Below are positions 1-64,000 of a stretch of 64,000 bases of DNA, piece after piece; position 1 is the first letter of the stretch, and the number at the start of each line of letters is the position of its first letter. The position numbers were made by a program, and so were the translations under genes. Where the stretch lies: contig CAWEUW010000007.1 in the NCBI GenBank assembly GCA_963812375.1, forward strand, positions 225,856 to 289,855, written 5' to 3'. Under the pieces are notes generated by a model. It had not been told where the DNA came from and ran no database searches. It was given only the letters and a program-made list of their open reading frames with translations. Source of the DNA: an uncultured Acidimicrobiia bacterium (GTDB lineage: Bacteria; Actinomycetota; Acidimicrobiia; Spongiisociales; UBA5794).

Positions 1-482
1 GCAAGTACCTGGAGGACCTGGTCGACGCCAAGCCGACCGACTTCTGCATCGGCGTCGGCGGCTACCCCGAGAAGCACGTCGAGGCGCCCAATCTCGCCTG
101 GGACATCGCCAACCTGAGACGCAAGGTCGACTCCGGCGCCGACTACGTCGTCACCCAGATGTTCTTCGACAACCGGCATTACTTCCGGTTCGTCGAAGAG
201 TGCCGGGCGGTGGGGATCACGGTGCCGATCGTCCCCGGGCTCAAGATCCTCGCCACCAGGAACCACCTCCAGTCGCTCCCCCGCACCTTCGGGGCCGAGA
301 TCCCCGAGGCGCTGGCCGACGAAGTCCTGAAGGTCGACACCAACGCCCAAGCGGCCGACGTGGGGGTGGCCTGGGCGAGGGAGCAATCGGCCGAACTGCT
401 CGCCAACGGGGTTCCCGGCATCCACTTCTACATCATGAGCACCGCAACCAACGTGGTGCGGGTGATCGACGGGCTCCGGTGA
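1..482 (+). CDS. metF: 5,10-methylenetetrahydrofolate reductase, C-terminal part (5' end lies outside window)
   Basis: Frame-3 translation KYLEDLVDAKPTDFCIGVGGYPEKHVEAPNLAWDIANLRRKVDSGADYVVTQMFFDNRHYFRFVEECRAVGITVPIVPGLKIL...GVPGIHFYIMSTA is a typical MTHFR C-terminus; stop at 480-482. Confidence 0.8.
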   Translation, partial: KYLEDLVDAKPTDFCIGVGGYPEKHVEAPNLAWDIANLRRKVDSGADYVVTQMFFDNRHYFRFVEECRAVGITVPIVPGLKILATRNHLQSLPRTFGAEIPEALADEVLKVDTNAQAADVGVAWAREQSAELLANGVPGIHFYIMSTATNVVRVIDGLR

Positions 483-495
483 CCGGCGCAGCCTC

Positions 496-2193
496 CTAGC
501 CGGCCTGCGCCCAGGCGGACACCAACCGGTCGAGGGTGCCCAGCGGGATCGAGCCGGAGCCCAACACCGTGTCGTGGAAGCCCTTGATGTCGAAGCCGTC
601 GCCCATCGCCTCCATCGCCTCGGCCCGCATCCGCAGGATCTCCAGCCGGCCGACCATGTACCCGCACGCCTGGCCAGGCATGCCGATGTAGCGGTCGATC
701 TCGGCCTCGATCATCGCCAGCGACATCGGCGAGTTGGCGGCGAAGTAGTCGATCGCCTGCTGCCGGCTCCAGCCGAGGGCATGCAGGCCGGTGTCGACGA
801 CGAGCCTGCTGGCCCGCATCGAGTCGGCGGACAGCATGCCGATCCGCTCCATCGAGCCGGAGTAGAGCCCCATCTCGTCTGCGAGGCGCTCGGTGTAGAG
901 GCCCCATCCCTCGGCATAGGCATTGAGATGGGTGTGCCTGCGGAACGGGGCGATGTTGTCGAGCTCCCCGGCGATCGCCAGCTGCAGGTGATGGCCCGGG
1001 ATGCCCTCGTGGTACGACATGGCCTCCACCTCGTAGCGGTGCCAGCCGGCCGGGTTCGAGGTGTTGATGAAGTAGGTGCCGGGCCGGCTGCCGTCGGCGG
1101 CGGGCGGGTAGTAGAAGGCGAGCGGGCCCACCGGCGTCTCCCGGACCACGCACTCGGCCTTGGGGAGGCGCCCGAACCAGTCGCCCATGGCGGCGCCCGC
1201 CTTGGCCAGCGCCCGCTCGGAGGCGGCCACGATCGACGGCCCGTCTTCGAAGAGGAGGCTGGCGTCGGAGCGAAGCCTGGAGAAGATCTCGTCGAGATCG
1301 TCGGTGTCCAGCACCTCGCTCCCCAGCTCCCGGTACTCGTCGGCGAGGCGAGCGATCTGTCCGAGGCCGATGTCGTGGATCTGCTGTGCGGTCAGGTCGG
1401 TGGACGTGTGGCGGTGGAGCAGCACCCGGTAGGCGTCCTCGCCGCCGTCCAGCCAGCACAAGCCGGGTTGCTCCTCCGGCCGGGCGACCGGTGCCACGGT
1501 CTCGGCGACGACGTGCCGGAACTCGGCCCATGCCGGTCGCACCTCGCGCTCCACGACCCCGGCGAGGCTGGTCGACCACTCCGCGACCTCGTCCTCCGAC
1601 ATCGTCGGCGGCGGTTTGATGCCGAGCAACGGGTCGTCGGGCAGGTCGGATGCGAGGTAGGCGTCGAGTTGCCCGACGGTGAGGTCACACGTGTACCGCG
1701 GCGGGGTTCGCCCGGCGTCGACCCCCTCGACCAGACGCTGCGCCGACTGCCGGATCCACCGGCCCAGCGCAGTGAACTTGGGCATCATGGCGGCAGCGTG
1801 TGCCGGCTCGACGAGGGGAAGCTGCTGGACGAACACTGGCACGTCGACCTGGATGCCGATGGCGTGGTTGACGGCGATCTCGGCCAGGCGGAGGCCGAGG
1901 ACGTCGGCGTTGGTGCCGGCCTCGAAGCAGAGCAGGTCCCGGGCGACCGCCTCGTCGGCGGTCAGGTCGCCCGGGTCGATCGATTGGGCCTTGGCGGAGA
2001 ATTCGCCCAGTGCCGAGATGGCGCTGTCCTCGAACGCGCGGGAGGCGTCTTCCATCTCCTCGTCGAACCGATGGTCGCCCAGCAATAGGGCGTAGGTGGG
2101 CTGCCGCGCCAGCTCGTAGTCCCAGTACTCGTCACCGAGCCGTTCCAACTCCTCGCTTGGCACGCATCCTCCCGGGTCGGCTGCCCGGCACAC
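496..2193 (-). CDS. DUF885 family protein (putative zinc metallopeptidase)
   Basis: 565-aa uninterrupted ORF carrying the characteristic HEGIPGHHLQ motif and DUF885-like N-terminal region; convergent with metF. Confidence 0.8.
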   Translation of the reverse strand: MCRAADPGGCVPSEELERLGDEYWDYELARQPTYALLLGDHRFDEEMEDASRAFEDSAISALGEFSAKAQSIDPGDLTADEAVARDLLCFEAGTNADVLGLRLAEIAVNHAIGIQVDVPVFVQQLPLVEPAHAAAMMPKFTALGRWIRQSAQRLVEGVDAGRTPPRYTCDLTVGQLDAYLASDLPDDPLLGIKPPPTMSEDEVAEWSTSLAGVVEREVRPAWAEFRHVVAETVAPVARPEEQPGLCWLDGGEDAYRVLLHRHTSTDLTAQQIHDIGLGQIARLADEYRELGSEVLDTDDLDEIFSRLRSDASLLFEDGPSIVAASERALAKAGAAMGDWFGRLPKAECVVRETPVGPLAFYYPPAADGSRPGTYFINTSNPAGWHRYEVEAMSYHEGIPGHHLQLAIAGELDNIAPFRRHTHLNAYAEGWGLYTERLADEMGLYSGSMERIGMLSADSMRASRLVVDTGLHALGWSRQQAIDYFAANSPMSLAMIEAEIDRYIGMPGQACGYMVGRLEILRMRAEAMEAMGDGFDIKGFHDTVLGSGSIPLGTLDRLVSAWAQAG

Positions 2194-2480
2194 TACGGGT
2201 TCTTACCTTGGCCGAGTCCGGCGTTCAGCTGCTCACGGCCCACGGTGGGGTTGGGGCCCCATCTATGGGAGGAGGCGAGCGACGCTCGCCGGGTGTTTCA
2301 AACCAGTCCGGAAGCATGACGGCCGCCGTGGGGTCGGGGCCCCACGTGCGGAGGAGGGCCGACCAGCGTCTGTTCGGCGCCTGTGTCATTGTGACTGTGC
2401 CGCCGAAGTCGGCCCGGGAGAGAAACGGTCCCTCCCCGGGAAGGGGGGGTCGGGGAGGGACCGTCGCTCGACCTGTCTGC

Positions 2481-3390
2481 CTACCGGTCCTCGCAGCCGA
2501 CCTCGCCGGGGAGCAGCGGGCGGGGCAGGAGCTGGATCTCCTCGGTGCCGGTGTCCCAGACGGTCGCCTGGGTGGCGTCGCCGAAGACCTCGGCGGCCGC
2601 CGCCGCGTCGGGGCCCTCGAGGATGGTGCAGGGGAGCCCGAAGCTGGTGTGCTCGAAGTCGGCGACGGCGACTTCGAGCGGGTAGGGCCGCACGTCCGGC
2701 GGTAGGCCGGTGTCGCCACCCGGGATGAAGTCGCCGTTCACCACCACCTGCCACCGATCGGAGGAATAGGGCTCGCCTGGTTCTCCCGAGAACGATGCGT
2801 CCTGCAGGGTGAGCATCAGGTCGTTGAGCGCCACCACCTTGGGGTCGCCTGTCTCTGCTTCCGGGTTGAACCCGAGGGCGTACACGCCGTACCGGTGGGT
2901 GCCGTTCTCGTCGAAGTAGGTGAGCACCGTCGTCGAGGCATCGGCCACGTTGCCCGCCGCCTGGTCGTCGATCTCCTCAGTGATGTCGGCGATGCCGATC
3001 CGGTCGAGGATCTCCTGAAGGTCGGGAAGCAGGTCGGCGACGTCCTTGGCCTCATAGGGGGGGACCAGCGGGCCCGGGAAGATCTCGGGTATGGCACCCT
3101 GATAGATGAGCTGGCCGTCGGTGGTCACCGTCGTAAGCAGGCCCCAGCGAGGCGAGCAGGGTCGGGGTCGAGAAACCCCCCTCGTACGTGATCATGAACA
3201 GCGGCTGGCCGGCATCGCCTCCGGCGCCGGACGTGGTGGGGTCGGGAGGGGCAGTCGTGCCGCCGCCATCGGTAGCGCCGCCGTCGTCTGAGCCGCTTGC
3301 GACGTCACCGCCACCACAGGCGGCCGCCACGAGGAGGAGTGCCAGCGATCCGGCGACGAGCCTGAGGGGGGATGTGCGTGCTGATGTCAT
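2481..3390 (-). CDS. hypothetical secreted lipoprotein; reading frame broken around 3050-3130
   Basis: ATG at 3390 gives MTSARTSPLRLVAGSLALLLVAAACGGG (signal peptide + lipobox). The protein continues in another frame as ORF 2481..3128 (GQLIYQGAIPEIFPGPLVPPYEAKD...). Confidence 0.45.
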
Positions 3391-3446
3391 GGCGCTTCGA
3401 CGGAGGCGGGCCGCGGTCCGGTTCCCGACTTCGGGGCCCGGTGCCG

Positions 3447-4689
3447 TCACCCCTGTCCGAAAGCGCCCCCTCGCCTCACCACCAGGTCGCCGTCGATGTC
3501 TGCCACCCGGCGGCATCCGATGAGCGCCATCGTCCGCTTCATGTCCGAAGCGAGCAGCTGCATGACGTGGTCCACCCCCGCCTCACCGGCGGCGCCGAGA
3601 CCGTAGAGGTAGGCGCGGCCGACCATGCAGGCATCGGCGCCCAGGGCGACCGCCTTGACGACGTCGCTCCCCCGCCGCACCCCGCCGTCGCAGATGATCT
3701 CGACCCGTCCCCCGACGGCATCGGCGACTCGCGGGACCAGGTCGAGGGGTGCCGGCGCCGAGTCGAGCTGCCGGCCCCCGTGGTTGGAGAGGGCGATCGC
3801 CTCCACGCCGTTGTCGGCGGCGATGAACGCATCGGCGACGGTCTGGATCCCCTTGAGGACAATCGGCCCTTTCCACCGTTCCCGGAACCAGGCGACGTCG
3901 TCCCAGGACAGCCCGGGGTCGAACTGCCGGCCCACGTACTCGGCCAGGCTGATGGCCTGCGCCCCGTCGCCGACGCCGAGGCCGGCAACGTTGGCGAACA
4001 AGATGGGATCCGACCGGACGAACCTCCAGGCCCATCCGGGGTGGATCGCCCCGTCGAGCAGCGTGGAGAGCCCCACCTTGGGCGGCAGGGTGAAGCCGCG
4101 CCGCACGTCCCGTTCCCTGCGCCCGAGCACCGCGGTGTCCACGGTGATGCACAGCGCCTCGTAGCCGGCTGCGGCGGCCCGCTCGACCAGCTCGGCGACC
4201 AGCCCCCGGTCGCGCCACACGTACACCTGGAACCAGAGACGATCCGACCCGACGGCGGCCACCTCCTCGATCGAGCGCGTCCCCAACGTCGACAGGGCAT
4301 AGGGCACCCCGGCCCGCGCCGCCGCCCGGGCCACGGCCAGCTCCCCAGGAGGGTCGGCAATGCGGGTGAAGCCGGTCGGGGCGAGCACGACCGGCATCGC
4401 CAGCGGCTTGCCCAGCAGCGTCGAGGAGATATCGACCTCGCCGACATCTCGCAGCACCCGGGGGGCGAACTCGACCTTGCGGAACGCAGCGACGTTCGAG
4501 GCCAGGGTCAACTCGTCCTCTGCTCCCCCGTCGATGTAGTCGAAGACGCCCCGGGGCAGCCGGCGCCGGGCGATCCGCCTCAGGTCGGCGACCGACGCCG
4601 CCCGTCCGCAGCCGGCGCTTCACCGGGTCGAGCTCGAACTTGCGGAGGTCGATCACCCCGAGAGCGCCGAGACGGCTCCGTATGGTCAT
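3447..4689 (-). CDS. FMN-dependent alpha-hydroxy-acid dehydrogenase (L-lactate dehydrogenase / glycolate oxidase family); apparent frameshift near 4570
   Basis: C-terminal 354 aa contain ...VLKGIQTVADA...SNHGGRQLD.... The N-terminus MTIRSRLGALGVIDLRKFELDPVKRRL (frame of ORF 3583..4689) joins the ADLRRIARRRLPRGVFDYIDGGAEDELTL frame after a 1-bp shift. The N-terminal arrangement resembles mycobacterial LldD2. Confidence 0.8.
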
Positions 4690-4780
4690 CCTCGGCTCAC
4701 CGGGCCCAGGCTAGGTCGGAAGGGCGGGCGAGCCCCGGTCGAGCGGGCGTGGCCTGGCATCGGTTGCCCTCGGCTGGTCG

Positions 4781-4797
4781 TGTGATGTAGTGTCACA
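4781..4797. promoter_or_regulatory. candidate CRP/GlxR-like palindromic site TGTGA-N7-TCACA in the divergent lldD-like / rhaT promoter region
   Basis: TGTGAtgtagtgTCACA sits inside a locally AT-richer stretch (gtgtgatgtagtgtcacatattacac) between divergent start codons at 4689 and 4925. The spacer is 7 rather than the canonical 6. Confidence 0.25.
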
Positions 4798-4924
4798 TAT
4801 TACACGGATGAACGTCGGGCCACCGGGCCGGCACGACGTCCGACGAGGGAGGAGCCGGCGTGACACGAGGTCGCCCGGAGCATCACACCCCAAGCCGGCC
4901 GGTGCCGCCGAACGGTGCCCGACG

Positions 4925-6430
4925 GTGACGTCACCGGAGAGCTCGCCCGGGCCGGTGTTGCGGATCGAGGGGCGTCTCCAAGCGCTTCGACGCCACCCAG
5001 GCGCTCGACGACGTGTCACTCGACCTCTACCCCGGCGAGGTCCACGGCATCGCCGGCGAGAACGGGGCCGGCAAGTCGACGCTGATCAAGATCATGACCG
5101 GCATCCATCCGGCCGACACCGGATCGATGACCATGGCCGGTGAGCCGTACGCCCCGCACAGCTCCGCCGAGGCTCAGCGCCACGGGGTGGCGGCCATCTA
5201 CCAGGAGCCGTCGATCTTCCCCGACCTCAGCGTCGCCGAGAACATCTTCATCGGGCACGAGGACCAGGGCTGGCTGGTCGACTTCGGCACGATGTACGCC
5301 GAGGCGGAGCGCCTCCTCACCGACCTCGACATCACCGTCAACCCCCGGCTGCCGGCGTCGGGCCTCACCGTCGGCGGGCAGCAGGCGGTGGAGATCGCCA
5401 AGGCGATCTCGCTCGACGTGCGGGTGCTGATCATGGACGAGCCGACCGCCTCGCTCTCCGCCCACGAGGTGGAGCGGCTGTTCCGCCAGGTCCGCCGGCT
5501 GCGCCAGTCCGGGGTGGCCGTGGTCTTCATCACCCACCGGCTCGAGGAGCTGTTCGTCATCGCCGACCGCATCTCGGTCTTCCGCGACGGGCGACGCATC
5601 TCGACCCGGTCGACCTCGGAGGTCACCGAGGAGTCGCTGGTCAGGGAGATGGTGGGCCGCGACCCCAGCGACTTCTTCTCCCGGGTCCACCAAGACCCTG
5701 GCGAGGTGCGACTGGAGGTGGACTCGCTGGGACGGGACGGCGTGTTCTCCGACGTCTCCTTCGACCTACGCGGCGGCGAGGTGCTCGGCTTCGCCGGCCT
5801 GGTGGGATCGGGTCGCACCGACATAGGTCTGGCCTTGTTCGGGGTGGCGCCGGCCAGCGAGGGGTCGGTCCGGCTCGACGGCAAGCCGGTGACCATCAAG
5901 TCGCCCCGCCAGGCGCTGGAGTTGGGGATCGCCTACCTCTCCGAGGACCGGCGCAAGCTCGGCCTGTCGATGTCGCAACCGGTCGCCGCCAACATCACCC
6001 TGGCAACCCTCGACCGGTACACCAACGGTCTGGGCCTGCTCGAGCGGGCCAAGGAGCGCGCCGACGCCGACGCCATGGGCAAGCGGCTGGACATCCGGAC
6101 GCCGAGCATGGCGACCCCGGTCGGCCTGCTCTCGGGCGGCAATCAGCAGAAGACGATGCTCGCCAAGTGGCTGAACGCCTCCCCCGGGGTGCTGATCCTC
6201 GACGAGCCCACCCGCGGGATCGACGTCGGCGCCAAGGCGGACGTGCATCGCTTCATCGACGAGCTCGCTCGCTCGGGGATCGCCATCATCCTCATCTCGT
6301 CCGACCTCCCCGAGGTCCTGGCGATGAGCGATCGAGTGGCGGTGCTGCGCGAGGGCCGGCTGCGGGCGATCTTCGACCGGACCGAAGCCACCGAGGAGAC
6401 GGGTCATGACCACCGCGGTGGGGGCCGCAT
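4925..6430 (+). CDS. rhaT: sugar (rhamnose-type) ABC transporter ATP-binding protein with duplicated ATPase domains; two 1-bp frameshifts (~4968, ~6410)
   Basis: Walker [10 protein letters not shown], signature LSGGNQQK and a second ATPase half. The N-terminus [16 protein letters not shown]|[23 protein letters not shown] needs removal of one G in a GGGG run. The C-terminus ...[12 protein letters not shown] is restored by removing one G in acgggtc. The stop overlaps the next ATG (ATGA). Confidence 0.75.
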
Positions 6431-7536
6431 GACCCAGCAGGCAACGACCGAGCGCGGTAGCCATCGCCGGCACCAGCACCTGGCTCCGGCCGGACCGGGT
6501 CAAGGAGCTGACGCTCCTCGGACTGATCGTGGTGGCGGTGCTGGTGTTCTCGCTGCTGGTCGACGACTACCTGAGCGGGCAGTCGTTCGTGAGGATCACC
6601 ACCACGGTGGCGATCGTGGCCATCCTCGCCGTCGCCCAGGGGCTGGTGATCATCAGCCGCAACATCGACCTGTCCGTCGGGTCGATCGTCGGGGTGGCCG
6701 CTTACCTCACCGGCGACTTCCTCGGCGCCTACCAGGGTGCCGGCCCGGTGGTGGCCATCGTGGTGGCGATGGTGGTCGGGGCGATCCTGGGATCGGTCAA
6801 CGGCGCGCTCGTCGCCTACGGAGGGGTGCCGGCGATCATCGTCACCCTGGGCACACTGGCCGGGTTCCGCACCCTGCTCAGCCTCTATTCGGGCGGCGTC
6901 AACATCACCGCCGCCTCGCTCCCCGATTGGGTGCTCGAGTTCTACAACCTCACCGTGTTCAACATCGGGGAGCTGGAGGTGCGCCTGGTATTCGTGATCG
7001 CCGTCGCCGTCGTCCTCGTCCTGCAGTGGATGCTGGGCCGGGTGCGCTGGGGGCGCCGGCTGTACGCCATCGGGTCGAACCCCGAAGCGGCTCACCAGGC
7101 GGGTCTCCCCGCCACGCGTCTGGTGTTCTGGTCGTTCGTCGGCTGCGGCGCCCTCGCCGGGCTGGCCGGCTTCCTGTACATGGCCAGGGTGGGGACGATC
7201 AGCGCCACCGCCGGTGCCGGGCTCGAGCTGGAGTCGGTGGCCGCCGCCGTGGTCGGAGGGGTGAGCATCCTCGGCGGCGCCGGCACCATGGTGGGTGCGC
7301 TCCTGGGGGCGATCCTGCTCGACACGCTCCGCCTCGGACTGTTGCGGGTCCCCGGCGTCAGCGAGTTCTGGCGCGACGCCTTCCTCGGTGTCCTCATCCT
7401 GGCTGCGGTCATCCTCGACGCCGCCCTGCACCGCCGTTTCGCCCGCCGCTGGTCGGCGGAGGCCAGGCGGGCTGCCGAGGACACCGGTACCCCGGTGGTG
7501 GCCGGGATGCACACCCTCGCCGGCGGGGGTGAGTCG
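6427..7536 (+). CDS. rhaP: ABC transporter permease (first of two), frame disrupted at N-terminus
   Basis: Multi-TM permease sequence [60 protein letters not shown].... The ATG overlaps the rhaT stop, but a frame change is needed within the first ~30 codons. No stop codon separates it from the second permease. Confidence 0.55.
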
Positions 7537-8614
7537 ATGGGTGACTGGGCCCGGGCGCATCGGTGGGAGGTCGTGTTGCTGGTGGTGCTGGCCGCCACCA
7601 TCGTGGTCAACGTGGCGCTGTCGCCCTTCTACTGGGGCGGTGGGAACTTCGTCAACCTGTTCTGGCTGTCGGCGGAGAAGATCATCGTCGTCGTCGCCAT
7701 GACCTTCGTCATCATCAACGGCGAGATCGACCTATCGGTGGCGTCGGTGATGGGTTTCAGCGCCGCCGTCCTCGCCTCGCTCCACGCCGGCGGGTCGGTG
7801 CCCTTCTGGCTGGCCATCGTCATCGCCCTGGTCGCCGCCGGGCTCGCCGGGGTGGTGCAGGGACTCGTGATCACCCGGTTTGGGCTGCCGTCGCTGGTGG
7901 TGACCCTGGCCGGGTTGATCGGGTTCCGGGGTGCCGCCCGGGTCCTCCTCGAAGACCGTTCGGTCGGCGAGTTCCCCGAGTGGTTCGACAGCCTAGGACA
8001 GCAGACGCTGGTGGGCCCGCTCCCCGTAGCGTTGGTGATCTTCGTGGTCGGGCTGGCGGTTGCCTGGATCACCCTCGGCCGAGGTGCATTCGGGCGCAAG
8101 GTCTACGTCAGCGGGGCCGGCGCCGACGTCGCCCGCTACTCCGGGCATCGACGTCTCCTGGCTCAAGCTCCGCCTCTTCATCATCTCCTCGCTGGCCGCC
8201 GGGCTGGCCGGGATCCTCTTCGCCGCCCGGCTCGGGTCGGTGCGGGGCAGCCTGGGCGAGTTCTTCGAGCTGGACATCATCACCATGGTCCTGCTCGGCG
8301 GGGTGAGCATCTTCGGCGGGTCGGGGACGATGCTCGGGGTGGCCCTGGCCATCTTCATCGTGCTCAACATCCGCAACGGCCTCGGACTGGCCAACGTCGA
8401 CGGGATCATCCAGACCGGTGTCATCGGTCTGCTCCTGATCGGGTCGGTGTTGGTCCCGAATATCGCCAGGCGAGTCCGCGATCGGCGCCCGGCGACGGAC
8501 ACGAACCCGCCGACGATTTCGTCGAGTGAATACCCAACGGAGGTGCCAAGCAACTGCAGATGTGATGTGAAGGAGAGCCGACCGAGAGAAGGAGACATCG
8601 TGCGACAGCGATAG
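7537..8614 (+). CDS. rhaQ: ABC transporter permease (second), frameshift ~8140
   Basis: [25 protein letters not shown]...[13 protein letters not shown]... continues after a 1-bp shift (extra G in tccggg) as [31 protein letters not shown]...[13 protein letters not shown]. Confidence 0.55.
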
Positions 8615-9797
8615 ACGACGCATCCCGGCGCCGTCGCCCTGGTGGTGCTGGCGATGAGTCGTAGCCGCATGTGGCGGTGGATGCGAGCCGACACGACCGA
8701 TCGCGAGGCGAGACACCACCGCTGCGGCGGCCACCACGCGTTGCCGCGGACACCACCGCAGCGGCGGACACCACGGTCGCGGCGGACCACCACGGCGGCG
8801 CCGGGAACCACGGTTGCGGCGGAAACCACCGTCGCTGCTGAAGGGCCGGTGAACATCAGCGGGGCGGATTCCATCACCGGTACGTTCCTTCCCAAGTGCA
8901 CCACCATCCTGTGTTCCCGCAGGCGAACGACGGCGCGGTCGAGGCAGCCGGAGAACTCGGCTCCGAACCCGACCGAATTCTCGGGCCCGCCGACTGCGGC
9001 GACGCGACGGCAGGATCGAGATCATGACCAACGCGGTCACCCAGAGCGTCGAGTCGATCATGGTGTCGAACAACGCGGGTGACAGCTGGCCCCGGCGGCG
9101 GCGGCCGCCGCCGGAGGCCGGCATCCCCGTGGTGAGCTGGGACTCGCCGATCCCATCGGCAGAGGGCGAGGCGTGTTCATCGCCCAGGTCGACTTCGACG
9201 GGACCGGCCAGGTGATGGCCGAGATGGCGCTCAGCATCCTGGGGGACGACGGTGGGCAGATGGCCATCCTGTCGGCGACCCCCGAGGCAGCGAACCAGAA
9301 CATCTGGATCGCCGCCATGGAGGAAGCTCTACCGATCCCGCAGTACGCCAACCTCGAGCTGGTCGACACCGTCTACGGCAACGACGTCCCGAGGACAGCC
9401 AGATCGCCGCAGCGGAGGCTCGCCGACGACACCCCGACCTGGAGCTGATCATGGCGCCGACGACCGTCGGCATCGTGGCGGCCGCCCAGGCGATGACCAA
9501 GCCGATGGATGTGAGCAGGTGAAGGTCTCCGGCCTGGGACTCCCCGACGAGATGGCGGAGTACGTCGAGAGCGGGTGCTCGCCGGAGTTCGCCTTGTGGA
9601 GCTTCGTCGACCTCGGCTACCTGGCCTACTACGTGGCGTACGGCATCGCCACCGGGCAGATCGAGGCGGCCGAGGGCCAGGCGTTCGTGGCCGGCCGGAT
9701 GGGTGAGTACGAGATCACCGCCGACCCGACCCGTGACGCCGGGCTGCGCGTGCTGATGGGCCCGTTCACCGTCTACAACGCCGACAACATCGGCTGA
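8591..9797 (+). pseudogene. rhaS: rhamnose ABC transporter substrate-binding lipoprotein, at least 6 frameshifts / one in-frame stop
   Basis: SD aaggaga + GTG 8591. Lipoprotein-signal fragments AVALVVLAMS / VVAACGGG. Then, spread over three frames: [242 protein letters not shown]. These match RhaS-type (TIGR02637-like) binding proteins. Confidence 0.65.
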
Positions 9798-9814
9798 TCG
9801 GCTGCCAGGGCCAT

Positions 9815-9841
9815 CCGGGCCGGGCCTTGCGCCCGGCCCGG
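9815..9841 (+). terminator. GC-rich hairpin (11-bp stem CCGGGCCGGGC/GCCCGGCCCGG, 5-nt loop) downstream of rhaS
   Basis: Perfect inverted repeat ccgggccgggc cttgc gcccggcccgg lies 18 bp after the rhaS stop. No U-tract, as is common in high-GC actinobacteria. Confidence 0.4.
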
Positions 9842-9928
9842 GTAGCCGGGCCAACCGCGAACGATCATGAGGATCCTACCATCGATCGCCCATCGGAGCC
9901 GGAGACGCCGGCGACCGGGAGGCGCACG

Positions 9929-12018
9929 ATGAGCGCATCGGAGACACCGGACGTGGTCGTCGAGCTGCTGGAGCGCTCCAACCGTCTCGGCGCCGACCGG
10001 CGCAACACCAACTACGGCGGGGGTAACACCTCGGCCAAGGGCGACGGCGACCGACCCGGTCTCCGGCGACGAGGTCGACGTCATGTGGGTGAAGGGCTCC
10101 GGAGGCGACCTGGGCACGCATCGGCCGCGGCGGCCTGGCCGCGCTCCGGCTCGACCGGGTGCGGGCGCTGCGGCACCGGTCTACCGGGGCGTCGACCACG
10201 AGGACGAGATGCATCAGTTGCTCGACTACTGCGGCTTCGGGCCGCCCGGGGCGGCGCCCAGCATCGACACTGTCCATGCACGGGCTGCTCGACACCGCAT
10301 CACGTCGACCATCTCCACCCCGACTCGGTGATCGCCCTGGCGGCGGCCGCGGACGGTGAGGAGCTGACCAAGCAGTGCTTCGGCGACGAGGTCGCCTGGG
10401 TGCCGTGGCGTCGACCCGGCTTCGAGCTGGCCCTCGAGATCGACGCGCTGCGCGACGTACCAGCCCGACCTGCAGCGGCGTGGTCCTGGGCGGTCACGGG
10501 TCTGACGACCTGGGGCGAGACCTCCGAGGCGTGCGAGGAGAACGACGCTCGGGATCATCCACCGAGCCAGCCGAGTTCATGGGGACACGAAGGCCGCCCC
10601 GATCCGTCTCGGGACCGGTCCGCGCCGGCTTCGAGCCGCTTGCCGCCCGAGGAGCGACGGCGGCACGCCGCCAGCTCGGCGCCGGTGCATCCGCGGCATG
10701 GCGGCACCGAAGTCCGCCGTCGTCGGCCGTTGGTTCGCAGGACGATCTCGTGCTCGACTTCATCGGCGCGGGAGGCGGCGCCGCGGGTGGTGCCGCTGGG
10801 CACCTCGTGCCCCGACCACTTCATCCGCACCAAGGTGCGCCCGCTGCTGCTCGACCTGCCGCCGACCGCGCCGATCGACGCAGCAGATCGACCGGCTCCG
10901 TGAGCTGCACGCCGAGTACCGCGACCGAGTACGAGGCGTACTACCGGCGCCATGCCGACGAGACGACCCCGCCCATGCGAGGGGCCGACCCGGCGATCTT
11001 CCTCATCCCCGGCGTGGGGATGTTCAGCTTCGGTGCCGACTCGGCCACCGCCCGCATCGCCGGCGAGTTCTACATCAACGCCATCAACGTCATCCGAGGG
11101 GCCGAGTCGGTCTCCACCTACGCCCGGTGCCCGAGGCGGAGAAGTTCCGTGTCGAGTACTGGATGCTGGAGGAGATGAAGCTGCGGCGGCGCCCGGCGCC
11201 CAAGCCGCTGACCGGCAAGGTGGCGCTGGTCACCGGCGGCGGCTCGGGCATCGGGCGGGCCATCGCCCACGGGCTGCGGGCCGCCGGTGCGGTCGTGGTG
11301 GCGATCGATCGCAACCTGAGGCGGCGCAGGCAGACCGCCACCGAGATCGGCTCGGCGGACGACGCCGATGGCCGTCGAGGCGGATGTCACCGACGAGGAA
11401 GCGGTCGGGGCGCCGTCGAACGCGGCGACGCTCCGCGTACGGCGGCATCGACATCGTGATCAACAACGCCGGTTTGTCGCTGTCGAAGGGCCTTCTGGAG
11501 ACCACCGAGGACGACTGGGACCTCCAGCACGACGTGATGGCCAAGGGGTCGTTCCTCGTGTCCAAGCACGCCGCGGCGGCGATGATCGCCCAGGGTACGG
11601 GTGGCGACATCATCTACGTGGTGAGCAAGAACGCCGTGGTCGCCGGGCCCAACAACCTCGCCTACGGGTCGGCCAAGGCGAGCCAGGCCCATCAGGTCCG
11701 GCTGCTCGCCGCCGAGCTCGGCGAGCACGGGATCCGGGTGAACGGGATCAACCCCGACGGGGTGGTCCAGGGCTCGGGGATCTTCGCCGGGGGTTGGGGG
11801 GCCGACCGGGCCAAGGTGTACGGGGTTCCCGAGGAGGAGCTCGGCGCGCTTCTACGCCGACCGCACCCTGCTCAAGCAGGAAGTCTGCCCGAGCACGTCG
11901 CCGACGCCGCGCTCGCCCTGGTCGGCGGGCGTCGCTCGGCCAGACCACAGGGCTGATCATCCCGGTGGACAGCGGCGTCGCTGCGGCATTCCTCACGGTC
12001 CGAGGAGGCGTCCCATGA
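9929..12018 (+). pseudogene. rhaD: bifunctional rhamnulose-1-phosphate aldolase / short-chain alcohol dehydrogenase, many frameshifts
   Basis: GGGAGG SD + ATG 9929. Fragments across three frames: MSASETPDVVVELLERSNRLGADRRNTNYGGGNTSAKG, VMWVKGSGGDLGT, LDRVRAL, VDHEDEMHQLLDYCGFGPPGAAPSIDT, VDHLHPDSVIALAAAADGEELTKQCFGDEVAWVPWRRPGFELALEIDAL, TSEACEEN. Later FRVEYWMLEEMKLRRRPAPKPLTGKVALVTGGGSGIGRAIAHGL (SDR Rossmann) and ...NAGLSLSKGLLETTEDDWDLQHDVMAKGSFLVSKHAAAAMIAQGTGGDIIYVVSKNAVVAGPNNLAYGSAKASQAHQVRLLAAELGEHGIRVNGINPDGV. The stop overlaps the rhaI ATG. Confidence 0.7.
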
Positions 12019-13275
12019 TCGATCCGGGACGCATCGCCGAACTGAACGCAGCGCATCGAGGCGACGCTCTCGCGCGCGACGTCGGGCACCTCGCCGATGA
12101 GCCTCGACCGCGGCGGGTCCGGTGACCGCCGAGCGCGTCGATCGATGCGCTTGGCGAGTTCTCGGTGGCGGCTCCGTCGTGGGCGGTCGGCACCGGTGGC
12201 ACCCGGTTCGGGCGATTCCCCGGCGGGCGGCGAGCCGCGCACCACCGAGGAGAAGATCGACGACGTGGCCGCGCTCGACGCGCTCACCGCCGAGCAACCG
12301 GGCGATCTCGCTCCACGTCCCCTGGGACGACCCCGAGCCGATCCCGACGGGCTCCGCCAATACGCCGAGGAGCGGTCGATCGGGTTCGACGCGATGAACT
12401 CGAACACCTTCCAGGACAACCCGTCCACCACCGGCGACGGCGCCCTCTCGTACAAGTTCGGCAGCCTGGCCAACGCCGACCCGGCGGTGCGGGAGGTCGG
12501 CGGTCGAGCACAACCGACACGTGATCGACCTCGGGCGTGCGACTCGGGTCGGAGGCGCTCACGGTGTGGCTGGCCGACGGGATCAACCATCCCGGGCAGG
12601 CCGATCACCGCACCCAGTTCGAGCGGGTCGCCGACGGGCTCGCAGGCGATCCACGACCATCTCCCCGACGGACTGGCAGATGTACACCGAGCACAAGCCG
12701 TACGAGCCCGCCTTCTACGCCACGGTCAACCACGACTGGGGGTCGTCGCTGCTGCTGGCGCAGGCGGCCGGTGCCAAGGGCGTCTTGCCTCGTCGACCTC
12801 GGGCACCACCTCCCCAACGCCAACATCGAGCAGATCGTCAGCCGGCTCGCCATGGTCGGCCGGCTCGGCGGGTTCCACTTCAACGACTCCAAGTACGGCG
12901 ACGACGACCTCACCACCGGGTCGATCAGGCCGTTCCAGCTCTTCCTGATCTTCTGCGAGCTGATCCGGGCCGGGGAGGGGCGGCTGCCCGGCGCTCGCCT
13001 ACATGATCGACCAGAGCCACAACATCAAGGACCCGCTCGAGGACCTCATCCAGTCGACCGAGGCGGTGGTCATCGCCTACGCCCAGGCGATGCTGGTCGA
13101 CCGGGCCGCGCTGGCCGAGGCCCAGGAGGACAACGACGCCGCCCGGGCCCAGGAGGTCCTCCAGGATGCGTTCCGAACCGACGTCCGCCCGCTGGTCGCC
13201 GAGGCGCGCCGGCGCGCAGGGGGCGCCATCGCCCCGCTCCAGGCCTACCGGGCCGTGGGCTACCGCCGGCGATGA
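12015..13275 (+). pseudogene. rhaI: L-rhamnose isomerase (actinobacterial RhaI type), multiple frameshifts
   Basis: Fragments PSWAVGTGGTRFGRFPG, EEKIDDVAALDALT, IGFDAMNSNTFQDNPSTTGDGALSYKFGSLANADPAVREVGG, LTVWLADGINHPGQADHRTQFERVADGLA, NANIEQIVSRLAMVGRLGGFHFNDSKYGDDDLTTGSIRPFQLFLIFCELIRAGEG, MIDQSHNIKDPLEDLIQSTEAVVIAYAQAMLVDRAALAEAQEDNDAARAQEVLQDAFRTDVRPLVAEARRRAGGAIAPLQAYRAVGYRRR* are spread over three frames. Confidence 0.7.
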
Positions 13276-13312
13276 TCGAGGAGCGCGGGCTGGCATCGGT
13301 GGCGACCGGGCT

Positions 13313-14711
13313 GTGACCGACGCCGGCCGGGTCCTCGCCGTCGATCTCGGGGCGACCTCGGTGCGGGTCGCCGCCGTCGATCTCGCCGCCGACCAGCCGG
13401 CGGTCGAGGTGGTGCACCGCTGGCCGCACACGCCGCGTCGCGGGTCCGGATGGGGCGCTGCGCTGGCGACTGGGACCGGATCGTCGCCGAGGTGGAGGAC
13501 GGGCTCGAGAGCGGCGATGGCGAGTCGGGTCCGGTGGCGTCGATCGGAGTCGACGGCTGGGGGGTCGACTACGGGCTGCTCGACGCCGACCGGAAGCTGG
13601 TGGCGCCGCCCTTCTCGTACCGCGATCCGCGGACCGCCGGATGGGGCCGGACCGCCGACGCCATCGGGCCGAGCGGCTCTATCGAGATCACCGGCATCCA
13701 GATGATGGGGATCAACACCATCTTCCAGCTCGCCGCCCATGACCGAGGCCGAGCTGGAGCGGGCCGACCGGCTGCTCCTCCTCCCCGACCTCCTCGTCGC
13801 ATCATCTCACCGGCTTCGAGGGAGCCGAGGCGGTCGAACGCATCCACCACCGGCCTGCTCGACGCCGCAGCCGGCGCATGGTCAACCGAGCTGGTCGACC
13901 GCTCTGTCGCTGCCACCGACGCTGCTCCCGGAGGTCGTCGCCGCCGGGCCGGCCGTCGGCACCTGGCGGGGTGTCCCGGTGCACCTCGTCGGCAGCCACG
14001 ACACCGCCTCGGCGTTCCTCGGCATGCCCGGTGGCAGGGAGCCCGGGACCGTCTTCGTGTCCGCCGGTACCTGGGTGATCGTCGGCGTCGAGCGACCCGC
14101 CGCCGACACGTCGCCGGCGGCCCGGGCGGCCAACTTCTCCAACGAAGCCGGCGCCCTCGGAGGCGTCCGGTTCCTGAGGAACGTGATGGGGTTCTGGATG
14201 CTGGAGCGGTGCCGGTCCGCCTGGGGCGACCCCACCGATCGAGGAACTGGTGGAGGAGGCGACAATGGTCGACGAGCCGGTGCCCGAGTTCGACGCCGGC
14301 GACGACCGCTTCCTCTCCCCTGCCGACATGGAGAGCGAGATCAGGATCCGCCGCCGGGCTCGGCGACGACGCACCCCGGCCCGTGGTCGTCCGCTCCGTG
14401 CTCCAGTCGATCGCCGCCGGCACCGCCGGCGTGGTCGACGACCTGACCGCGGTGACCGGCGAAGCACCGCGGCGGCTGGCTCTCGTCGGCGGCGGCGCCC
14501 GGGTCGGGCTGCTCCGGGACCTCCTCGCCGAGCGGACCGGGCTCGAGGTCATCGCCGGCTCGACCGAGGCGACCGCCCTGGGCAATGCCGTGGTCCAGGG
14601 CATCGCCCTCGGCCGGTTCGACGGGCTGCCGGCCGCCCGGACCGTGGCTGGAGCCCACCGGAAGGCCGGCCATGAACGGACAAACGGCCCCGCCGAGGCG
14701 GTGTCATGGCT
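13313..14711 (+). pseudogene. rhaB: rhamnulokinase (FGGY family), multiple frameshifts
   Basis: GTG 13313 VTDAGRVLAVDLGATSVRVAAVDLAADQPAVEVVHRWPHTP. Later VASIGVDGWGVDYGLLDADRKLVAPPFSYRDPRTA, EITGIQMMGINTIFQLAAHD and the C-terminus VVRSVLQSIAAGTAGVVDDLTAVTGEAPRRLALVGGGARVGLLRDLLAERTGLEVIAGSTEATALGNAVVQGIALG lie in different frames. The end is approximate. Confidence 0.65.
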
Positions 14712-15465
14712 GACCGCGTGTTCCACAGCCCCGAGGAGCGCCTCACCGAGGTCCGCAACCTGATCGCCGGGCGCGGTGCCGTCCGCATCGACGAGCTGGC
14801 CCGCGACTTCGGGGTGAGCGAGATGACCATCCGGCGCGACCTGGACGAGCTGGAGGCGCTGGGGCTCGCCCGCCGAGTACGCGGTGGCGCCATCGCCGTC
14901 GGGCCCGAGCCGTTCGCCCAGCGGCACCGGCACAACGCCAGGGCCAAGGTGCGCATCGCCGAGAAGCTGCTCCCGCTGATCCCGGTGAGCGGGACGGTGG
15001 CGTTCGACGCCTCGACCACCGTCTACCGCCTCGCCGCCTCGTTGGAGACCGCCCGCGACCTGGTCGTGGTCACCAACGGGCTCGACTCGTTCCACTCGCT
15101 GATCGCCAAGCCGGGGATCACCGCAACGCTGACCGGGGGATCGCAGGAGCCCCGTACCGGGAGCCTGGTCGGGCCGATGGCGGTGCGGGCCGCCCAGGGG
15201 TTCCTCTATGACGCTCTGGTGTGCTCGGCGGCCGCGCTCGACGCCGACGCTGGGGTCATCGGAGGCGAGCCTGGCGGAGTCGGAGGTGAAGCGCGCCTTC
15301 AGCGCCGGCAGCGCCCGCATCATCCTGGCCGTCGACCACAGCAAGCTGGGGACGAGGGCCCCGGCCCGCATGTTCGAGCTCGAAGCCGTCGACCACCTCG
15401 TCACCGACCTCGACCCGGACGACCGGCGCCTCGACGCCTACCGATCGGCGGTGAGGCTCATCTGA
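14706..15465 (+). CDS. rhaR: DeoR-family transcriptional regulator of the rhamnose locus; one frameshift ~15270
   Basis: MADRVFHSPEERLTEVRNLIAGRGAVRIDELARDFGVSEMTIRRDLDELEALGLARRVRGGA (DeoR HTH) plus sugar-binding DeoR_C region. The C-terminus ...EASLAESEVKRAFSAGSARIILAVDHSKLGTRAPARMFELEAVDHLVTDLDPDDRRLDAYRSAVRLI* is in frame +1. Confidence 0.7.
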
Positions 15466-15511
15466 CCCATCGGCCCACCCCCGGGCTCCGCCAGCATCCA
15501 GAAAGGGGAAC

Positions 15512-15845
15512 CGTGAACCGCATCGGGTTCGTGCTCAAGGTGAAACAGGACCTGATCGACGAGTACCGCCGCCGCCACGCCGAGGTCTGGCCGGAGATGC
15601 TCCACGCCCTGTCCGAGTCCGGCTGGCAGAACTACTCGCTCTTCCTGTGCCCCGACGGCACGCTGTTCGGCTATTTCGAGACACCGGGCTCATTCGCCGA
15701 AGCTCTCGACGCCATGGCGAGCCGTGAGGTCAACGACCGCTGGCAACAGGAGATGGCGCCGTTCTTCGAGACCGTCGGGGGCGACACCTCCCAGATGGCC
15801 GACCGGATGATGGGGCAACTCGAAGAGGTGTTCCATCTCGAGTGA
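15512..15845 (+). CDS. rhaM: L-rhamnose mutarotase
   Basis: SD aaagggga + GTG. VNRIGFVLKVKQDLIDEYRRRHAEVWPEMLHALSESGWQNYSLFLCPDGTLFGYFETPGSFAEALDAMASREVNDRWQQEMAPFFE... has typical RhaM length and sequence. It is the only rhamnose-locus gene without a frame break. Confidence 0.8.
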
Positions 15846-15884
15846 GTCGACAGTCTCTGCGGCGTCCCTCTCCCGGCCGGGATC

Positions 15885-17295
15885 TCAGGTCACGATGGCG
15901 CCGGGCAGGGTCACCACGAACCGGGCTCCGCCGCCGGGGGTGTTGGAGGCGGTAACGGTGCCACCGTGGGCGGCGACGATCGCCTGGACGATCGCCAGCC
16001 CCAGGCCGCTGCCCCCCGATCGGCGGGAGCGCGACCGGTCGGCCCGGTAGAACCGTTCGAAGACGTGGGGCAGGGCGTCCACCGGGATACCGGGGCCGTC
16101 GTCGGAGACGACGAGTTGCGCCGTTGCCGACGTGGGGTCGGCGTCGACGTCGACCTCGACCTCGGTGCCCGGCGGTGTGTGGACCCTGCACATTGGCCAG
16201 CAGGTTGGCCACCACCTGGTGGAGGCGCTGCGGGTCGGCCACGACGACCGGACGCCGGTCTGCCGGGGCGTGCACGGTCACCGGTCGGGTGGGGTCGGTG
16301 ACCCGATGATCCGCGGCGGCCTCGTTCGGCAAACGGCCACGCAGGTCGACATGGAAACCGGTCGGAGGGGCTCGGTGCGGCCGAGCCGGGCGAGGGTGAG
16401 GAGATCCTGCACCAGGCGACCCATCCGGCCGCTCTCGCTCTCGATCCGGTCCCAGGCCTTGGCTCTCGTCGTCGGTCGACTGCAGGCCGCCGCGTGCGGT
16501 GCAGCTCGGCGTAGCCTGTGATGGTCGCCAGCGGGGTCCGCAGCTCGTGGGAGGCGTCGGCGACGAAGCGGCGCAGCCGCTCCTGGCCCTCTCGCTCGGT
16601 GTCGAACGCCTCCTCGATGTGGACCAGCATCTGGTTGAGAGCGCCACCGAGCCGGCCCAGCTCGGTGTCCTGGTCGAGCGCGGGAACCCGTTGTCCCAGG
16701 TCGCCGGCGGCGATGGCGGTCGCCGTGTCGACCATCTCGTCAACCGGCCGCATCGCCCGTCGCACCGTCCACCAGGTGGCGGCGGCGCCGATGAGCAGGA
16801 TCACGGCCGCCGGCGAGCAGCAGCGTCTGGACCAGCGAGTCGGTAGCAGTGGCGACACCGCCAGCGGAGCGGCGTGGACCAGCACCGAGCCGTCTGCCAG
16901 CGACTCCACGTATCCCCGGTAATCGAGGTCGCCGTCGACGCTGGCGAGGTCGACCATGCCCTCGTCCCCGGCGAGCCCGGAGACGTCGGGGAGCGGGTCG
17001 GGATCGTCGGCGAACCCGGACGGCTTGGCCCAGGCGACAGTCACCGTCGCCGGTCACCGCCACCTCGGCGAACGGCCTGAGGAACGGCTCGTCCTCCGAG
17101 CCGGGGCCGGGCCCGAAGCCGGGGTCGCCGGGGCCTTCCGGCCCGGGGCCCCGGTCGGCGAAGCTGAGCAGGGACTGCTCGGCCTGAGCCACGAGGATCG
17201 ACCTGATCGGAGCGGGAGGCGACCAGGCCAACGGCGGCGATGACCGCCACCAGCAGCAGGGTGAACGAGATGACCAGCTTGGTGCGCAGCGCCAT
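15885..17295 (-). pseudogene. two-component sensor histidine kinase (TM-HAMP-HisKA-HATPase_c), at least 3 frameshifts
   Basis: The ATG at 17295 overlaps the regulator stop (TGATG). [29 protein letters not shown]..., HAMP/HisKA ...RRFVADASHELRTPLATITGYAELH..., and ATPase end ...DDGPGIPVDALPHVFERFYRADRSRSRRSGGSGLGLAIVQAIVAAHGGTVTASNTPGGGARFVVTLP* sit in three different frames. Confidence 0.7.
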
Positions 17296-18002
17296 CAGCC
17301 TGTGGCGCGGCGGACGACGTAGCCGACACGCCCGCACCGTCTGGATGAGCGACCCGTCGTCGTCACCCAGCTTCTTGCGCAGGTAGGAGATGTAGGTCTC
17401 GACCATGCCGTAGTTGCCGTCGAAGTCGTACTCCCAGACGTGGTCGACGATCTGCGCCCTTGGACATCACCTTCCCCGGTTGATGCATCAGGAACCGGAG
17501 CAGCCGGAACTCGGTCGGGCGAGAGCTCGACCTCGCTACCGTCGCGGGTGACCTGGTGGGCGTCCTCGTCGAGGGTCACGTCGCCGACGGTGATCCGGGC
17601 CGACGGTGCTCGTCGCCCTTGCGACCGTCGCAGCAGCGCCTCGATGCGCAGACCCAGCTCCTCGAGGCTGAACGGCTTGGTCAGGTAGTCGTCGCCGCCC
17701 TGGCGGAACCGGTGCGGAGGTCGTCGATGTCGTCGCGGGCGGTGAGGAAGATGACCGGGGTCTGGATGCCGTCGCGGCGGATGCGGCGGCACACCTCGAA
17801 GCCGTCGAGCTCGGGCATGTTGACGTCGAGCACGACCAGGTCGGGCGGGTCCGATCTGGATCCGCCGCAGGGCGTCGTAGCCGTTGCCCTCGGTGTGCGC
17901 CTCGTAGCCGGCGAACCGGAGGGCGCTGGCCACCAGGTCGGCCAGGCCTTCCTCGTCGTCGACGACCAGGATCGAGGCTCGGGGTTCTTGGCGATCGTTC
18001 AT
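17295..18002 (-). CDS. OmpR/PhoB-family response regulator; frameshifts in the receiver domain
   Basis: [48 protein letters not shown].... In a second frame [23 protein letters not shown]. Then [25 protein letters not shown]...[22 protein letters not shown] and C-terminus [36 protein letters not shown] across frames. Confidence 0.7.
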
Positions 18003-18130
18003 CTGCCGAGCAGCGTAGGTCGCCAACCTGGGAGCTCCCTGTGAGCCCGCTGCGGCCCGTGGAGGGGACCATTCTCGCACAGGCCGCGCAGACCATCGAG
18101 TCTGCCGAAGGCCGCCGAGCATCGAAACAG

Positions 18131-18162
18131 GAGACGGGCCCGGATCGCTCCAGGCCCGTCTC
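18131..18162 (-). terminator. stem-loop (10-bp perfect stem GAGACGGGCC/GGCCCGTCTC) downstream of gene 18198..18503 and upstream of the response-regulator gene
   Basis: gagacgggcc cggatcgctcca ggcccgtctc. On the minus strand it is followed by ctgtttcg. A second small hairpin agccggctatgccggct sits immediately after the stop at 18198. Confidence 0.4.
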
Positions 18163-18197
18163 TCCTCCTTGTTGGTCGATAGCCGGCATAGCCGGCT

Positions 18198-18503
18198 TCA
18201 GACGTCGGTGCTGGACTCCTCTCCGGTCGTTCCCTGGTCGTCGGTGCCGTCGTCGGCGCCGTCCCGATCACAGTCAGGGCCACCCGATCGATCTTCCTGA
18301 CCGTCCTGGTCGGTGTCACCCGTGGTGTCGTCGGGGGCGACCGTCGCCTCGGTCGTGTCGCCCGGGGCCTCGACCACCGTGGTCGTCGTGTCCTCCTGGG
18401 CGGGCGCCGCCGCGGTGCCCAACACCGTGGTGACGCCCAGGGCGGTGGCGAGCGCTCCCGCCACCGCCCAGGGCTTCACCGATCGCTTCTTCTCGTCCGG
18501 CAT
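18198..18503 (-). CDS. small secreted acidic Thr/Asp-rich low-complexity protein, hypothetical
   Basis: Strong SD gaggagg 7 nt before ATG 18503. MPDEKKRSVKPWAVAGALATALGVTTVLGTAAAPAQ signal peptide, then EDTTTTVVEAPGDTTEATVAPDDTTGDTDQDGQEDRSGGPDCDRDGADDGTDDQGTTGEESSTDV. Confidence 0.5.
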   Translation of the reverse strand: MPDEKKRSVKPWAVAGALATALGVTTVLGTAAAPAQEDTTTTVVEAPGDTTEATVAPDDTTGDTDQDGQEDRSGGPDCDRDGADDGTDDQGTTGEESSTDV

Positions 18504-18663
18504 CGGGACCTCCTCGTGTAGCGGATGCCTGACCATCAGGATCGGGCGCCCACCTCCGAGAATCCTCACAACCGTCGTACAACTCCATCAGAGGCCGGCC
18601 CGGACGCGCAACGAGCGGGTACCATGAAGGCCCGCTCGTCGGATGCCGGAACTCAGGATCAGG

Positions 18664-19441
18664 TCATCGGGACAGCCACAGCTGCACCTCGAGGACACCG
18701 TGATCCTCCACCGCCAGCACCATCGGTGCGGTGGGGATCGAGACGTCGTAGTCGGCGAAGACGATGTCGGTGGAGCCGACCACCAGGATCATCCCGTCGA
18801 CCAGCTGTGCCTCCAACGGGATCTCGACCTGGTTGGTGACACCGTTGATGGTCAACTCCCCGGTGGCGGTCACCGGTCACGGTCTCACCGTCGGCGGCGG
18901 CTTCGCCGAAGTCGATCGGCTCGGTGAGCACGAAGGTCGCCTCGGGGTTGGCGTCGGTGCCGAGGGCTTCCTGGATACGGCTGTCACGGCGGGACTCGTC
19001 GCTGACGATGGCGGTGAGGTCGACCGTGTAGTCGGCCGACGTCAACGTGGTCCCCTCGATGACCATGCTCCCGGCGACGCCGGGGGTGCGACCGACGGCG
19101 GTGGCGGAACCGATGGTGGCCAGCTCCTCCTCGATGCGGAAGCCGACGAACGTCGCCGTGGTGTTCTCGGTGACCGAGAACTCGCCGACCGAGGTGTCCA
19201 CGGTCCAGGTTCCTTCGATGCCCTCGGCGGTCGCCGCCGGGGCCTCGCCGGCGGAAGTCGGCGACACCGTCACCGCGGCAGCTGTCTCGCCGAGGTCGGC
19301 CTGGTCGGGGGCGTCACCGCTGAAGAACCACACAACCGCGGCCACGGCGGCGGCGATCAGCACACCGCCACCCAGGGCGATCCACCTCCACGGCCGCCGC
19401 CGGGTGGACGTCGGTGCCGGCTCTGTCTCCGTGTCGAGCAT
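18664..19441 (-). CDS. YceI-like (polyisoprenoid-binding) protein with N-terminal TM anchor; frameshift ~18870
   Basis: ...WRWIALGGGVLIAAAVAAVVWFF (TM), TWTVDTSVGEFSVTENTTATFVGFRIEEEL..., then in another frame ATGELTINGVTNQVEIPLEAQLVDGMILVVGSTDIVFADYDVSIPTAPMVLAVEDHGVLEVQLWLSR* (YceI C-terminal beta-barrel). Confidence 0.65.
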
Positions 19442-19619
19442 GTCGTTCCTCTCATCGTCACAGGATGGTCGATGTCCAGAGCATCTCCGCTACCGCTGGC
19501 CGTTGGCTGCGCAGAGGCTGGGAGTCTCCTGTGGCCTCCCAAAGGCCGGTTCGGTCGGGAGCAGCCGGCGGCGGAGCAGGCCGATACCCTGCGTCCCATG
19601 CCAAGCCGGCTCGACGACG

Positions 19620-20476
19620 TTGGCTGAGATCACCACGCTGGCGGACGCAGTCGCCGAGCTGGTCGGTGACGGCGACACCGTGGCGCTGGAGGGCTTCACC
19701 CATCTGATCCCCCACGCCGCCGGCCATGAGATCATCCGCCAAGGTCTCCGTGACCTGACCCTCTGCCGCCTCACGCCGGATCTCGTCTACGACCAGCTGA
19801 TCGGCGCGGGCTGTGCGGCCAAGGTGGTCTTCTCGTGGGGCGGGAACCCCGGGGTCGGGTCGCTGCACCGGTTTCGGGACGCCGTCGAGCATGGTCACCC
19901 GAGGCCGATCGAGCTCGAGGAGCACAGCCACGCCGGGATGGCCGCCCGCTACAGCGCCGGTGCCTCCGGCCTCCCGTTCGGCGTGCTGCGGGGCTACCTG
20001 GGGACCGATCTGATGGAAGCTACCGCCACGGTGTCCACGGTCGACTGTCCCTTCACCGGTGAGCGGCTGGCGGCGGTGCAGGCATTGCGACCCGATGTCG
20101 CCGTGGTCCACGCCCAGCAGGCCGACCGTGCGGGGAACGTCGCCCTGTGGGGGATCACCGGAGTCCAGCGGGAGGCGGTGCTGGCGGCGAAGCGCTCCAT
20201 CGTCACCGTGGAGGAGGTCGTCGACGAGTTGCGCCCGCACGGGCCCAACCACGTGGTCCTCCCATCCTGGGTGGTGACCGCGGTGGCGGTGGTGCCGGAC
20301 GGATGCCATCCGTCCTACGCCCACGGGTACTCGAGTGCGGGACAACCGCTTCTACCTGGAGTGGGATCACATCTCCGCCGACCGTGACCGGTTCGACGCC
20401 TGGCTCGACCGTCACGTCCTCGGTACGCCCGACCATGCCGGCTACCTGGCCCTGGTCCGGGAGGGGTCGGTTGGCT
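19620..20476 (+). CDS. CoA-transferase subunit A (glutaconate/3-oxoacid CoA-transferase family); frameshift ~20325 near C-terminus
   Basis: LAEITTLADAVAELVGDGDTVALEGFTHLIPHAAGHEII...SWGGNPGVGSLHRFRDAVEHG.... The tail ...DNRFYLEWDHISADRDRFDAWLDRHVLGTPDHAGYLALVREGSVG* is in frame +1. Confidence 0.7.
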
Positions 20477-21241
20477 GAGCCCGTGCGCTACACGCCAGAG
20501 GAGATGATGACGATCACCGCCGCCCGCCATCTCCGCAACGGCGCCGTGTGTTTCGTGGGGATCGGGCTGCCCAGCGAAGCGGCCAACCTGGCCAGGCTCA
20601 CCCACGCCCCCGACCTGGTGCTGGTGTACGAGTCCGGAACCATCGGGAGCCGCCCGGAGGTGCTCCCGCTCTCCATCGGCGACGGCGAGCTCGCCGAGAC
20701 GGCGGTGTCGGTGGTCGGGGTCCCCGAGATCTTCGCCTACTGGCTGCAGGCAGGCCGGGTCGACGTCGGGTTTCTCGGTGCCGCCCAGGTCGACCGCTTC
20801 GCCAACCTCAACACCACCGTCGTCGGCACCTATGCCCATCCCCGGGTGCGGCTCCCCGGCGCCGGAGGCGCTCCCGAGATCGCTTCCTCGGCCGCCGAGG
20901 TGTTGGTGATGGTGCGTCACCAGCCGCGGGTACTGGTCGAGTCGGTGGACTTCGTGACATCGGTGGGCTTCGGGAGGGACGGCAGGAGTCGACCCGCCAC
21001 CGGTGGGGCCGGGCCGAGCGCGGTGATCACCGATCTCGGCGTGCTCCGCCCCGACCCGGAAACCCACGAGCTGACGCTGGGAGCGGTGCACCCCGGTGTC
21101 GCCGTGCCCGAAGTTCTGGCCAGCACCGGCTGGGACCTCGCCGTCGCCTCGGATCTGGAGATCAGCCCGCCGCCCCAGCCAGAAGAGCTGGCCACGTTGC
21201 GCGCCCTCCAGGAGCGCTCCGCCGAGGCCCACCGGCAGTGA
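20471..21241 (+). CDS. CoA-transferase subunit B
   Basis: TTG start overlaps the subunit A stop. LAEPVRYTPEEMMTITAARHLRNGAVCFVGIGLPSEAANLARL...GAAQVDRFANLNTTVVG...HELTLGAVHPGV... intact. Confidence 0.75.
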   Translation: MAEPVRYTPEEMMTITAARHLRNGAVCFVGIGLPSEAANLARLTHAPDLVLVYESGTIGSRPEVLPLSIGDGELAETAVSVVGVPEIFAYWLQAGRVDVGFLGAAQVDRFANLNTTVVGTYAHPRVRLPGAGGAPEIASSAAEVLVMVRHQPRVLVESVDFVTSVGFGRDGRSRPATGGAGPSAVITDLGVLRPDPETHELTLGAVHPGVAVPEVLASTGWDLAVASDLEISPPPQPEELATLRALQERSAEAHRQ

Positions 21242-21269
21242 CCGAAATCGGCAGATGCTCTGCCGGAGC

Positions 21270-22652
21270 TCAACCTCCGGGAGGGATGTTGGCGTTGAGC
21301 CGGAAGAGGTTGCCCGGGTCGTACTTCTGCTTCACCTCGACCAACCGGTCCCAGGTCGAGTTGGGGTAGGCCGCCCGGACCCGTTCCTCGCCCTCGTCCT
21401 CGAGGAACCCGATGTAGGCGCCGGCGACCTGATCGCCCCGCAGCGTGGCGGCGAGATCGGTCACCCACGGCACGTGCTCGACCTGCCGCCCCGGCTCGAA
21501 GTCGATGGCCACCACGTTCACCATGAGCTTCCGCTGCCGGTGGGCGAATGCGGTGGCGTCGACCGGCACCCGGGCGATGGCACCGCCGAGCACCCGGACC
21601 TGGACGACCGCCATCGCCGAGGTGGCGTCCGGCAGCCGGTCGATGACGGCCGCCACCGCGTCGTCTTCCAACCGGTCGAGGAACTGGGTGCGGACCACGT
21701 TGGCCGGACGGAAACCTTCGGGCACCGGCTCGACGATCTCCGGATAGCTCATCGGCTTCAGCATGTCGGCGAGGGGTGAAGCCAGCGCCCGGAACGGGGC
21801 GAGGGCGGCTTCACCGGCACCCGGTTGCCCGGAGTGGAACAGGAACGCCAGGACCACGGGCTTCCCGTGGAGTTCCTCTGGCAGGAACGGCATCGGCGGC
21901 GCGGTCATCACGTTGAGGATGGTTGACAACTCCTCGGGGGCGTCGGCGGCGGCGGCGATGAACCCGGAGACGACCTCGGCGGTGGCGGGCAGCACCAGCA
22001 TCCCGCCGGTGCACGTCTCCAGGTCGTGGAGCTTGTAGCGGAAGCGGGTGGCGACCCCGAAGTTGCCGCCGCCTCCCCGGATCGCCCAGAACAGGTCGGG
22101 CTCGGTCTCGGCGTCGGTGCGGACCAGCGCCCCGTCGGCGGTGACGACCTCGGCGGCGAGCAACGAGTCGATCGTCAAGCCGTGCTTGCGAACCAGGAAC
22201 CCGATGCCGCCGGCCGTCGTCAGCCCGCCGGTGCCGACGTCGGCGGTGTCGCCGAACCCGGTGCCCAGGCCGTGCTCGGCCGCCGCCGCCGTGTAAGCGC
22301 CGGCGGTGAGGCCGGTCTGCGCCCACGCGGTCCGGCCGGCGACGTCGATGTCGAGGCCCGTCAGGTCGGCCAGGTCGAGGACGATCCCGCCGTCGGTCGT
22401 CCCATGCCCGGCCGCGCTGTGGCCGCCGCTGCGCACCGCGAGCTCCATCCCGGTGTCGGCGGCGAAGCCGACCACCCGGCGCACATCGTCGTCGCCGGCC
22501 ACCCGCACGACCGCGGCCGGCCGCCGATCGTGGTTGGACAGGAAGACGCGCCTGGCTTCGTCGTAGCCGGTGTCGGGGGGCAGGATCATCGACCCGGTGA
22601 GGTCGGAGCCCAGCCGGTCGAGCGCGGGCACATCGGGGGGCGTGGTCATGGT
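21270..22652 (-). CDS. FAD-binding oxidoreductase (PCMH-type / BBE-like FAD-linked oxidase)
   Basis: GAGGAGGAAACACC + ATG 22652. MTTPPDVPALDRL...AAVVRVAGDDDVRRVVGFAADTGMELAVRSGGHSAAGHG...FWAIRGGGGNFGVATRF...KYDPGNLFRLNANIPP*. Intact. Confidence 0.75.
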   Translation of the reverse strand, partial: TMTTPPDVPALDRLGSDLTGSMILPPDTGYDEARRVFLSNHDRRPAAVVRVAGDDDVRRVVGFAADTGMELAVRSGGHSAAGHGTTDGGIVLDLADLTGLDIDVAGRTAWAQTGLTAGAYTAAAAEHGLGTGFGDTADVGTGGLTTAGGIGFLVRKHGLTIDSLLAAEVVTADGALVRTDAETEPDLFWAIRGGGGNFGVATRFRYKLHDLETCTGGMLVLPATAEVVSGFIAAAADAPEELSTILNVMTAPPMPFLPEELHGKPVVLAFLFHSGQPGAGEAALAPFRALASPLADMLKPMSYPEIVEPVPEGFRPANVVRTQFLDRLEDDAVAAVIDRLPDATSAMAVVQVRVLGGAIARVPVDATAFAHRQRKLMVNVVAIDFEPGRQVEHVPWVTDLAATLRGDQVAGAYIGFLEDEGEERVRAAYPNSTWDRLVEVKQKYDPGNLFRLNANIPPGG

Positions 22653-22829
22653 GTTTCCTCCTCTGCTCCGGCGATGCATCGCGCGGTGGCACCGCCGCCT
22701 GGGATGAGCGAACCCGGAATCTACCCCGCTGATCTCAGCGAGATGACGGCCGGGGAGGGCGGGTCGTCGATCCAACCGGGGAAGGCGAGGACGATCTCCG
22801 GCACGTCGCGGTGCGTTGACGATCAACCG

Positions 22830-23675
22830 TCAGGCGTTCGAAGGGGGAGGCTCCTCGAAGGCGGCGGTCCGGTCGGCGGGCGCCAACGCCCCGGCGGTGT
22901 ATGTGGACGTCCCGGAGGTCAGCAGTTCACGGGCGGCGGCGGCGAGGGCTCCGTAGGCGGCGAAGGCCAGCGACCCGCCGGTCGACACCCTCCGCACCCC
23001 GACAGCGGCGAGATCGGGAACGGCCGGCCCGTGGCGGAGCAGCAGCACGTTGACCGGGGCATCCACTGCGCCGACCAGACGGGAGATGTCGTCTAAGTCG
23101 ACCAGCCCCGGGGCATAGACGACGTCGGCCCCGGCCGCCCGAAAGGCGCCCAGCCGGGCGATGGTGTCGGCGAGGTCGTCCACGCCGTAGAGGTGGTTCT
23201 CGGCGCGGGCGGTGAGCACCACCGAATGCCGGGTGGCTGCCTCGACGGCAGCGGCGACCCGTTCCACGGCGACCTCGAGCGGGAACAACCCGGAGCCGGG
23301 GTGGTAGTCCTCGATGGAGACACCGGCGACTCCGGTCTCCCCCAGCAGATCGACCGCTTCGGCGACCCCTTCCGGGGTGTCGGCGTAGCCATGCTCGGCG
23401 TCGACGCTGACCGGGATGGCCACGGCGTCGGCCAATGCCGCCGCATGGGCGAGCAGCTCGGCGAGGGTGAGCCGCTGGTCCATCCGGCCGAGCGTGGCGG
23501 CGAACCCCGAGCTGGTGGTGGCGACCGCCTCGAACCCGAGCGATTCGAGGATCCGAGCCGATCCCACGTCCCAGGCGTTGGGCATCACCAGGATTCCGTC
23601 CCGGTGGAGCCGGGCGAACGTCGCTCGCAGCTCTGCTGCGCGCCCGGCTGCGGCGGTCACGAACGTTCCGCCCAT
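22830..23675 (-). CDS. isocitrate lyase / PEP mutase family enzyme (2-methylisocitrate lyase- or carboxyvinyl-carboxyphosphonate phosphorylmutase-like)
   Basis: ILVMPNAWDVGSARILESLGFEAVATTSSGFAATLGRMDQRLTLAELLAHAAALADAVAIPVSVDAEHGYADTP...GVAGVSIEDY... intact 281 aa. Confidence 0.75.
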   Translation of the reverse strand: MGGTFVTAAAGRAAELRATFARLHRDGILVMPNAWDVGSARILESLGFEAVATTSSGFAATLGRMDQRLTLAELLAHAAALADAVAIPVSVDAEHGYADTPEGVAEAVDLLGETGVAGVSIEDYHPGSGLFPLEVAVERVAAAVEAATRHSVVLTARAENHLYGVDDLADTIARLGAFRAAGADVVYAPGLVDLDDISRLVGAVDAPVNVLLLRHGPAVPDLAAVGVRRVSTGGSLAFAAYGALAAAARELLTSGTSTYTAGALAPADRTAAFEEPPPSNA

Positions 23676-23846
23676 CGGTCCGGCCCTGCGATCTCGACGT
23701 CGTCCACTTCGCTCCTGGTTGGTTCGGCGTCAAGCTAGGCCGCCGGACGAATGCTCGGTGCCGTTGGGTCGAGACGGCCGGCTCGGCGGAAGGGCGACCG
23801 CGGTCGGATCCCGATACGCTTCCGCCCGCTCACCAGGGAGGGCGCC

Positions 23847-24934
23847 ATGACGGACGCACCGGCGGAGGCACCAACTCAGACGCGCCGTCGATCCGCGGTG
23901 TCACGCTCACGGTGGCGGTCGTCGCCCTCGCCGGATCGGCGGTGCTCAGCCTGCTGGCGGCGACCCTGGTGACCACCGTCGACAACAACGTGCTGGACAC
24001 CGAACAGTTCGTCGAGTTGGTGGGACCGCTCGTCGAGGACCCGGCGGTGCGGGGGACGCTATCGGACCGCCTCACCGAGCAGACGCTCGACGCCCTGGCG
24101 CTCGAGGAGCGGATCCCTGCCCGGCTCGCCGAGATCGGCCCCAGGCTCGTGCTGCTCGCCCCGCCAATCGTGGCCGCCACCCAAGGGTTCGTGGAGCATG
24201 CGGTCGACACCGCCATCGACAGCGACGAATTCGCCACGCTGTGGAACGAGGCGTTGCGACTCGGCCACAGCCGGGCCATCGCCCTGCTCGAGGAGGACGA
24301 GGCCAGCCTGGGGAACCTCGGAATCGACGATGGTGGGGTCACCCTGGACCTGCTCGGCGTCGTCACCATCGTGATCCGCCGGGTCGTCACCGGGATCGGC
24401 GAGCTGATCGGGGCGAACCTCGAGCTGCCCGAAGCCGTGTCGAACGAGGACCGCCGCCAAGCAATCGACCAGCTGGCGACAGTCTTCGGGGTGACCCTCC
24501 CGACCGACTACGGGCTGGTGACGGTGATGAGCTCCGACGATCTCGACATGGCGCAGCGGTTCTACCGGTTCGTCCAGCGACTGGGCCCGGCCCTCATCGT
24601 GGCGGCCTTGCTCACCGGGGCCGGCGCCATCGTGCTCGCCGCCAACCGTCGCCGGACCATCGCGTGGATCGGGCTGAGCGTCGCCGTGCTGGCGGTTGCG
24701 ACCCGTTTCGCGCTCTCGATCGGTGTCGACCGGGTCGCCGAGAACGAACCGGACCCCCAGGCCCGGGAAGCGGCGCGGACCGTCGTCGACGCCCTCTTCG
24801 ACCCGTTCAGCGCCGCCCTGTGGTGGCTGGCGGCGGTCGGCCTGGTCGCCGCTCTCGTCGCCTACCTCTTCGGGCGGGCGTCGTGGCAGCGGACGAGGTC
24901 GGGCCGGGTCACCACCGTCTCCGACTCGGTGTGA
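23847..24934 (+). CDS. hypothetical integral membrane protein; probable frameshift ~23890 at N-terminus
   Basis: GGGAGGG SD + ATG 23847 MTDAPAEAPTQTRRR joins (+1 frame) IRGVTLTVAVVALAGSAVLSLLAATLVTTVDNNVLDTEQF...; hydrophobic segments at both ends; no recognisable domain. Confidence 0.45.
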
Positions 24935-24952
24935 CCCGCCGTCCCGGCCCGG

Positions 24953-26182
24953 TCACCGGTCGGGGATCGCCGCGTCGACGAACCAGGTGTCGACGACACC
25001 CTTTCCCTTCACCTCGATCTTCCCCCTCGGGATGCACGTGAAGGCGTCGGCGATCAGCCGGTAGGTCGGCTCCGACACCTGGATCCGCCCGGGTTCGCCG
25101 TGCGACTCCATGCGGCTCGCCGTGTTCACCGTGTCGCCCCACACGTCGTACTGGTACTTGCTCCGACCGATCACCCCGGCCACGACCGGACCGGAGCTGA
25201 TCCCGACCCGGAACGCCAGCCCACGGTCCCGGCAGTAGTCCAGGATCTCCAGGCCCATCGCCGCCAGGACCTCGGCATGGTCCGCTCGCGGGACGGGGAC
25301 ACCGGAGGCGACCATGTAGGCGTCGCCGATGGTGCGGATCTTCTCACAGCCGTACTTCTCGGTGAGCTCGTCGAAGTAGCTGAACACCTCGTCGAGCTCG
25401 GCGACCACCTGGTCGGCGGGGATCCGCTCGGAGCGAGCGGTGAACCCGACGGCATCGGCGAACAGCACGCTGATCGACTCGAACCTCCTCGCCTCGGCAC
25501 GCCCGGTCTCCTTCAGTTCGGCGGCCACCTCCTCGGGGAGCAGGTTGAGCAGGAGGCGTTCGTTGCGGTCCCGTTCGAAGGAGAGGCGGCCGAGCAGGTA
25601 CCACACCACCGGGGTGAGCACGAGGATGTTGCCGACCATCACCGCGACGAACATCGTGGAGGTCACCATCTGCTGGGGAGCCGCCCGGCTGGCCGCCAGC
25701 GTCGGCTCCAGGAGCCCCATCGTCACCGCCAGCACGATGTAGACGACGACCACACTCACCGTGAGTCTTCGACCCCACGGCAGCGCGATGAGGACGGTCC
25801 CGGCGATACCCCACATCATCACCGCCCCCGAGTTGGCGAAGCCGCCCAGCGTGATGTGGACGAGGACCTGGTTGGCCATGCTGACGACGAGGCCGATGAC
25901 GCTGGCGGTGAAGACGCTGCCGGTGACGGCGTACCAGGTCCAGGCGACGGCCAGGCCGATCACCAGCAGGACGGTGTCCCACGCGGCGGCGGTCTCACCG
26001 GCGGCGAACAGCCACCCGGCGGTCCCCATCGAGAACATGAACGCCAGCAACAGCGAAAGCGTGAACACGCGTGCCACGGTCATCCGGTTCTCGAACGCGG
26101 TCAGGTACCCGGCCGGCTTCGTGCGGGCGGCGAGGCGATCCCAGAATCCGGCCATCGCGGGATAGGTCGCCACGGCCCGCAA
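24953..26182 (-). CDS. membrane-anchored class III adenylate cyclase (6 TM + CHD catalytic domain)
   Basis: N-terminal hydrophobic helices, then ...SISVLFADAVGFTARSE...IRTIGDAYMVASGVP...YDVWGDTVNTASRMESHGEPGRIQVSE.... Intact 409 aa. Confidence 0.8.
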   Translation of the reverse strand: MRAVATYPAMAGFWDRLAARTKPAGYLTAFENRMTVARVFTLSLLLAFMFSMGTAGWLFAAGETAAAWDTVLLVIGLAVAWTWYAVTGSVFTASVIGLVVSMANQVLVHITLGGFANSGAVMMWGIAGTVLIALPWGRRLTVSVVVVYIVLAVTMGLLEPTLAASRAAPQQMVTSTMFVAVMVGNILVLTPVVWYLLGRLSFERDRNERLLLNLLPEEVAAELKETGRAEARRFESISVLFADAVGFTARSERIPADQVVAELDEVFSYFDELTEKYGCEKIRTIGDAYMVASGVPVPRADHAEVLAAMGLEILDYCRDRGLAFRVGISSGPVVAGVIGRSKYQYDVWGDTVNTASRMESHGEPGRIQVSEPTYRLIADAFTCIPRGKIEVKGKGVVDTWFVDAAIPDR

Positions 26183-26245
26183 GCTAGACGCCCGGCCGGA
26201 CCGTCGCCGGTACCCTCAGGGGCCCGGCGGGCGGACGAGGAGCGC

Positions 26246-27232
26246 ATGCGTTACAGGACCATCGAGCGAGCCGGCCTCACCGTGTCGACGGTCGGGTTCG
26301 GCGCCTGGGCCATCGGCGGGAGCTGGGGCACGGTCAGCGACGACGAGTCGATGGCGGCGCTGCACGCCGCCGTCGATACCGGGGTGACCTTCATCGACAC
26401 CGCCGACGTGTATGGCGATGGTCGCAGCGAACGGCTGGTCGCCCGGCTCCGTGGCGAGCGACCGGATGCCGACCTGGTGGTCGCCACCAAGGCGGGACGA
26501 CGGCTCGACCCTCACGTCGCCGGCGGCTACACCGCCGGCAACCTGACGGCCTTCGTCGATCGCAGCCTGGCCAACCTCGCCACCGAGCGCATCGACCTCC
26601 TCCAGCTGCACGGGCCGCCTACCGACGTGTACTACCGGCCCGAGGTGTTCGCCGCCCTCGACGACCTGGTGGCGGCAGGAAAGCTCAGGTCGTACGGGGT
26701 GAGCGTCGAACGGGTCGAGGAGGCCGAGAAGGCGATCCTGTATCCGGGTGTGGCCAGCGTCCAGATCATCTTCAACATCTTCCGCACCCGACCCGCCGAC
26801 CGGTTCCTCGCCGACGCCGCCGCCAAGGGAGTCGGGGTGATCGCCAGGGTGCCGCTCGCCAGCGGGCTGCTCAGCGGCCGGATGACCGCCGCCACCACCT
26901 TCGAAGCCGACGATCACCGGTCGTTCAACCGGCACGGGGAGTCGTTCGACATCGGGGAGACCTTCTCAGGCGTGCCCTACGAGGACGGGCTCGCCGCGGT
27001 CGATGAGATCCGCCCGCTGGTCCCCGAGGGCTGGACCATGGCACAGCTGGCGCTGCGCTGGATCCTGATGCACGAAGGCGTCTCGACGGTGATCCCGGGG
27101 GCCAAGACCCCCGAGCAGGCGATCGCCAACGCCGCCGCCGCCGATCTCGACCCGATCCCGGAGGCGACCATGGCGGCCCTGGCCGATCTATACGCCGCCC
27201 GAATCGCCCCCCACGTCCACCAACGGTGGTGA
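26246..27232 (+). CDS. aldo/keto reductase
   Basis: gaggag SD + ATG. MRYRTIERAGLTVSTVGFGAWAIGGSWG...FIDTADVYGDGRSERLV...IPGAKTPEQAIANAAAADL... intact. Its upstream part in the six-frame track (25100..26245) is antisense to the cyclase. Confidence 0.85.
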   Translation: MRYRTIERAGLTVSTVGFGAWAIGGSWGTVSDDESMAALHAAVDTGVTFIDTADVYGDGRSERLVARLRGERPDADLVVATKAGRRLDPHVAGGYTAGNLTAFVDRSLANLATERIDLLQLHGPPTDVYYRPEVFAALDDLVAAGKLRSYGVSVERVEEAEKAILYPGVASVQIIFNIFRTRPADRFLADAAAKGVGVIARVPLASGLLSGRMTAATTFEADDHRSFNRHGESFDIGETFSGVPYEDGLAAVDEIRPLVPEGWTMAQLALRWILMHEGVSTVIPGAKTPEQAIANAAAADLDPIPEATMAALADLYAARIAPHVHQRW

Positions 27233-27309
27233 GCCGGGAGGCCGTCTCCTCTCACCCGCCGCTCAACCTGCCAGGAAGCTGAGCCTACCTGGCGGTCCGG
27301 GTTGTCGGC

Positions 27310-27680
27310 GTTGGTGTCGACCAGCACGATCGACTGCCAGACGCCCAGCGCCGGCGCCCCGTCGAGGACGGGCACGCACAGGGTCGGGGCGAGAAAGGCG
27401 GGGACCACGTGGTCGGCACCGTGGCCCGGCGCCCCATGGCGATGGCGGTACAGCTGGTCGTCATGGGGCAGCAGGTGCTCGAGCCGGTCGAGCAGGTCGT
27501 GGTCGCTGCCGGCACCGGTCTCGATGATGGCCAGCCCGGCGGTGGCGTGCGGGACGAACACGTTGAGGAGCCCGTCGCCACGGCCGCGCAGGTAGGCCCG
27601 AACCTCCGAGGTGAGGTCGTGGACGCCCGGGCGACGTCCGGTGACGACCGTGATGACGATGGTGTCGATTGCCGGCCTCC
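27310..27680 (-). CDS. YjbQ/UPF0047 family protein (secondary thiamine-phosphate synthase-like); start and stop unclear
   Basis: AGGAGG then ...AIDTIVITVVTGRRPGVHDLTSEVRAYLRGRGDGLLNVFVPHATAGLAIIETGAGSDHDLLDRLEHLLPHDDQLYRHRHGAPGHGADHVVPAFLAPTLCVPVLDGAPALGVWQSIVLVDTNADNPDRQ. No canonical start codon in frame after the SD. The frame runs on for 100 extra codons into the AKR 3' end, so the C-terminus is probably frameshifted. Confidence 0.5.
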
Positions 27681-27772
27681 TCGGCTTCGGTGCGAACGAC
27701 CTGAAGATAGGTCCGCGACCCGGTCCCGGGCTGGCGCCGCTGGTACGGTTCGACGGATGAGGAGGTGACAGC

Positions 27773-27955
27773 ATGGCACAGGCACCGTTTACCGGTTCGG
27801 GCACCGCCGACGACCCGTGGGTCCTGAAGACACCCAGCCTCGGGTCCGAGATCCTGATGCACCGGGACGAGCTCCACGACCCGCCCATCCTCGTCTGCAC
27901 CGTGGGAAGCACCGTCCTGCACTACGACCTCAGGATCATCGACGACCTCCACTGA
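27773..27955 (+). CDS. small hypothetical protein (upstream part of a two-ORF unit separated only by an in-frame TGA)
   Basis: MAQAPFTGSGTADDPWVLKTPSLGSEILMHRDELHDPPILVCTVGSTVLHYDLRIIDDLH*. The stop TGA 27953-55 is immediately followed in the same frame by ATG 27956. Confidence 0.4.
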   Translation: MAQAPFTGSGTADDPWVLKTPSLGSEILMHRDELHDPPILVCTVGSTVLHYDLRIIDDLH

Positions 27956-28192
27956 ATGTTGCAGGAGCGGGGCGACTGGGTGCCGCTGGGCAACGCCGAC
28001 GAGCAGAAGCCGGCGGCCGAGGGGACGGTGGAAGCGTGGGCGAGGTCACCGGACAACCCGGTCGGAGGCTGGTACGGCCTGAAGAAGGGGCTCCGGGGCC
28101 GGGTGGGGAACTACGTGCCGCCGGTCCTCGAGGCGCTCGGGCTGGCCGAGGTGGAGCACAACGCCCGGGGTAACCGGATGCGGGCGATCTGA
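27956..28192 (+). CDS. small hypothetical protein (downstream part)
   Basis: MLQERGDWVPLGNADEQKPAAEGTVEAWARSPDNPVGGWYGLKKGLRGRVGNYVPPVLEALGLAEVEHNARGNRMRAI*. Confidence 0.45.
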   Translation: MLQERGDWVPLGNADEQKPAAEGTVEAWARSPDNPVGGWYGLKKGLRGRVGNYVPPVLEALGLAEVEHNARGNRMRAI

Positions 28193-28232
28193 CCGACTGT
28201 CCTGCTCCCGCGCTCTGATCGAGCTCGCTTGG

Positions 28233-28607
28233 TCACCGATCGGGGCCGGGCTCCCAGAGCTCGAGCCGGTTCCCGTCGAGGTCCCAGCACCAGCCGAAGC
28301 GACCGTTCTCGTCCTCGAGCACCTCGTCGTCCACGCGTACCCCGCCCGAGCGCAGCCGGGAGATCACGGCATCGAGGTTGTCGACCCGGTAGTTGACCAT
28401 CCACTGCTGGCGGTCCGAGCCGAAGTAGTCGGTATCGGCAGGGAAGGGCGCCCACACCGTCGATCCCCGCACGTCCCCTCCCCACGTCATGACGACGTAG
28501 CCGTCGGTGGCCGAGTCGAGCCCGAGGTGCTCGACGTACCACGCCTGGAGCGCCGCAGGGTCCGGCGACCGGAAGAAGACGCCGCCGATGCCGGTCACGC
28601 CTGCCAT
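28233..28607 (-). CDS. VOC (glyoxalase/bleomycin-resistance) family protein
   Basis: GGAGGGAGGA SD + ATG 28607. MAGVTGIGGVFFRSPDPAALQAWYVEHLGL...RLELWEPGPD*. Confidence 0.7.
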   Translation of the reverse strand: MAGVTGIGGVFFRSPDPAALQAWYVEHLGLDSATDGYVVMTWGGDVRGSTVWAPFPADTDYFGSDRQQWMVNYRVDNLDAVISRLRSGGVRVDDEVLEDENGRFGWCWDLDGNRLELWEPGPDR

Positions 28608-28632
28608 CTCGTCCTCCCTCCAGTATCGACGG

Positions 28633-31575
28633 TCACGGAATACCGACACGGGTCTCGCACGAGGTCGCCGTGTCGGTGCCGGCACCGCCGGCGCAGGTGT
28701 CGCTGCCGCTGCCGCCCGCCAGCGCGTCGTTGCCGGCGTCACCGGACAGGTCGTCGGCGCCGGCCTGGCCGTTGAGTTCGTCGGCGTTGGCGTTGCCCTC
28801 GAGCGTGTCGTTCTCACTGCCGCCGTTGACCGTGTCGTTACCGCTGCCGCCGGCCAGCACGTCGACGCCTCCCTGTCCGTTCACGAGGTCGACCCCGCCG
28901 CCACCGTCTCCCTGATCGGCGCCATCCCCGCCGTTCAGGGTGTCGTTCCCCGTCCCGCCTTCGATGTCGTCGCTGCCGATCTCCCCCGACAGCTGGTCGG
29001 CACCGGCGCCGCCGTCGAGAGCGTCGGCGCCGGTGCCGCCGGCCAGGGCGTCGCTGCCGGCCCCGCCGTTGAGCGTGTCGGCGCCTGCACCTCCGGTGAT
29101 CGTGTCGTTGTCGATGCCGCCGTTGAGCACGTCGCCCGCCTCGTTGCCATTGACCGTGTCGTTGCCGGCGCCGCCGAGGAGGGTGTCCTCCCCGGTCCCG
29201 CCGAGCAACGTGTCGCCTTCGGTGCCCCCGGCCAGCGTGTCGTCGCCGGCACCGCCGTCGAGCGTGTCGTTCCCGGCATTGCCGTTGATCGTGTCACCGC
29301 CGTCACCGCCGGTCACCTGGTCCTCACCCGAACCGCCGCTGAGCGTGTTGGCGACGCCGTCGCCGGTGAGGACGTCGTCATGGGGCGAGCCGGTGAGGTT
29401 CTCGACGCCGGTGAAGGTGTCGCTGCCGCCACCGCCGGTCGCCGAACCGGCGTCAATCCCGGCGGTCACCGGCGCCGTGGCGTCGGCGAAGCTGACCGTG
29501 TCACTTCCGGTGCCGGCCTCGATGGTGTCGTCGCCGAGACCGCCGTCGACGACGTCGTCGCCGGCACCGGTGCAGATGACGTCGTCGCCACCGAGCCCGT
29601 CGACGGTGTCGGCGCCGATCCCGCTGTAGATGACGTCGTTCCCGGCGGTGCCGATCACATCGTCACTGCCGTTGGTGCCGACGATGCCGGCCACCAGCCC
29701 GTCGCACATCGCCGGCCCGCGTTCGATGTGGAGGTTGACCAACCCGTTCTGCGCCGCCACGCCGTCGACCCGGATGCGGTACGTGATGCCGGACGACACC
29801 AATATCTCGACCAGGCTTCGCTCGCCCTCGCCGCCGTTGTTGTCATAGGCGACCTGGGTGAGGTTGCGCACCGCCCCGCCGGTGAACACCGCCAGCTCGG
29901 TGTCGAAGGTGGTCACGTTGCCGCCGCCGTCGTCGGTCGAGATGACGGCGACCCCGGCGGCGCCCGGGGTCCACGACCACCACACCGTGTTCTGCGGCAG
30001 GCCGATGCCTGGTTCGTTCGCCTGGATGTCGGCGCACACATTGAACGCGTCGTCATCGATGAGGTCGTCGGCGGGGAGGACCCGAGCCGAGGCGAACTGG
30101 TTGTTGGGGACGTTGCTGGTGGCCGCCAACCGGACGTTGATGCGGGGCCGGGTGACCCCGTCATGGGTGACCTCGGTGTCGGTGTTCGCCAGGTCGGCGG
30201 CGACGTCCGCCGGGGTGTCGTTGCCGACGCACTCGCGGAGCAGGGCGAAGGCCCCGGTGACGTGAGGGGCGGCCATCGACGTCCCCGAGAGGTTGACCCG
30301 GGCGTTCCGGCCGGTGTTGGACGGGGCGTTGATGTCGACCCCGGGCGCCCACCAGTCGGTGATGGCGTTGTTGTTGGAGAAGCCGGCGGGCACGCTGAAG
30401 TCGTCGGTGGCGGCCACCGCGTAGCTGGCCGTGAGGCATCCCGGGTAGCTCACCTGGGTAGCCGAGCCCTGGTTGCCGGTGGCGGCCACCACGGCGACCC
30501 CGGCGGCGGCGAGGTTGTCGACGAGGCTCGCCGTGTTCGGAAAGGCGGCGTCACAGGCGCTCTCCGTGGTGAACAGCTCGCCGCCGAGGCTGAGGTTGAC
30601 CACGGCGAGGTTCCGCCCGTCGTCCTCCAGGGTCAGCACGTGCTCGAGGGCGAGGTCGAGGTCGGAGAAGAAGTAGAGCCAGCAAGGGTCCGGGCCGGCG
30701 TCGCAGCTCGCCCCGGTGAACATCGAGCCGACCTGGATCGAGACGATCCCCGCCCCCCGGGCCACCCCCTCGTGGCCGCCGGTGTGGGCAGCGCCGGCGG
30801 CGATGCCGGCCACGTGGGAACCGTGGTTGCACTGGGTCGAGTAGGTGCAGGCGTTGCCGGCGGCGATCCCGGTCTGCGACTCGGTCCCGTTCGGGCAGTC
30901 GCCGACGCCGTTGGCGGTGTCGTCGCCGCCGCGGGAGAAGCAGGCCCCGGCGACGATCCGCCCGGTGAAGGCGTTGTGCGTGGTGAACACCCCGGTGTCG
31001 ACGATCGCCACCTCGAAGGCGCCGGCGGTGGCGCCCTCGTAGTTGTCGCCGAGGACGCCGGCGGTGTTGAGGAGGTCGGAGTCGATGACGCCGGTCGACA
31101 CGTCGAGCGCCAGCGGGAACGCCCGGTCGAGGGTGATCGCGGTCACGGCTTCGCTGGCCTCGAGCCGAGCCAGCCCGGCGGCATCGAGGAGCACCACCGC
31201 GGCCGGGACCACGGTGAACGGGGTGAGGACCTGCGAGGCGGTGCCGGCGAGCTCGGTGGCGAGACCGGCGATCGCCTGCGCGATGTCGTCCCGCTGGGCG
31301 GCGACCTCGGCCGTCGTCAGGTCGGCCTCCAGCTCGACGTCGAGGTCGACCGTGACCACGGCGCGGATGAGCCCGTCGTCGGCGGCGGCGACCGCAGCCT
31401 CGAGGGTGGCCGAGCCGTCTCCCTGCTGCCGGTCGGAGCTCGTCGATGCCGAGTCGTCGAGAACGTTGGGTTCGACCGCACCGGCGGCGGCAACGCCGGA
31501 GGCGATCAGGACGAGCGTCGAGCCGAACGCGGCCAACCGGTGAGGGGTGCGACTGCGATGGACGGGTCCGGACAC
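28633..31575 (-). CDS. large secreted subtilisin-like (S8) serine protease with C-terminal hemolysin-type (RTX) calcium-binding repeat array
   Basis: The ORF runs uninterrupted to 32139. Likely start is GTG 31575 (gggagga SD), giving VSGPVHRSRTPHRLAAFGSTLVLIASGVAAAGA signal; the alternative is ATG 31665. S8 catalytic triad contexts VAIVDTGV, HGSHVAGIAAG, GTSMAAPHVTGA are present. The C-terminal ~350 aa consist of GGxGxDxL/I nonapeptide repeats, ending ...CAGGAGTDTATSCETRVGIP*. Confidence 0.8.
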   Translation of the reverse strand: MSGPVHRSRTPHRLAAFGSTLVLIASGVAAAGAVEPNVLDDSASTSSDRQQGDGSATLEAAVAAADDGLIRAVVTVDLDVELEADLTTAEVAAQRDDIAQAIAGLATELAGTASQVLTPFTVVPAAVVLLDAAGLARLEASEAVTAITLDRAFPLALDVSTGVIDSDLLNTAGVLGDNYEGATAGAFEVAIVDTGVFTTHNAFTGRIVAGACFSRGGDDTANGVGDCPNGTESQTGIAAGNACTYSTQCNHGSHVAGIAAGAAHTGGHEGVARGAGIVSIQVGSMFTGASCDAGPDPCWLYFFSDLDLALEHVLTLEDDGRNLAVVNLSLGGELFTTESACDAAFPNTASLVDNLAAAGVAVVAATGNQGSATQVSYPGCLTASYAVAATDDFSVPAGFSNNNAITDWWAPGVDINAPSNTGRNARVNLSGTSMAAPHVTGAFALLRECVGNDTPADVAADLANTDTEVTHDGVTRPRINVRLAATSNVPNNQFASARVLPADDLIDDDAFNVCADIQANEPGIGLPQNTVWWSWTPGAAGVAVISTDDGGGNVTTFDTELAVFTGGAVRNLTQVAYDNNGGEGERSLVEILVSSGITYRIRVDGVAAQNGLVNLHIERGPAMCDGLVAGIVGTNGSDDVIGTAGNDVIYSGIGADTVDGLGGDDVICTGAGDDVVDGGLGDDTIEAGTGSDTVSFADATAPVTAGIDAGSATGGGGSDTFTGVENLTGSPHDDVLTGDGVANTLSGGSGEDQVTGGDGGDTINGNAGNDTLDGGAGDDTLAGGTEGDTLLGGTGEDTLLGGAGNDTVNGNEAGDVLNGGIDNDTITGGAGADTLNGGAGSDALAGGTGADALDGGAGADQLSGEIGSDDIEGGTGNDTLNGGDGADQGDGGGGVDLVNGQGGVDVLAGGSGNDTVNGGSENDTLEGNANADELNGQAGADDLSGDAGNDALAGGSGSDTCAGGAGTDTATSCETRVGIP
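28700..29700 (-). repeat. array of >25 RTX-type nonapeptide (GGxGxDxUx) coding repeats within the subtilase gene
   Basis: Repeated DNA/peptide motif (e.g. GGAGNDTLNGG, GGTGADALDGG, GGSGNDTVNGG). It is responsible for the long antisense ORF 28507..32031. Confidence 0.6.
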
Positions 31576-31806
31576 CGATCCTCCCGAACGTGCTCGCTTC
31601 GCGGTGACAATAACGGCGCGGCCGTCGCCGGGCTCGAACGGATAGCTACGGGAGGTCGTCGGCATACCGCGGCGAGCGGCGATAGGGTCGTTGGGAGCAC
31701 CCGGAGGTCGATCTGGTCCGTGGCCCCGATTGCTCATCGGACGACCGATGAGTCTCGACGGCCGGCGACGTTTTACCTCAGACAGACGATCGAAGGAGAG
31801 GGCGCG

Positions 31807-32200
31807 ATGGACTACAAGCTCGAGATGGTGCTGCTGCCGGTGGCCGACGTCGACCGGGCGAAGGCGTTCTACCAGCAGGCCGGCTTCAACCTCGACGTCG
31901 ACCACCAGCCCAGCGACGAGTTCCGGGTGGTCCAGTTGACCCCGCCGGGCTCGGCCTGCTCGGTCGCCTTCGGCATCGGCATGACCGACGACCGACGCCC
32001 GGCTCCGTCCAGGGGCTCCACCTGGTGGTGACCGACATCGAGACGGCCACGCGACGAGCTGGTCGGGCGCGGCGTCGAGGTGAGCGACGTCCGGCACATG
32101 TCCCCGGAGGGCTGGAAGCCGGGGGCCGACCCGGAGCACGCCCGACTACAACTCGTTCGCCGACTTCGCCGACCCCGACGGCAACAGCTGGGTGCTCCAG
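31807..32200 (+). CDS. VOC/glyoxalase family protein, frameshifted; no stop before the following sigma-factor reading frame
   Basis: ATG 31807 MDYKLEMVLLPVADVDRAKAFYQQAGFNLDVDHQPSDEFRVVQLTPPGSACSVAFGIGMTD. It continues in other frames: ...VQGLHLVVTDIETAT / DELVGRGVEVSDVRHMSPEGWKPGADPEHA / DYNSFADFADPDGNSWVLQEVGYGT.... Confidence 0.55.
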
Positions 32201-32230
32201 GAGGTCGGGTACGGGACGGAGCCGGGCAGC

Positions 32231-33190
32231 GTGACCGCTCACCGCCGACGAGGCAGGACTTCGCCGCCGCTCGCCGAGCGGCACCGCCGGGAGCTGCACG
32301 TCCACTGCTACCGGATGCTGGCCTCGTTCGACGAGGCCGAGGACGCCGTGCAGGAGACCTTCCTGCGGGCGTGGCGTCATCGGGACAGCTTCGACGGCGA
32401 CGGCGCTGTCCGGGCGTGGCTCTACCGCATCGCCACCAACGTCTGCCTCGACATGCTCCGCCGCCGCGCGCGCCAGGCGCGGCGGGTGGCGAGCCACACG
32501 CCGAGGTGCCGTGGCTGCAGCCCTACCCCGACGTGCTGCTCGACGAGGTGGCGCCGACCGACGGACGGGCCCGAGGCGGCGGCGGTCGACCGGGAGACGA
32601 TCGAGCTCGCCTTCCTCGCCGCCCTCCAGGTGCTGCCGCCGCGCCAGCGGGCGGCGCTGATCGTCCGCGACGTGCTCGGGTGGCCGGCCGGCGAGACGGC
32701 GGCGCTGCTGGAGACGCAGCGTGGCGGCGGCCAACAGCGCCCTGCAGCGGGCCCGGGCGACGATGCCGCGAGCACCTGCCCGCGCGGCGGTCCGAGTGGT
32801 CGGCCGGCCGCCGAGCGCCGAGGAGCGGGAGCTGCTCGATCGCTTCATCGACGCCCACGAGCGGTGCGACGCCGCCGCCGCCATCGCCATCGCCGCCGAG
32901 GACATCCGCATCACCATGCCGCCGTACCCGATGGCTGTACGAGGGGCTCGACCAGCTGGCGCCGCTGCTGGAGCGGGCCTTCGGCGAGGATCGCGACGGC
33001 GACTGGCGGCTGCTGCCCACGATGGCCAACCGGATGCCGGCCGCCGCCAGCTACCTGCGCCGCCCCGGCGACACCGTGTTCCGCGCGTTCAAGCTCGACG
33101 TCCTGCGGATCGGAGGGCGGCGCCATCGCCGAGATCACCACCTTCGGCCCCGAGCTGTTCGACCACTTCGGCCTGCCGGCGAGCGTGTGA
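32231..33190 (+). pseudogene. ECF sigma factor of the SigG/SigJ-like class with C-terminal SnoaL/NTF2-like extension; at least 3 frameshifts
   Basis: AERHRRELHVHCYRMLASFDEAEDAVQETFLRAWRHRDSFDGDGAVRAWLYRIATNVCLDMLRRRAR (region 2). Then EVPWLQPYPDVLLDEVAPTDG, ETIELAFLAALQVLPPRQRAALIVRDVLGWPAGETAALLET (region 4), SVAAANSALQRARATM, EERELLDRFIDAHERCDAAAAIAIAAEDIRITMPPYPM, WYEGLDQLAPLLERAFGEDRDGDWRLLPTMANRMPAAASYLRRPGDTVFRAFKLDVLRI, GGAIAEITTFGPELFDHFGLPASV* lie in alternating frames. Confidence 0.6.
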
Positions 33191-33199
33191 CCCGGCTCC

Positions 33200-33773
33200 T
33201 GGTCGGGAATCTCGAGCCCCGACGCCGGCGTCAGCCCGCCTCATGGCCGGCGTCGAAGTCGGCGGCGGCTTCGGCGGTGAACGGTGCCCGGTCGACACCG
33301 GCCACGGCCGGCGATCGGATCGAGCACGAACCCGGTGTGATCACCCAGCGGGATCGTCGCCACGATCCTTCCCGCCCACCAGCTGTCGACATCGAGGAGC
33401 ACCGGGGCGCCGCCGGGCCCCGGGACCAGGCGACACCGGCGAACTTGTCCACCTCGTCGCCGGTCTCCTCGCCGAACCACCGGGCGAGGTCGACGTCGCC
33501 GGCGTCGACATGGTGCACCACCATGGTGTCGACCTCGGAGGCCACCTCGAAGGTCCGATTCCGCGTGGACAGGCACACGAGATAGCGGGCAGGCTCGACG
33601 CTGCACCGGGTATGGAAGCCCACCAGACAGCCGGCAGCCTCGCCATCGATCGACGACACCGTGGCGATCACCATCGGGTGACGTGAGCGGTCCGTGATGG
33701 ACTCGAACGGTCCCGGCCCATCGGTCGACCCGGCAATGCGGTGCGCCGGATCGTCGCCGGACTCGATCGACAT
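33200..33773 (-). CDS. flavin reductase-like domain protein (NAD(P)H:flavin oxidoreductase component); frameshift near 33420
   Basis: ...RHPMVIATVSSIDGEAAGCLVGFHTRCSVEPARYLVCLSTRNRTFEVASEVDTMVVHHVDAGDVDLARWFGEETGDEVDKFAGVAW, then in another frame ...GGAPVLLDVDSWWAGRIVATIPLGDHTGFVLDPIAGRG.... Confidence 0.6.
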
Positions 33774-33831
33774 GGCTGCGTCCCTATCCGGTCCTGACGT
33801 CGATGAAACCGCCGCCGGCGGCCGCGTCTGG

Positions 33832-34528
33832 TCAGCCGATGAGGGGCAGCCGCGGGTCGGGGTGGTCGGATCGTCCCGAGGCGGCGCGGACCCAAGCCAG
33901 TGTCGTCGACCAGGTCGGCCGGGCGTCCGGCGACCGTACGGCGGGCGAGCAGCTCGTCGAGGATCGCGCGGCGGTGACGGCGACCGCCGTCGTCGGTGGC
34001 GATCCGGTCACGACCCGAGGGCGTCGGTGAGGTCGATGCCGTGCACCACCGCCTCGACGATCCGGCTGGGCACGAACTCGTCGAGCCGCATCAGGGCGTA
34101 GTAGCCGGAGCCGACGGTCTCGGGCGGGGTCGCCCGCGACTCCTCGATCGTCTTGCCGAAGGTCTCGCGCGAGCACGGCCGGCATGTCGGCCGGGGTCTT
34201 GCCCTCGACCATCGTGTAACGCGTAGTCGTAGACCACCGGGGCGACCTCCGACCGCGGGAAGATGAAGAAGCTGACCCGGTCGCGGCCCGGGCTGGCCCG
34301 TCCGGGCGCTGGTCGGCGATCAGCATCCGGGTGAGCCCGATCGAGATGTCGAAGTGGCCGGCGAGCTCGAACAGCGTCCAGTGCGCCTTGGCCTCGTCGA
34401 GCGGGACCAGCTTGGGTTGCCGCCTGCCACTCGTCGTCGGACAGCCCGGCGAAGACGTCCACGATCTGGTCGAGCTCGGTCTCGAGGATGTCGACGTGCT
34501 CCGCATACGACGGCATGGTCAGCTCCAC
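33832..34528 (-). pseudogene. mycothiol-dependent maleylpyruvate isomerase N-terminal domain (DinB_2/TIGR03083) family protein, frameshifts
   Basis: MELTMPSYAEHVDILETELDQIVDVFAGLSDDEWQAATQ then (shift) KLVPLDEAKAHWTLFELAGHFDISIGLTRMLIADQRP, then further shifted fragments (VSFFIFPRSEVAPVVYDYALHDG / TPADMPAVLARDLRQDDRGVAG). Confidence 0.5.
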
Positions 34529-34624
34529 TCTCGGAGGAGGCGGACGGCGAGTCCGGGGTTCGAGCCGAATCTACCGGAGCATGCCCGGCCGCGCCCGGCG
34601 GACGGTGCCGATAGCCTGGATCTC

Positions 34625-35658
34625 GTGGAGAAGATCGGGTTCCTCTCGTTCGGCCACTGGCACCCATCGCCCCAGTCGCGTACCCGCACCGCGCCAGGAG
34701 GCGCTGCAGCAGACGATCGAGCTCGCCGTGGCCGCCGAGGAGATCGGCATCGACGGCGCCTTCGTGCGGGTGCACCACTTCGCCCGGCAGCTCGCCTCGC
34801 CGTTCCCGCTGCTGGCCGCCATCGGGGCCCGGACCAGCCGCATCGAGATCGGCACCGCGGTCATCGACATGCGGTACGAGAACCCGCTCTACATGGCCGA
34901 GGAGGCGGCCGCGGCCGACCTGATCGCCGGAGGCCGTCTGCAGCTGGGCATCAGCCGGGGCTCGCCCGAGCCGGCGCTGCGTGGCTCGGAGGCGTTCGGT
35001 TACGTGCCCGCCGACGGGCAGAGCGACGCCGACCTGGCCCGGGCCAAGACCGAGGTGTTCCGCGCCGCCATCGCCGGCAACGGGGTGGTGCGAGGCCGAC
35101 CCGCGGATGACCGGGCTCGACGGGATGCTGCCCATCCAACCGCTCTCCCCGGGACTGGCCGACCGCATCTGGTGGGGCTCGGGCACCCGCGCCACGGCCA
35201 CCTGGGTGGCGGAGCAGGGGATGAACATGATGAGCTCGACGCTGCTCACCGAGGACACCGGCGTCCCCTTCGACGAGCTGCAGGCCGAGCAGATCGCCAT
35301 CTTCCGGCAGGCCTGGTCGGACGCCGGCTGGGACCGGGAGCCCCGCGTCTCGGTGAGCCGCAGCGTCATGCCCATCACCACCGACGAGGACCGCCTCTAC
35401 TTCGGTCGGGACGCCGCCGAGCGGCAGGACCAGGTCGGCTGGCTCGACGGCAGCCTGTCCCGGTTCGGGAAGAGCTACATCGGTGAGCCCGACGTCATCG
35501 CCGCCGAGCTGGCCGAGGATGCCGCCGTCGCCGAGGCCGACACCCTGCTGCTGACCGTCCCCAACCAGCTCGGTGTCGACTACAACGCACGCCTGCTCGA
35601 GACCGTCGCCCGTGACGTGGCCCCCGCCGTAGGGTGGAAGCCGGCGTCGACCGGTTGA
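34625..35658 (+). CDS. LLM-class (luciferase-like) flavin/F420-dependent oxidoreductase; two frameshifts (~34660, ~35090)
   Basis: VEKIGFLSFGHWHPSPQS | EALQQTIELAVAAEEIGIDGAFVRVHHFARQLASPFPLLAAIGARTSRIEIGTAVIDMRYENPLYMAEEAAAADLIAGGRLQLGISRG... | ADPRMTGLDGMLPIQPLSPGLADRIWWGSGTRATATWVAEQGMNMMSSTLL...LLLTVPNQLGVDYNARLLETVARDVAPAVGWKPAS*. Confidence 0.6.
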
Positions 35659-35665
35659 CTGGAAT

Positions 35666-36488
35666 GTGACGGGGAAGAAGAGAACGATCGTTGTGATCAA
35701 CGACGACCTCGTCGATGAGATCAAGCGCCAGGCGAGGGCCACCTGGGCGGCGGGGAACTACGACGCCGCGGTAGACAACATCTGGGCGGCCGGCGGTGTG
35801 GTGGCCCACGCCGCCCGGGTGGGTCCCGGCGACGAGGTGCTCGACGTCGCCTGCGGCACAGGCAACGCCGCCATTCAGGCCGCCCGGGCCGGGGGTCGGG
35901 TCACCGGTGTCGACCTGACGCCCGAGCTGTTTGCGGCGGCACGGCGCCGGGCCGCCGCAGCCGGGGTCGAGATCGACCTCGTCGAGGGCGACGCCGAGCA
36001 CCTCCCCTTCGAGGACGGGTCGTTCGACGTCGTGCTCTCCACCTTCGGGGCCATGTTCGCTCCTCGCCATGCGGTGACGGCCAACGAGATCGTCCGCGTG
36101 TTACGGCCCGCGGGGGCGCATCGCCCTGGCCAACTGGGAGCCGGAGGGCTCGGCCTGGGAGCTGTTCCGCACCATGGCTCGCCACCTGCCCCCGCCGCCG
36201 CCGGCCGCCGAGCCGCCGTTACTGTGGGGGACCGAGGAGCACGTCCGGGAGCTCTTCGACGGGCGGCTGGAGCTCCAGTTCACCCGCCACCGCATCCCTC
36301 CCAACGAGGGCGACCCATCCGAGCTGGCCGAAGGGTATGTCGCGTCCTTCCCGACGATGGTGAGCGCCCGAGCGTTGCTCGAGCCGCAGGGGCTGTGGGA
36401 GGCAGCCGTGGCCGACGCTCGCTCGGCCGTGGAGCAGATTTACATCGAGCCGCCCACCTACTTGGTGGTGAGCGGCACCAAGCGCTGA
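35666..36488 (+). CDS. class I SAM-dependent methyltransferase; frameshift ~36115
   Basis: ...VLDVACGTGNAAIQAARAGGRVTGVDLTPELFAAARRRAAAAGVEIDLVEGDAEHLPFEDGSFDVVLSTFGAMFAP...IVRVLRP then (+1) GGRIALANWEPEGSAWELFRTMARHLPPPPP...YIEPPTYLVVSGTKR*. Confidence 0.65.
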
Positions 36489-36593
36489 CGCGGCCTCACC
36501 CGGGCCGGCACCGAGCCGCTGACGCCACCCGACTACCATTGCACCTGATCGTGCGGCGCCCGCTCGGGTGGCGCCGACCACTCATGAAGACCT

Positions 36594-36667
36594 GCGCCCG
36601 TAGCTCAATTGGACAGAGCGTCTGACTACGGATCAGAAGGTTGGGGGTTCGAGTCCCTCCGGGCGTG
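36594..36667 (+). tRNA. tRNA-Arg (anticodon ACG)
   Basis: GCGCCCG acceptor stem pairing with CGGGCGT, D-arm GCTCAATTGGACAGAGC, anticodon arm TCTGA-CTACGGA-TCAGA (ACG), T-arm GGGGGTTCGAGTCCCTC, discriminator G. CCA not encoded. Confidence 0.85.
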
Positions 36668-36673
36668 CTACGC

Positions 36674-36698
36674 GAAGCCCTGCTCAGGCAGGGGCTTC
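36674..36698 (+). terminator. hairpin immediately downstream of tRNA-Arg (GAAGCCCTGC-tcag-GCAGGGGCTTC)
   Basis: Near-perfect 10-bp inverted repeat starts 7 bp after the tRNA. The adjacent sequence gggcttcggcgcgtcgg recurs in near-identical form at 43141-43158 (gggcttctgcgcgtcgg). Confidence 0.35.
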
Positions 36699-36797
36699 GG
36701 CGCGTCGGACGGAGCAGTCGTTGTCGGCGAGGACCCTGATTCGCGGGTGGCAGAGCCGGAGGATCACCGCCATTGCGAGACGCGCTCGGACCCGGTC

Positions 36798-39700
36798 CTA
36801 GAGGCGGCGCAAGGCGGCACGGGTGAGATCGACGAAGTGTCTGGTCTGGAGCTCCTCGAATATGTCGAGAGCTCGGTGGAGTCGTTCTCGATCGAGATCG
36901 AGACGACCCAGGTTCATCTGGCTCAGGGCCTCCTCGAAGGGTATCTGAAGCCCGCTGGCGAGCTCTATCGCCGTGACCCACTCCTTTCTCGCTCCTGCGG
37001 CGTCTCCGCCCTGCGCTTTGAGACGCCCCCGGTAGCGGTGGGCGGCGGGTTGGCCGATGGGGAAGACGCGGCTATACGCGGTCAGCTTCTTGACCGCCCG
37101 CTCAGCCGAGGCCCCGGCATCGCCACGGCTGCGTCCCGTCCTCCAATGGACGAAGGTGGTCTCGGCGACGCCGGTGAAGCCGTCGAGGGCGAAGACGACC
37201 GTCGGCCGCTCGCCGTAGAGGGACTCGGCGGCCGAGGCGGCGGCAGCCCGGGCCCGGACGGGGTCGTTGAGCCTGGTGTAGGTCTCCGCCATCAGACCGT
37301 GGAGCCAGCCAACATTGGCGCCCCCCACGCCGGCATGGAGGAGGCGCTCCCCGTTGCGGAGGCAGACCATGGCCTCCCTGGCATCACCGCGTCGTAACAG
37401 GCTGGTCCCCTGGTACAGCCATCCCCACAATTCGGCCTGGGCATCGTCGAGACGGCTGCCCAGCTCACGGAGCTCCTCCCCGAGGTCGTACACCTGGAGG
37501 AACCTTCCTCGGGCCGTCAACATCTGACCGGTGGTCCCGAGGTTCTCGGCGAGCTGGCGGTAGTCGCTGAGACGTTTGTACAGATCGTACGACTCCCGCA
37601 ACTCCCATTCTACGGTGTCCCAGTCAGCCACTCCCACCCCATAGACGCTGGTCGACAGCTTGACCCAGGCGAGTTCGGTCATCCGATCCACCGCTTCGGC
37701 CACCTCGAAGCTCCGGGCTCGGTACGTGCGGGCCAGGCCGTGGAGGGGGATGATCCCGGCGACAATGCTCATGTTGGCGTAGATACGGGCCAGCACGGGA
37801 GAGGTCCCCGCTCTTTCCCGCGAGGTTGAGGCCGGAAACGGCGGCTGTCAGCAGGGCGCCGGGGTCGTTGGCGTAGTAGTAGATCTTCATCAATCGCTCG
37901 TGGGCCGTGGCCGCCTCGATCAGGTCCTCCCGGGCCTCCGGATCTAGAGTCCGTCCCTGGAATCTGGTGATTCGGTGGGCAGCCTGTAAGACGACGGCAG
38001 TCATCAACCGAGCCCCTACTCCCACCTTGCTCTTGCCGATCGGGTGACCGTGAAGATCGAGAGCCCGCTCAAAATGCTGGAGACTCTGGTCCACGCGGCC
38101 CATACCGAGATACGCCTCGGCGCGGTCCTGCTCCCACCTCGCCAGGATGCGGTCCGGGACCGACTTGGTCGGCTTTATGCCGGACAGTTCGGGATCCCCC
38201 TCACCGCCGCGGGCGATAGCGACGGCGTCGCTGAGGAAACCGATTGCCTCACGGTGAGCGAAGGTGCGAAGCGACTTCCGCCCCGCTCGACCCAGGTAGT
38301 CGAGGGCACGATCGACGTCCTCCCCCGGGGTGCTGGGTGAAAGGCTGTGTCGGTAGTGGTACGCCACGACGGCCAACACAGATTCTGGATCGTCGGCGTA
38401 CTCGTCCTCCAATGATCGAGCCACAGCTGCGTGCAGTTGATGGCGCTGCTCGAAGAGGAGCAGCTCGTAAGCGATATCCCGGGTTATGGCATGACGAAAG
38501 CGAAAGCGCTCGCTGTCGTTGAGTACGGGCTCCACCAGGTCCAGGGGGACAAGACCATGGAGGGATTCGACCACATCGAGAATGGAGATCTCACCAGGAA
38601 ATATCCCCACCAAAGCCCTCGGTGAAAACTCCCGTCCGATCACGCTGGCGACCTTGAGGATCGACTGCTGTCGTACCGGTAACCGGTCTAAGCGCCCGAT
38701 GATCATGTCCTGAACGCTCCGCGGAAAGTCGACCTCCCGCAGGTCCTGCACCTCGGGTGCCAGTCTGCTCTCCCGGTCCTCGATGATGAGCAACCCGGCG
38801 TCACGGAGAGCGAAACCAACCTCCTGGCTGAAGTAGGGGTGGCCCTCGGCGTGTTCGAGGATCAGTTCGGCGACTGGCCCGGGAAGGCTGGCCACTCCGA
38901 GGCAACTCTCCACCAGCTCCAGGGTCTGTGAGGGTTCGAGCTCACCCAGCACGATGTGCACAGTGTCGTCCTCGGCCATGAGGTGTCGGTACTCCTCGGG
39001 TGGAGGACTGGCCGATCCCTCGACGAAGGGCCTCGTCCCTATGACCACCAGCGCAGCGGGGATCTCGTGGATCACTCTTTCGGCCATCGTCCAGGAGGCC
39101 GAGTCCATCCAGTGGCCGTCGTCAAAGACCAGCATCAGCGGGCCATCCGACCGTGGGACGTCCCGCACGATCTCGACGATTAGTTGCTGGGTGTTTTCGT
39201 TGCGAAGATCGGGCTCCATGCCGCTCGTCAGGTAGGTGTCTTCCACTCGGCTGGCGATGATCGGCCGCAGCAGCCCTACCCGCTCCGCTTTCCAGGGGTC
39301 GGCATTCACGAACTCGAGAAGCCGGGCCTCGGCGGCCATGTCGTTTCCACCGAACGATTGCCGGAGCAGAGACCTCCAGGCGTAGTAGGCGGTGGCATAC
39401 TCGATCTCTTCCCCCGCCGTCACTATCACGCTCGTCCCCATTCCGCGGGCCTGGTCCATGAAGTCGGTGAGCAGATGAGACTTACCGATCCCGGCAGGAC
39501 CCTCGACGAGGACGGCGCCTCCTCGACCCCCGTGGAGCCGCCCCAGGGCCTCGCCGAGCAGCGACCGCTCCCGATCACGCCCGATCAGCCTCCCCTGTCC
39601 GGTGGGCCGCGCCGCCGAGGCTCGATCGAGATGGGGTGAGGCCTCGAAGAGGATCACCGGGTCCTCGAACCCCTTGAGACGAGTCGGTCCCACCGTGGAG

Positions 39701-40848
39701 AAGGACGCCCTCTGCCCCCGGGCCGAGGCGATCTCCTCGGTCACATAGACCCCTCCAACAGGCGCCCGCTGCATCAGCCTTGCCGACAGGTTGACGCTGG
39801 GCCCGATGACCCCGTAGGTCATCCTGGTACTGCCCCCATATGCGCCCACAAAGACCACCCCAGATGCGATCCCCACTCGCAGCGGTGCCGCACCGGGCAG
39901 CTTCGTCATGTCGAAAGCCGCTATCACGGCACGCCGAGCATCATCCTCGTGGGACACCGAAGCGCCGAACACCGCGTAGATATGGGCGCCTTTGTCGTCG
40001 AGCAGCGCTTGAAGAACCATTCCTTCATAAGAGGCGATCACCTCCTGAGCCCGACAGACGGAGACGTCGAACAGTTCGGCGGCTTCGTCGCCGATGGCGA
40101 AGTCGATCCCCTCGAAACCAACGAAGAGAGTCACCACGTTGCGGAGTTGACCCATCAACCGATCGAGTCCAAGCTCAAGATGTCCCGCAACAACGGGCAG
40201 GATCCACGCCTGCGCCTTCTGTCTGTCCAGAGTCATCAGGTCGGGATGAGGCACGGCCCCTTCCACATCCCCTGCCCCGTCCACCAGATATCGAACTCGA
40301 CCGTGCTCCTCCACAGGCCGCACCATCGCCCGAGACCTGATCGCGCGGGCCACACGTTCTGTGACGACGACCTCGCCGGCCTTCAACAGAGCCGCCTCTC
40401 CGGAGAGGGCCATGACGATCTCGCCGGCGAGGACATCCAAATAGGACTGTGCGGCGTTCCCGACCCGCAATCTCCGACCGGTCCCCGAGGCGACAGCCAC
40501 CTTTATTTCGAGGGCGTGTCCCTCCTGGTCCCGCAAGTCGTGGATCACATTGACGAGTTCCACGCCTACGGCAGTAGCCCGATGCCCGTTGTCCCCCTCG
40601 AACCAGCAGGTGACGGAGTCGCCGGCGAAGCTGATCACGCTGCCCCCGGCTTCGTCAATGACACCGATGACGGCGCCGAAGACACGGTTGAGGACCGCGG
40701 CCAAAGTCTCGGCCCCGAGACGAGGCCCATGGCGCCGGCTCAGATCGGCGGTGAGAGTGGTGAATCCTGTGATATCGGCGAACAGCGCCGACCCGTCGGA
40801 CAGGGTTCGCACGCGCCCCAGCCCGGCCAGCTCCAGTCTCCGATCCAT
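36798..40848 (-). CDS. very large multidomain signalling protein: tandem class III adenylate/guanylate cyclase domains + P-loop AAA/STAND-type NTPase + TPR-like helical repeats; one frameshift ~37650-37800 joins ORFs 37624..40848 and 36798..37796
   Basis: N-terminal CHD motifs FADITGFTTL... and FVGFEGIDF...GVIGPSVNLSARL. Walker A VLVEGPAGIGKSHLL, Walker B LMLVFDDGHWMD. Long helical repeat region. The downstream ORF (MLARIYANMSIVAGIIPLHGLARTYRARS...TPR-like) is contiguous in another frame. Architecture as in mycobacterial Rv0386/Rv1358-type cyclases but without a C-terminal LuxR HTH. Confidence 0.8.
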
Positions 40849-41329
40849 CGCCAGGTAGGCACCAAGCGATGGCTCCGCGCTGGTGTTGTCTGGTCGCCTG
40901 CAACGCTTCGTGGCCTTCTCTTGGAGGACTATGGAAGGGCAGGTGACGCCTCGGGTGCGTAGGTCTTCGCCATCGTAGGGCAGGACCGACCCGGGGAATC
41001 TCCACTTGATGCCCTCTCGCTCTCGCGACGGCTACCGCCGACCAGATCCTCGACCGCCATGGCCGCCTATCGCCACCGAATATTTGACTGAGGAGACTCA
41101 GCCACATCGTCGAGGCAGCGGACCTCGTTCTCTGTGGTGAGATCATCGAGCTCGACGGTGTCGGTACGCCATTGCTTTCGGCCCGGCCAACGCTCTCGTC
41201 GCCCTCAGCCCACCGGATTGACGGCGGCGCGACGAATCTGACGAGACCTGGGAGCGTCGGCGGCTCGCTTCCCCGACGACGGCGTCCCAAGCGGCGGCGT
41301 CACCCGGCTCCGACCACCCATCCCACGCT

Positions 41330-42292
41330 TCACTCGACCGGAAGCTGTCGGCCGCCTTCCCAGCGGATGGTGCGGGCCTCGTGGCCCACCTGCCGCCAGG
41401 AAGCGTCGAGTGCGAAACGTCCCAGAAGTGTGCTGGTCCGCCACCCTGCGATCTGATCGGGTGTGAGACCCCGTTCCAGGGCTTCGCCGGCGAGGAAGCC
41501 TGCGGCGGCGGCCTGGGCCGCCACGTAATCGGGTGGGATGCCTTGCGTCGTCTCGTATTCACGAGCGAATGAGGCGCCACTCGGGCCGACTTCGGGGGCC
41601 GCGGTCTCGGGGAGCCACTGCACCGGGCCCAGCACCCCCTCGGCGCCGGGACCGAGCCGCGTTCCGAACTCACGCAGTCCGGCGGCCACAGATCCGATCA
41701 GCCCCGGCCGGCCACGGCTTAGCTCAGGCACAAGGGCCACTTCGTCTTCGAAGGCACCGGCCACGAGGACCGCCGATCTCGGCGAGACAGCATCGGCGCC
41801 CAGAGCCGTGCTCAACCGGATCGCCCTTACCGTAAGCCCGATCCGGCTCGCCTCCGAGCGAGCACCCGAGGCGACGGCGGAGGCGAATCGCCCAGGACCC
41901 ACCACCAGCAGGATGTCCTCCATGCCGGCTTCGCCGGCGAGCTGCACGGCACGCTGAAGATAGGTCGAGGCAGGAGCGGGCAGGGTTGCGACCAGCGGCC
42001 GGGCCAGGTCGTCGGCGGATCCACCGTGATTCCACAACACGGCTCCGGTTGCCGTCACCAAGGGGCCGACGCGCCGCACCAGCCCGCTCCCGTAGGGACC
42101 GAGCAGGATGTCGACGCCGTTCTCCAACCATCGTGCGTACCACCCGGCAGCCGTGGAAGGCGACCCCGCGTCGTCTTCGAGAGCCAGGGCAACTCCGGAC
42201 TCGGAGGCCCACCATTGCAAGGCCAGGGCTGCCTGCCGGCCCTGAAGTGAGAGCGGCCCGGTCAGACTGACCGTGGCGGCTGCGCTCACCAC
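41330..42292 (-). CDS. periplasmic-binding-protein type I (LivK/amide-binding-like) domain protein without recognisable signal peptide
   Basis: MVSAAATVSLTGPLSLQGRQAALALQWWASESGVALALEDDAGSPSTAAGWYARWLENGVDILLGPYGSGLVRRVGPL... resembles the Leu/Ile/Val-binding fold. No N-terminal hydrophobic signal. Confidence 0.55.
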   Translation of the reverse strand: MVSAAATVSLTGPLSLQGRQAALALQWWASESGVALALEDDAGSPSTAAGWYARWLENGVDILLGPYGSGLVRRVGPLVTATGAVLWNHGGSADDLARPLVATLPAPASTYLQRAVQLAGEAGMEDILLVVGPGRFASAVASGARSEASRIGLTVRAIRLSTALGADAVSPRSAVLVAGAFEDEVALVPELSRGRPGLIGSVAAGLREFGTRLGPGAEGVLGPVQWLPETAAPEVGPSGASFAREYETTQGIPPDYVAAQAAAAGFLAGEALERGLTPDQIAGWRTSTLLGRFALDASWRQVGHEARTIRWEGGRQLPVE

Positions 42293-42409
42293 ACCGAGCC
42301 TCCGCGGAAAGGGCGCCTCTTCGAGGTCACAGACAGCACGCCTGCCAGGAGAGAGTGGTCAATCCCGCCGTCATACGCCCTCGGCAACGTAGGTTCCGTT
42401 CGGTACCAG

Positions 42410-42600
42410 CCGCGATGCCGGAGCAAGTGCGGAAGGTGCAATTGACCATCATCATCATCGGGACTCTGCGAAACTTCATCAACAGTGAGCCTGTCGACTC
42501 GGCCCGGGGCGCCACCATGCCGGTGATCAACCCAGCCACCGGGGAGGAATACGCCCGGCCCCCCTTTCGACCGCACCGGACATCGATGGCGCCTGTCGAG
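42410..42600 (+). pseudogene. remnant of an aldehyde dehydrogenase gene (N-terminal ~50 codons only)
   Basis: ...LRNFINSEPVDSARGATMPVINPATGEEYARPPF... matches the conserved ALDH N-terminus (..FINGEWVDS.SG.TFPVINPATGE..). The frame then degenerates and no ALDH body follows. Confidence 0.4.
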
Positions 42601-42817
42601 TCGCCCTCGAGGCCTACCCCCGCTGGCGCGATACCGACACCAGAGACAACGCTCATCAGCCTCACGTCATCAATCCGAAGCGGAGGCTTGGGGAGCCAAG
42701 TTGGGAGCCATTCTCTGCGGACCGCCATGGACTGACCTGGATGGCCATGGATGAGGAACCGTTGCGCCTCAAGGGTTCCCGGACCCTCATGGACGCCTGT
42801 GGACCCCGCTTGGAGAC

Positions 42818-42859
42818 CTACGGATCAGAAGGTTGGGGGTTCGAGTCCCTCCGGGCGTG
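42818..42859 (+). repeat. 42-bp perfect direct repeat of the 3' part of tRNA-Arg (anticodon loop to 3' end): att-like island boundary
   Basis: ctacggatcagaaggttgggggttcgagtccctccgggcgtg is identical to 36626..36667. With the intact tRNA it brackets a 6.2 kb segment (36626..42859). Confidence 0.8.
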
Positions 42860-43191
42860 TAAGCCGTAGGTCCCTGACCCGCGCAAACATGCGAGAACCC
42901 CCGCCGTCTGACGCTCCTGGCAGGCGGCCTTCGGCTTACGCCCGACCTGGCTTGGCGTCCCACCACGTACCTCCGCCCAAGTTCCACCGCGACCACGACC
43001 TCGATGAAACCTGCTGGTCTGGCTCCCGAAGAACGAGGACTCCGCGTTCAGAGCGCTACCCCCCCTGAGCTCGGTCGCGGAGCGGCATTCGGTCAGGGAG
43101 CCGGGCTGTGGCTGCCAGGCGTGCTTCTAAAGGCTTGCGCTGCAAGGGCTTCTGCGCGTCGGGGTTGCGTCCCTCGGGCCGACCTGATGAC

Positions 43192-44050
43192 CTAGGTAGC
43201 CGCTCGGACGAGGCGGAACACCTTGCGCGCGCCGGGCAGACCCTTCATCTCGTGGGTGCCTGCTTCCTCGAGCTTCAATCCCGAACCCTCGAGGAGATCG
43301 AATGTCGTCGAGGACACGAGGACTTCGTCCGGACCGCCGACAGCCATGATCCGGGCGGCGGCGTGGACGGCGAGTCCCCGGGCGTCATTACCGACCAGCT
43401 CGACCTCGCCCGTGTGGAGGCCCACCCGGATCGGGAGATCCATCTCGCGCGCCGAACGGGCCATCGCCGCACCGCACCGCACTGCCCGTGCGGCGCTGTC
43501 GAACACCGCAAGGAAACCGTCACCGGTGGTTTTCACCTCACGCCCTCGGAAGACATTGAGCTGGTCGCGGAGACGAGTGTTGTGGACCAGTAAGAGGTCG
43601 CGCCAGGCCGTGTCGCCCACCATGTGCAGGGTCGCCGTTGAGTCGACGATGTCCGTGAACAAGACGGTGACAAGGACTCCTTCACCGGCTCCCTCGGGAA
43701 CGAGCCCGAAGACCCGGGCGCTCGTCCATTCGACGGTCAGCCATGGATCGTCGCCAACGACCCAGGCGTCGTGACCGGGTGGGATCTCATACACCGAAGC
43801 CGGCGGGATGTCGATCGCCTGGCCATCGTCCATCTCGACGTGCATCGAGCCAGAGATGGAGTAACCCAGGTGGTGGAGCTGACAGCTGCACAGTCCCCGC
43901 GATTGCCGGCATTGCGGTCGACCAGCGCCAACCGGGCTCATACGTCGCACGACCGACGACAGAATCATCGAGACTGACAACTTCGGCGCGGCCATTGGGG
44001 AAGGCTCGCACTTCATCCGGCGACGTAAAGGTCTTGTACTGAAGTCGAGG
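43192..44050 (-). CDS. cupin-domain + class III adenylate cyclase (CHD); frameshift between the two domains (~43790)
   Basis: ATG 44050 MPRLQYKTFTSPDEVRAFPNGRAEVVSLDDSVVGRATYEPGWRWS (cupin). In another frame ...MHVEMDDGQAIDIPPASVYEIPPGHDAWVVGDDPWLTVEW...VLVTVLFTDIVDSTATLHMVGDTAWRDLLLVHNTRLRDQLNVFRGREVKTTGDGFLAVFDSAARAVRCGAAMARSAREMDLPIRVGLHTGEVELVGNDARGLAVHAAARIMAVGGPDEVLVSSTTFDLLEGSGLKLEEAGTHEMKGLPGARKVFRLV*. Confidence 0.65.
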
Positions 44051-44342
44051 CATACGGAACCCTCTAGGAATCCGCGAGCGGCGTCCCGGTCCGGACCGCC
44101 TCGCCGGCATCGAGAATCGCCTGGCTGGCCATGGAGGGTAGGCGTCCCGTGATGTGGGCGAAGTTGGGGGGGGGTTCCTTCGAGTTGACGGGCCACCGGT
44201 AGACTCTCAGCGAGATCATCCACGAGCTCGTAGAGGCGGAGCGGCCCGCATGGCCACACGCCTCGCTCGTTTCCCGGATGCGCCGAAGCTCGCTTGGGTA
44301 GGCTCGGCTGCGGCAGCAGGCGACGGGCGAAAGGATCCCGCG

Positions 44343-45161
44343 ATGGGCGAATGGCAGTTCCTCGACTCGGCCTCACGCACCAACCTGGTTACCGCTGCGG
44401 AACGTGAGTCTGAGGGGTTCTTCGAGCTGGCCTCGGACCCGGATCGTTGGGAGTCTCCGACGGGCGCCGGGCATTGGCAGGTGCGAGATGTCGTCGGCCA
44501 TCTCGTCGACACCACCGAGACCTACTTCATCGGGTTCGACGCCGCACGCGGAAACGGCGAAGGGCCGGAGAACCTCGGCCTGGCCGACATGGCGTCGTGG
44601 GTGGACAAGGGCGGCCAGTCGTTCCGGGGAACGCCGCAGGACGAGATGATCGCCCGGTGCAAGGCGGCCCGGGCACGCTTCAACGGAATCGTCGACGAAC
44701 TGAGCGACGACGAGTGGGCGGGTCTGATGGTTCCGCACAAGTACATGGGACCGCTCCCCGCCGCCTTCTACCCGCTCTTCCAGCTGGTCGACTACGGCGT
44801 CCACAGCTGGGACATGCGGGAGGGAACGGGTGGGGGCCACGCCCTCGACGGTGACAGCGCCGACCTACTCGTCCCGCTCGCCTTCATCCTGTGGCAATCG
44901 ACCCCGAGCATCCCGCCCGACACCGAGCCCTACGACGTGGGCGTCGAGGTCACCTCGGGACACAACGCCGGGAAGCATCGGATCTCGGTGTCGCCGGATG
45001 GGCTCGGCGTGACCGATGGCGAGCTCGACGACCTGCCGGCGGTGCTCGAATTCGATCCGGCCACCCTGGTGCTGACCTCCTACGGACGGATGAACGCCGG
45101 AACGGTGCGTGGCGACCGCGAGATCGCCGAGCGCTTCCTCAACTCGTTCTTCCGCATCTAG
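44343..45161 (+). CDS. TIGR03083-family (mycothiol-dependent maleylpyruvate-isomerase-like / DinB_2) protein
   Basis: SD aaagga + ATG. MGEWQFLDSASRTNLVTAAERESEGFFELASDPDRWESPTGAGHWQVRDVVGHLVDTTETYFIGF... intact 272 aa. Confidence 0.65.
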   Translation: MGEWQFLDSASRTNLVTAAERESEGFFELASDPDRWESPTGAGHWQVRDVVGHLVDTTETYFIGFDAARGNGEGPENLGLADMASWVDKGGQSFRGTPQDEMIARCKAARARFNGIVDELSDDEWAGLMVPHKYMGPLPAAFYPLFQLVDYGVHSWDMREGTGGGHALDGDSADLLVPLAFILWQSTPSIPPDTEPYDVGVEVTSGHNAGKHRISVSPDGLGVTDGELDDLPAVLEFDPATLVLTSYGRMNAGTVRGDREIAERFLNSFFRI

Positions 45162-45174
45162 AGAAGGGATCGCC

Positions 45175-45679
45175 ATGACGGCAATCGACCTGGAGGCGAT
45201 CGAGCGCGAACGAAGCCGCATCGCCGACACGTACCTCACCCAGCCGAATGCCGAGTCGTCGGCCCGTGGCATCCATCACGTGGCCTTGCTGTCATCGGAC
45301 GTCGAGCGAACCGTTCAGTTCTACCAAGGGCTGCTCGAGTTCCCCATGCTGGAGATCTTCGAGAACCGCGACTACCAGGGATCGAGCCACTTCTTCTTCA
45401 GCCTCGGCAACGGGAACACGCTTGGCGTTCTTCGACTTCCCCGGTCTCGACCTGGGCCCCTATGCGGAGGTGCTCGGCGGGTTGCACCACGTCGCCATCT
45501 CCGTGGAGCCGGAGAGGTGGGAGCATCTCCGCGCCAAGCTCGACGACGCCGGGGTCGACTACCTCCTGGAGAGCGAGGTCTCGATCTACTTCACCGATCC
45601 CGACGGAGCGCGCATCGAACTGATCGCCGACCCGCTCGGGGAGATGTACGGCAACCAGCTCCTCGACAAGAAGGAGTGA
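45175..45679 (+). CDS. VOC/glyoxalase family protein; frameshift ~45425
   Basis: GAGAAGGGA SD + ATG. MTAIDLEAIERERSRIADTYLTQPNAESSARGIHHVALLSSDVERTVQFYQGLLEFPMLEIFENRDYQGSSHFFFSLGNGNTL then (+1) AFFDFPGLDLGPYAEVLGGLHHVAISVEPERWEHLRAKLDDAGVDYLLESEVSIYFTDPDGARIELIADPLGEMYGNQLLDKKE*. Confidence 0.65.
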
Positions 45680-45700
45680 GGAGAGTCGCGTGGGTCGGCG

Positions 45701-46608
45701 ATGCGGCTGAGCGTCTCACTGCTGAGCCGCTACGACGACCCCGACCCGCGCCGCGGGGCCGAGGCGATGGTGGAGCGCACCATCGCCGCCCGGGAGGCGG
45801 GGCTGGACGCGCTCTATCTGGGTGACCACCACTCGGTGCCGTCCGGGTACTACCAGAACACGCCGATGCTGGGCCGTCTCCTCGCCGAGTGGCCACGGAC
45901 CACCGGAGCGCTGTACCTGTTGCCCCTGTGGAACCCGGTCATCCTCGCCGAGCAGGTAGCCACCCTGGCGGCCATCGCCCGAGGCACGTTCATCCTCCAG
46001 GTCGCCCTCGGCGGCGGAGAGGAGCAGTTCGGTGCGATGGGCGTTCGGCTGCGGGACCGGGTCCGGCGATTCGAGGCGGGCCTCGACATCGTGCGCCGGC
46101 TGCTCGCCGGTGAGGAGGTGTCGACGGAGCACCATTCCCCACGCATCGCGCCCGCATCTCGCCGTTGCCCGTCGAGCCGATCCAAGTCTGGCTGGCCGGG
46201 CACGCTCCCCCGGCTCTCGCCCGGGCCGCCCGGCTGGCCGACGGATGGGTGGGCGGCCCCGAGGTGACGATCGACGGAGTGGCGGCACTCGCCGACGGCT
46301 ACCGGGCCGCCTGCGCGGCGATTCGACGCCACCCGGGCCCGATCGTGGTGCGCCGTGACATCCATGTCGCCGGCGATCACGAGGAGGCCGATCGGGTGAG
46401 GGCACGGGCCGTAGAGACGGGCTACCGAGGGTTCGATCCGGACGTGTTGGTGATCGGTGTGGTCGACCAGGTCGTCGCCGAGCTCGGGTCGCTCGCCGCT
46501 GCCGGTGTCGACGAGGTGGCGGTCAGGCACCTTGCGGAGGATCAAGCCGACGTCCTGGCATCGATGGCCCGTCTGGCCGACGTCCACGAGGCGTTGATGG
46601 CTGCTTAG
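45701..46608 (+). CDS. LLM-class F420-dependent oxidoreductase (luciferase-like); frameshift ~46150
   Basis: MRLSVSLLSRYDDPDPRRGAEAMVERTIAAREAGLDALYLGDHHSVPSGYYQNTPMLGRLLAEWPRTTGALYLLPLWNPVILAEQVATLAAIARGTFILQVALGGGEEQFGAMGVRLRDRVRRFEAGLDIVRRLLAGEEVSTEHH then (shift) PVEPIQVWLAGHAPPALARAARLADGWVGGPEVTIDGVAALADGYRAACAAIRR...VDEVAVRHLAEDQADVLASMARLADVHEALMAA*. Confidence 0.65.
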
Positions 46609-46741
46609 CGAGCGACAACGTCCTCACGACCGACCAGCCCTGCTTCGTGTGTTTCCCGAGGGGATCCGCGGGAGCCGTCGGAAGGCGAGAAGGGCTGAAT
46701 GCCCGGCCCGGCCCGATCGATGGATGAGCCAGACTGCCTCG

Positions 46742-47130
46742 ATGAGCGAGACCTACGAAGTGCGGCCGGTCGGCTACGTGCGCTCGGCGCTGACCGACCC
46801 GACGGACGCCCCGATGCAGGGAGCAGAGGGGCGCCCCCGACGCCTGGCTCGAGTTCGACCCTCCCGTAGGTGAGGCGGTGAGCGACCTGGCGGTCGGCTC
46901 CGAGGTGATCGTGATCACCTGGCTCCACCTGGCCAGCCGCGACGTCCTCCGGGTCCATCCCCGGGACGACGAGAGCAGGCCGATGGAGGGCGTCTTCAGC
47001 ACTCGGTCCCAGGACCGTCCCAATCCCATCGGCCTCCACCCGGTAACGGTCCTCGAGATCGACGGGTTGCGGGTCAAGGTGAACAACCTCGAGGCCGTCG
47101 ACGGCACACCGATCCTCGACATCAAGCCTG
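46742..47130 (+). CDS. TsaA/TrmO-like (YaeB family) tRNA methyltransferase; frameshift ~46840
   Basis: MSETYEVRPVGYVRSALTDPTDAPMQGAEG then (shift) ...SDLAVGSEVIVITWLHLASRDVLRVHPRDDESRPMEGVFSTRSQDRPNPIGLHPVTVLEIDGLRVKVNNLEAVDGTPILDIKPVLRD. Confidence 0.6.
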
Positions 47131-49491
47131 TCCTCCGTGACCGACTTCCCCTTGGGGTGACGCCGGCGCCTCTCTGCAGTTCCCGATGACTTGGCCCGGA
47201 CACACGCCGAGGGGACTCCACAGGGGAGTCCCCTCTGACGGCAGGCCTGGCGTCAGCCGACCGGGACCAGCTCCCGCTCTTGCTCGACCTGCTCGGGGGC
47301 CGGCGACGGGTGACACCGCGCCTTCGATGTGGACTTCGGGGAGCCACTCGAGCCACGACGGCAGGTACCAGTTGCGGTCGCCGAGCAGCTTCATGGTGGC
47401 GGGGACCAGGATCGAGCGGACGATGGTGGCGTCGAGCGCCACGGCCACCGCCAACCCGAACCCCATCTGCTGCAGCGCCACCAGGGACCCGGCGGCGAAC
47501 CCGGCGAACACGGCGACCATGATCGCCGCCGCCCCGGTGATCAGCGCGCCGGTGGTGCGCAGCCCGTAGGCGACCGACTCGGTGTTGTCCCCGGTCTGGT
47601 CGAACCGTTCCCGGATCCGGCTCAACAGGAACACGTGGTAGTCCATCGACAGCCCGAACAGGATGGCGAACAGGAACAGCGGCATCCCGGCCTCGATGGC
47701 CTCGACCTGGCCGAAGCCGAGCCAGCCGGCGATGTCCTTGAACACCTCGGGCCCGACACCCTCCTGGAAGAAGAGGACCACCAGCCCGAACGCCGCCGCC
47801 ACCGAGAGCAGGTTCATCACGATCGCCTTCGCCGGGATGACCAGCGACCGGAAGGCGACGGTGAGCAGCACGAATGACAGCCCGAGCACGAACAGGATGA
47901 CGATCGGGGTGTAGAGGCTGGTCTGCGCCAGGTAGTCGACGTTGTAGGCGGTGTCGCCACCGACGAGGACCTCTACGGGCAGATCACCGAAGGTGCCCGG
48001 CACGACCTCGGTACGCAGCTCCCGGACCGTGTCCATAGCCGCCTCGGCGGCGACGTCCCCGGTCAGCGGGGCGCTCACCAGCGCCACATCCCCGCCCTCC
48101 CCCAGTTCGACCTGGACCGGGCCGAACGACGGGTCGGCGTCGAGCGTCGCCTGCAGGTCGGCGATGGCGGACGTCACCGGCGGGGTGAGCTCTCCGTCGA
48201 CCACGATCTCCACCGGCGACCCGAGCCCACCGGAGAACTCGCTCTCCAAGACGAGAAACGCCTGCTTGGACTCGACCTCGTCGGGCAGGGTGCTAACGCC
48301 CGAGAACCCTTCCGACATGCTGAGGAAGGGCAGGGCCGCCAGCAGCAGTACCCCGGCGGCGAGCACCAGGCTGACGACCGGCCGACCCATGACGGTGCGG
48401 GCAATCCGGTCCCAGAACCGGCCCTGTCGCTCGGGGTGTCGCCGGCCTCGGATACGAAGCCACTCGACCCGGTCGCCGAGCAGCGCCAGCACGGCGGGCA
48501 GCAGGGTCAGCGAGGCGATGACAGCCACCACCACGACCAGGATCGCCCCCAGCCCGATGCTCCGGTAGATGGTGTTGGGTAGCAGCAGCATGCCGGCCAG
48601 GGCGACCACCACGGTGAGGCCGGAGAACAGCACCGCCCGGCTCGCCGTTGCTCCTGCCCGGGTGATCGCCTGGAGCACGTCGTCGCCGGCGGCGCGCTCC
48701 TCCCGGTAGCGGGACACGATGAACAGCGAGTAGTCGATGCCCACCGCCAGGCCGAGCATCGTGATGATGTTGGCGATGAAGAACGGCAGGTCGAAAGCGA
48801 AGCCGAACAGGGCGGCGGCGCCGAGGGCGATGGCGATCGCCGTCACCGCCAGCATTATCGGGATCAACCCGGCGACCACGCCACCGAACACGAACACCAA
48901 CACGACCAGTGCCACCGCCAGGCCGATGCTCTCGCCGCGCTGCAGCCCCTCCTCCGCCAACCGGATGAAGTCGTTCTCCAGCGTGGCCGGCCCGGCGACG
49001 TGCGCCTCGAAGCCATCAGGGGCGTCGACGCCGGCGACCGCCTCCACCACCAGCTCGGCGTTCTCGCCGACGGCGGTGTGGTCTTCACCGGCCACGGCCA
49101 CCGGCAGAAGGGTCGACCGCCCGTTCTCCGAGACCGGTCCCTCCTCGGTCAGGTAGCTGCCCACGTCACGGACGACGTCGACGCCGAGGGCGGCGATCGC
49201 GGTGTGCAGCCCGTCTACGTACGCCTGGTATCCCGGGTCGGTGACGGGCACCTCGCCGGTGACCACCACGAACTCCGTGGCGTCATCGGCAGAGCCGAGC
49301 CGGTCCGCCACCAGGGCTGCCGCCCGCTTGGACTCCGGTTCGTTCGTGAAGTCGGTGTCGGTGGTGAGGGCATCGCCCAGGAACAGCGAGGACACCACGC
49401 CGGCGGTGACGAGGGCGACCACCCACGTCGCCAGGGTTCTCCATGGACGGCGTGCCGCCGATCGAGCCAGTGATTCGGTGGACGGTCTCAC
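47122..49491 (-). CDS. mmpL: MMPL-family RND-type membrane transporter
   Basis: ~790-aa intact ORF with 12 predicted TM segments and two large loops. Likely GTG 49491 (GGGAGAGG SD). VRPSTESLARSAARRPWRTLATWVVALVTAGVVSSLFLGDALTTDTDFTNEPESKRAAALVADRLG... Confidence 0.85.
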   Translation of the reverse strand: MRPSTESLARSAARRPWRTLATWVVALVTAGVVSSLFLGDALTTDTDFTNEPESKRAAALVADRLGSADDATEFVVVTGEVPVTDPGYQAYVDGLHTAIAALGVDVVRDVGSYLTEEGPVSENGRSTLLPVAVAGEDHTAVGENAELVVEAVAGVDAPDGFEAHVAGPATLENDFIRLAEEGLQRGESIGLAVALVVLVFVFGGVVAGLIPIMLAVTAIAIALGAAALFGFAFDLPFFIANIITMLGLAVGIDYSLFIVSRYREERAAGDDVLQAITRAGATASRAVLFSGLTVVVALAGMLLLPNTIYRSIGLGAILVVVVAVIASLTLLPAVLALLGDRVEWLRIRGRRHPERQGRFWDRIARTVMGRPVVSLVLAAGVLLLAALPFLSMSEGFSGVSTLPDEVESKQAFLVLESEFSGGLGSPVEIVVDGELTPPVTSAIADLQATLDADPSFGPVQVELGEGGDVALVSAPLTGDVAAEAAMDTVRELRTEVVPGTFGDLPVEVLVGGDTAYNVDYLAQTSLYTPIVILFVLGLSFVLLTVAFRSLVIPAKAIVMNLLSVAAAFGLVVLFFQEGVGPEVFKDIAGWLGFGQVEAIEAGMPLFLFAILFGLSMDYHVFLLSRIRERFDQTGDNTESVAYGLRTTGALITGAAAIMVAVFAGFAAGSLVALQQMGFGLAVAVALDATIVRSILVPATMKLLGDRNWYLPSWLEWLPEVHIEGAVSPVAGPRAGRARAGAGPGRLTPGLPSEGTPLWSPLGVCPGQVIGNCREAPASPQGEVGHGGQA

Positions 49492-49524
49492 GATGCCTCT
49501 CCCTTGCCTGGAACCCCACACTCT

Positions 49525-49578
49525 TCGTACGTCGTAAGGTTGTCGTACGGCGTAAGTTAACCGTACAGCGTAAGGACG
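49525..49578. promoter_or_regulatory. three tandem 18-bp repeats each containing near-palindrome CGTAC(G/A)NCGTAAG: candidate TetR operator array between tetR stop and mmpL start
   Basis: tcgtacgtcgtaaggttg / tcgtacggcgtaagttaa / ccgtacagcgtaaggacg at exact 18-bp phasing (49525, 49543, 49561). A fourth copy is at 50358. Confidence 0.55.
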
Positions 49579-49632
49579 TCAAGACGCGACATCGGTTGAG
49601 ATGTGCGGGGTGTCCCGGAGGCGGGCTCGGGT

Positions 49633-50331
49633 CAGGCGGTTCGGAGCCGGGCGAGGCCGTCGAGGATGAGATCGAGCCCGAACTCGAACTCGGTCTGGTC
49701 GTCACACCAGCCCAGCGTCGAGTCGGGGTCGTCGTGACTGACCGTCATCGTCATCTCTACGAGGTGAGGGATCTGGGGCGCCATCTCCTCGAACAGCGGC
49801 CGTGTTCTCCTCCTCGGCGCCGGGCTCGTCGGGCTCGAACAGCTCCTGGGAGAAGCCGATGGCCCGGCTCCCCAAGGCGTGCAGGGCGTGGTGGGTCAGG
49901 TCGTAGGAGAAGCCCCCCTCACGGAAGAGACCGACCAGCGAGTCGAAGTAGCGCAGCACGGGCGGGTTCATCGGGGTGTGACGCCCGATGATCCCGGGCA
50001 TCCACTTGTGAAGGAGCAGCACCCGGCGGGCCGCCAGGATCCTGGCTCGCATCGCACCGACCCAGTCCTCGGTCGCCGACGGGCCGTCGACGGCGTCGAC
50101 AGCCTGGTTGATCTCGTCGATCACCATCTCGACGACACCGTCGAGGATGGCGTCCTTGTTGGCGACGTGGTAGTACAGCGACATCGCCTCGACGTCCAGC
50201 GCTTCGGCGAGCCGGCGCATGGTGAGCGCCTCGATGCCGCCTTCGTCGGCAAGGGCGACGGCCGCCGCCAGCACCCGCCGTCTGCTCAGCGGGATCCTGG
50301 GCGCCGCCCGGGGATCGGTCTGCGTGGCCAT
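49633..50331 (-). CDS. TetR/AcrR-family transcriptional regulator (upstream of mmpL); frameshift ~49815 in C-terminal third
   Basis: MATQTDPRAAPRIPLSRRRVLAAAVALADEGGIEALTMRRLAEALDVEAMSLYYHVANKDAILDGVVEMV.... The C-terminus ...LFEEMAPQIPHLVEMTMTVSHDDPDSTLGWCDDQTEFEFGLDLILDGLARLRTA* is in frame +1. Confidence 0.75.
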
Positions 50332-50357
50332 CGGTCCACCTCTCCGCCGAATCCTAA

Positions 50358-50370
50358 CGTACGCGGTAAG
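50358..50370. promoter_or_regulatory. fourth copy of CGTACGNCGTAAG motif, ~27 bp upstream of tetR start (autoregulation site candidate)
   Basis: cgtacgcggtaag at 50358-50370. Confidence 0.45.
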
Positions 50371-50407
50371 GCTCCACGGGTCTGTTCGTGTCCCGGGCCC
50401 GGCCTTC

Positions 50408-50761
50408 TCAGCTCAGGGCGCGGCCGGCTTCGCTACGCAGGCGGTCGATGTCGGTGCCGGTCTCCTCACCGAGGATGCGGCGCACCGCCGGGGATGCATG
50501 CTCGAGCACGTCCGCCATCTCCCCGAGGACGGCCCGCTGCGCCTTGGTGCGGGCCGCCTCATCCGGCGGGGTCACCAGGTCGTCGACGATCGAGTCCTCG
50601 GCGCGGGATGCCACCAAGGGGTCGGGCAACCCCCGCATCCACACCAGGGTGCGCCGTCCGGGACCCCGGCCCTCGAGGATGGGCTCGACGGCGACGACAT
50701 CGTCCGACCGGACGTACTTCCCGTATCCGAGCGCCACGAGCTGTCCCGACTGGATCCGCAT
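50408..50761 (-). CDS. small conserved hypothetical protein, possibly DUF370/RemA-like
   Basis: MRIQSGQLVALGYGKYVRSDDVVAVEPILEGRGPGRRTLVWMRGLPDPLVASRAEDSIVDDLV.... The N-terminal 30 aa loosely resemble the RemA/DUF370 core (INIGFGN.V.A.R...IV.P). Weak call. Confidence 0.3.
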   Translation of the reverse strand: MRIQSGQLVALGYGKYVRSDDVVAVEPILEGRGPGRRTLVWMRGLPDPLVASRAEDSIVDDLVTPPDEAARTKAQRAVLGEMADVLEHASPAVRRILGEETGTDIDRLRSEAGRALS

Positions 50762-50838
50762 CCACCTGCCTCCGGAGCGGTGTCGGCCTGACGCTACCCG
50801 GGTCGTGGAAGCGTGGCCACAGCTGGCACACTGGCCGG

Positions 50839-51216
50839 GTGCCCCTACCCCGACGCCTGGCGGAACTCAACCGGACCGTCACCAACCGGATCCTCGGGCC
50901 GATGGCGGAGTACCTCCCGTGGTTCGGGTTGGTCCACCATCGCGGCCGCCGCAGCGGGACCGCCTACACCACGCCGGTGAACGTGTTCGTCGAAGGCGAC
51001 CGGTTCGTCATCGCCCTCACCTACGGCGCCGACACCGACTGGTTGCGCAACATCACCGCCGCCGGCGGCTGCTGGCTGGGCCATCGCGGTCGCCTGGTCC
51101 GCCTCACCGACCCGCAGCGGATGGCCACCGACGCCGGGATGGCGGCGATGCCGGCACCGGTCCGGGTCATCCTCCAAGCCCTCGGGGTGACCGAGTTCGT
51201 CGAGCTCCGGCGCTGA
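50839..51216 (+). CDS. deazaflavin (F420H2)-dependent nitroreductase family protein (DUF385/PNPOx-like)
   Basis: GTG start. VPLPRRLAELNRTVTNRILGPMAEYLPWFGLVHHRGRRSGTAYTTPVNVFVEGDRFVIALTYGADTDWLRNITAAGGCWLGHRGR... intact 125 aa. Confidence 0.7.
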   Translation: MPLPRRLAELNRTVTNRILGPMAEYLPWFGLVHHRGRRSGTAYTTPVNVFVEGDRFVIALTYGADTDWLRNITAAGGCWLGHRGRLVRLTDPQRMATDAGMAAMPAPVRVILQALGVTEFVELRR

Positions 51217-51385
51217 CTGTGGGAGAGCACGGGCACCGACCACCCCGACGGGTGGTACCATTGCCGTAGCTGCTCTCGGCGGCGACTCACTCTCCCCTGT
51301 TCACGGACCGGACGACAGCAGAGTCGGTACCGGATCAACTGCACCAGAGGAGCACGAAGCTCTTCGTTCTCAGAGGCGAGTCGCC

Positions 51386-51637
51386 ATGAACATCTACGTA
51401 GGCAACCTTCCCTTCGACGCGACCGATGCGGAGCTCCGCACGCTGTTCGCCGAGTATGGGACGGTCACCTCGGCTTCGGTCATCACCGACCGTGAGACCG
51501 GCCGCTCGCGGGGCTTCGGCTTCGTGGAGCTGGCCGACGAGACCGGCGCCGGCAAGGCCATCGGCAAGCTCGACGGCCACGACTGGAACGGTCGCCGGCT
51601 CACCGTCAACCAGGCGAAGCCACGCTCGGTCAGGTAA
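51386..51637 (+). CDS. RNA-binding protein with RRM domain
   Basis: MNIYVGNLPFDATDAELRTLFAEYGTVTSASVITDRETGRSRGFGFVELADETGAGKAIGKLDGHDWNGRRLTVNQAKPR. RNP-2 (IYVGNL) and RNP-1 (RGFGFVEL) motifs. Intact. Confidence 0.8.
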   Translation: MNIYVGNLPFDATDAELRTLFAEYGTVTSASVITDRETGRSRGFGFVELADETGAGKAIGKLDGHDWNGRRLTVNQAKPRSVR

Positions 51638-51801
51638 CCACCTGACCGCAGGACATCGAAGCGGCGTCGCTCGACCGATGGGTCGGCGGCGCCGCTTCCA
51701 TTTGGTGCGGTGACCGCCCGAGCACGGCACGCTTCGGGAATCCCCGGCACCGCTCGGGGTCGACTGCCTATCCTCGGCCGCAGTCGAGAGAGGGGTTCGC
51801 C

Positions 51802-52244
51802 CATGCGGAGAGCAACTTCCATCGCCATCGATCGTCATCGGCATCATCCTGGTCGTGGGAGGCATCGTCACCTGGGTCGTCGTGACCCAGACGCTCGCCG
51901 ACCAGAACATCGTCGTCTCCGACGACGCCGACTGCCTCGCCGGCGACGAGGTGGACGGGCCGTTCAGCGCCTACTGCCAGGCGCAGGTCATCGACAAGCA
52001 CGCCCTCGAGGCCACCGGCGGGCTGCGCTACGCCGAGCTCGATCGGGAGGATCCTCTGCGCGAAACGGCGATGAACGCCTCGTTCCTCCAGGCCTCGCTG
52101 TTCACCTCGGTTGTCGCCTTCGGCGTCGCCGGAATGGCGGTGCTCGTCGGCGTGCTGTTCGTCATGATCGGGCTGGGCATCCGTGACGTCGCCGAACGCG
52201 TTCCCGAGCCGATGCCTGCGCCGGCCGACACCGACGCCGTGTGA
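51802..52244 (+). CDS. conserved actinobacterial membrane protein (two TM helices flanking a soluble loop); frameshift ~51830
   Basis: SD gagagagggg + ATG 51802 MRRATSIAI then (+1) IVIGIILVVGGIVTWVVVTQTLADQNIVVSDDADCLAGDEVDGPFSAYCQAQVIDKHALEATGGLRYAEL...SLFTSVVAFGVAGMAVLVGVLFVMIGLGIR.... Confidence 0.5.
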
Positions 52245-52268
52245 TCTCCGCCGGACAGTCGGGGCGGA

Positions 52269-52826
52269 TCAGCCCGCCGGGTTGCCCACGCCGGCAGGGC
52301 TGAGGTAGCCGTGCTCGACGATCCGCTGACCCATCTCCTCGTACAGCTCGGGATCGGTCGGCGTCCACGCAGCCAACCCGTCGACGTACCGGTTGTACAT
52401 GCAGAAGGCGGCGGCGATGAGCACCGTGTCGTGGATCTCGACGTCGGTGGCGCCCTCGGCGCGGGCGGCGGCGATGTCCGCCTCGTTGACCGTGCGCCCG
52501 TCGGCGCGCACCTTGGCGGCGATGGCCAGCAGGGCGCGCATCTTGGCGCCGATCTCGGCGAGGTCCGGGTCGGCCTTCACCTGGTCGACCAGAGACATCC
52601 CCCCTTCGAGTTGCAGGGCGGCGAACGTGCTGTGTGACGTCTGGCAGAACTCGCACTCGTTGAGGTTTGACACGTAGGCGGCGATCAGCTCGCGCTCGCC
52701 CCGGCTGAGGGTGTTGTCACCTCGCAGCAGCACCTCGGCCAGCGCCGACATCGGTTCGGCGGTCTCCGGCCGGAACATGAAGGCACTGCGGATGCCCGGT
52801 ACTCCGTCGGGAAGGCTGATGTGTGG
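52269..52826 (-). CDS. carboxymuconolactone decarboxylase / AhpD-like peroxidase-related family protein
   Basis: Probable TTG 52826. ...GVPGIRSAFMFRPETAEPMSALAEVLLRGDNTLSRGERELIAAYVSNLNECEFCQTSHSTFAALQLEGG.... CxxC-H AhpD-type motif (CEFCQTSH). It shares a reading frame with the upstream methyltransferase ORF. Confidence 0.7.
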   Translation of the reverse strand, partial: PHISLPDGVPGIRSAFMFRPETAEPMSALAEVLLRGDNTLSRGERELIAAYVSNLNECEFCQTSHSTFAALQLEGGMSLVDQVKADPDLAEIGAKMRALLAIAAKVRADGRTVNEADIAAARAEGATDVEIHDTVLIAAAFCMYNRYVDGLAAWTPTDPELYEEMGQRIVEHGYLSPAGVGNPAG

Positions 52827-52879
52827 CAATGGGTCTCCTCGATCGTCGGGGCGCCATCGTATCCGGGTGTCAGACCGGG

Positions 52880-53644
52880 TCGCTCCCGGGGGCGGCGCCC
52901 CGCGCGCCGCCCACGCCTTGGCGGTGAGTGTGAACGGCCCCGACGGCAGGTGGGCGGCGCACCGGTCGCGCAACAACCGCCGTCGGTCGGCATCGAGCCC
53001 GGCGACGTACCTGCCGGCAGGTCCGACGCCGAGGGTGAACGGCTCCCACCATGCCGCGAAGCCGTCGAACGGCACCGACACCTCGAGGAGGTCGTCTTCG
53101 ATCCCCATCAGCCCTGCCGATCGGAACAGGGCGGGCAGGGATCCCCGGCGGGCGCCGGGTAGGTCGGCTTCGTCGACCGCCGACCGGTCGATCCCCCGGA
53201 CGGCGTCCCAGAAGGCGGAGAGAGGACCGTCACTCCCGGCGTGGTCCCAGACGCAGGCGGCGACCACGCCGCCCGGCCGCGTCACCCTGGCCATCTCCCG
53301 GAGCCCGGCTACGGGTCGGGCATGAAGTGCACCACCAGTTGGGCGAGGGTGCGATCGAACTCGCCGTCGTCGAACGGCAGGGCGGCGGCGGTGGCGATGC
53401 GGACGTCCACGCCCGGGTGGCGCCGGTCGGCGGCGGCGGCGAAGGACTCCGACGGGTCGACGGCGGCGACGTTCTCCGCTCCGACGAGATCGACGAGCAC
53501 CGAGGTCAGGGCACCGGGGCCGCTGCCGACGTCGAGCAGCCGCTCCCCGGCGGTGACACCGGCGAACTCGGCGAACGTCGGGCCGAGCGGCTGTGAGAAG
53601 CGGCCCATGAACCGGTCGTAGGCGTCGGCGGGGACGTCGAAGCT
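52880..53644 (-). CDS. class I SAM-dependent methyltransferase; frameshift/stop at ~53300
   Basis: MSFDVPADAYDRFMGRFSQPLGPTFAEFAGVTAGERLLDVGSGPGALTSVLVDLVGAENVAAVDPSESF...LAQLVVHFMPDP* then ...MARVTRPGGVVAACVWDHAGSDGPLSAFWDAV... continues in the 52269..53294 ORF. Confidence 0.55.
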
Positions 53645-53745
53645 CATCCGGCCGATCGTAACGGCCCCCACCAATCCGCTCAGGCCTCAGCCGACACCCG
53701 CTGCACAGAATCCGATCGGATCTTCTGGAAAGTTCTCCTAGACAT

Positions 53746-53774
53746 GCTATGTAGTATGTGGCATACTACATAGC
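53746..53774. promoter_or_regulatory. perfect AT-rich 13-3-13 palindrome GCTATGTAGTATG tgg CATACTACATAGC, 21 bp upstream of the SARP regulator start, in divergent intergenic region
   Basis: Exact inverted repeat within a ~70-bp AT-rich stretch (tcttctggaaagttctcctagacatgctatgtagtatgtggcatactacatagcagagaggg) in a 70% GC background. Confidence 0.5.
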
Positions 53775-53794
53775 AGAGAGGGAGAGAGAGCCTT

Positions 53795-54547
53795 ATGACC
53801 ACGCTCGCGGAACCGGTCACCACCGTCTCCACCGAAGCCTCGCCGGGGCCCTGGATCGGGCTCCTCAACGGATTCGATCTCCGGATCGACGGGCACCCGG
53901 TCGCTCTCCCACTGAACGCCCAGCGACTGCTCGCCTTCCTGGCCCTGCACCGGCGTCTCCTGCTGCGCACCCACGTCGCCGGCAACCTGTGGGCGGACAC
54001 GCCCGATTGCAAGGCCAGCGCCAGCCTGCGGTCGGCGGTGTGGCGAATCGAGCGCCTCGGGCACCGCCTGCTCGAGGCCACCCGCACCCATCTCCAGCTC
54101 TCGCCGAGCGTCGGTGTCGACATCGCCGAAGCGGCGCACGTCGCCCGGTTCCTCACCGGCCCCCTCGAGCGGACCGCCGAGCTGCCGCCGAACCTGCACC
54201 TCGCCTTCTCGGCCGGCGACCTACTCCCCGACTGGTACGACGAGGCCGACTGGCTGCTCATGGAACGCACCCGCTTCCATCAGTTGCGGCTCCACGCCCT
54301 CGAGCACCTCTGCGAGCTGCTCATCGCCCACCGCCGGATCGTCGAGGCGGTCGACGCCGGGCTCGCCGCCGTCACCGCCGACCCACTCCGGGAGAGCGCC
54401 CACCGCGCCGTCATCTCCGCCTACCTGGCCGAGGGCAACACCGTCGAGGCGATCCGCCAGTACGACACGTTCCGCCGCCTCCTCGCCGAGGAGATGGGGA
54501 CGGTCCCCACCCAGCACATGGAGAACCTCATGGCCGGTGCCTGGTGA
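53795..54547 (+). CDS. SARP-family transcriptional regulator (OmpR-type winged-helix DNA-binding domain + BTAD)
   Basis: MTTLAEPVTTVSTEASPGPWIGLLNGFDLRIDGHPVALPLNAQRLLAFLALHRRLLLRTHVAGNLWADTPDCKASASLRSAVWRIERLGHRLLEATRTHLQLSPSVGVDIAEAAHVARFL...AISAYLAEGNTVEAIRQYDTFRRLLAEEMGTVPTQHMENLMAGAW*. Intact. Confidence 0.75.
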   Translation: MTTLAEPVTTVSTEASPGPWIGLLNGFDLRIDGHPVALPLNAQRLLAFLALHRRLLLRTHVAGNLWADTPDCKASASLRSAVWRIERLGHRLLEATRTHLQLSPSVGVDIAEAAHVARFLTGPLERTAELPPNLHLAFSAGDLLPDWYDEADWLLMERTRFHQLRLHALEHLCELLIAHRRIVEAVDAGLAAVTADPLRESAHRAVISAYLAEGNTVEAIRQYDTFRRLLAEEMGTVPTQHMENLMAGAW

Positions 54548-54555
54548 CGGTCCCA

Positions 54556-54782
54556 TGACGACGACCCGTTACCGTCCGACCATGGCCACCGCAGGTCACC
54601 TCGGGATGCTCATCATCCGGGTGTGGAGGGAGGACACCGGCGACCCTGATGCGCTGCGAGCGCGCCTGACCGAGAGCATCGACATCGAATCCGGCGAGCG
54701 GACCATCGCCACCACCGCCACCGTCGAGGGCATCTGCAGCGAGGTCCGCGAGTGGCTCGACCGATTCCTGCGGGTGCGCTGA
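54556..54782 (+). CDS. small hypothetical protein immediately downstream of, and probably co-transcribed with, the SARP gene
   Basis: ATG 9 bp after the SARP stop. MTTTRYRPTMATAGHLGMLIIRVWREDTGDPDALRARLTESIDIESGERTIATTATVEGICSEVREWLDRFLRVR*. Confidence 0.45.
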
Positions 54783-54819
54783 CGTCGCTTCGGCCCGGCC
54801 GGGTGTCGTCGGGGTGCCG

Positions 54820-55074
54820 TTACTTGGGCGGCAGGCTCTCCGCGTAGGCGACACCCTGGTCGATCCAGGCCGCCAACGCGGCGTCGTCGGCGAACCCGTC
54901 GGGAGAGACCACCACCCATCCCCGCATCGGGCGCTCCCCCATGTCGAAGATGCGGGCCCCGGGCCGGGACACCGCCTCGTCGTGGGCGTCCTTGCCGACA
55001 CGGACCATGAGCGAGTCACCGCTGACCCCGACCGCCATGTTGCCGTCGACCAGGAAGGCGATGCCGCCGAACAT
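54820..55074 (-). CDS. TfoX/Sxy N-terminal-domain protein
   Basis: MFGGIAFLVDGNMAVGVSGDSLMVRVGKDAHDEAVSRPGARIFDMGERPMRGWVVVSPDGFADDAALAAWIDQGVAYAESLPPK* matches the TfoX_N domain. Confidence 0.7.
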   Translation of the reverse strand: MFGGIAFLVDGNMAVGVSGDSLMVRVGKDAHDEAVSRPGARIFDMGERPMRGWVVVSPDGFADDAALAAWIDQGVAYAESLPPK

Positions 55075-55199
55075 CTCCTTCTCGGACAGCCCGCGGCGCG
55101 TCCCGAGGTGGGCGCGAACGTCGTCGGCGAGACCCTGCGTCGTACGCCACGACCCCGATGCTACGCCGGGGCGTGGCGCCGTCGCCCGACCGCCTCATC

Positions 55200-56160
55200 T
55201 CGCCGGCGGTACGCTTCGCCACCGTGCCCGCCGTTGCGCCGATCCGTTACGCCCGCTCCGGCGAGCTGGACATCGCCTACCAGGTGATGGGCGACGGCCC
55301 CATCGACATCGTGGGGATGATCGGCTGGGTCTCCCACCTCGAGGTCCTGGTGGAGCTCCCCGAGGCGGCTCATTTCATCGACCGGTTGGCGGCGATGGGT
55401 CGGCTGGTCGTCTTCGACAAGCGCGGCACCGGGTTGTCCGACCGGCCGACGAAGGCGGCCACCATACGAGCGAGATGGTCCCTGATGTGCTGGCGGTGAT
55501 GGACGCCGCCGGCATGGAGCGGGCCGCCCTGCTCGGGTGGGCGGACGCCGCCGGGTTGGCGATGACCGTCGCCGCCCGGCACCCGGAGCGGGTCAGCGCC
55601 CTGGTGCTCGGCGAGACCCTCGCCACCACCGTCGCCGACCAGACCCACCCGTGGGGCTTGGACCCGGTGACAATCCGGGCGGTGGCCGACGCCATCGAGG
55701 GCGGCATGTGGGGTCAGGCGATTGTGATCCCCTTCATCGCCCCGTCCTCCGCCGGTGGCACAACCTGCTCGAGACCCACCGCGTCGGAGTGCGGCGCCTG
55801 CTCACCCGCCACGGCGGCACCGAGGTGGACACCGCTGGCGATGGCTTCCTGATCACGTTCGACAGCCCCACCAGCGCCATCCGCTGTGCCCTCGCCATGT
55901 CGGCGGGCAGTCGGGCCGACGGGCTCCCGGTGCGGATCGGCATCCACACCGGCGAGGTGGTCCAGCAGGGCGCCGACGTCACCGGAATGGCGGTGCATAT
56001 CGGCGCCCGGGTTTCCGCCCTGGCGTCCGGTGACGAGGTCCTGGTGTCGGGAACGGTGCGCGACATGGTGATCGGGTCCGGATTCACCTTCACACCCAGA
56101 GGACGACACCAGCTCAAGGGTGTGCCGGGCGATTGGGAGTTGTTCTCGGTTGATCCCTGA
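55200..56160 (+). pseudogene. alpha/beta-hydrolase-domain + class III adenylate cyclase (CHD); at least 2 frameshifts
   Basis: ...IRYARSGELDIAYQVMGDGPIDIVGMIGWVSHLEVLVELPEAAHFIDRLAAMGRLVVFDKRGTGLSDRP | ...EMVPDVLAVMDAAGMERAALLGWADAAGLAMTVAARHPERVSALVLGE... | ...GVRRLLTRHGGTEVDTAGDGFLITFDSPTSAIRCALAMSAGSRADGLPVRIGIHTGEVVQQGADVTGMAVHIGARVSALASGDEVLVSGTVRDMV...*. Confidence 0.6.
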
Positions 56161-56180
56161 CCGTCGCCGCTACCGCCGGC

Positions 56181-56594
56181 TCAGTCCCAGACGGCGACGA
56201 TCACCGCCACGATCGAATAGGCGATCACCGCGTTCACCCCGTTGATCAGCCAGTAACTGGGCCCCTTCTGCTCGTAGAGCTGGCTCACCAGGGCGCCCAC
56301 CACACCGAAGCCGACCCCGAGGACCACACCGAGGGCGAGCCCGTCGCCGAAGCTGGTCGCCCCGATGCCCTCCGCCACCAGGGCGATGGCGACGGTCGTC
56401 ACCAGGTACCCGACGAACGTGGGTATCAAGACAGCGGCGAACGACCCGCCTTCTGCCGGGTCCACCTTGGCGGCGGCCTGCCACGCCTGGCTGATGGGCG
56501 GCACCGAGTACCAGATGGCGCTGAAGGCGAACCAGGCGACGGCGGCCACGACGACGGCGAGCCAGTTCAGGTCGCCGAGGAAGTCGAAGATCAT
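56181..56594 (-). CDS. DUF1761-like small integral membrane protein
   Basis: gaggag SD + ATG 56594. MIFDFLGDLNWLAVVVAAVAWFAFSAIWYSVPPISQAWQAAAKVD... four hydrophobic segments. Confidence 0.45.
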   Translation of the reverse strand: MIFDFLGDLNWLAVVVAAVAWFAFSAIWYSVPPISQAWQAAAKVDPAEGGSFAAVLIPTFVGYLVTTVAIALVAEGIGATSFGDGLALGVVLGVGFGVVGALVSQLYEQKGPSYWLINGVNAVIAYSIVAVIVAVWD

Positions 56595-56743
56595 CGAACT
56601 CCTCTCGCTGCTACCTGGAACGCTACCCGCCGCCTCGCCGTCGATCGGGCTTCTCCTGAGGGCGCCGGGCATCAACGACGCCGCGGCGGGTGGGGTTACG
56701 ATCCGCCGATGGTGCTCGGCGAGGTCTGTGACAGGGCACTTCG

Positions 56744-57897
56744 TTGACCGCCCCCGAGCCCGACCGTCCCGTCGCCGAGGTCGCCCGGCTCTTCGGTCGG
56801 ATGGGGCTCACCGCCTTCGGCGGGCCGGCGGCGCACATCTCCATGATGCACGACGAGGTCGTGACCAGGCGGCGATGGCTCGACGACCGGCACTTCCTCG
56901 ACCTCATCGGGGTCACCAATCTCATCCCGGGGCCCAACTCGACCGAGATGGCGATGCATGTCGGGCATCAGCGAGCCGGATGGCGGGGACTGCTCGCCGC
57001 CGGCGTCTCTTCATCGTGCCGGCGGCGCTGATCACCCTCGCCTTCGCCTGGGCGTACGTCGAGTACGGCAGCACCCCCGGCGGCGAGGCGGTCCTGTACG
57101 GCATGGAGCCGGTGGTCGTGGTGATCATCGCCCAGGCACTTGTCAGGCTCAGCCGCTCGGCGATACAGGGATGGCTCAGCGGCGCCATCGCCGTCGCCGC
57201 CGCCATCACCTATCTGTTCGGGGTCAACGAGTTGCTCATCCTGGCGGTCGGGGCGGCCCTGGTCCTCGTGCTCCGGACTTCGATCCGGTCCGACCTCCTG
57301 GCCTTGGCCGCGGTGGGTGCCGGCGGCTGGGCGGCAGCCGAGGTGGCCGGCACCGACCAGATCTCGCTCGGCCGGCTGTTCCTCGTGTTCCTCGAGGTGG
57401 GAGCCTTCCTCTACGGGGGCGGCTACGTGCTTCTCGCCTTCCTGCAGAACGACCTGGTCGACCAGCTGGGGGTCCTGACCCAAGACCAGTTGCTGGACGC
57501 CGTCGCCGTCGGCCAGCTGACCCCGGGACCGGTCTTCACCACGGCGACCTTCGTCGGCTACGTCCTCGCCGGCCTTCCCGGCGCCGTGGTGGCAACCGTC
57601 GGGATCTTCCTCCCCGCCTTCGTGTTCGTCGGGGCGGTGACCCCGATCGTCCGCCGTATCAGGGACCGGGTATGGACGGCGGCCCTGCTCGACGGGGTCA
57701 GCGCCGCCGCCCTGGGACTGATGGCCGGCGTGACCCTCCAGCTGAGCCGGGATGGCCTGGTCGACCCGCTCACCGTCGGGATCGCCGCCGTGGCCGCGCT
57801 GCTCCTGTGGCGTACCCGGGTCAACAGCGCGTGGCTGATCCTCGGGGGAGCGCTGGTCGGGCTCGCCGCCGAGGCCCTCGGTTCCGTCCCGACGTGA
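56744..57897 (+). CDS. chrA: chromate transporter (two fused CHR domains); frameshift ~57010
   Basis: TTG start. LTAPEPDRPVAEVARLFGRMGLTAFGGPAAHISMMHDEVVTRRRWLDDRHFLDLIGVTNLIPGPNSTEMAMHVG... then (+1) LFIVPAALITLAFAWAYVEYG...VGAFLYGGGYVLLAFLQNDLVDQLGVLTQDQLLDAVAVGQLTPGPVFTTATFVGYVLAGLPGA.... Confidence 0.75.
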
Positions 57898-58016
57898 GCC
57901 TGCGTTGGACGCACGCGGACAGGGGCGATCCGCCAATCAGGTAGTTGCACCAGGCATGGCCGGCGGGCAGCGGTTCCGGTAGCGTCTGGGTTCACCGAGC
58001 CTCGGGAGGGCACACC

Positions 58017-58430
58017 GTGAGCGTCATCGTCGGGTATCTACCGACCAACCGGGGCCAGGCCGCCGTCGATCTGGCGATACGTGAGGCGAAGCTGCGCAAC
58101 ACCGACCTCGTGGTGGTCCATTCGATCCACGGCGATCGGCGGCACGACGACGATGACGCCATCGCCAGCGACCGTGACCTCGCCGCACTCGACAAGCAAC
58201 TCGCCGCCGAAGGCATCGAGTACGCCGTGCACAACTACGTACGGGGGAACGAGCCTTGCGAGGACGTCGTTCAGGCTGCGAAGGACTTCGACGCCGAGCT
58301 GGTCGTCATCGGGCTGCGCAAGCGGACGGCGGCGGGGAAGTTCTTCCTCGGCTCGAACGCGGACGACATCATGATGAACTCTCCGTGTCCGGTGCTCGAC
58401 GGTCAGGGTCGAGCACGCCAAGGAGTGAGG
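58017..58430 (+). CDS. universal stress protein (UspA family); frameshift ~58395 at C-terminus
   Basis: GTG. VSVIVGYLPTNRGQAAVDLAIREAKLRNTDLVVVHSIHGD...AELVVIGLRKRTAAGKFFLGSNADDIMMNSPCPVL then (+1) TVRVEHAKE*. Confidence 0.65.
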
Positions 58431-58465
58431 GCCGGTCTCCGGTCCAGACGACCCGGCGGCGCCGG

Positions 58466-58786
58466 TCACGCCCCCGGAGGCCGGAAGGCGACCTCGGTCG
58501 AGCCGATCCTGTCCATCTCCTCCGGGGTGATGAGGACGGTCGTCTTCATGGTCCCGGCGCCGCTGGCCGACACCGAAGTGGACACGGCCCCGGCGGCCAC
58601 GTTGTCGGGTAGGTCGGCGACGACGATGACATCCGTGCCACCGAAGGCGAAGTAGAAGGCCTCCACGGTCCCTCCGGCTCCGGTGACGGTGGCCTCGATG
58701 GCCGCTCGCCGCCCGGTTCCCCCCTCCTTGCGCAGTCCGCTGATCCCCTGCTGGGAGAGGGCGCCCTGGAACAGGTACTTCGGCAC
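58466..58786 (-). CDS. GYD-domain protein
   Basis: GTG. VPKYLFQGALSQQGISGLRKEGGTGRRAAIEATVTGAGGTVEAFYFAFGGTDVIVVADLPDNVAAGAVSTSVSASGAGTMKTTVLITPEEMDRIGSTEVAFRPPGA*. Confidence 0.65.
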   Translation of the reverse strand: MPKYLFQGALSQQGISGLRKEGGTGRRAAIEATVTGAGGTVEAFYFAFGGTDVIVVADLPDNVAAGAVSTSVSASGAGTMKTTVLITPEEMDRIGSTEVAFRPPGA

Positions 58787-58931
58787 GTGGAGTCCTTCGT
58801 TCGGGTGGTCGATGGTAATCAGCGGGATCTGCGCCCGACCAGATGATGGGAAGGTGCCTGGCAAACGTCCATCGGGTCGCTCCTACCGTCCCTTCCGCTG
58901 ACCGTGCCGGCGGTCCTCGGCGGGGGTGCGG

Positions 58932-59759
58932 TCAGGTCGTTGCGCTGGGCAGGCGGCGCAGCCCGTCGACCAGTTCGGCGCCGGCCTCCTCGCCGAGGAC
59001 GTCGAAAGACCGCTGGGCGAAGGCGTTGGTGTCGTCCTCGATCGCCTCGCGCACCCGCCGTCCCCGGGCGGTGGGCCGCGCCGGATCCGCCTCGGCGTAA
59101 CCCCGCTCCACCAACGAGGCCAGCCCGGGCCGATCGGCCTCGACGGTCTCGTCTTGCCACAGCGCGGTGAACACCGGCATCTCCGTTGCGGTCAGGTGCC
59201 GGCCCAGCCAGGCGGCCGCGTGGTCGTGCTGGCGCACGTACCGGAGCGTGATCAGCCGACGAAGCAGCCGGGCGGCGGGGTCCTCGGGCTCGGCGATCTG
59301 GCGATGCGCCACCGCAACGAGGTGGTCGGCAGGAGCGGCCGCGCCGACGCGGGCGGCGTGGTCCGACACCGTCGCCATCAGCTCGGGATGCGGTCCCCAT
59401 ACCGACGACACCACGCTCGCCTGGGCTTCGGCGATGGCGTCCAGCAGCGGCACCATGCGCTCGGTGGCGGCGTAGGTGTCGTCTTCCCGGCGTACGGCCA
59501 GGCCCTTCTCCACCAGGCCGGCGAGATGGCCGGTGACCATCGCCGGGTCGGCGTAGCGCATCCGGAGGGTGGCGATCTGCTCGGTGAGCACTCCTGCCTG
59601 GAGGAACGGTGCCACGTTGGTGGGCAGAGGAGCCACCCCGTCGAGCCCGAGCTCGGCGGCGATGCCACGAAGCCGCTCTCCATGCAGCTGCCCGACGCCG
59701 GCATTCGCCGAGAGCACCAGTCGGTCGATTTCGGGGGCGGCGAACCGGGCCGTGCTCAT
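58932..59759 (-). CDS. hypothetical protein
   Basis: MSTARFAAPEIDRLVLSANAGVGQLHGERLRGIAAELGLDGVAPLPTNVAPFLQAGVLTEQIATLRMRYADPAMVTGHLAGLVEKGLAVRREDDTYAATERMVPLLDAI... uninterrupted 275 aa. No domain recognised. Confidence 0.4.
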   Translation of the reverse strand: MSTARFAAPEIDRLVLSANAGVGQLHGERLRGIAAELGLDGVAPLPTNVAPFLQAGVLTEQIATLRMRYADPAMVTGHLAGLVEKGLAVRREDDTYAATERMVPLLDAIAEAQASVVSSVWGPHPELMATVSDHAARVGAAAPADHLVAVAHRQIAEPEDPAARLLRRLITLRYVRQHDHAAAWLGRHLTATEMPVFTALWQDETVEADRPGLASLVERGYAEADPARPTARGRRVREAIEDDTNAFAQRSFDVLGEEAGAELVDGLRRLPSATT

Positions 59760-59846
59760 GTCCCCGGACGATACCCGCCTCCACTCAGCCTGAGGTTCTG
59801 GCATACCGGAGCGGTATGCGTGAACCTCAGGTTCGGAACCCTCTCG

Positions 59847-60676
59847 TCAGTATCTCGTGGAGAGCGTGGCGGCGTACTCGGCGAGCAGGTCGGCGCCATC
59901 GGCGACCACCGGCTCGCCATGGCCGAACAGGATCGTCTCGAATGGATAGCCGGCCAGCTTGAGCACGCTCTGCCGAGCCTGGGCGTCGTCGGCGGTGAAC
60001 TCGGGGTTGGAGCCGGAGACGGTGGCACCGTCGTCGCCGCCGGACAGGGCGTCACCGACCACGAGGACACCGGTGTCGGGGTCGAGCACCGAGATCGACC
60101 CGGCGGTGTGACCCGGGGTCTCGATGACGGTGAGCCCCATGACCTCCGACCCGTCGCCCACCGCCATCAGGTCACGGGGGGCGTCGATCGAGCCGATGTC
60201 CGCCTCGCCGGCGTAGAGGGTGGCGGCCGAGGCGAGCTCGGCGGCGGCACCGAGGCCTCCCGACGTGGTCCGAGTGGTGGTGGGTCAGGATGATGTGGTC
60301 GACCTCGGCCCACCCCAGCCCGGCTTCGGCGAGCGCCGTCTCGATCGCCGCCTGACCTCCGTCCACACCGGTGTCGACGATCGCCGCCCGACCGCTCCGG
60401 TTCGAGGATGTACGCCGAGACGAACACGAAGGACGCCCTCGTCCAGGTGAGGGGCCCGGCGGCCGCATCGGTCTCGCCGGCGGTGGTCGAGGTGGCGGAA
60501 CCGGCCGCGTCAGGTCCCCCGGTGGTCGAGGTGACCCGGAGCGTCGACCCGGGCTCGACCGCCGGGTCGCCACAAGCGGCGACGCCGAGCACGCCGACCG
60601 CCAGGGCGCCGCTCCCCACGGTCCAGATGAACCGCCGGCGCTCGATCACCCGGCTCTGGTGACGCATCGGAGCCAT
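59847..60676 (-). CDS. MBL-fold metallo-hydrolase with Tat/lipoprotein-type signal; two frameshifts (~60290, ~60400)
   Basis: MAPMRHQSRVIERRRFIWTVGSGALAVGVLGVAACG (RRxF twin-arginine + lipobox) | ...RAAIVDTGVDGGQAAIETALAEAGLGWAEVDHIILTHHHSDHVG | ...MAVGDGSEVMGLTVIETPGHTAGSISVLDPDTGVLVVGDAL...FGHGEPV.... Confidence 0.6.
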
Positions 60677-60721
60677 CGCCGCAGGAGTACGAAGGAGGCT
60701 TCCCCCCGGTTCGCCACGTTC

Positions 60722-61095
60722 AGTCGTCCTCGGAGAGGGGCGCCAGCACGCAGAACTCGTTGCCTTCGGGGTCGGCCATCACCACCCAGCTCACCTCACC
60801 CTGGCCGATGTCGACCCTGGAGGCACCGAGCGCCTCGAGTCGGCGCCACCTCGGCGACCTGGTCGTCGGGCCGCAGGTCGAGATGGACCCGGTTCTTCAC
60901 CGTCTTCGCATCGGGCACCCTGAGGAACAGCAGGTCAGGCGACACCCCGTCCTCGGGACTGCCTTCCGGCGGCTCCAGGACGACCTCGTCATCGTCCTCG
61001 AAGGTGATCCGCCACCCCAGGGCCTCCGCCCACCACGCCCCGAGCGTTGACGGATCGGCGCAATCCACCGCCCAGTTCTGCATCCGCAACGACAT
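60722..61095 (-). CDS. VOC/glyoxalase family protein; frameshift ~60830
   Basis: MSLRMQNWAVDCADPSTLGAWWAEALGWRITFEDDDEVVLEPPEGSPEDGVSPDLLFLRVPDAKTVKNRVHLDLRPDDQVAEV then (shift) ERLEALGASRVDIGQGEVSWVVMADPEGNEFCVLAPLSEDD*. Confidence 0.55.
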
Positions 61096-61201
61096 GGGGG
61101 CAGTCTATTGCGACGCACCGGGGGGACACCCCCCTACACTCGAAGGGCGGCGATGCCACCGGGCTGAGGCTTCGCCGCCGAACGAGCGGGGAGTATCGCG
61201 G

Positions 61202-62908
61202 ATGTCCGAAACACCCCCTCCGCCTCGTTCCGTCATCGTGGTAGCGGTCCGCGACGAACAGCGCGCCGACCAGGTGGCGACCGAGCTGCGGAGACGGTAT
61301 GACGCCGACTACGAGGTGCGCGTGGCGAACACCGCGGGCGCGGCTGCCGCCGTCGTCGACGAGGTGTGCGCCGCAGGCGGGACCGTCGCCCTGTTGCTGG
61401 CCGACGACGCGTCACCGCTCGAGTCGGACGTCAGCGTGTTCGTCCACGCCCGCCGGGTATTCCCCGACGTGCGGCGCGGGCTGCTGGTCGAGTGGGGGGC
61501 GTGGGCCGACCCGGTCGAGTCGCAGACCGTGCTCGGGCTGATGGCGGAGGGCCACATCGACTACTACGTGCTCCGCCCCTGGCGCACCCCCGACGAGTAC
61601 TTCCACCGGACCGTCACCGAGTTCCTGCTGGAGTGGGACCGCGCCTACGACCAGCGGGCGCGCGAGGTGACCATCATCGCCGACCCGTCATGGTCGAGGG
61701 CCCATGACCTGCGCAGCCTGCTGGGCCGTGCCGGGGTTCCCCACGCCTTCCGCGACATGCGTTCGCCCGAGGCGAGCCAGCTGCTCGACGCGCTCGGGGA
61801 GCCACCGCCCGAGGCGCCTCTCCTCGTGCTGCACGACGGCCGGGTGCTGCGCGACCCCAGCAACGTCGAAGCCACCCAGGCCTACGGGCTGCCCACCGAG
61901 CTGCCCGAGGTCGACGAGGCCGACGTCGTGGTGATCGGCGCCGGGCCCGGTGGGCTCGCCGCCGCCGTCTACGGTGCCTCCGAGGGGTCTGACCACCGTC
62001 GCCGTGGAACGCGACGCCATCGGAGGCCAGGCCGGCTCGAGCTCGCTGATCCGCAACTACCTCGGGTTTGCCCGGGGCATCGGCGGGGCAGAGCTGACCC
62101 AACGGGCCTACCAGCAGGCCTGGGTGTTCGGCACCCAGTTCTCACTCACCAGGGAGGCGGTTGGCTTGCGGCAGGAGAACGAGCGGCTGGTGGTGTCGTT
62201 GGCGCCCGACGGCGAGCTCCGCACCAAGGCCGTGGTCCTCGCCACCGGGGTGTCGTACCGGCGCCTCGGCGTCCCCGAGCTGGAAGCGAGCGGCGGGGTC
62301 TTCTACGGCGCGTCCAACTTCGAGGCGAAACAGCTCGAGGGCCGGGTGGCGCACGTCGTCGGCGGCGGCAACTCGGCGGGGCAGGCGGCGCTCCACCTGG
62401 CTCGCTTCGCCAAGGCGGTCAGCCTCCTGGTCCGCGGCCAGGCGCTGGCCGAGAGCATGTCCGCCTACCTCATCGAGCAGCTCGAGGCCGCCGGGGTCGA
62501 GGTCCGGCTCAACGCCGAGGTGATCGGGGGCGGAGGCACCGACGGCCTCGACCACATCGTGGTGCGGGACCGCAAGGAGGGCACCGACACCACCATCCCC
62601 ACCGACGCCCTCTTCGTGCTCATCGGCGCATTGCCGCAGACCGGATGGTTGCCTCCCGAGGTACGGCGCGACCAGTGGGGGTACGTGGTCACCGGCGACG
62701 ACCTGCTCCAGGACGAGGGTGCGCCCAGATGGCCGCTGGAGCGGGACCGCACTTCCAGTTCGAGACGTCGCTGCCCGGGGTCTTCGCCATCGGCGACGTG
62801 CGACGGAAGTCGGTCAAGCGGGTCGCCTCGGCGGTCGGCGAAGGATCGGTCGTCATCTCCAGCGTCCACAACCACCTGGCACACCTCGAGGGCCGCCTAC
62901 CGACATGA
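61202..62908 (+). CDS. fusion of an N-terminal receiver(CheY)-like domain with a thioredoxin-reductase-like FAD/NAD(P) pyridine-nucleotide-disulfide oxidoreductase; frameshifts ~61985 and ~62745
   Basis: ggggag SD + ATG. MSETPPPPRSVIVVAVRDEQRADQVATELRRRYDADYEVRVANTAGAAAAVVDEVCAAGGTVALLLADD... then ...EADVVVIGAGPGGLAAAVYGASEGL | TTVAVERDAIGGQAGSSSLIRNYLGF...GGGNSAGQAALHLARFAKAVSLLVRG... | PHFQFETSLPGVFAIGDVRRKSVKRVASAVGEGSVVISSVHNHL.... The position of the TrxR CATC redox motif reads FYGAS (no cysteines). The stop overlaps the next ATG (ATGA). Confidence 0.7.
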   Translation: MSETPPPPRSVIVVAVRDEQRADQVATELRRRYDADYEVRVANTAGAAAAVVDEVCAAGGTVALLLADDASPLESDVSVFVHARRVFPDVRRGLLVEWGAWADPVESQTVLGLMAEGHIDYYVLRPWRTPDEYFHRTVTEFLLEWDRAYDQRAREVTIIADPSWSRAHDLRSLLGRAGVPHAFRDMRSPEASQLLDALGEPPPEAPLLVLHDGRVLRDPSNVEATQAYGLPTELPEVDEADVVVIGAGPGGLAAAVYGASEGSDHRRRGTRRHRRPGRLELADPQLPRVCPGHRRGRADPTGLPAGLGVRHPVLTHQGGGWLAAGERAAGGVVGARRRAPHQGRGPRHRGVVPAPRRPRAGSERRGLLRRVQLRGETARGPGGARRRRRQLGGAGGAPPGSLRQGGQPPGPRPGAGREHVRLPHRAARGRRGRGPAQRRGDRGRRHRRPRPHRGAGPQGGHRHHHPHRRPLRAHRRIAADRMVASRGTARPVGVRGHRRRPAPGRGCAQMAAGAGPHFQFETSLPGVFAIGDVRRKSVKRVASAVGEGSVVISSVHNHLAHLEGRLPT

Positions 62909-64000
62909 CCGGTCAGGCCGCCGGCCCCGACCAGCCCCTGGAGGGGATGGGGGGGACCGGCCCGACCCCGGCGTCTCCGGACCGCCGGCGGCTGGTGACC
63001 GCAGCGGTCCTCTTACTGATCCCGATCTTGGGGCTCGCCCTGCTCATCGCCCGCCCCGAGCTCGACAAGGAGTGGCGTCACCAGCCGGCGCACTTCTGGT
63101 TGGTGCTGACCGCCGCCGCCATCAACGTCGCCCTCGCCTACGGCACGGGAGCCGCCGCCCGCCGCAGAGGCGACGCCCGGGTGTTCCTGGTCTCCCTGGC
63201 TTTCCTCGCCGCCGCCGGGTTCCTCGCCCTCCATGCGCTGGTCACCCCGGGAGTGTTGCTCGCCGCGCCGAACGCCGGCTTCATCATCGCCACCCCCATC
63301 GGGTTGGCGGTGGCATCGGTGTTCGCCGCCGCTTCCAGCGCCGATCTCGGTGAGCAGCGGGCGCAGGCGTTGATGCGCCACTCCGGGCTCATCCAGTGGT
63401 CGTTGATCGCGGTGATGGCCGCCTGGGCGGTCGCCTCGCTGGCGCACTTGAGGCCGCTCGACGATGCCACCGTCGCCGAACGTGCCTCGGGGGCGATGGC
63501 GGTGATGGCGGTCGCCGCCGTGATCCTGTATCTGGTGGCGGTGGTGCGCTACCTCCGGGTCGCTCGACAGGGGACCTCGTCGCTGCCGCTGTCTTTTGCG
63601 GCGGCATTCACGCTCCTGGCCGAGGCGATGGTCGCCGTCACCCTTGGTCGCGGACTGGCACGTCTCCTGGTGGGAGTGGCACCTCCTGATGCTCGCCGCC
63701 TTCGTGGTGGTGGCGGTGTCGGCGCAGCGGTCGTGGCGCGAGGAGCGCTGGGTGGGGTTGTACCTGCCCGACACCGCCTCCGCACAGCGGGAGTCAGCGT
63801 GGTGTTCGCCGACCTCCAGGGGTTCACCGCCTTCTCCGAGCGGCACACGCCGCAGCAGGTGAGCGCCATGCTCAACGCCTACTTCAGCGAAGCCATCCCT
63901 CACGTGGTCAAGCGGTTCGGCGGTGAGATCGACCGGTTGGTAGGGCGACGCCATGATGGTGACCTTCAACACCCGCGGCGACCAACCCGACCATGCCCAG
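62905..64000 (+). CDS. membrane-anchored class III adenylate cyclase (3' end outside window); frameshifts ~63640, ~63790, ~63945
   Basis: MTGQAAGPDQPLEG...RRRLVTAAVLLLIPILGLALLIARPELDKEWRHQPAHFWLVLTAAAINVALAYG... (6 hydrophobic helices) then ...GVSVVFADLQGFTAFSERHTPQQVSAMLNAYFSEAIPHVVKRFGGEIDRLVGDAMMVTFNTRGDQPDHAQ in shifted frames. Confidence 0.65.
   Translation, partial: MTGQAAGPDQPLEGMGGTGPTPASPDRRRLVTAAVLLLIPILGLALLIARPELDKEWRHQPAHFWLVLTAAAINVALAYGTGAAARRRGDARVFLVSLAFLAAAGFLALHALVTPGVLLAAPNAGFIIATPIGLAVASVFAAASSADLGEQRAQALMRHSGLIQWSLIAVMAAWAVASLAHLRPLDDATVAERASGAMAVMAVAAVILYLVAVVRYLRVARQGTSSLPLSFAAAFTLLAEAMVAVTLGRGLARLLVGVAPPDARRLRGGGGVGAAVVARGALGGVVPARHRLRTAGVSVVFADLQGFTAFSERHTPQQVSAMLNAYFSEAIPHVVKRFGGEIDRLVGRRHDGDLQHPRRPTRPCP

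Follow-up and report, generated by a model that had tools for sequence, protein, structure and literature searches.

The dense frameshifts that interrupt genes in the window, i.e. the whole analyzed stretch of 64,000 nucleotides, are almost certainly not a biological feature. With high confidence they can be attributed to errors in the consensus sequence of a metagenome-assembled genome (MAG) built from long reads, probably from Nanopore reads alone, and not to mutations in the organism. The window was compared with four close Acidimicrobiia MAGs (approximately 90-98% nucleotide identity), which identified hundreds of indels private to the window, mainly 1-bp insertions. A blastn alignment of positions 2426-19533 with the syntenic relative L001 (91.1% identity) contained 184 gap openings, with 103 1-bp insertions and 44 1-bp deletions in the window. 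At least two independent relatives covered 30,730 positions, within which all relatives agreed against the window at 69 indel events, among them 48 insertions and 14 deletions of one bp. A strict-gap set obtained by global realignment held 89 one-bp insertions versus 25 one-bp deletions and no deletions longer than 2 bp; the insertion to deletion ratio in the window is about 3-5:1. The stretches at 36.5-43.1 kb and 59.8-64 kb, for which no close DNA relative was found, were assessed by a coding-frame model, split Pfam domains and one 92%-identical protein.

The initial annotation had described the frameshifts as dense and strongly non-uniform, and this was borne out by the counts of non-3n indels in 102 bins of 500 bp (index of dispersion 4.9; chi2 = 493, df 101, p = 7e-53). 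It had also argued correctly that a uniform error rate cannot give this pattern, since the errors form blocks with sharp edges. Two dense blocks (8541-19447 and 31586-35093) contain about 10-40 indels per kb; outside both, the density is approximately 1 indel per kb and the region 20.5-31.5 kb is almost free of them. Against L001, gaps per kb amount to 0-4 across 1-8 kb and to 10-24 across 8-19 kb, and between 31.5 and 35 kb two independent relatives gave the identical result of 6-7 insertions per 500 bp. Base composition was ruled out as the cause of the blocks, as the GC content is 0.69-0.73 in dense and clean stretches alike.

Block 1 (8541-19447) spans nine genes on both strands and holds approximately 170 indels relative to L001, chiefly 1-bp insertions. 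Its onset is abrupt: below position 8500, 0-3 substitutions and no indels were counted per 100 bp, and 4-7 indels per 100 bp beyond it. The block contains rhaS, rhaD-ADH, rhaI, rhaB, DeoR, rhaM, a histidine kinase, a response regulator and two small ORFs, with gene names confirmed by NCBIfam on the intact proteins of the relative. On the plus strand, indels were found in rhaS (8622-9794; rhamnose ABC substrate-binding protein; 23 indels), in rhaD-ADH (9830-11952; bifunctional rhamnulose-1-phosphate aldolase / short-chain dehydrogenase; 34-41 indels) and in rhaI and rhaB (12015-14628; 15-16 and 11-24 indels). The minus strand encodes the histidine kinase and the response regulator (15888-17978; 13-14 and 8-9 indels). 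In the strict-gap global realignment, 23 indels were assigned to rhaS, 34 to rhaD-ADH, 15 to rhaI, 11 to rhaB, 13 to the histidine kinase, 8 to the response regulator and 12 to the ECF sigma factor gene of the second block. The counts first proposed (at least 6 frameshifts in rhaS and at least 3 each in rhaD/ADH, rhaI, rhaB, kinase and ECF genes) underestimated the magnitude. Block 1 was comparable with L001 only, and the polarity of its events rests on the intactness of the L001 genes; the L001 orthologue of rhaD-ADH, for example, matches NCBIfam NF006188 in a single stretch (positions 7-663 of 679).

Block 2 (31586-35093) covers glyoxalase, ECF sigma, flavin reductase, 225-aa hypothetical and luciferase-like genes. 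Its 3454 comparable bp contain 38 window-specific indel events (32 insertions and 6 deletions), and the gaps recur in comparisons with L081, L082 and L084. The ECF sigma factor gene (32143-33175, plus strand) alone carries 12-13 insertions and no deletions. The block starts in a non-coding stretch, and the 3.5 kb directly upstream (28-31.5 kb) contain no window-specific indels.

In the sparse regime at 2481-8540, 1-bp events are located at 3128 (+C), 3285 (-C), 3289 (+T), 3441 (-T), 4607 (+C), 4972 (+G, G-run), 6399 (+A), 6457 (+G), 7533 (-T) and 8145 (+G, G-run), the first three being confirmed against two genomes. Window-specific indels in the nearly clean stretch at 19448-31585 are limited to two compensating pairs (23750/23766, in a stretch scored as non-coding by the coding model, and 27952/27956, within DUF6855) and to the events at 27286 and 27669, the latter of which interrupts YjbQ. 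One insertion at 20337 was seen against L081 only. No indels were present in the genes for FAD oxidase, AKR, membrane cyclase, CoA-transferase B and PEP mutase, and the two indel events found within the subtilase are attributable to the relative and not to the window. A second sparse regime (36111-58807) contains 1-bp window-specific events at 36111, 36502, 43888, 45420, 46126, 46831, 47245, 47301, 49796, 50385, 51714, 51754, 53312, 53693, 53793, 55137, 55151, 57010, 58397 and 58807, each visible against 3-4 independent genomes.

Among the genes initially annotated as intact, the subtilase, AKR, FAD oxidase and membrane cyclase kept this status. For MmpL this was not the case: an inserted C at 47301 replaces the C-terminal tail (47125-47301, minus strand), a second inserted G follows downstream at 47245, and the product has 766 aa versus 745 aa in the relatives. 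The public protein P0247 is exactly the same 766-aa MmpL including the frameshifted tail, which places the indel in the deposited assembly; the window AKR is 100% identical to P0250. Both public proteins are encoded on one contig of 738,707 bp (NCBI and ENA), which clusters with the MAGs deposited as ENA ERZ25039xxx. The cyclase/AAA_16/TPR gene was likewise called intact, and here a 1074-aa ORF and a 332-aa ORF in another frame overlap by 173 nt (37624-37797, minus strand). A frameshift near 37797 is probable; the TPR matches in the 332-aa ORF are weak and below threshold. According to Pfam, the metallo-beta-lactamase and Glyoxalase_6 genes (59862-61026, minus strand) are each divided between frames: frame -0 holds Lactamase_B positions 19-58 and Glyoxalase_6 positions 18-74, and frame -2 holds Lactamase_B positions 106-196 and Glyoxalase_6 positions 76-106. 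Finally, a gene for a thioredoxin-reductase-like FAD oxidoreductase (61202-62905, plus strand) needs its frame corrected twice, near 61985 and near 62745. A tblastn search with P0252, a 567-aa JGI protein, yielded three HSPs in frames 2, 3 and 2 at 91-96% identity and without stops.

The sequence context of the indels did not agree with the statement that many of them lie at G/C homopolymers, as the share of inserted bases located in runs does not exceed the chance expectation. Only 7.8% of the 1-bp insertions are found in runs of at least 3, versus 12.5% of background positions, and the polarized event list agrees. In addition, the inserted base is distinct from the bases on both sides in 76% of the 1-bp insertions, versus 55% of background positions. 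Homopolymer-length sequencing error was rejected on the basis of this missing run enrichment. When the G-run sites named in the initial annotation were checked against the relatives, two of them were verified: the one at approximately 4968 corresponds to an extra G at 4972 (GGGG versus GGG) and the one at approximately 8140 to an extra G at 8145 (GGG versus GG). At approximately 6410 there is no G-run event, and the insertions near this site are an A at 6399 and a G at 6457; at 15265-15275 there is no event, the closest being an inserted G at 15249. The few isolated extra G residues (4972, 8145, 46831 and 34558) resemble the homopolymer errors of 454, Ion Torrent and early Nanopore sequencing, but the window as a whole differs from these by its lack of run enrichment and by inserted bases that mostly differ from both neighbours. 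A programmed frameshift or a phase-variable contingency locus was also rejected, because 8-34 shift sites per gene in arbitrary contexts were found, whereas such a locus should have one shift site per gene, at a slippery sequence or an extended simple repeat.

The possibility that the rhamnose cluster, the two-component system, the ECF sigma region and other loci are real pseudogenes undergoing locus-specific decay was judged to be very improbable. The frameshifts do concentrate in particular loci, and many adjacent genes carry multiple frameshifts, as in the reductive decay of Mycobacterium leprae and recent host-restricted bacteria. Moreover, the 15.5-kb rhamnose/two-component island that holds block 1 is entirely absent from the relative L081; the island may thus be dispensable, so that real decay would not be an unreasonable assumption for it at the outset. 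Nevertheless, decay of the M. leprae type should be accompanied by relaxed selection, nonsense codons and a deletion bias, none of which is seen in the window. The dN/dS comparison proposed earlier for the broken genes was carried out on frame-projected sequences and gave values that were not elevated (0.17-0.23 in the dense blocks versus 0.13-0.26 in clean regions). Third-codon-position bias is retained within the dense blocks, with substitutions at codon positions 1/2/3 of 6.0/5.0/17.9% against L001 and 4.2/4.9/14.8% against L081. The window-specific substitutions by codon position are 3.2/2.9/11.1% in block 2 versus 1.45/1.07/3.63% elsewhere, which is an equal ratio. No in-frame stop was found in 4340 frame-projected codons (3228 + 1112), where random placement of the same substitutions produced 12.5 stops (never fewer than 4 in 300 trials) and 3.3 stops, respectively, i.e. 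approximately 16 expected under unconstrained substitution.

The indels themselves also argue against decay. In bacterial pseudogenes deletions typically predominate, and genuine insertions of 1 bp mostly copy a neighbouring base, whereas insertions exceed deletions here and 76% of the inserted bases do not duplicate a neighbour. The ratio of indels to substitutions is too high as well: neutral-phase divergence in block 2 is approximately 0% (at most approximately 1%) versus 1.1% indels, which is roughly ten times too many indels. The blocks cross unrelated genes on both strands, and block 2 begins in non-coding sequence after 3.5 indel-free kb. The lesions are not common to the close relatives, and each sister MAG has different private indels. 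Taken together, equal dN/dS, third-position bias, the lack of nonsense codons, the insertion excess and the private nature of the indels led to the rejection of decay. The real genes of the organism in both blocks are almost certainly intact and under purifying selection, and should be read as such. This matters for annotation, as gene calls, pseudogene counts, coding density and metabolic inference from this contig will be wrong without frame correction, and could lead to false conclusions, e.g. that the organism is unable to use rhamnose or has lost an ECF sigma factor. The true proteins can be recovered by frame-aware comparison to a close relative.

The two options initially offered were genuine decay and a coverage-dependent consensus error such as homopolymer indels, and of these an assembly or consensus artefact is supported, without the homopolymer mechanism. 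The closest genomes are ENA ERZ25039456, ERZ25039494, ERZ25039555 and ERZ25039591, plus OY970227.1 'MFD06229.bin.1.171', which is a MAG of the Microflora Danica long-read catalogue. Neighbouring accessions suggest that the ERZ25039xxx relatives come from Microflora Danica too, and the window itself, judged by its cluster mates, probably belongs to the same Nanopore project. The sister MAGs have 27-53 private indel events each, mostly of 1 bp, and their gene calls also contain split genes, with MmpL being split in L085 and L086. One of them, L086, shares the insertion bias of the window and has a private cluster of 12 events within 500 bp (window-equivalent 59122-59610). Nanopore consensus errors are usually deletions in homopolymers, unlike the insertion bias without homopolymer link in the window.

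Microflora Danica used Nanopore reads only, assembled with Flye (--meta --nano-hq) and polished by one Medaka round (PMC12313526). Indels are the commonest error type of Nanopore MAGs and frameshift correction alters low-coverage contigs most (PMC8103633). The window resembles such Nanopore-only MAGs in that private 1-bp indels split genes while the proteins stay highly conserved (PMC8103633; Kastor, PMC12007338). Consensus errors in these MAGs are worse where support is poor, and the relatives of the window were produced by Flye and Medaka without short-read polishing (PMC12313526). The window differs from them by its insertion bias, by the missing tie to homopolymers and by sharp kilobase-scale blocks at approximately 10 times the baseline in place of an even distribution. 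A baseline of approximately 1 private 1-bp indel per kb extends across the whole window, at a level similar to that of the sister MAGs, over which the regions 8.5-19.4 kb and 31.6-35.1 kb carry approximately 10 times more. The error level in the blocks is near that of raw reads, with approximately 1-2% indels, largely single inserted bases at arbitrary positions. Most likely, the consensus in the blocks was supported by no more than a handful of reads or even a single one, or else polishing remained without effect, so that the draft sequence may have survived; a dependence of the errors on coverage is plausible. The blocks run across the boundaries of genes, operons and strands, and their edges are sharp. 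As errors in MAGs of this kind can cluster strongly in kilobase blocks, a genome-wide average quality value hides them.

A variant of the artefact explanation invokes a cause other than low depth, namely that reads of at least two co-occurring strains were combined in one pile-up and that spurious indels were introduced during polishing. We regard this variant as possible but rather unlikely. Collapsed alleles are reported to be a source of apparent frameshifts in long-read consensus sequences (PMC8445201). In block 2 the divergence of the window-lineage allele is approximately 3 times that of the other regions, block 1 lies within the strain-variable island and is more divergent from L001 (dS 0.26 versus 0.10), and by eye several insertion sites (e.g. 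35093, 34623, 49796 and 45420) resemble two adjacent alleles. However, insertions beside relative-variable sites were not significantly enriched (33% versus 23% background, p = 0.15), and the subtilase region (28-31.5 kb) shows 6-11% window-specific divergence and yet no indels. The correlation of divergence and indels per bin was weak (rho 0.25, p = 0.07), and together with the subtilase region this led us to reject divergence alone as the determinant of indel density.

As the comparison genomes are long-read MAGs too and have frameshifts of their own (e.g. in rhaI and DeoR of L001 and in MmpL of L085 and L086), the errors could in principle sit in them and not in the window. This reading has a negligible probability and is effectively refuted by the polarization against multiple genomes, as up to four independent genomes concur against the window at each polarized site. 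Their genes are full length with one-stretch NCBIfam/Pfam matches, and P0252 bridges the three frame pieces of the window. In tblastn searches with orthologous proteins, all three frames were needed for the window copies, although this method fuses short stretches that are out of frame and does not reach the precision of the DNA alignments.

Within the consensus-error explanation, a minority of the indels might still be real, either because the window strain very recently started to lose the 15.5-kb island or because the G-run events at 4972 and 8145 or the +G in MmpL are lineage-specific inactivations, which we consider quite improbable. A +G in MmpL at the window-equivalent position 47998 is common to the sister MAGs.

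Viterbi segmentation by codon usage gave 191 segments for the window and 82 frame switches between directly adjacent segments on the same strand, which is far above what gene junctions alone would yield; the same codon-usage model gave 2-20 switches per 21-22 kb in related loci. With a stitched rhaD-ADH fragment as the query, a single scan of species-representative genomes identified OY970227.1 (isolate MFD06229.bin.1.171, uncultured Acidimicrobiia bacterium; locus L001) as the closest relative, with 84% amino acid identity and synteny to window positions 958-19533. Further loci were added through protein searches followed by contig look-ups, namely L082 and L083 from the same genome, L081 and L085 from ENA ERZ25039456 contig_58914, L084 from ERZ25039494 and L086 from ERZ25039591. 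Combined, they span positions 606-36680 and 43115-59804 of the window (GC content 64-73%) and were merged into four independent genomes for assigning indels to an assembly; 36.5-43.1 kb and 59.8-64 kb are without a close DNA relative among these genomes. The blastn alignment of 2426-19533 to L001 (91.1% identity) contained 184 gap openings, including 103 1-bp insertions and 44 1-bp deletions in the window, with 0-4 gaps per kb at 1-8 kb and 10-24 per kb at 8-19 kb. At 31.5-35 kb, comparison with L081 and with L082 gave the same counts, 6-7 additional bases in the window per 500 bp; at 43-59 kb the figure was 0-5 per 500 bp. The index of dispersion for non-3n indels per 500 bp was 4.9 (102 bins; chi2 = 493, df 101, p = 7e-53). 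The dense and strongly non-uniform frameshifts reported in the initial annotation were thus confirmed, as was the need for many corrections per gene, but its counts were too low: strict-gap global realignment gave 23 indels in rhaS (at least 6 in that annotation), 34 in rhaD-ADH, 15 in rhaI, 11 in rhaB, 13 in the histidine kinase, 8 in the response regulator and 12 in the ECF sigma factor gene.

To which assembly these lesions belong could be read from the relatives. Every covering genome agreed against the window at 69 indel events (30,730 positions with coverage from two or more of the four genomes); 48 are insertions of one base and 14 deletions of one base, and a few are 2, 7 or 8 bp long. 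Local alignments showed up to six loci from four genomes united against the window, and the relatives' genes are full length by both gene calls and family models; the lesions are therefore the window's own. They also sit in the public record, since database protein P0250 is identical (100%) to the window AKR and P0247 (766 aa) matches the window MmpL, frameshifted tail included, bar one mismatch. Each relative has its own 27-53 private indels, mostly of 1 bp, and the MmpL, AI-2E transporter and TetR genes are split in the L085 and L086 gene calls, so that the private frameshift set differs in every assembly of the population. In L086, 12 private indels, mostly of 1 bp, are clustered within 500 bp (window-equivalent 59122-59610), the same block-type phenomenon elsewhere in the sequence. 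L001 changes frame inside rhaI and the DeoR regulator (L001 11715/11716 and 13847/13848), and even this circular 3.25-Mb MAG thus holds a few frameshift errors. One extra G in MmpL (window-equivalent 47998) is common to L085 and L086, which are sister MAGs from different samples, and cuts the protein into 479/502-aa and 240/211-aa pieces; on a third contig a 235-aa MmpL fragment ends at the same place (proteins at this site: P0244, P0246, P0249), and the window is intact there. The shared G could be a genuine frameshift of one lineage or a systematic error that recurs at this position.

The dense indels lie in two blocks, 8541-19447 and 31586-35093, the second of which holds 38 window-specific indels in 3454 bp, compared with 29 in 26,856 bp elsewhere (polarised counts). 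The limits of the blocks disregard genes, strands and cluster membership. Block 1 crosses plus-strand rhamnose catabolism genes, the minus-strand two-component system and two small ORFs, and the transporter genes of the same rhamnose cluster (4.9-8.5 kb) are nearly free of indels; block 2 begins at 31586 in non-coding sequence, and the 3.5 kb before it lack any window-specific indel. NCBIfam models run on the intact L001 proteins confirmed the gene identities (RhaS, RhaD_aldol-ADH, RhaI, rhamnulokinase, DeoR, mutarotase, histidine kinase and response regulator). No indels were counted in the genes for FAD oxidase, AKR, membrane cyclase, PEP mutase and CoA-transferase B. Of all stretches, the subtilase with HemolysinCabind-type repeats (28633-31580) has diverged most along the window's lineage (window-specific substitutions 6-11%), and it has no window-specific indel; this makes it an internal control, showing that frameshifts do not follow from divergence. 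Among the genes initially called intact, FAD oxidase, AKR, membrane cyclase and subtilase are free of window indels, but in MmpL an extra C at 47301 alters the tail, and a second insertion, of a G, follows downstream at 47245. According to Pfam, a Lactamase_B domain is divided between two frames at approximately 60258 and a Glyoxalase_6 domain at 60840, and the alignment of a thioredoxin-reductase-like protein (567 aa, 92% identity) breaks into three stop-free parts, in frames 2, 3 and 2. There are hints that below 37797 the large cyclase/AAA_16/TPR ORF probably runs on in a different frame.

Gene decay and consensus error had both been proposed initially, and the first would make the broken genes real pseudogenes. 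The DNA alignment was used to project the relatives' reading frames onto the window, a step that takes the indels out. Substitutions at the three codon positions of the dense blocks amounted to 6.0, 5.0 and 17.9% against L001, 4.2, 4.9 and 14.8% against L081, 4.4, 2.8 and 13.8% against L082 and 5.2, 3.7 and 17.7% against L084; the blocks retain the third-position excess typical of purifying selection. The rise in dN/dS proposed as a mark of decay was absent, with Nei-Gojobori values of 0.214, 0.232, 0.169 and 0.176 in the dense blocks versus 0.13-0.26 in clean parts. No in-frame stop occurred in 3228 + 1112 projected codons, whereas the same substitutions scattered at random would give 12.5 (minimum 4 in 300 trials) and 3.3 stops. 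Window-specific substitutions have the same codon-position ratio in block 2 (3.2, 2.9 and 11.1%) as elsewhere (1.45, 1.07 and 3.63%), and solving for a neutral phase on top of a constrained phase with the clean-region ratio gave approximately 0% neutral divergence, at most about 1% with sampling error. Bacterial neutral sequence acquires roughly one indel per 5-20 substitutions, which predicts a handful in block 2 as opposed to the 38 counted. The indel spectrum is likewise unfit for natural decay, as insertions outnumber deletions (89 to 25 one-bp events in the strict set; 32 to 6 in block 2) and the inserted bases are mostly not copies of a neighbouring base. With selection maintained, stops absent and block edges indifferent to gene and strand limits, genuine decay is extremely improbable. 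The indels are private, window-wide and block-structured in sequence otherwise under purifying selection, and we regard them with high confidence as consensus error, not a biological feature, which is a warning on reading every CDS of this contig.

An association with G/C homopolymers, also suggested initially, was not found. Runs of at least 3 accounted for 7.8% of 1-bp insertions versus 12.5% of background positions, and "runs" of length 1 for 76% versus 55%; events polarised by several genomes showed no run association either. An extra G within a short G-run was seen at 4972 and 8145 (initially placed at ~4968 and ~8140). The supposed G-run event at ~6410 resolves into two insertions, an A at 6399 and a G at 6457, and the event closest to the proposed 15265-15275 is an inserted G at 15249. 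Private 1-bp insertions exceed deletions approximately 3:1 in the window, and sister MAG L086 is also insertion-biased. In its insertion bias and lack of homopolymer association, the window differs from what we would expect of Nanopore consensus errors as usually described.

P0247 and P0250 are both recorded on a 738,707-bp contig in NCBI and ENA. The other proteins in their 90% clusters derive from ENA assemblies ERZ25039xxx, and among named genomes a Microflora Danica long-read MAG is the closest; the window presumably belongs to this project. The Microflora Danica catalogue rests on Nanopore reads alone, assembled with Flye --meta --nano-hq and polished in one Medaka round but not with short reads, and its authors report a check for Nanopore-associated errors (PMC12313526). 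Indels are described as the commonest kind of Nanopore error, and correcting frameshifts as most important in low-coverage contigs (PMC8103633). The baseline of approximately 1 indel per kb would be the ordinary residual error of such an assembly, and the dense blocks (approximately 1-2% indels) probably reflect a consensus on one or very few reads, or ineffective polishing. In a variant of this explanation, reads of co-occurring strains piled up and created spurious indels. The window allele is indeed more diverged in the blocks and certain sites resemble two alleles in tandem, but insertions next to polymorphic sites were not significantly enriched (p = 0.15) and the neighbouring subtilase diverged without indels, which leaves strain collapse rather unlikely.

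Two regions differ in gene content among the genomes. The 15.5-kb segment 3520-19028, which encodes an LldD-like dehydrogenase, rhamnose transporter and catabolic genes and a two-component system, is present in the window and OY970227 and missing from ERZ25039456 contig_58914, where a clean junction truncates the genes on both sides and no repeat is obvious; the segment looks like an island that varies between strains. Region 36518-43114 has a GC content of 64-66% compared to approximately 70%, holds the large guanylate-cyclase/AAA_16/TPR gene and has no match above 80% nucleotide identity in the four related genomes, which have other genes there; it may be variable or acquired. At least four separate adenylate/guanylate-cyclase-domain genes are found in the 64 kb (24959-26176, 37798-40890, 43207-43881 and 63796-64000).

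Follow-up and report, generated by a model that had tools for sequence, protein, structure and literature searches.

RhaEW-type loci for L-rhamnose utilisation have been described by Rodionova et al. 2013 (PMC3870299) and in Rhizobium leguminosarum (rhaRSTPQUK/rhaDI), and lldD belongs to the RhaR regulons of RhaEW-encoding Actinomycetales (PMC3870299). Long-read (meta)genome assemblies, in turn, are known to suffer from frameshifts that small indels cause (proovframe, bioRxiv 10.1101/2021.08.23.457338; Kastor, PMC12007338; Sereika et al. 2022, PMC9262707), and a large Nanopore-only catalogue of MAGs, built with a single round of Medaka polishing, reported signs of error in its low-coverage MAGs (PMC12313526). 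Here, we analysed a locus in which both subjects meet. It lies in a 64,000-nucleotide stretch of DNA (the window) from an uncultured Acidimicrobiia bacterium (GCA_963812375.1 CAWEUW010000007.1:225856-289855). With the RhaEW-type loci (PMC3870299; R. leguminosarum) it shares an ABC ATPase, two permeases and a binding protein, the bifunctional aldolase/short-chain dehydrogenase, a mutarotase, a DeoR regulator and the rhizobial/actinobacterial type of isomerase, and the adjacent lldD-like gene is common to it and some RhaEW-encoding Actinomycetales (PMC3870299). Unlike in rhizobial loci, the kinase is of the FGGY RhaB type and not RhaK; further differences are the single gene direction, the position of the regulator near the 3' end and the host, a member of the Acidimicrobiia.

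Nearly all genes of this locus are broken in the deposited sequence, and an earlier note on the same DNA had read them, provided that the breaks are real, as a recently inactivated pathway that points to niche change or reductive evolution. Our analysis leads elsewhere: with a probability of about 0.88, the breaks would be residual single-base consensus errors of a long-read assembly and not gene decay, and the rha locus beneath them would be normal and probably functional. Two loci serve as main references below, L081, a JGI metagenome contig (Illumina) from a close relative with a DNA identity of 94.3% (population 94-95%), and L082, an intact Acidimicrobiia locus with identical rha gene order. 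The rha genes occupy 4925-15845; together with their neighbours and two further regions of the window, the features are as follows.

2484-3390, minus strand: lipoprotein gene, 302 aa, with one +1 event
3450-4689, minus strand: FMN-dependent L-lactate dehydrogenase-like (LldD-like) gene, divergent from the rha operon
4925-6432, plus strand: rhaT-like ABC ATPase, 501 aa once corrected, 99% amino-acid identity to the intact L081 product
6429-7544, plus strand: rhaP-like permease (permease 1), 371 aa, 99% amino-acid identity to L081
7531-8565, plus strand: rhaQ-like permease (permease 2), 344 aa, 98% amino-acid identity to L081
8600-9797, plus strand: rhaS-like periplasmic binding lipoprotein, frame-aware alignment over 8743-9794 with 84% identity to L081
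9929-12000, plus strand: rhaEW, rhamnulose-1-phosphate aldolase and short-chain (lactaldehyde) dehydrogenase, TIGR02632
12015-13316, plus strand: rhaI, L-rhamnose isomerase of the rhizobial/actinobacterial type, 428 aa, 85% identity to L082
13313-14700, plus strand: rhaB, rhamnulokinase of the FGGY family, 443 aa, 69% identity to L082
14706-15465, plus strand: DeoR-family regulator (rhaR-like), 251 aa, 81% identity to L082
15513-15845, plus strand: rhaM, L-rhamnose mutarotase, 110 codons, GTG start, no frame events
15888-19381, minus strand: OmpR-type response regulator, HAMP/HisKA/HATPase_c sensor kinase and YceI-like lipoprotein, in the same noisy block as rha
31774-36482, both strands: second noisy block, about 25 frame switches
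59862-61026, minus strand: third, short noisy stretch, 5 frame switches, including a metallo-beta-lactamase-fold gene

Gene content was checked in three ways, by tblastn with the ORFs of relatives, by frameshift-aware protein-to-DNA alignment and by NCBIfam searches with the frame-corrected products, and all three agree with the complete rha locus and the gene order proposed before. A Streptomyces/Mycobacterium type had been proposed; the lineage is Acidimicrobiia instead, as the ATPase is 51% identical to its best Streptomyces match, 98% to a JGI metagenome protein (homologue P0001, for which JGI gives the name 'rhamnose transport system ATP-binding protein') and 70-76% to proteins named as Acidimicrobiia MAGs. 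Of the coupling sequences claimed, an ATGA overlap is present where the ATPase and permease 1 genes meet, and a GTGA overlap joins rhaI and rhaB. Frame-corrected RhaEW exceeds the cut-off of TIGR02632 (927 bits, cut-off 568) over profile positions 3-675/676. The best NCBIfam matches of RhaI (TIGR02629, 505 bits), RhaB (TIGR02627 rhamnulokinase, 298 bits) and RhaM (TIGR02625, 68.5 bits, profile positions 1-102/102) are rhamnose-specific and full-length, all below the curated equivalog cut-offs; the rhaS-like product reaches 255 bits with TIGR02637 RhaS (cut-off 342, positions 3-297/302) and the ATPase matches generic sugar ABC models only, all below cut-off. That most rha products stay below the equivalog cut-offs is due to lineage divergence.

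Domain content of the homologues fits this picture: the L081 orthologue of permease 1 carries Pfam BPD_transp_2, the L082 orthologue of RhaEW carries Aldolase_II and adh_short (RhaEW itself has a full-length identity of 79% to L082 and 89% to the sister assembly L166), P0249, 94% identical to the regulator, carries HTH_DeoR and DeoRC, and L082 rhaM, 70% identical to RhaM, carries PF05336. The LldD-like product (413 aa by frame-aware alignment, 97% identical to its L081 orthologue) scores 478 bits with Pfam FMN_dh and 363 bits with the NCBIfam L-lactate dehydrogenase model, just under its cut-off of 376. Across the rha locus, GC content is 68-74%, like that of the flanks, and the length of 10,921 bp compares with 10,704 bp in intact L082, hence without net loss. 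The locus is a genuine, complete, ordinary and very probably functional operon for L-rhamnose uptake and catabolism of an uncultured member of the Acidimicrobiia. Uptake is predicted to proceed via a RhaSTPQ-like ABC importer, followed by RhaM mutarotase, RhaI isomerase, RhaB kinase and then RhaEW, which would yield DHAP and L-lactate; the divergent LldD-like enzyme would convert lactate to pyruvate, and the DeoR-family regulator is the likely repressor of the operon.

The frameshift-aware alignments bear out a frame break in each rha gene except rhaM. There are 2 events each in the genes for the ATPase, permease 1 and permease 2, at least 8 in that for the binding protein, 23 in rhaEW (23-24; 17 '+1', 4 '+2', 2 '-1'), 13 in rhaI (11 '+1', 1 '+2', 1 '-1'), 9 in rhaB (every one '+1') and 1 in the regulator gene ('+1' near 15246). 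The ATPase gene has two +1 insertions, at 4973 and ~6399-6402, and L081 and L166 are free of both; permease 1 has a +1 at 6455-6459 and a -1 at 7532-7533; the -1 at 7533 also deprives permease 2 of the T in its ATG start, and a +1 at 8141-8146 and a -1 at 8538 follow further in. Six of the at least 8 events in the body of the rhaS-like gene are -1, and its N-terminus is scrambled besides: several shifts, with length changes of +11, +9, +9 and +3, affect the signal peptide and the Thr/Ala-rich linker (~8600-8900). Over its last 95 codons, the gene does not differ from L081. An in-frame stop had been claimed for this gene; there is no true one in the aligned body (8743-9794), and the stops near 8560-8660 sit within the signal-peptide/linker stretch with its multiple frame shifts, as inspection of the N-terminus in three frames showed. 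A +1 event near 4602 cuts off the N-terminus of the LldD-like gene.

Between 2.4 and 15.9 kb, 62 frame events were counted (46 '+1', 5 '+2' and 11 '-1'), 51 of them being insertions of 1-2 nt. Their spacing in 9.9-14.7 kb is roughly exponential (mean 105 nt, SD 97 nt), and the bases inserted relative to L166 (G14, C8, A6, T5) are in line with base composition. Homopolymer enrichment is the classical signature of residual Nanopore errors. None was found at the 62 event sites, where the distribution of longest runs equals that at random positions, which weakens the claim of a 'typical homopolymer error' and leaves that of consensus noise unaffected. The insertion bias and the missing homopolymer tie depart from the classical pattern and match the sister assemblies.

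Why is rhaM alone intact? The gene (110 codons from the GTG at 15513, not 111 as noted earlier) spans 333 bp, for which the probability of zero events is 0.04 at block-wide density and 0.76 at local density, and its intactness is compatible with chance. This agrees with the size-dependent survival that had been suggested for it, except that what the gene escaped would be noise and not mutation.

Real decay shows itself in nonsense codons, deletions, lost conserved residues and substitutions that extend to all codon positions. When the events are skipped, intact homologues can be aligned over the whole length of RhaEW, RhaI, RhaB and the DeoR regulator, without a single stop codon or missing residue and with at most one extra codon (no codon gaps in rhaEW), and neither nonsense codons nor deletions nor length loss were found in these four, in a locus no shorter than L082. 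Violations of invariant columns were compared with leave-one-out controls of intact homologues and amounted to 5/297 in RhaEW (controls 0-13), 1/247 in RhaI (controls 1-22; 0/87 in a deeper alignment), 5/176 in RhaB (controls 2-28; 0/54 in a deeper alignment) and 2/109 in the regulator, whereas 3 neutral substitutions per indel would lead us to expect ~17 in RhaI and ~24 in RhaEW. Only the binding protein, with 20/197, lies beyond the range of the intact controls among the rha products tested; real divergence or damage may be present in its gene, where the amino-acid sequence is noisier as well (84% identity to L081). Overall, dN/dS is 0.06-0.31, with 0.06-0.20 for the ATPase (0.06) and the permeases and 0.20 for RhaEW (dS 0.33; differences by codon position 53/34/150, the third being dominant). 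The frame-corrected rha genes thus bear the signature of purifying selection, and marks of relaxed selection (dN/dS near 1, lost invariant residues) are absent from them, the residues of the binding protein excepted.

These data bear on the idea that the genes are old pseudogenes of a lineage in reductive evolution, in which the pathway was inactivated long ago and has decayed neutrally since. It would account for a density of frame breaks of up to 1 per 100 bp, and the nucleotide divergence from L081 and L166 is indeed greater over 8.5-12.3 kb than over 4.9-8.5 kb. However, this extra divergence is mostly synonymous and dominated by third positions, invariant residues are intact, nonsense codons, codon-level deletions and length loss are missing, GC content equals that of the flanks, and the covered genes are intact in a relative at 94% DNA identity. 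We regard long-standing decay as highly unlikely.

The noise is not confined to rha genes. A codon-usage Viterbi path revealed contiguous frame-hopping blocks on both strands at 8.1-19.4 kb, 31.8-36.5 kb and 59.9-61.0 kb. The first runs on into the sensor kinase region (15888-17978, about 12 frame switches) and the gene of the YceI-like lipoprotein (18201-19381); the second covers genes for a glyoxalase, an ECF sigma factor with SnoaL_2, an MDMPI_N protein, a flavin reductase, a luciferase-like monooxygenase and a methyltransferase. Stitched along the Viterbi path, the translations of these unrelated genes show full-length Pfam domains, for instance Lactamase_B over positions 3-196/196 in the metallo-beta-lactamase-fold gene. 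Other parts of the window are clean, with intact ORFs of 1170, 1135, 818 and 568 aa. Noisy blocks with 10-20 events per kb hence adjoin clean stretches of many kilobases on the same contig, and consensus quality must have varied strongly from place to place if consensus errors are the cause.

The earlier note had proposed a comparison with the loci of relatives, and none of the window's events was found in any related contig. In L081, all covered genes are intact, from DUF885 through the binding protein to the start of rhaEW, and within this coverage none of the window's indels is present. The DUF885 protein of the window is identical to P0247, which is listed for an NCBI+ENA contig of 738,707 bp. 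Five sister long-read assemblies with Flye-style contig names (L164, L165, L166, L167 and L083) are broken in the same genes too, each privately and elsewhere along the sequence: L166 has a -1 in permease 2, L165 +1 events in rhaEW and permease 2, L167 a +1 in rhaB, and L083 13 events over the ATPase, both permeases and the binding protein. L164, 99.76% identical to L166, has a +1 in rhaEW and 3 further single-base insertions. In rhaEW and permease 2, L164, L165 and L166 have few frame events of their own, whose positions vary from assembly to assembly; a 7.7-kb block of L165 contains 72 insertion and 14 deletion events, fragmenting genes that are intact in L164 and L166, and DUF885 is split into 159 + 432 aa in one further assembly. 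None of the window's frame events is present in L166, and the number of gaps in alignments with the window is nearly equal for L164, L165 and L166. Corrected reads restoring the frames had been named as an outcome that would speak against inactivation; the related sequences provide such a restoration by proxy.

Could the pathway nevertheless have been lost so recently that a burst of single-base insertions removed rhamnose use and other functions, with almost no substitutions since? The breaks do stand in the deposited sequence, several long genes of the window were spared, edges of genes or operons roughly match those of the blocks, and a break also affects the lactate dehydrogenase-like gene, by which the pathway is extended. 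Such a burst would, however, require (i) a ratio of indels to substitutions far above 1, with 13 events in RhaI against 1 violated invariant column, and (ii) an insertion bias of 51:11 without larger deletions or a link to homopolymers. Bacterial pseudogenes are known to show a deletion bias, the opposite of the bias here. Moreover, rhaEW would have collected 23 independent events without a single stop codon, although the first event was already lethal to the gene; within the same contiguous blocks, the breaks extend to unrelated genes of both strands; and the events are common to no relative, with similar private events elsewhere in the sister assemblies. We consider recent loss improbable. 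The inactivation claimed before, together with niche change or reductive evolution, does not fit genes under purifying selection that lack stops and substitution-level decay and that are broken alongside unrelated neighbours.

The perfectly conserved frame-corrected products would also be predicted if the extra bases were real but bypassed at expression, whether through RNA editing, transcriptional slippage or +1 ribosomal frameshifting, and the genes remained functional. Yet the sites have no common motif, slippery sequence or homopolymer, event positions are conserved in no relative, and sister assemblies of nearly the same strain are without the window's events. We know of no bacterium with recoding at ~1 per 100 nt over unrelated genes, and find programmed recoding scarcely credible.

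We therefore read the breaks as assembly noise because of the error signature, the missing decay, the blocks over unrelated genes, the intact genes of short-read L081 and the private breaks of the sisters. Skipping single bases restores the frames and yields full-length conserved proteins, and every assembly of the same or a near-identical population has events of its own (L164 and L166 differ by 4 single-base insertions), with none in short-read L081. The errors would mainly be spurious insertions in a metagenome-assembled contig, for which we infer a long-read platform, and in the error blocks the consensus seemingly follows a more divergent, probably low-coverage haplotype. Low local coverage or a strain switch is probably the cause of the noisy blocks.

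How does the locus compare with known cases of mass frame disruption? In reductive genomes with mass pseudogenisation, such as that of Mycobacterium leprae, many adjacent genes carry multiple frameshifts. Adjacent, multiply frameshifted genes are shared with this type of genome; the accompanying marks of decay were not seen here. With long-read indel artefacts (proovframe; Kastor; Sereika et al. 2022), the locus shares single-base indels that split conserved genes, frames that are restored by reference-guided correction, and events that are private to an assembly and absent from a short-read relative. It differs from them in its excess of insertions without homopolymer association and in a strongly block-wise distribution, seemingly linked to a change of the consensus towards a more divergent haplotype.

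Relatives' ORFs were placed on the DNA with tblastn and a purpose-written frameshift-aware protein-to-DNA aligner, yielding the following rha genes (with the number of frame events, i.e. changes of +1, +2 or -1 nt that shift the reading frame):

4925-6432, +, ABC ATPase (2 events)
6429-7544, +, permease 1 (2)
7531-8565, +, permease 2 (2)
about 8600-9797, +, periplasmic binding lipoprotein (at least 8)
9929 to about 12000, +, RhaEW, bifunctional aldolase/short-chain dehydrogenase (23)
12015-13316, +, RhaI (13)
13313 to about 14700, +, RhaB (9)
14706-15465, +, DeoR-family regulator (1)
15513-15845, +, RhaM (0)
3450-4689, divergent from the rha genes, FMN-dependent lactate dehydrogenase-like gene

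The best NCBIfam matches of the frame-corrected rha products are rhamnose-specific and full-length; RhaEW exceeds its curated cut-off (TIGR02632, 927 bits vs 568), while the other products stay under the equivalog cut-offs. The placements and family matches confirm a complete and ordered rha locus as described in the earlier note, and the start/stop overlaps ATGA and GTGA are present. The claim that every rha gene except rhaM is frame-broken likewise holds in the per-gene counts. Its interpretation as a recently inactivated pathway, indicating niche change or reductive evolution, is not supported.

We counted 62 frame events in 2.4-15.9 kb (+1, n = 46; +2, n = 5; -1, n = 11). Intervals between events within 9.9-14.7 kb are distributed roughly exponentially (mean 105 nt, SD 97 nt). 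The inserted bases track base composition, and the signature as a whole is noise-like. Homopolymer enrichment was not found at the events in 2.4-15.9 kb, although it is expected for Nanopore errors, and together with the excess of insertions this departs from the textbook Nanopore pattern. At 7533, a single T is lacking, which abolishes the ATG start codon of permease 2; the deletion also puts the final three codons and the stop of permease 1 out of frame, so that both permeases read as one 666-aa ORF (6529-8529). For rhaM, zero events have a probability of 0.04 at block-wide and 0.76 at local event density, so that its intactness is consistent with chance, in line with the earlier suggestion of size-dependent survival, though here from noise rather than mutation.

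When the events are skipped, RhaEW, RhaI, RhaB and the regulator align end to end with at most one extra codon, and these alignments contain neither stop codons nor missing residues. Because dN/dS alone leaves room for some neutral change in RhaEW, of the order of a few per cent, we counted violated family-invariant columns and compared them with leave-one-out controls of intact homologues. Violations amounted to 5/297 columns in RhaEW (controls 0-13), 1/247 in RhaI (controls 1-22; 0/87 in a deeper alignment), 5/176 in RhaB (controls 2-28; 0/54 in a deeper alignment) and 2/109 in the DeoR regulator. Even a modest three neutral substitutions per indel would be expected to cost about 17 invariant residues in RhaI and about 24 in RhaEW. 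Compared with clean relatives, the transporter genes have a dN/dS of 0.06-0.20 and RhaEW has one of 0.20, with its differences falling 53/34/150 on codon positions 1/2/3; judged from these substitutions, the divergence looks selected. The binding-protein gene stands out from its neighbours by more noise (84% identity to the related short-read JGI metagenome contig L081, 20/197 invariant columns violated, events mostly -1), a part of which is due to short mis-framed segments between compensating indels and to a repetitive Thr/Ala-rich linker with length changes of +11, +9 and +9. At a G+C content of about 70% in the window, no GC drop was found in the broken block, and the transition/transversion ratio versus L081 (0.5-0.95 in intact and broken regions alike) is not discriminating.

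L081 is syntenic over window positions 1-10.5 kb at 94.3% DNA identity with all genes intact, and none of the window's indels occur in it. The locus recurs in sister assemblies of the same ENA accession series (Flye-style contig names), where the frame events are different and private. L166 is almost clean, yet L164, at 99.76% identity to it, has four single-base insertions, which disrupt rhaEW, permease 2 and the lactate dehydrogenase-like gene. In L165, 14 clean kilobases precede a 7.7-kb block in which 72 insertion and 14 deletion events fragment genes that L164 and L166 carry intact. A +1 event lies in rhaB of L167, and L083 (ENA ERZ25039576 contig_45721) has 13 events in transporter genes. 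The DUF885 protein of the window is identical to database protein P0247, and the gene is split in another assembly (159 + 432 aa). Private, insertion-biased events in populations this similar in sequence are what consensus error, not inheritance, would predict.

Public protein databases hold artefact products from sister assemblies (L083; P0245/P0246), among them the DUF885 fragments of 159 and 432 aa and P0005, an 864-aa 'fused' ATPase-permease. Both the fusion and the apparent 82% identity of P0005 proved to result from the frame noise of another assembly, the corrected ATPase being 97% identical to L081. Annotations transferred by homology from such entries could be wrong.

The frame noise extends beyond the rha genes. 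With a Viterbi path based on codon usage, we located contiguous blocks at 8.1-19.4 kb, 31.8-36.5 kb and 59.9-61.0 kb in which the frame hops on both strands, and translations stitched along this path and searched for Pfam domains gave full-length domains for unrelated genes: a response regulator and sensor kinase, YceI, an ECF sigma factor, a flavin reductase, a luciferase-like monooxygenase, a methyltransferase and a metallo-beta-lactamase-fold protein. ORFs of 1170, 1135, 818 and 568 aa elsewhere in the window are intact. Two stretches in these blocks are as follows:

15888-19381, -, OmpR-type response regulator, HAMP/HisKA/HATPase_c kinase and YceI-like lipoprotein, frame-hopping as the rha genes do
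31774-36482, second noisy block, about 25 frame switches: glyoxalase, ECF sigma factor with SnoaL_2, MDMPI_N protein, flavin reductase, luciferase-like monooxygenase, methyltransferase

At the position of the first, L167 has a single 560-aa ORF without Pfam match, hence this insert is strain-variable. The second stops just before a tRNA-Arg(ACG) at 36594-36668, the only hit of the Rfam and tRNA scans. At about 8.5 kb two measures jump together: synonymous divergence (against L081 and L166) from 0.06-0.10 to 0.33-0.36, and the density of frame events about ten-fold, from about 1.4/kb to 10-20/kb; the noisy block of L165 displays the same coupling. This haplotype switch near 8500, between 4925-8540 and 8743-11994, is explained either by a consensus that is chimeric or drawn from a minor strain, or by genuine recombination at that boundary. 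The noisy blocks may reflect an assembler path along a more divergent, poorly covered haplotype, for which polishing would have had little to work with.

Six lines argue against a biological origin of the breaks: their signature, the restored frames, the conserved residues, the selection, the unrelated genes hit and the absence of sharing with relatives. We therefore consider the frame breaks an assembly artefact with a probability of roughly 0.88, and no higher because of the atypical Nanopore pattern, the noisy binding-protein gene and the strong local variation in consensus quality that has to be assumed. Frameshifts caused by indels are a known weak point of long-read (meta)genome assemblies (bioRxiv 10.1101/2021.08.23.457338; PMC12007338; PMC9262707). 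At least one large soil MAG catalogue built from Nanopore data only, whose MAG and contig names resemble in style those among the ATPase matches, received one round of Medaka polishing and reported error signs in low-coverage MAGs (PMC12313526). If the extra bases were real, gene blocks in a natural Acidimicrobiia population would have been struck very recently by a burst of random insertions of single nucleotides, the product of a localised mutational process with a strong insertion bias; the burst would have knocked out the rhamnose pathway and nearby regulators ahead of any substitutions. We regard this as highly improbable. The pseudogenised pathway of the earlier note is unsupported given noise-like events, conserved residues, dN/dS, the unrelated genes hit and relatives without the events: as a feature, the decayed pathway is not real. 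Under the artefact reading we are left with an ordinary rha operon that also serves as a useful illustration of block-wise assembly noise.

Its biological weight is small, since rhamnose operons of this kind are standard and the MAG is a soil-type member of the Acidimicrobiia. Weightier is quality control, as this contig taken at face value would be given dozens of pseudogenes and misread as reductive evolution or a lost catabolic pathway. Frame-aware alignment with intact homologues, an invariant-residue test with leave-one-out controls and comparison of sister assemblies from one population form a read-free recipe to tell noise from decay, and the case flags block-wise error clusters in long-read MAGs entering species-representative genome sets.

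The window holds further features:

28633-32145, -, intact 1170-aa subtilase (Peptidase_S8) with nine RTX/HemolysinCabind calcium-binding repeats, a large secreted protease in an Acidimicrobiia MAG
37627-41031, -, and 24953-26215, -, two intact adenylate/guanylate cyclase-domain genes, one encoding 1135 aa with an AAA_16 domain (large ATPase regulator type)
40891-43206, about 2.3 kb, coding signal weak or absent by the codon-usage model, no match to an Rfam family

For the repaired ATPase, identity is 98% to a JGI metagenome protein and, among the matches listed, 70-76% to proteins named 'MAG: Acidimicrobiia bacterium' and only 51% to Streptomyces homologues; the best match listed for it in a genome-contig scan reaches 65%, and a metagenome-contig scan gave relatives of at most 84% identity for corrected RhaI. 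Thus, the Streptomyces/Mycobacterium type previously assigned is appropriate as actinobacterial at phylum level, not as lineage. An early idea of erosion of the Streptomyces or beewolf-symbiont type was abandoned, given that identity to Streptomyces homologues is only about 50%. Based on homology, L-rhamnose would be imported by a RhaSTPQ-like transporter, mutarotated by RhaM, isomerised to L-rhamnulose by RhaI and phosphorylated by RhaB. RhaEW is predicted to release DHAP by cleavage and to oxidise L-lactaldehyde to L-lactate (PMC3870299), which LldD-like oxidation would convert to pyruvate, with the operon putatively controlled by the DeoR-family repressor. The intact locus of a related Acidimicrobiia contig (L082) has exactly the same gene order, and the layout is that of the RhaEW-type pathway with lldD extension described by Rodionova et al. 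(PMC3870299).

Follow-up and report, generated by a model that had tools for sequence, protein, structure and literature searches.

The stretch of DNA that we analysed (the window, 64 kb) carries a single tRNA gene, a tRNA-Arg(ACG), located at 36594-36668 by ARAGORN and at 36594-36667 by Rfam (66.9 bits). A 42-mer, CTACGGATCAGAAGGTTGGGGGTTCGAGTCCCTCCGGGCGTG, which covers this tRNA from the start of its anticodon loop through the discriminator base, occurs in the window in two exact copies, at 36626-36667 and 42818-42859, both on the + strand. Matches to it were found in 0 of 100 shuffled sequences; the exact 42-bp repeat is beyond chance expectation. ARAGORN found no second tRNA-Arg gene in the window as a source of the 42-mer, and a core 20-mer, GGTTCGAGTCCCTCCGGGCG, has no extra copy there at up to 3 mismatches. 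The features of the locus are the following:

36594-36668, + strand: tRNA-Arg(ACG), its 3' 42 nt (36626-36667) being the att core, attL (ARAGORN, Rfam, exact 42-mer search)
36669-36709, + strand: terminator-like hairpin GAAGCCCTGC-TCAG-GCAGGGGCTTC on the P' side (sequence, P' HMM, comparison with L006)
36710-36797, + strand: degenerate P' arm (motif map, post-core alignment, nhmmer with the P' HMM)
36798-40848, - strand: gene for a cyclase of 1350 aa, like soluble adenylyl cyclase (sAC) (ORFs and reconstruction, Pfam, PDB sequence match, structure model)
41330-42292, - strand: Peripla_BP_6 (LivK-type) protein, 320 aa, without signal peptide (Pfam 2.2e-15)
42515-42650, + strand: aldehyde dehydrogenase (ALDH) N-terminal stump, about 45-50 codons, one frame shift (three-frame translation, Pfam)
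42691-42817, + strand: conserved P arm (alignments, arm HMM)
42818-42859, + strand: attR, the second 42-bp att core of the island (identical to the 3' part of the tRNA)
42860-43114, + strand: 255-bp vestige left by an older, second unit (neither L006 nor L007 has it)
43115-43189, + strand: end of a third core (its final 7-10 nt, 43115-43124) running into the native hairpin downstream of tRNA-Arg (comparison with L006 and L007)

The sequence-only reading of this DNA had described the tRNA-Arg with its exact direct repeat, the lack of an integrase between them and the three coding regions listed above, and all of this was borne out. With four integrases of the cognate family as tblastn queries, none was found in the island or in the whole window, and a tblastn search with the other AICE core proteins compared gave no remnant in either. 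The LivK-type protein, called signal-less in that reading, does lack a signal peptide, and in addition it is full length for a family of roughly 300-380 aa: among its 708 homologues, the 120 listed measure 302-377 aa, mostly about 320 aa. Elsewhere, these homologues lie in gene contexts unrelated to cyclases. The ALDH stump reads toward attR, matches Pfam Aldedh (E 1.3e-6) over profile positions 9-52 of 461, and is a deletion scar. When composition was compared, as had also been suggested, the island was lower than the left flank in both GC (0.63-0.67 vs 0.70-0.75) and GC3 (0.76-0.82 vs 0.86-0.93).

Related loci at the same tRNA-Arg

In a close relative (L006), whose flanks are 92-97% identical to those of the window, the 6.4 kb from 36709 to 43114 are absent and the tRNA-Arg joins the homologue of 43115 onwards directly. 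In a second relative (L007), whose tRNA is 100% identical to that of the window, the same gene is followed by two different integrase-less islands, bounded by the 42-mer and each ending in an arm and a core. These sequence comparisons support integration at tRNA-Arg, the site-specific event that the earlier reading had proposed. The presence/absence pattern among the three species does not distinguish a gain in the window from a loss in L006; moreover, L006 is not a pristine empty site, because a P'-type motif persists past its tRNA hairpin.

The vestige at 42860-43114 contains a partial P'-type sequence, CCGTCTGACGCTC, as is found past the L007 tRNA, and the P arm and core of this second unit are deleted. 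The chromosome resumes at 43115-43189, which is 92% identical to L006 12388-12463 (tRNA end and downstream sequence). The block 43115-44212 is 97% identical to L007 17550-18647, a part contiguous with the third L007 repeat. Given the vestige and the remnant of the third core, the block inserted relative to L006 is therefore 36709-43114.

The attachment-site arms and their family

The P arm is the 127 bp directly left of the downstream repeat and consists of two GGGAGCCA repeats 12 nt apart, followed by a series of (G/C)TGGAC motifs at a spacing of about 10-11 bp. It is 83% and 79% identical to the two L007 arms, and a 30-mer from it occurs once in the window. The arm HMM gives it 149 bits, compared with 138-172 bits for the 13 units that form the model; this good preservation could reflect residual function rather than recency.

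The P' side presents a different picture. The hairpin at 36669-36709 is a diverged second copy of the native hairpin downstream of the tRNA, being 91% identical to the region downstream of the L006 tRNA, and in nhmmer searches of the island with the P' HMM only hairpin sequence was matched (36675-36709, model positions 8-42). Arm-type sites of the form GGGAGCCATTCTCGGGAGCCA were not found in the P' region of the window by motif map, post-core alignment or nhmmer, whereas every other unit with a recognisable P' arm has them, about 60-90 nt past the core.

Using an arm 21-mer as a probe of metagenomes, we recovered 15 loci in which the arm adjoins, or stands in an array with, cores derived from the tRNA-Arg 3' end. 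Tandem arrays are frequent among them, and the arm is complete in most and shortened in L090 and L096. The 127-bp arm is conserved in 13 distinct metagenome units, always ahead of the same core. Two contigs, L097 and L098, are 99.9% identical and diverge exactly at the 3' end of a core; therefore, recombination at these cores has been recent in nature.

At one locus, L094, a member of this att family is complete; its 6.2 kb run in the order tRNA-Arg, P' sites, DUF5677, tyrosine integrase (Phage_integrase, 1.9e-27, close to the tRNA), cargo, arm and core. Homologues of this integrase, 76-78% identical, lie within RepSA/FtsK/HTH_17/NUDIX modules of pSAM2-like conjugative elements (AICEs). In L102 and L105, whose integrases are 78% and 71% identical, the integrase gene adjoins tRNA-Arg with the same P' motif. 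An intact AICE with this exact P arm and both its ends was not recovered; the small L094 element is the only one to combine integrase, P' arm and P arm.

As for cargo, STAND NTPases recur in the att family, in unit E1 of L007, in L093/L097 (AAA_16-TPR-LuxR) and in L102, where an NB-ARC-TPR protein is encoded next to the integrase. Toxin-antitoxin genes (Fic, RES, PemK) are present in other units.

The cyclase-STAND-TPR gene

Pfam recognises in the cyclase protein two Guanylate_cyc stretches, an AAA_16 domain (7.8e-21) and TPR, and its structure model (pLDDT 87) has a STAND fold. Among PDB sequences, ADCY10 matches best, and the alignment includes both catalytic domains; C1 has retained the metal-binding Asp pair, and C2 the Asn and Arg. 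Three sAC residues are replaced, the bicarbonate-binding Lys95 by Ser, the adenine-specifying Lys334 by Gln and Thr405 by Gly; therefore, bicarbonate regulation and substrate are not predictable, nor, given Gln and Gly at the last two positions, is the product nucleotide. Gln also takes the place of the substrate-specifying Lys in Rv0386, and full-length sAC likewise has a long C-terminal P-loop/TPR region. We infer that the main cargo is an sAC-like enzyme in which a C1-C2 pseudo-heterodimer is controlled by a STAND ATPase/TPR sensor. The Rv0386-type regulator previously suggested is not what we find, since the protein has the tandem C1-C2 arrangement of sAC/ADCY10 and not a single cyclase domain with LuxR.

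The gene has one +1/-1 frame shift, near 37790, which is no evidence of decay: the conserved flanking genes show dozens of non-3n indels relative to two relatives, and because such indels are so many there, the frame shift is uninformative.

Full-length homologues (1340-1379 aa, 58-65% identity) occur in Acidimicrobiia, and Chloroflexota also have homologues of the same length. In all four loci examined, an amine oxidase gene converges on the cyclase homologue, and arm, core and tRNA-Arg are absent within 10 kb; a SulP-STAS transporter lies nearby in three of the four. Three further class III cyclases are encoded inside the 64 kb, and the cargo would be one more member of the genome's already large cyclase repertoire, acting most likely in cyclic-nucleotide signalling.

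Origin and fate of the island

Taking these observations into consideration, we regard it as likely that 36669-42859 is the remnant of a pSAM2/AICE-type integrative element that kept its cargo, lost its integrase module and is probably locked. We infer the following order of events. By analogy with such elements, an ancestral attP would have comprised the P arm, a 42-bp core identical to the tRNA from anticodon loop to 3' end, and a P' arm; a tyrosine integrase would have recombined it with the 3' part of tRNA-Arg(ACG), the crossover falling within the 42-bp identity block that begins in the anticodon loop. Along with its own terminator hairpin, the element would have brought a replacement 3' half for the tRNA, the present 3' part of tRNA-Arg being presumably its contribution, and the downstream repeat would be the displaced chromosomal 3' half. 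Later deletions would have cut back the ALDH gene and taken out both the P' arm-type sites and the module for integrase, excisionase, replication and transfer. As these would have left the P arm, both cores and the two intact cargo genes, the island is probably fixed at this site, more a fossil than a mobilisable unit.

The internal deletion after integration proposed from the sequence is strengthened by L094, where a tyrosine integrase stands beside the tRNA. The island is a deletion remnant and probably immobile, because it lacks P' sites, integrase and the AICE core genes compared and retains the ALDH stump; the frame shift does not count toward decay.

Alternatively, the island could be a working cis-mobilisable element (CIME), moved alone or with its neighbour by an integrase and excisionase supplied in trans from a related AICE, either resident or conjugated in. 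The P arm is intact, as are the two cores, with scores similar to those of other units; both arms persist in the majority of integrase-less units of L007 and the metagenome arrays; the L097/L098 pair attests to recent recombination; and CIME mobilisation is documented in other systems (PMC5704250, PMC3146451). We nevertheless consider this unlikely: on the P' side the hairpin alone matches, the ALDH stump points to a deletion, as does the missing amine oxidase gene, elsewhere a conserved neighbour, so that both ends are affected, and the cognate integrase is absent from the 64 kb.

A second question concerns the cargo, which could be an anti-phage module, Avs-like or Pycsar-like, in which the STAND/TPR part recognises a phage protein and activates the cyclase, whose cyclic nucleotide triggers an effector. 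Its position on a mobile-element remnant beside an att site, the repeated STAND cargo and toxin-antitoxin genes of the family and weak PycC and Avs2 matches are compatible with the defence-type sensor raised earlier, but support did not extend past domain-level PADLOC matches, PycC reflecting a generic cyclase fold and Avs2 only 37 residues around the P-loop. Pfam found no cNMP-binding-domain protein or recognisable Pycsar/Avs-type effector domain in the island, Avs structures are absent from the top 50 fold matches of the model, the homologues keep conserved neighbours in loci without arm, core or tRNA-Arg, and class III cyclases abound in this genome; defence is thus quite unlikely.

That the 42-mer is the leftover of a tandem tRNA-Arg duplication or an assembly artefact, with ordinary chromosomal genes between, is extremely improbable: the assembly is noisy, with many single-base indels, and tRNA duplications happen at times, but this reading is contradicted by the 127-bp arm before the copy, which is not tRNA-upstream sequence and is common to 13 units from other genomes, by the integrase of the intact relative L094 and by the absence of the block from relatives, and by a 1074-aa ORF (the cyclase N-terminal part to the frame shift) and the binding protein being on record from one 738,707-bp contig.

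Comparison with known systems

As an element remnant, this 6.2 kb island in a soil Acidimicrobiia would be of an ordinary, already well-understood kind, its parent a common actinobacterial mobile element and its main remaining cargo a large adenylate-cyclase signalling protein. Such decay and tandem accretion have been described for ICEs/IMEs, AICEs and Dehalococcoides ssrA islands (PMC5704250, PMC2440964, PMC3146451).

CIMEs and decayed ICE/IME remnants arise by deletion and tandem accretion, as in the ICESt1 family of Streptococcus thermophilus (PMC5704250). Like them, the island has attL and attR as its borders, at the 3' end of its target gene, and a further remnant adjoins it in tandem at this site. 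CIMEs have functional att sites by definition (PMC5704250), whereas here att function is doubtful because the P' arm-type sites are missing. The island also differs from ICESt1-family CIMEs in its Acidimicrobiia host, its tRNA-Arg(ACG) target and a parent that resembles an AICE rather than a Firmicutes ICE.

With pSAM2-type AICEs, the att family shares a tyrosine integrase and an att identity segment that overlaps a tRNA gene at its 3' end (PMC2440964), and its integrase homologues lie in modules of RepSA, Xis (HTH_17), Int, FtsK/Tra and NUDIX; the repeats of the arm (GGGAGCCA, TGGAC) are peculiar to this Acidimicrobiia family. AICE remnants known from Streptomyces and Salinispora usually retain int/xis (PMC2440964), unlike the window, which has no AICE core gene.

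The Dehalococcoides ssrA islands (PMC3146451) likewise form a tandem series downstream of a single small RNA gene, each having a direct repeat of the 3' end of that gene with extra conserved bases upstream of it; the integration module is missing from 15 of them, for which CIME status or fixation was proposed. Their recombinase is of the serine type and their repeat is a 20-bp tmRNA segment, in contrast to the tyrosine integrase, 42-bp tRNA core and 127-bp arm described here.

The cyclase shares tandem class III domains with ADCY10 and bacterial sAC-like cyclases (Chloroflexus; PMC11006738) and, as in ADCY10, has the metal-binding Asp pair in C1 only and the transition-state Asn/Arg in C2; it departs from ADCY10 at Lys95, Lys334 and Thr405, and the comparison, at low identity, covers the catalytic half only. 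Rv0386, Rv1358 and Rv2488c of Mycobacterium tuberculosis are described as combining a class III cyclase, an ATPase, TPR and a LuxR HTH (PMC2447327/PMC3466318). The window protein resembles the Rv0386 type in that cyclase, AAA_16-type STAND ATPase and helical repeat region are fused, but has two cyclase domains and no HTH, where that type combines a single cyclase domain with a LuxR-type HTH at the C terminus; the cargo of an L007 island is the closer match to the Rv0386-type architecture.

A tRNA-Arg repeat brackets three genes

The sole tRNA gene of the 64 kb window is tRNA-Arg(ACG), at 36594-36668, as detected by ARAGORN and in agreement with Rfam. The 42-mer CTACGGATCAGAAGGTTGGGGGTTCGAGTCCCTCCGGGCGTG, which spans the tRNA from the first base of the anticodon loop to its end, is present in two exact copies in the window, one within the tRNA (36626-36667) and the other at 42818-42859, and was matched in none of 100 shuffled sequences. 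The window contains no second tRNA-Arg by which the downstream copy could be explained, and no extra copy of a core 20-mer at up to three mismatches. The following genes lie between the two copies, hereafter the cores:

Between the repeats, minus strand: cyclase gene, with one frame shift near 37790 and a reconstructed product of 1350 aa
41330-42292, minus strand: Peripla_BP_6 binding protein, 320 aa (Pfam)
~42515-42650, plus strand: aldehyde dehydrogenase (ALDH) stump of 45-50 codons, matching profile positions 9-52 (E 1.3e-6)

Rfam and terminator/promoter scans of the island returned the tRNA only, and no integrase was found in it by a Pfam scan of the ORFs or by tblastn. The sequence-only reading had described this locus accurately, with its tRNA, 42-bp repeat, gene content and lack of an integrase. 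The difference in composition that it had proposed to look for is also present, since the island has a GC content of 0.63-0.67 and a GC3 of 0.76-0.82, against 0.70-0.75 and 0.86-0.93 in the left flank. The 42-mer and a 21-mer from the arm beside the downstream core had no match in a viral contig collection; nothing points to a phage origin.

Comparative support for an insertion

Two close relatives were found by scanning genomes with the methyltransferase gene upstream of the tRNA: L006 (CAWIBM010000006.1) and L007 (OY970227.1, a complete chromosome), both long-read metagenome-assembled genomes (MAGs). Their methyltransferases show 92% protein identity to that of the window, and the closest proteins come from Acidimicrobiia MAGs. 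L006 aligns to the window until 36517 and has the tRNA and the hairpin downstream of it. Right after these comes its counterpart of the window from 43115 on, and nothing corresponds to 36709-43114. L007 has an identical tRNA followed by two further exact 42-mers (16579-16620 and 17517-17558), which bound units of 4.4 kb and 0.9 kb, both unlike the window island, and its third copy of the 42-mer runs directly into the homologue of 43115 onwards. These alignments support the suspected insertion: one relative lacks the block, the other carries different units at the same core, and in neither do the same genes stand beside the tRNA without a repeat.

In the window, 43115-43189 retains the final 7-10 nt of a core, together with the native hairpin that lies downstream of it. 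The 255 bp upstream of this vestigial core (42860-43114) begin with a sequence resembling the P' side, that is, the sequence that follows a core. From these remnants and the alignments with both relatives, we infer that the tRNA is followed by the island, a core, what is left of a second unit, a vestigial third core and then the chromosome.

Both relatives also have a gene for a 294-aa GNAT acetyltransferase between the methyltransferase gene and tRNA-Arg (L007 10847-12065; L006 10850-12323). The corresponding gap in the window (36517-36594) is merely 77 bp long and has no GNAT gene.

A family of attachment sites with a cognate integrase

The 127 bp left of the downstream core (the P arm, 42691-42817) show 83% and 79% identity to the sequences left of the L007 copies, and the similarity begins abruptly at GGGAGCCAAGTTGGGAGCCATTCTCTGCGG. 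A search with the arm 21-mer brought up 16 contigs from metagenomes, of which 15 are real matches and one is due to chance. The majority of these 15 have a complete arm immediately before a tRNA-Arg 3'-half core, and in L087, L090, L091 and L096 the matching arm is shortened or lacks a following core. Thirteen distinct arms align to one pattern, in which two GGGAGCCA repeats with a spacing of 12 nt come first, followed by three (G/C)TGGAC-like repeats, a variable 20 nt, three TGGAC repeats and the core. Against the arm model, the window arm scores 149 bits and those of the other units 138-172 bits. On the P' side, most units have a terminator-like hairpin after the core and, at a distance of 60-90 nt from the core, one or two sites of the GGGAGCCA type, with the consensus TGGGAGCCATTCTCGGGAGCCA. 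By analogy with the lambda, L5 and pSAM2-type systems, the arm-type site of the integrase has a good candidate in GGGAGCCA, and the excisionase sites have one in the TGGAC series.

Tandem units are common, with three arms in L095 and L098 and at least two in L088, L091, L093 and L097. Positions 1-1972 of L097 and 2077-4048 of L098 are 99.9% identical over 1972 bp, a stretch that spans a luciferase-like unit; exactly where the att core ends on its 3' side, the two contigs part and go on with different units. Divergence at this very point indicates recent recombination at these cores; it is strain-level turnover.

The attachment site has a cognate integrase, carried by the contig L094. This is a complete 6.2 kb unit in which tRNA-Arg (215-289) is followed by P' sites, a DUF5677 gene, the integrase, cargo genes with a RES toxin among them, the arm (from 6355) and the core (6485-6526). 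The integrase, a tyrosine recombinase of 407 aa that points toward the tRNA, matches Phage_integrase (1.9e-27) and a SAM-like N-domain, and it lies between tRNA-Arg with its P' arm and the same P arm and core as in the window. With the repeat, the presence/absence polymorphism, the composition and this integrase, the locus has the features of a genomic island at a tRNA gene.

Homologues of the L094 integrase are many in Acidimicrobiia (70-90% identity) and also occur in other Actinomycetota. In L103 and L104, the integrase belongs to a pSAM2-like module of an actinomycete integrative and conjugative element (AICE), with FtsK/SpoIIIE, RepSA, an HTH_17 excisionase, integrase and NUDIX genes; the organisation of such modules has been reviewed (PMC2440964). 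L102 has the RepSA and integrase portion and, not far away, a NUDIX gene. A tRNA-Arg(ACG) with the same P' motif after it is found 4-5 kb from the integrase in both L102 and L105, and the L102 tRNA equals that of the window over the 75 nt compared. The gene between integrase and tRNA in L102 encodes a 1213-aa NB-ARC/TPR STAND protein and points toward the tRNA; its position and orientation are those of the window's cyclase gene.

The AICEs of L103 and L104 (integrase, Xis, RepSA, FtsK) end at a tRNA-Arg core, at 15511-15552 and 8406-8447, respectively. The anticodon-stem bases are present at these terminal cores, and neither the tRNA 5' half nor a P arm precedes them.

The island has probably lost its mobility

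Both cores are present in the window island and its P arm is good. At the tRNA end, the P' model matched the hairpin only (36675-36709): the arm-type sites are gone, and a search with this model found attL to lack the P' arm-type site (GGGAGCCATTCTCGGGAGCCA). Permissive tblastn of the island and window for integrase, Xis, RepSA, FtsK, NUDIX and other AICE genes returned only noise; with these modules absent from the window, the island can be called only a remnant of such an element. Both ends carry deletion scars. The ALDH gene ends after ~50 codons, ~40 bp short of the arm and ~170 bp short of the core, and the cyclase gene, which converges on an amine oxidase gene at each of the four non-island homologue loci examined, ends 130 bp from the tRNA.

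The most economical history would be that an AICE-like or small integrase-bearing element integrated at tRNA-Arg and that its recombination and transfer module was then lost, leaving a decayed element. Such an element is called a cis-mobilisable element (CIME) if its att sites still work (PMC5704250), and the same situation has been described at ssrA in Dehalococcoides, with 15 islands that have no integration module (PMC3146451). The intact cores and P arm would suit an island that is still mobilisable; the P' sites are missing, and for this reason we rate an immobile fossil well above that alternative. The sequence-only interpretation of a decayed island integrated at tRNA-Arg was correct in its main lines, as borne out by the relatives, the arm family and the L094 integrase. 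What lies at this tRNA gene is an AICE-type island in decay, and its cargo is a STAND cyclase that resembles soluble adenylyl cyclase (sAC).

The cargo is probably a signalling cyclase

By Pfam, the product of the cyclase gene has two class III cyclase (Guanylate_cyc) stretches, AAA_16 (7.8e-21) and TPR. In a sequence search of solved structures, human sAC (ADCY10) ranked first (whole-sequence E 7e-19), with its C1 domain aligned to cargo residues 17-143 and C2 to residues 228-367. C1 keeps its metal-binding Asp pair (sAC D47 and D99) and C2 its Asn412/Arg416 pair, and C2 is without the first metal-binding Asp, with Gly, as read from the alignment, where sAC has Asn298. The bicarbonate-site Lys95 of sAC is replaced by Ser, the adenine-specifying Lys334 by Gln and Thr405 by Gly. 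Judged from these residues, the cyclase is probably active with one catalytic site, like sAC; the sequence predicts neither which nucleotide it prefers nor how it is regulated. Residues 400-1017 were modelled with a pLDDT of 87, and the best fold match is the archaeal STAND-TPR protein 6mfv, followed by Apaf-1, CED-4 and plant NLRs, so that the Pfam domains and the predicted fold both mark this half as a STAND NTPase.

Full-length homologues (1340-1379 aa, 58-65% identity) are common in Acidimicrobiia, and homologues at 30-34% identity occur in Chloroflexota and other phyla. At the four homologue loci examined (L001, L002, L003 and L005) there is neither an arm nor a core nor a tRNA-Arg. The window holds at least two more class III cyclase genes:

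24953-26215, minus strand: class III cyclase gene, 420-aa product
43192-~43850, minus strand: cupin-cyclase gene, resembling the cyclase half of LipJ

Together with the island gene, this makes three cyclase genes and four catalytic domains in 64 kb. We conclude that the cargo is most likely a signalling cyclase joining an already expanded family.

At all four homologue loci, the cyclase gene converges on, and slightly overlaps, a gene for an amine oxidase of 590-680 aa. Three of the four also have a SulP-STAS transporter nearby, which carries a cNMP-binding domain in two cases. This neighbourhood suggests a conserved cAMP-linked module in Acidimicrobiia.

The binding protein belongs to a large family: the 120 relatives listed are 302-377 aa long, most of them ~320 aa, so its short N-terminus is simply the family length and truncation was ruled out. 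Its homologues occur in unrelated contexts, as do those of the cyclase, which leaves a functional link between the two without support; the binding protein as a conserved partner of the cyclase, and ALDH as a conserved partner of the binding protein, were ruled out on these grounds.

Probably neither a regulator of the Rv0386 type nor a defence sensor

Two functions had been suggested for the NTPase, a regulator of the mycobacterial Rv0386 type and a defence-type sensor, and neither was borne out. Unlike the Rv0386 type, the window protein has two cyclase domains instead of one, and no GerE/HTH match by Pfam, where the Rv0386 type has a C-terminal LuxR-type HTH. The comparison suits the L007 island cargo better, which has one cyclase domain, AAA_16 and a helical region; a LuxR-like tail may be read in its sequence, with no HTH there by Pfam.

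As for defence, matches to known families stay at the level of domain or fold. PADLOC gave PycC matches at cyclase-fold level (3.5e-10) and Avs2 matches over 37-39 residues at the P-loop (E 5e-5), NCBIfam gave one partial match below threshold, and no Avs structure was among the top 50 fold matches. The protein differs from Avs in that its N-terminal domain is a cyclase and no match extends over NTPase and sensor. It differs from Pycsar in that its neighbours are the binding protein and the ALDH stump, with no effector or cNMP-binding protein in the island.

STAND NTPases nevertheless recur as cargo of the attachment-site family, in the window, unit E1 of L007, L093/L097 and L102, or about four of 13 units as a raw count:

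L093 2477-5215: AAA_16-TPR-LuxR
L102 12354-15995: NB-ARC-TPR, beside the integrase
L007 12521-16199: cyclase-AAA_16-TPR

This recurrence may be the result of selection, for defence or sensing, or may simply follow from how abundant and how large such genes are in these genomes. In L003, an Acidimicrobiia contig with no arm or core, neighbouring proteins encoded 2.3 kb apart (3760-14074) are 62% identical to the window cargo and 61% to the cargo of L007 island E1, which has a ferredoxin with it. Other units have toxin-antitoxin genes as cargo, or single genes of metabolism (LLM, SnoaL, hydrolase, YecM, SRPBCC).

Most integrase-less units retain both arms, which is compatible with active mobilisation in trans and is the basis for another reading of the locus. 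Under this reading, which we consider unlikely, the tRNA-Arg(ACG) locus of Acidimicrobiia would be a cassette-like exchange site where arrays of two-armed units of one to few genes are actively shuffled in trans by AICE integrases, and STAND cargo would be favoured. Each unit would have a complete and highly conserved recombination module, with the P' hairpin and its sites on one side and the 127-bp P arm with the tRNA core on the other; the integrases may come from resident or visiting AICEs, and the STAND NTPases, cyclase fusions included, could possibly act as sensors, to the advantage of the element or in protection of the host. If true, the window island would be a recently disabled part of a working system and not random debris. 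A likeness to integrons is kept only at low probability, given the mixed gene orientation in the units and their long two-armed att modules, which are not of the attC type.

Flanks and sequence quality

L006 and L007 are in mutual agreement, and relative to them the window carries 56 indels of lengths not divisible by three in the 10.9 kb left flank (25617-36517) and ~19 in 5.6 kb of the right flank (43188-48929), many of them within conserved genes. The density of single-base indels is very high, locally 11-13 per kb at 32-34 kb, and many are insertions after G/CG, not homopolymer errors, a pattern that suggests systematic error in the long-read consensus. The methyltransferase and two luciferase-like monooxygenase genes beside the island are likewise frameshifted. 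With flanking genes equally affected, the lone frame shift of the cyclase gene (4 kb), although present as first noted, is uninformative on decay, and we rejected it as evidence of pseudogenisation.

The right flank (43115-48929) shows 96.6-98% identity to L006 and L007, against ~92% for the left flank (25617-36517). Its GC content remains low (0.645-0.67) until ~45.5 kb, kb-sized indels separate the three genomes near 44.2 kb, and L006 retains a P'-type arm site directly after the tRNA hairpin. This flank, which has cupin-cyclase, DinB/MDMPI, VOC and luciferase-like genes, may itself be a shared island of greater age; its far end was not found in the window, where a search for more arms and cores as the end of a larger island gave none. 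In the left flank, 28633-32145 on the minus strand encodes a 1170-aa subtilase fused to nine RTX calcium-binding repeat stretches.

Significance and comparison with known systems

The locus offers a clean, comparatively verified case of accessory signalling genes entering and becoming fixed in Acidimicrobiia, here in an uncultured soil lineage, by AICE-type integration at tRNA-Arg with later loss of the mobility genes. The arm and core module (the GGGAGCCA pair, the TGGAC repeats and the tRNA 3' half) is a signature with which islands and their boundaries can be mapped in metagenomes. The frameshifts of this long-read assembly are not biological evidence and call for caution in pseudogene calls. 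No new mechanism is involved, as tandem accretion, decayed elements and sAC-like STAND cyclases have all been described before.

Among known systems, the cargo resembles sAC in its tandem C1-C2 domains within one chain and in keeping the Asp pair of C1 and the Asn/Arg pair of C2, and differs from it in that the bicarbonate lysine and the Lys334/Thr405 positions are not conserved. The element differs from an AICE in that the int-xis, RepSA-type replication and FtsK-like transfer modules are all absent from the window. It resembles a CIME in having no integration or transfer genes of its own; a CIME has functional attL and attR, and of these the window island keeps both cores and the P arm intact and has lost the P' arm-type sites.

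Follow-up and report, generated by a model that had tools for sequence, protein, structure and literature searches.

The tetR-mmpL locus and its repeats

The window, by which we mean the whole 64-kb stretch of DNA that was analyzed, contains a tetR-family gene and an MMPL-family transporter gene that are co-directional on the minus strand (Table 1). In the direction of transcription, one copy of a short repeat (a putative operator) is followed by tetR, three further copies, and then mmpL. The sequence CGTACRNSGTAAG has four exact matches in the window, and the relaxed family consensus CTTACNNNGTAMG, with no mismatches allowed, returned the identical four sites. A repeat search of the window recovered four copies with spacings of 18, 18, and 796, and Tandem Repeats Finder reported the interval 49526-49575 with a period of 18 and 2.8 copies. 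These results bear out the preliminary description of three tandem 18-bp units with a fourth copy 27 bp upstream of the tetR start, with two corrections. The units begin one base later than had been given (49526/49544/49562, not 49525/49543/49561), and the array, which was thought to fill the whole of a 104-bp gap, occupies 49 bp of the 140 bp between the tetR stop codon and the mmpL GTG, or of 110 bp if the GTG of the longest open reading frame (ORF), at 49521, is taken as the mmpL start. When one mismatch was allowed, CGTACRNSGTAAG had one extra match (0.26 expected by chance), and a total of five was reached in none of 100 shuffles. This extra match, at 26691, is solitary and lies within a coding region; besides it, no further regulon members were found in the window at up to one mismatch.

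Table 1. Positions of genes, repeat copies, and predicted promoter elements at the locus, in window coordinates
Feature	Position	Strand	Remarks
mmpL, MMPL-family RND-type transporter	47122..49491	-	GTG 49491; stop 47122; Pfam MMPL
O3 (CTTACGACGTACG)	49526..49538	-	exact motif match; in predicted mmpL 5' UTR
O2 (CTTACGCCGTACG)	49544..49556	-	exact motif match; first 3 nt overlap the -10; predicted transcription start, about 49548, inside O2
mmpL -10 TAACTT (predicted)	49554..49559	-	assigned by eye; TANNNT type, usual in actinobacteria
O1 (CTTACGCTGTACG)	49562..49574	-	exact motif match; fills the 17-nt -35/-10 spacer of the predicted mmpL promoter
mmpL -35 TTGACG (predicted)	49577..49582	-	assigned by eye; CTTGAC kept 2 nt upstream of site 1 in relatives
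tetR, ~232 aa by homology	49632..50331	-	ATG 50331; stop 49632-49634; split by 1-nt insertion near 49797
tetR -10 TAGGAT (predicted)	50351..50356	-	assigned by eye; 1 nt downstream of OR; TAnnnT after the auto-site in relatives
OR (CTTACCGCGTACG), putative autoregulatory operator	50358..50370	-	exact motif match; edge 27 nt upstream of tetR ATG
117-codon ORF	50761 to 50408	-	first in transcription order, ahead of tetR

On the minus strand, all four copies read CTTAC-N3-GTACG. The unit on the sense strand is a 13-bp near-palindrome of the form 6-1-6, CTTACG-N-CGTA(C/A)G, with its dyad on the central N. The hexamer CGTACG, earlier put forward as the half-site, is self-complementary, but this is incidental to the symmetry of the unit. 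The copy upstream of tetR does not follow the motif of the preliminary description, CGTACGNCGTAAG. It reads CGTACGCGGTAAG, with a center (CTTAC-CGC-GTACG) whose triplet is unlike that of the array copies, and this difference is conserved in relatives, where the corresponding site is most often CTTACCTTGTACG.

Promoter hexamers were assigned by eye and by their conserved position in relatives. A generic sigma-70 scan of 49400-50900 called no promoter; it misses the mmpL promoter because the predicted -10 matches TATAAT at only three of six positions. In relatives, the -10 position is occupied by TACCTT, TATCTT, or TAACTT, and in virtually every triple array site 1 stands at the same distance from TTGACN. 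We infer that the triple array is placed on a sigma-70-type mmpL promoter.

The mmpL product has the size (~750 aa) and the repeated domain of the MMPL family (Pfam PF03176, E = 4e-85, in two stretches), and the last ~60 mmpL codons may be out of frame. The NCBIfam models for MmpL3 and actII matched it below their cut-offs (TIGR00833 "actII," E = 2e-64), so no specific substrate can be assigned. A ribosome-binding site (GGGAGAGG) lies 6 nt upstream of the GTG at 49491, and both this site and the mmpL N terminus are conserved in five related loci (L001, L053, L019, L201, and L202), whereas the longer ORF from 49521 is not. No mmpS gene was seen beside mmpL in the window. The repressor has a TetR_N domain (PF00440, E = 9e-10, residues 21-64) and a C-terminal TetR_C_1 domain (PF02909) that is interrupted by a frameshift in the window copy; NCBIfam TetR models gave subthreshold matches only. 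The label "MmpR-like" does not suit this protein. MmpR5 (Rv0678) is a MarR-family protein, and the window repressor had no Pfam match to a MarR domain, its Pfam domains being TetR_N and TetR_C_1 only and its nearest solved relatives including ActR, TetR, and SimR.

Linkage of the motif to one TetR family

A frame-repaired TetR query matched about 6,900 proteins in the database (E <= 1e-10). Many of the homologs were ~65% identical, and they came from Acidimicrobiia, Streptosporangiales, Micromonosporales, Pseudonocardiales, Jiangellales, and Frankia. We took 80 genome loci with TetR homologs (about 200 related loci were compared overall) and scanned them for CTTACNNNGTAMG with up to one mismatch, separating the sequence within 350 bp of tetR from the remaining flanks. 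The motif was found beside tetR in all 80 loci. Specifically, there were 254 matches in the 55 kb near tetR versus 10 in the remaining 511 kb, which corresponds to densities of 4.6 and 0.02 per kb and an enrichment of ~235-fold.

The spacing of neighboring sites in the 80 loci took almost no values other than 14 (44 times), 18 (42 times), and 19 (19 times). Read toward the target gene, arrays consist of site 1, a step of 18 or 19 bp, site 2, a step of 14 (or 18) bp, and site 3. In at least 80% of each spacing class, CTTGAC stands upstream of site 1 and TA(C/A)CTT covers the first three bases of site 2, such that the choice between an 18- and a 19-bp step amounts to a promoter spacer of 17 or 18 nt. 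Because the step from site 1 to site 2 tracks this spacer and the step from site 2 to site 3 is 14 bp in most relatives, the 18-bp phasing seen in the window is not in itself evidence of cooperative binding, as had been suggested, although several dimers may still bind cooperatively. A single site 22 to 67 nt upstream of tetR, followed by a TAnnnT box, was present in 64 of 81 sequences (the 80 loci plus the window). The Nonomuraea loci have a 14-nt variant site.

Four relatives (L001, L053, L201, and L202) share with the window the order of tetR, three sites spaced 18 and 18 bp, and mmpL; L019 has the same order with spacings of 18 and 14. Among MMPL-linked relatives, the outer five positions of each half-site are spared, and substitutions lie in the flanks or in the central triplet. 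The recognition helix (EAMSLYYHVA-K) is invariant in 14 aligned family members, which fits the invariance of the half-sites. The same 14-sequence alignment shows a conserved, basic N-terminal extension ahead of helix 1, with P7, R12, and P14 invariant.

We also searched in the opposite direction, scanning metagenome contigs for the DNA pattern of the triple array alone. This recovered at least 120 loci. Among the matches listed, 80 arrays had at least 900 bp of upstream flank, and 75 of these have a member of this TetR family immediately upstream, in divergent or co-directional orientation. In two of the five exceptions (L144 and L179), the array lies ahead of a DUF4386 gene, which suggests that these are regulon members located away from tetR. 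CTTGAC accompanied site 1 in about 109 of the 120 metagenome arrays listed. By sequence comparison, the motif and this TetR family were shown to be linked in both directions of search.

The genes downstream of the arrays are more varied, and tetR is the sole constant neighbor. Our census of targets covered 62 genome arrays of two or more sites. Most of these (52) precede a ~330-aa gene with ADH_N and ADH_zinc_N_2 domains, that is, an MDR-superfamily, quinone-oxidoreductase-like dehydrogenase. The others precede a DrrA-like ABC ATPase (4), a DUF4386 gene (2), an MMPL gene (2), or a Ddn-like gene (1), and one has no assigned partner. The census left out the MMPL array of L019, which was split by our site-clustering rule; with it, MMPL follows the array in 3 of the 80 genome loci (L001, L019, and L053). 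Two JGI contigs (L201 and L202) supplied further MMPL-linked arrays, and all of the MMPL-linked sequences are Acidimicrobiia-like relatives of the window. Among the metagenome matches listed, a dehydrogenase follows 98 of 120 arrays and MMPL follows none. The pairing of TetR with MmpL noted at the outset therefore holds for the window and its close relatives but is not the norm of the family. Judging from gene order, the usual family target is a zinc-dehydrogenase-type oxidoreductase, and MmpL is a lineage-specific rewiring. Elsewhere in the 64-kb window, we found no homolog of the MDR dehydrogenase or of DUF4386, and the only DrrA-type matches, at 4965-6359, were 27 to 28% identical and had no operator site. 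A Ddn-like gene was also recorded in the window.

A proposed repressor switch and its alternatives

We consider it highly probable that dimers of the adjacent TetR bind at the four repeats, with O1 to O3 occluding the mmpL promoter, OR serving autoregulation, and a ligand relieving repression at both. The idea that the neighboring TetR controls mmpL and its own gene through these sites was already part of the preliminary description, and it gains strong comparative support from the 80 of 80 genome loci, the 75 of 80 contigs, and the layout in relatives. As in other members of the TetR family, sequence and comparative evidence place the palindromic sites over the promoter of an adjacent gene. 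TetR dimers on O1 to O3 would cover the mmpL promoter from its spacer to about +22, with O3 at about +10 to +22 of the transcript as judged from its conserved position. Given the positions of the three sites, bound repressor would keep RNA polymerase off the promoter and block early elongation. A dimer on OR, which abuts the tetR -10, would provide negative autoregulation. The nonpalindromic central triplet of OR, found in the window and in most relatives, suggests weaker binding there, which would maintain a basal supply of repressor.

Induction of mmpL would follow when a small-molecule ligand in the TetR_C_1 domain releases the repressor, a step that we take from the behavior of the family. 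As the ligand, a quinone-like or polycyclic aromatic xenobiotic is the most plausible candidate, with MmpL as its exporter. This is the weakest step of the model and a guess from context, made because of the family targets (a quinone-oxidoreductase-like dehydrogenase, a DrrA-like ABC exporter, and an F420H2 quinone-reductase-like gene) and the kinship with ActR and SimR, which sense aromatic polyketide antibiotics. In the lineage of the window, the conserved promoter-operator cassette would drive mmpL and not the usual oxidoreductase gene.

The foremost alternative accepts the sites as genuine operators and supposes that the switch is broken, such that TetR loses its C-terminal ~55 residues and mmpL is constitutive, as in a derepressed efflux mutant. 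The tetR gene is indeed in two pieces. An ORF of 209 aa (49702-50331) encodes the helix-turn-helix domain together with the beginning of TetR_C_1, while a 50-codon ORF in another frame (49632-49784) encodes the end of that domain; the two match PF02909 at profile positions 5-80 and 121-144. Intact homologs are 232 to 234 aa long and have both PF00440 and PF02909. A DNA alignment with the two closest genomes (L001 and L053) placed one extra base near 49797, and if this frameshift is real, then no functional repressor is made in the window genome. Resistance commonly arises through mutations that inactivate efflux repressors. MAB_4384 is a described case (PMC5895659). Despite this, we regard the loss of the switch as unlikely. 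In L053, which is the closest genome-derived relative, the 700-bp tetR contains three other 1-nt insertions, and the window differs from L001 by 32 gap positions over 7.8 kb, mostly coding, a pattern typical of indel errors in long-read assemblies. Because of these indels and gaps, and because L001 and L053 are themselves metagenome-assembled genomes of uncultured Acidimicrobiia, the frameshift is possibly an assembly error. Moreover, the four operators are fully intact, as are the two promoters. The exact 209-aa truncated product had no record in the protein collection searched. Even a broken switch is compatible with the sites being operators.

Two further readings assign the repeats to something other than this repressor, and we find both very improbable. 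In one, the repeats would work as RNA, for instance by forming hairpins within the mmpL 5' UTR that affect translation or stability. The units are near-palindromic, and O3 and part of O2 are predicted to be transcribed, but the transcripts would not include O1 or OR, since both precede the predicted -10 boxes. Shuffled sequence folds as well as the mmpL 5' UTR does (z = 0.25), and a permissive Rfam search produced two chance-level matches, neither of them on the repeats. Across relatives, the half-sites are kept as sequence, with no compensatory changes, and the same motif is the crystallographically defined binding site of the SimR protein. The other reading is that the motif is recognized by a different regulator or by an alternative sigma factor encoded elsewhere, with TetR as a bystander. 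The link between protein and site does come from sequence comparison, which leaves some room for this. Against it stand the fact that tetR alone always accompanies the motif while the targets change, the single conserved site on tetR's own promoter, and the fit of operator layout and sequence to the TetR/SimR clade of DNA-binding domains. A functionless tandem repeat produced by chance or slippage, for which nothing speaks beyond the short length of the array, is refuted by conservation of the motif in Acidimicrobiia, Streptosporangiales, Micromonosporales, Pseudonocardiales, and other orders, and the observed count arose in 0 of 100 shuffles.

Beyond the window, the preferred reading of the repeats as TetR operators extends to a broader proposal, to which we give even chances. 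These proteins may form a TetR subfamily with a SimR-like DNA-binding domain and an invariant C-terminal HDDPDSTLGWCDDQ-EFEFGLDL, distributed across Actinomycetota. Its operators would travel as a portable cassette placed before varied detoxification genes, with MMPL as the target in one Acidimicrobiia lineage. We define the cassette as TTGACN, site 1, TA(C/A)CTT over site 2, and site 3, with steps of 18 or 19 bp and then 14 or 18 bp.

The analysis yields an operator and promoter model that is ready for experiment, and that we hold with high confidence, for an uncharacterized TetR subfamily of about 6,900 proteins (E <= 1e-10). If the broader proposal is correct, an orphan MMPL transporter of an uncultured Acidimicrobiia lineage would belong to a conserved regulon pointing to the detoxification of quinone-like or aromatic xenobiotics, and three closely packed dimers would represent a distinct and conserved repression complex. 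Once the ligand is identified, the compact and strongly conserved three-operator promoter could also be used in actinobacterial genetics as a tightly controlled inducible switch. The general understanding of TetR regulation is unchanged, as the proposed circuit is an ordinary repressor-controlled switch.

Relation to characterized TetR systems

Literature searches with the motif strings returned the SimR paper and otherwise only unrelated primers, and searches on TetR with quinone oxidoreductase or MmpL found no characterized member of this subfamily. The subfamily and its motif are without a published description in the literature searched; SimR-type operators are already known. The nearest solved structures are a putative Streptomyces TetR (3bqy), 5ojx, ActR, tetracycline repressors, and SimR, none of them close. 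In one published scheme, co-directional pairs more than 35 bp apart form a class without a predicted target (PMC3511530). This class gives no target for the pair in the window, and the operators supply the link. We rejected MSMEG_3765/Rv1685c as the same system; it has a 36-bp palindrome, and its tetR is last in the operon.

With respect to its target, the locus resembles MAB_4384-mmpS5/mmpL5, in which a TetR-family repressor gene also lies beside an MMPL pump gene and the intergenic region holds a palindromic operator, as predicted for the window. In the MAB_4384 system, a single 27-bp operator (13-1-13) lies between divergent genes, and an mmpS is present (PMC5895659). MAB_4384 was absent among the sequence relatives retrieved by a PDB search with the window TetR.

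The Tn10 TetR has the same Pfam domains as the window repressor, and its recognition helix is comparable (TLYWHVKNK in TetR(B) versus SLYYHVANK). Both systems have operators over the promoters of target and repressor, which in the window is a prediction. Tn10 differs in having two operators in a divergent region, another half-site sequence, and tetracycline-Mg as the ligand. The centers of the Tn10 operators are 30 bp apart. The dimer-bound tetO is a palindrome of ~15 bp, and the type of operator layout is the same as in the window (PMC3511530).

ActR (actII-ORF1/ORF2 of Streptomyces coelicolor), a TetR_C_1-type repressor of an exporter, was the third-best PDB match (E = 6e-20). A precedent for triple operators comes from ActR and SCO7222, since each protein produces three protein-DNA complexes with its three palindromes, which for ActR lie within one 110-bp region (PMC3511530). 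The ActR genes are divergent, its operator repeats contain CCACCGTT and not the window motif, and its identity to the window TetR is low.

The closest parallel in DNA sequence is SimR-simX of Streptomyces antibioticus, where a TetR-family repressor controls the simocyclinone efflux pump. One SimR dimer binds each 17-mer, with contacts that span 21 bp, and the operator OX reads TTCGTACGGTGTATGAA, or TTCGTACGGCGTACGAA in the symmetrized form that was crystallized (PMC3241653). These contacts are longer than the 14- to 18-bp site spacing, which may count against simultaneous occupancy of three sites. The two systems differ in several respects. SimR binds two operators that lie well apart in a divergent region and targets the MFS pump SimX, whereas the window has three sites 18 bp apart, a fourth on the tetR promoter, co-directional genes, and an MMPL transporter as the target. 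The PDB profile match to SimR covers residues 11-116 only, and because the C-terminal domains are only distantly related, the ligand probably differs from that of SimR. The DNA-binding domains are related, and the basic N-terminal extension of the window TetR is like the minor-groove "arm" of SimR. Ungapped HMMER coordinates (query 13-73 versus SimR 25-85, assumed to equal native numbering) would pair S51, Y53, and Y54 with the SimR residues Ser63, Tyr65, and Tyr66, which contact DNA, and H55 would replace Tyr67. In both systems, the sites are odd-length palindromes with a central base pair and one dimer per site, and there are several operators per regulated region and an autoregulated repressor, the dimer occupancy, operators, and autoregulation being predictions for the window. 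O2, set beside the SimR operator, reads CGTACGGCGTAAG. For O3 with its flanks (plus strand, 49524-49540), the sequence is TTCGTACGTCGTAAGGT, nearly the same as both forms of OX; one window half (CGTACGAA) is identical to the SimR half-site TTCGTACG, and the other differs from it by a single nucleotide.

Reading frames of tetR and mmpL

Relative to two genome loci that carry homologous TetR and MMPL genes (L001 and L053), the tetR frame in the window is shifted by one extra base at positions 49790-49800 (minus strand, ...cacggccGctgttc...). An intact 232-aa TetR is encoded by two independent JGI contigs with the same gene layout (L201 and L202). The shift in the window may represent either a real pseudogene or an indel from long-read assembly. 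At the 3' end of the mmpL open reading frame (ORF; window 47122-47300, minus strand), the final ~60 codons resemble out-of-frame sequence. When mmpL was compared with L001, residues 1 to 729 matched in one frame and residues 750 to 783 in another, a switch that suggests another indel in one of the assemblies.

Genes and repeats around tetR

Features near tetR in the window
Feature	Position	Strand	Remark
117-aa ORF	50408-50761	-	directly upstream of tetR
Ddn-like gene	~50845-51216	+	resembles F420H2-dependent quinone reductase; weak PF04075 match
18-nt GC-rich direct repeat (GTGTCCCGG...)	49610-49627 and 50388-50405		at minus-strand stops

Searches of Pfam and NCBIfam returned no match for the 117-aa ORF. 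Conserved at an identity of at least 96% in L201 and L202, where its counterpart is annotated as a gene, the ORF exceeds tetR in conservation, and its transcription may continue into tetR. The two copies of the GC-rich repeat directly follow, on their 3' sides, the stop codons of tetR and of the 117-aa ORF; both may be hairpin terminators that lack a T-tract.

The Ddn-like gene shares 36% identity with the gene that follows a triple operator array in another genome locus (L050) and that, in comparison locus L009, is oriented divergently from tetR. In the window, the gene is without an operator.

Cassette and operator sites in other loci

The TetR cassette, elsewhere actinobacterial, was also found in metagenome-assembled genomes labelled Acidobacteriota (L010, L016, L020, L027, L033, L049, L057, L064, and L068), which could reflect horizontal transfer or mis-binning. 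Metagenome contig Ga0099364_10000407 (L115) contains a tandem pair of triple arrays, amounting to six sites (2832-2934), and a TetR homologue is absent from the 4.8 kb of contig sequence covered. Among Nonomuraea loci (L024, L029, L040, L048, L056, and L062), there is an additional site ~130-140 nt downstream of tetR. This site has a 14-nt layout (CTTACGCTCGTACG or CTTACGCACGTACG), with a central part one base longer, and falls within the first codons of the gene for an MDR-type zinc-binding dehydrogenase.
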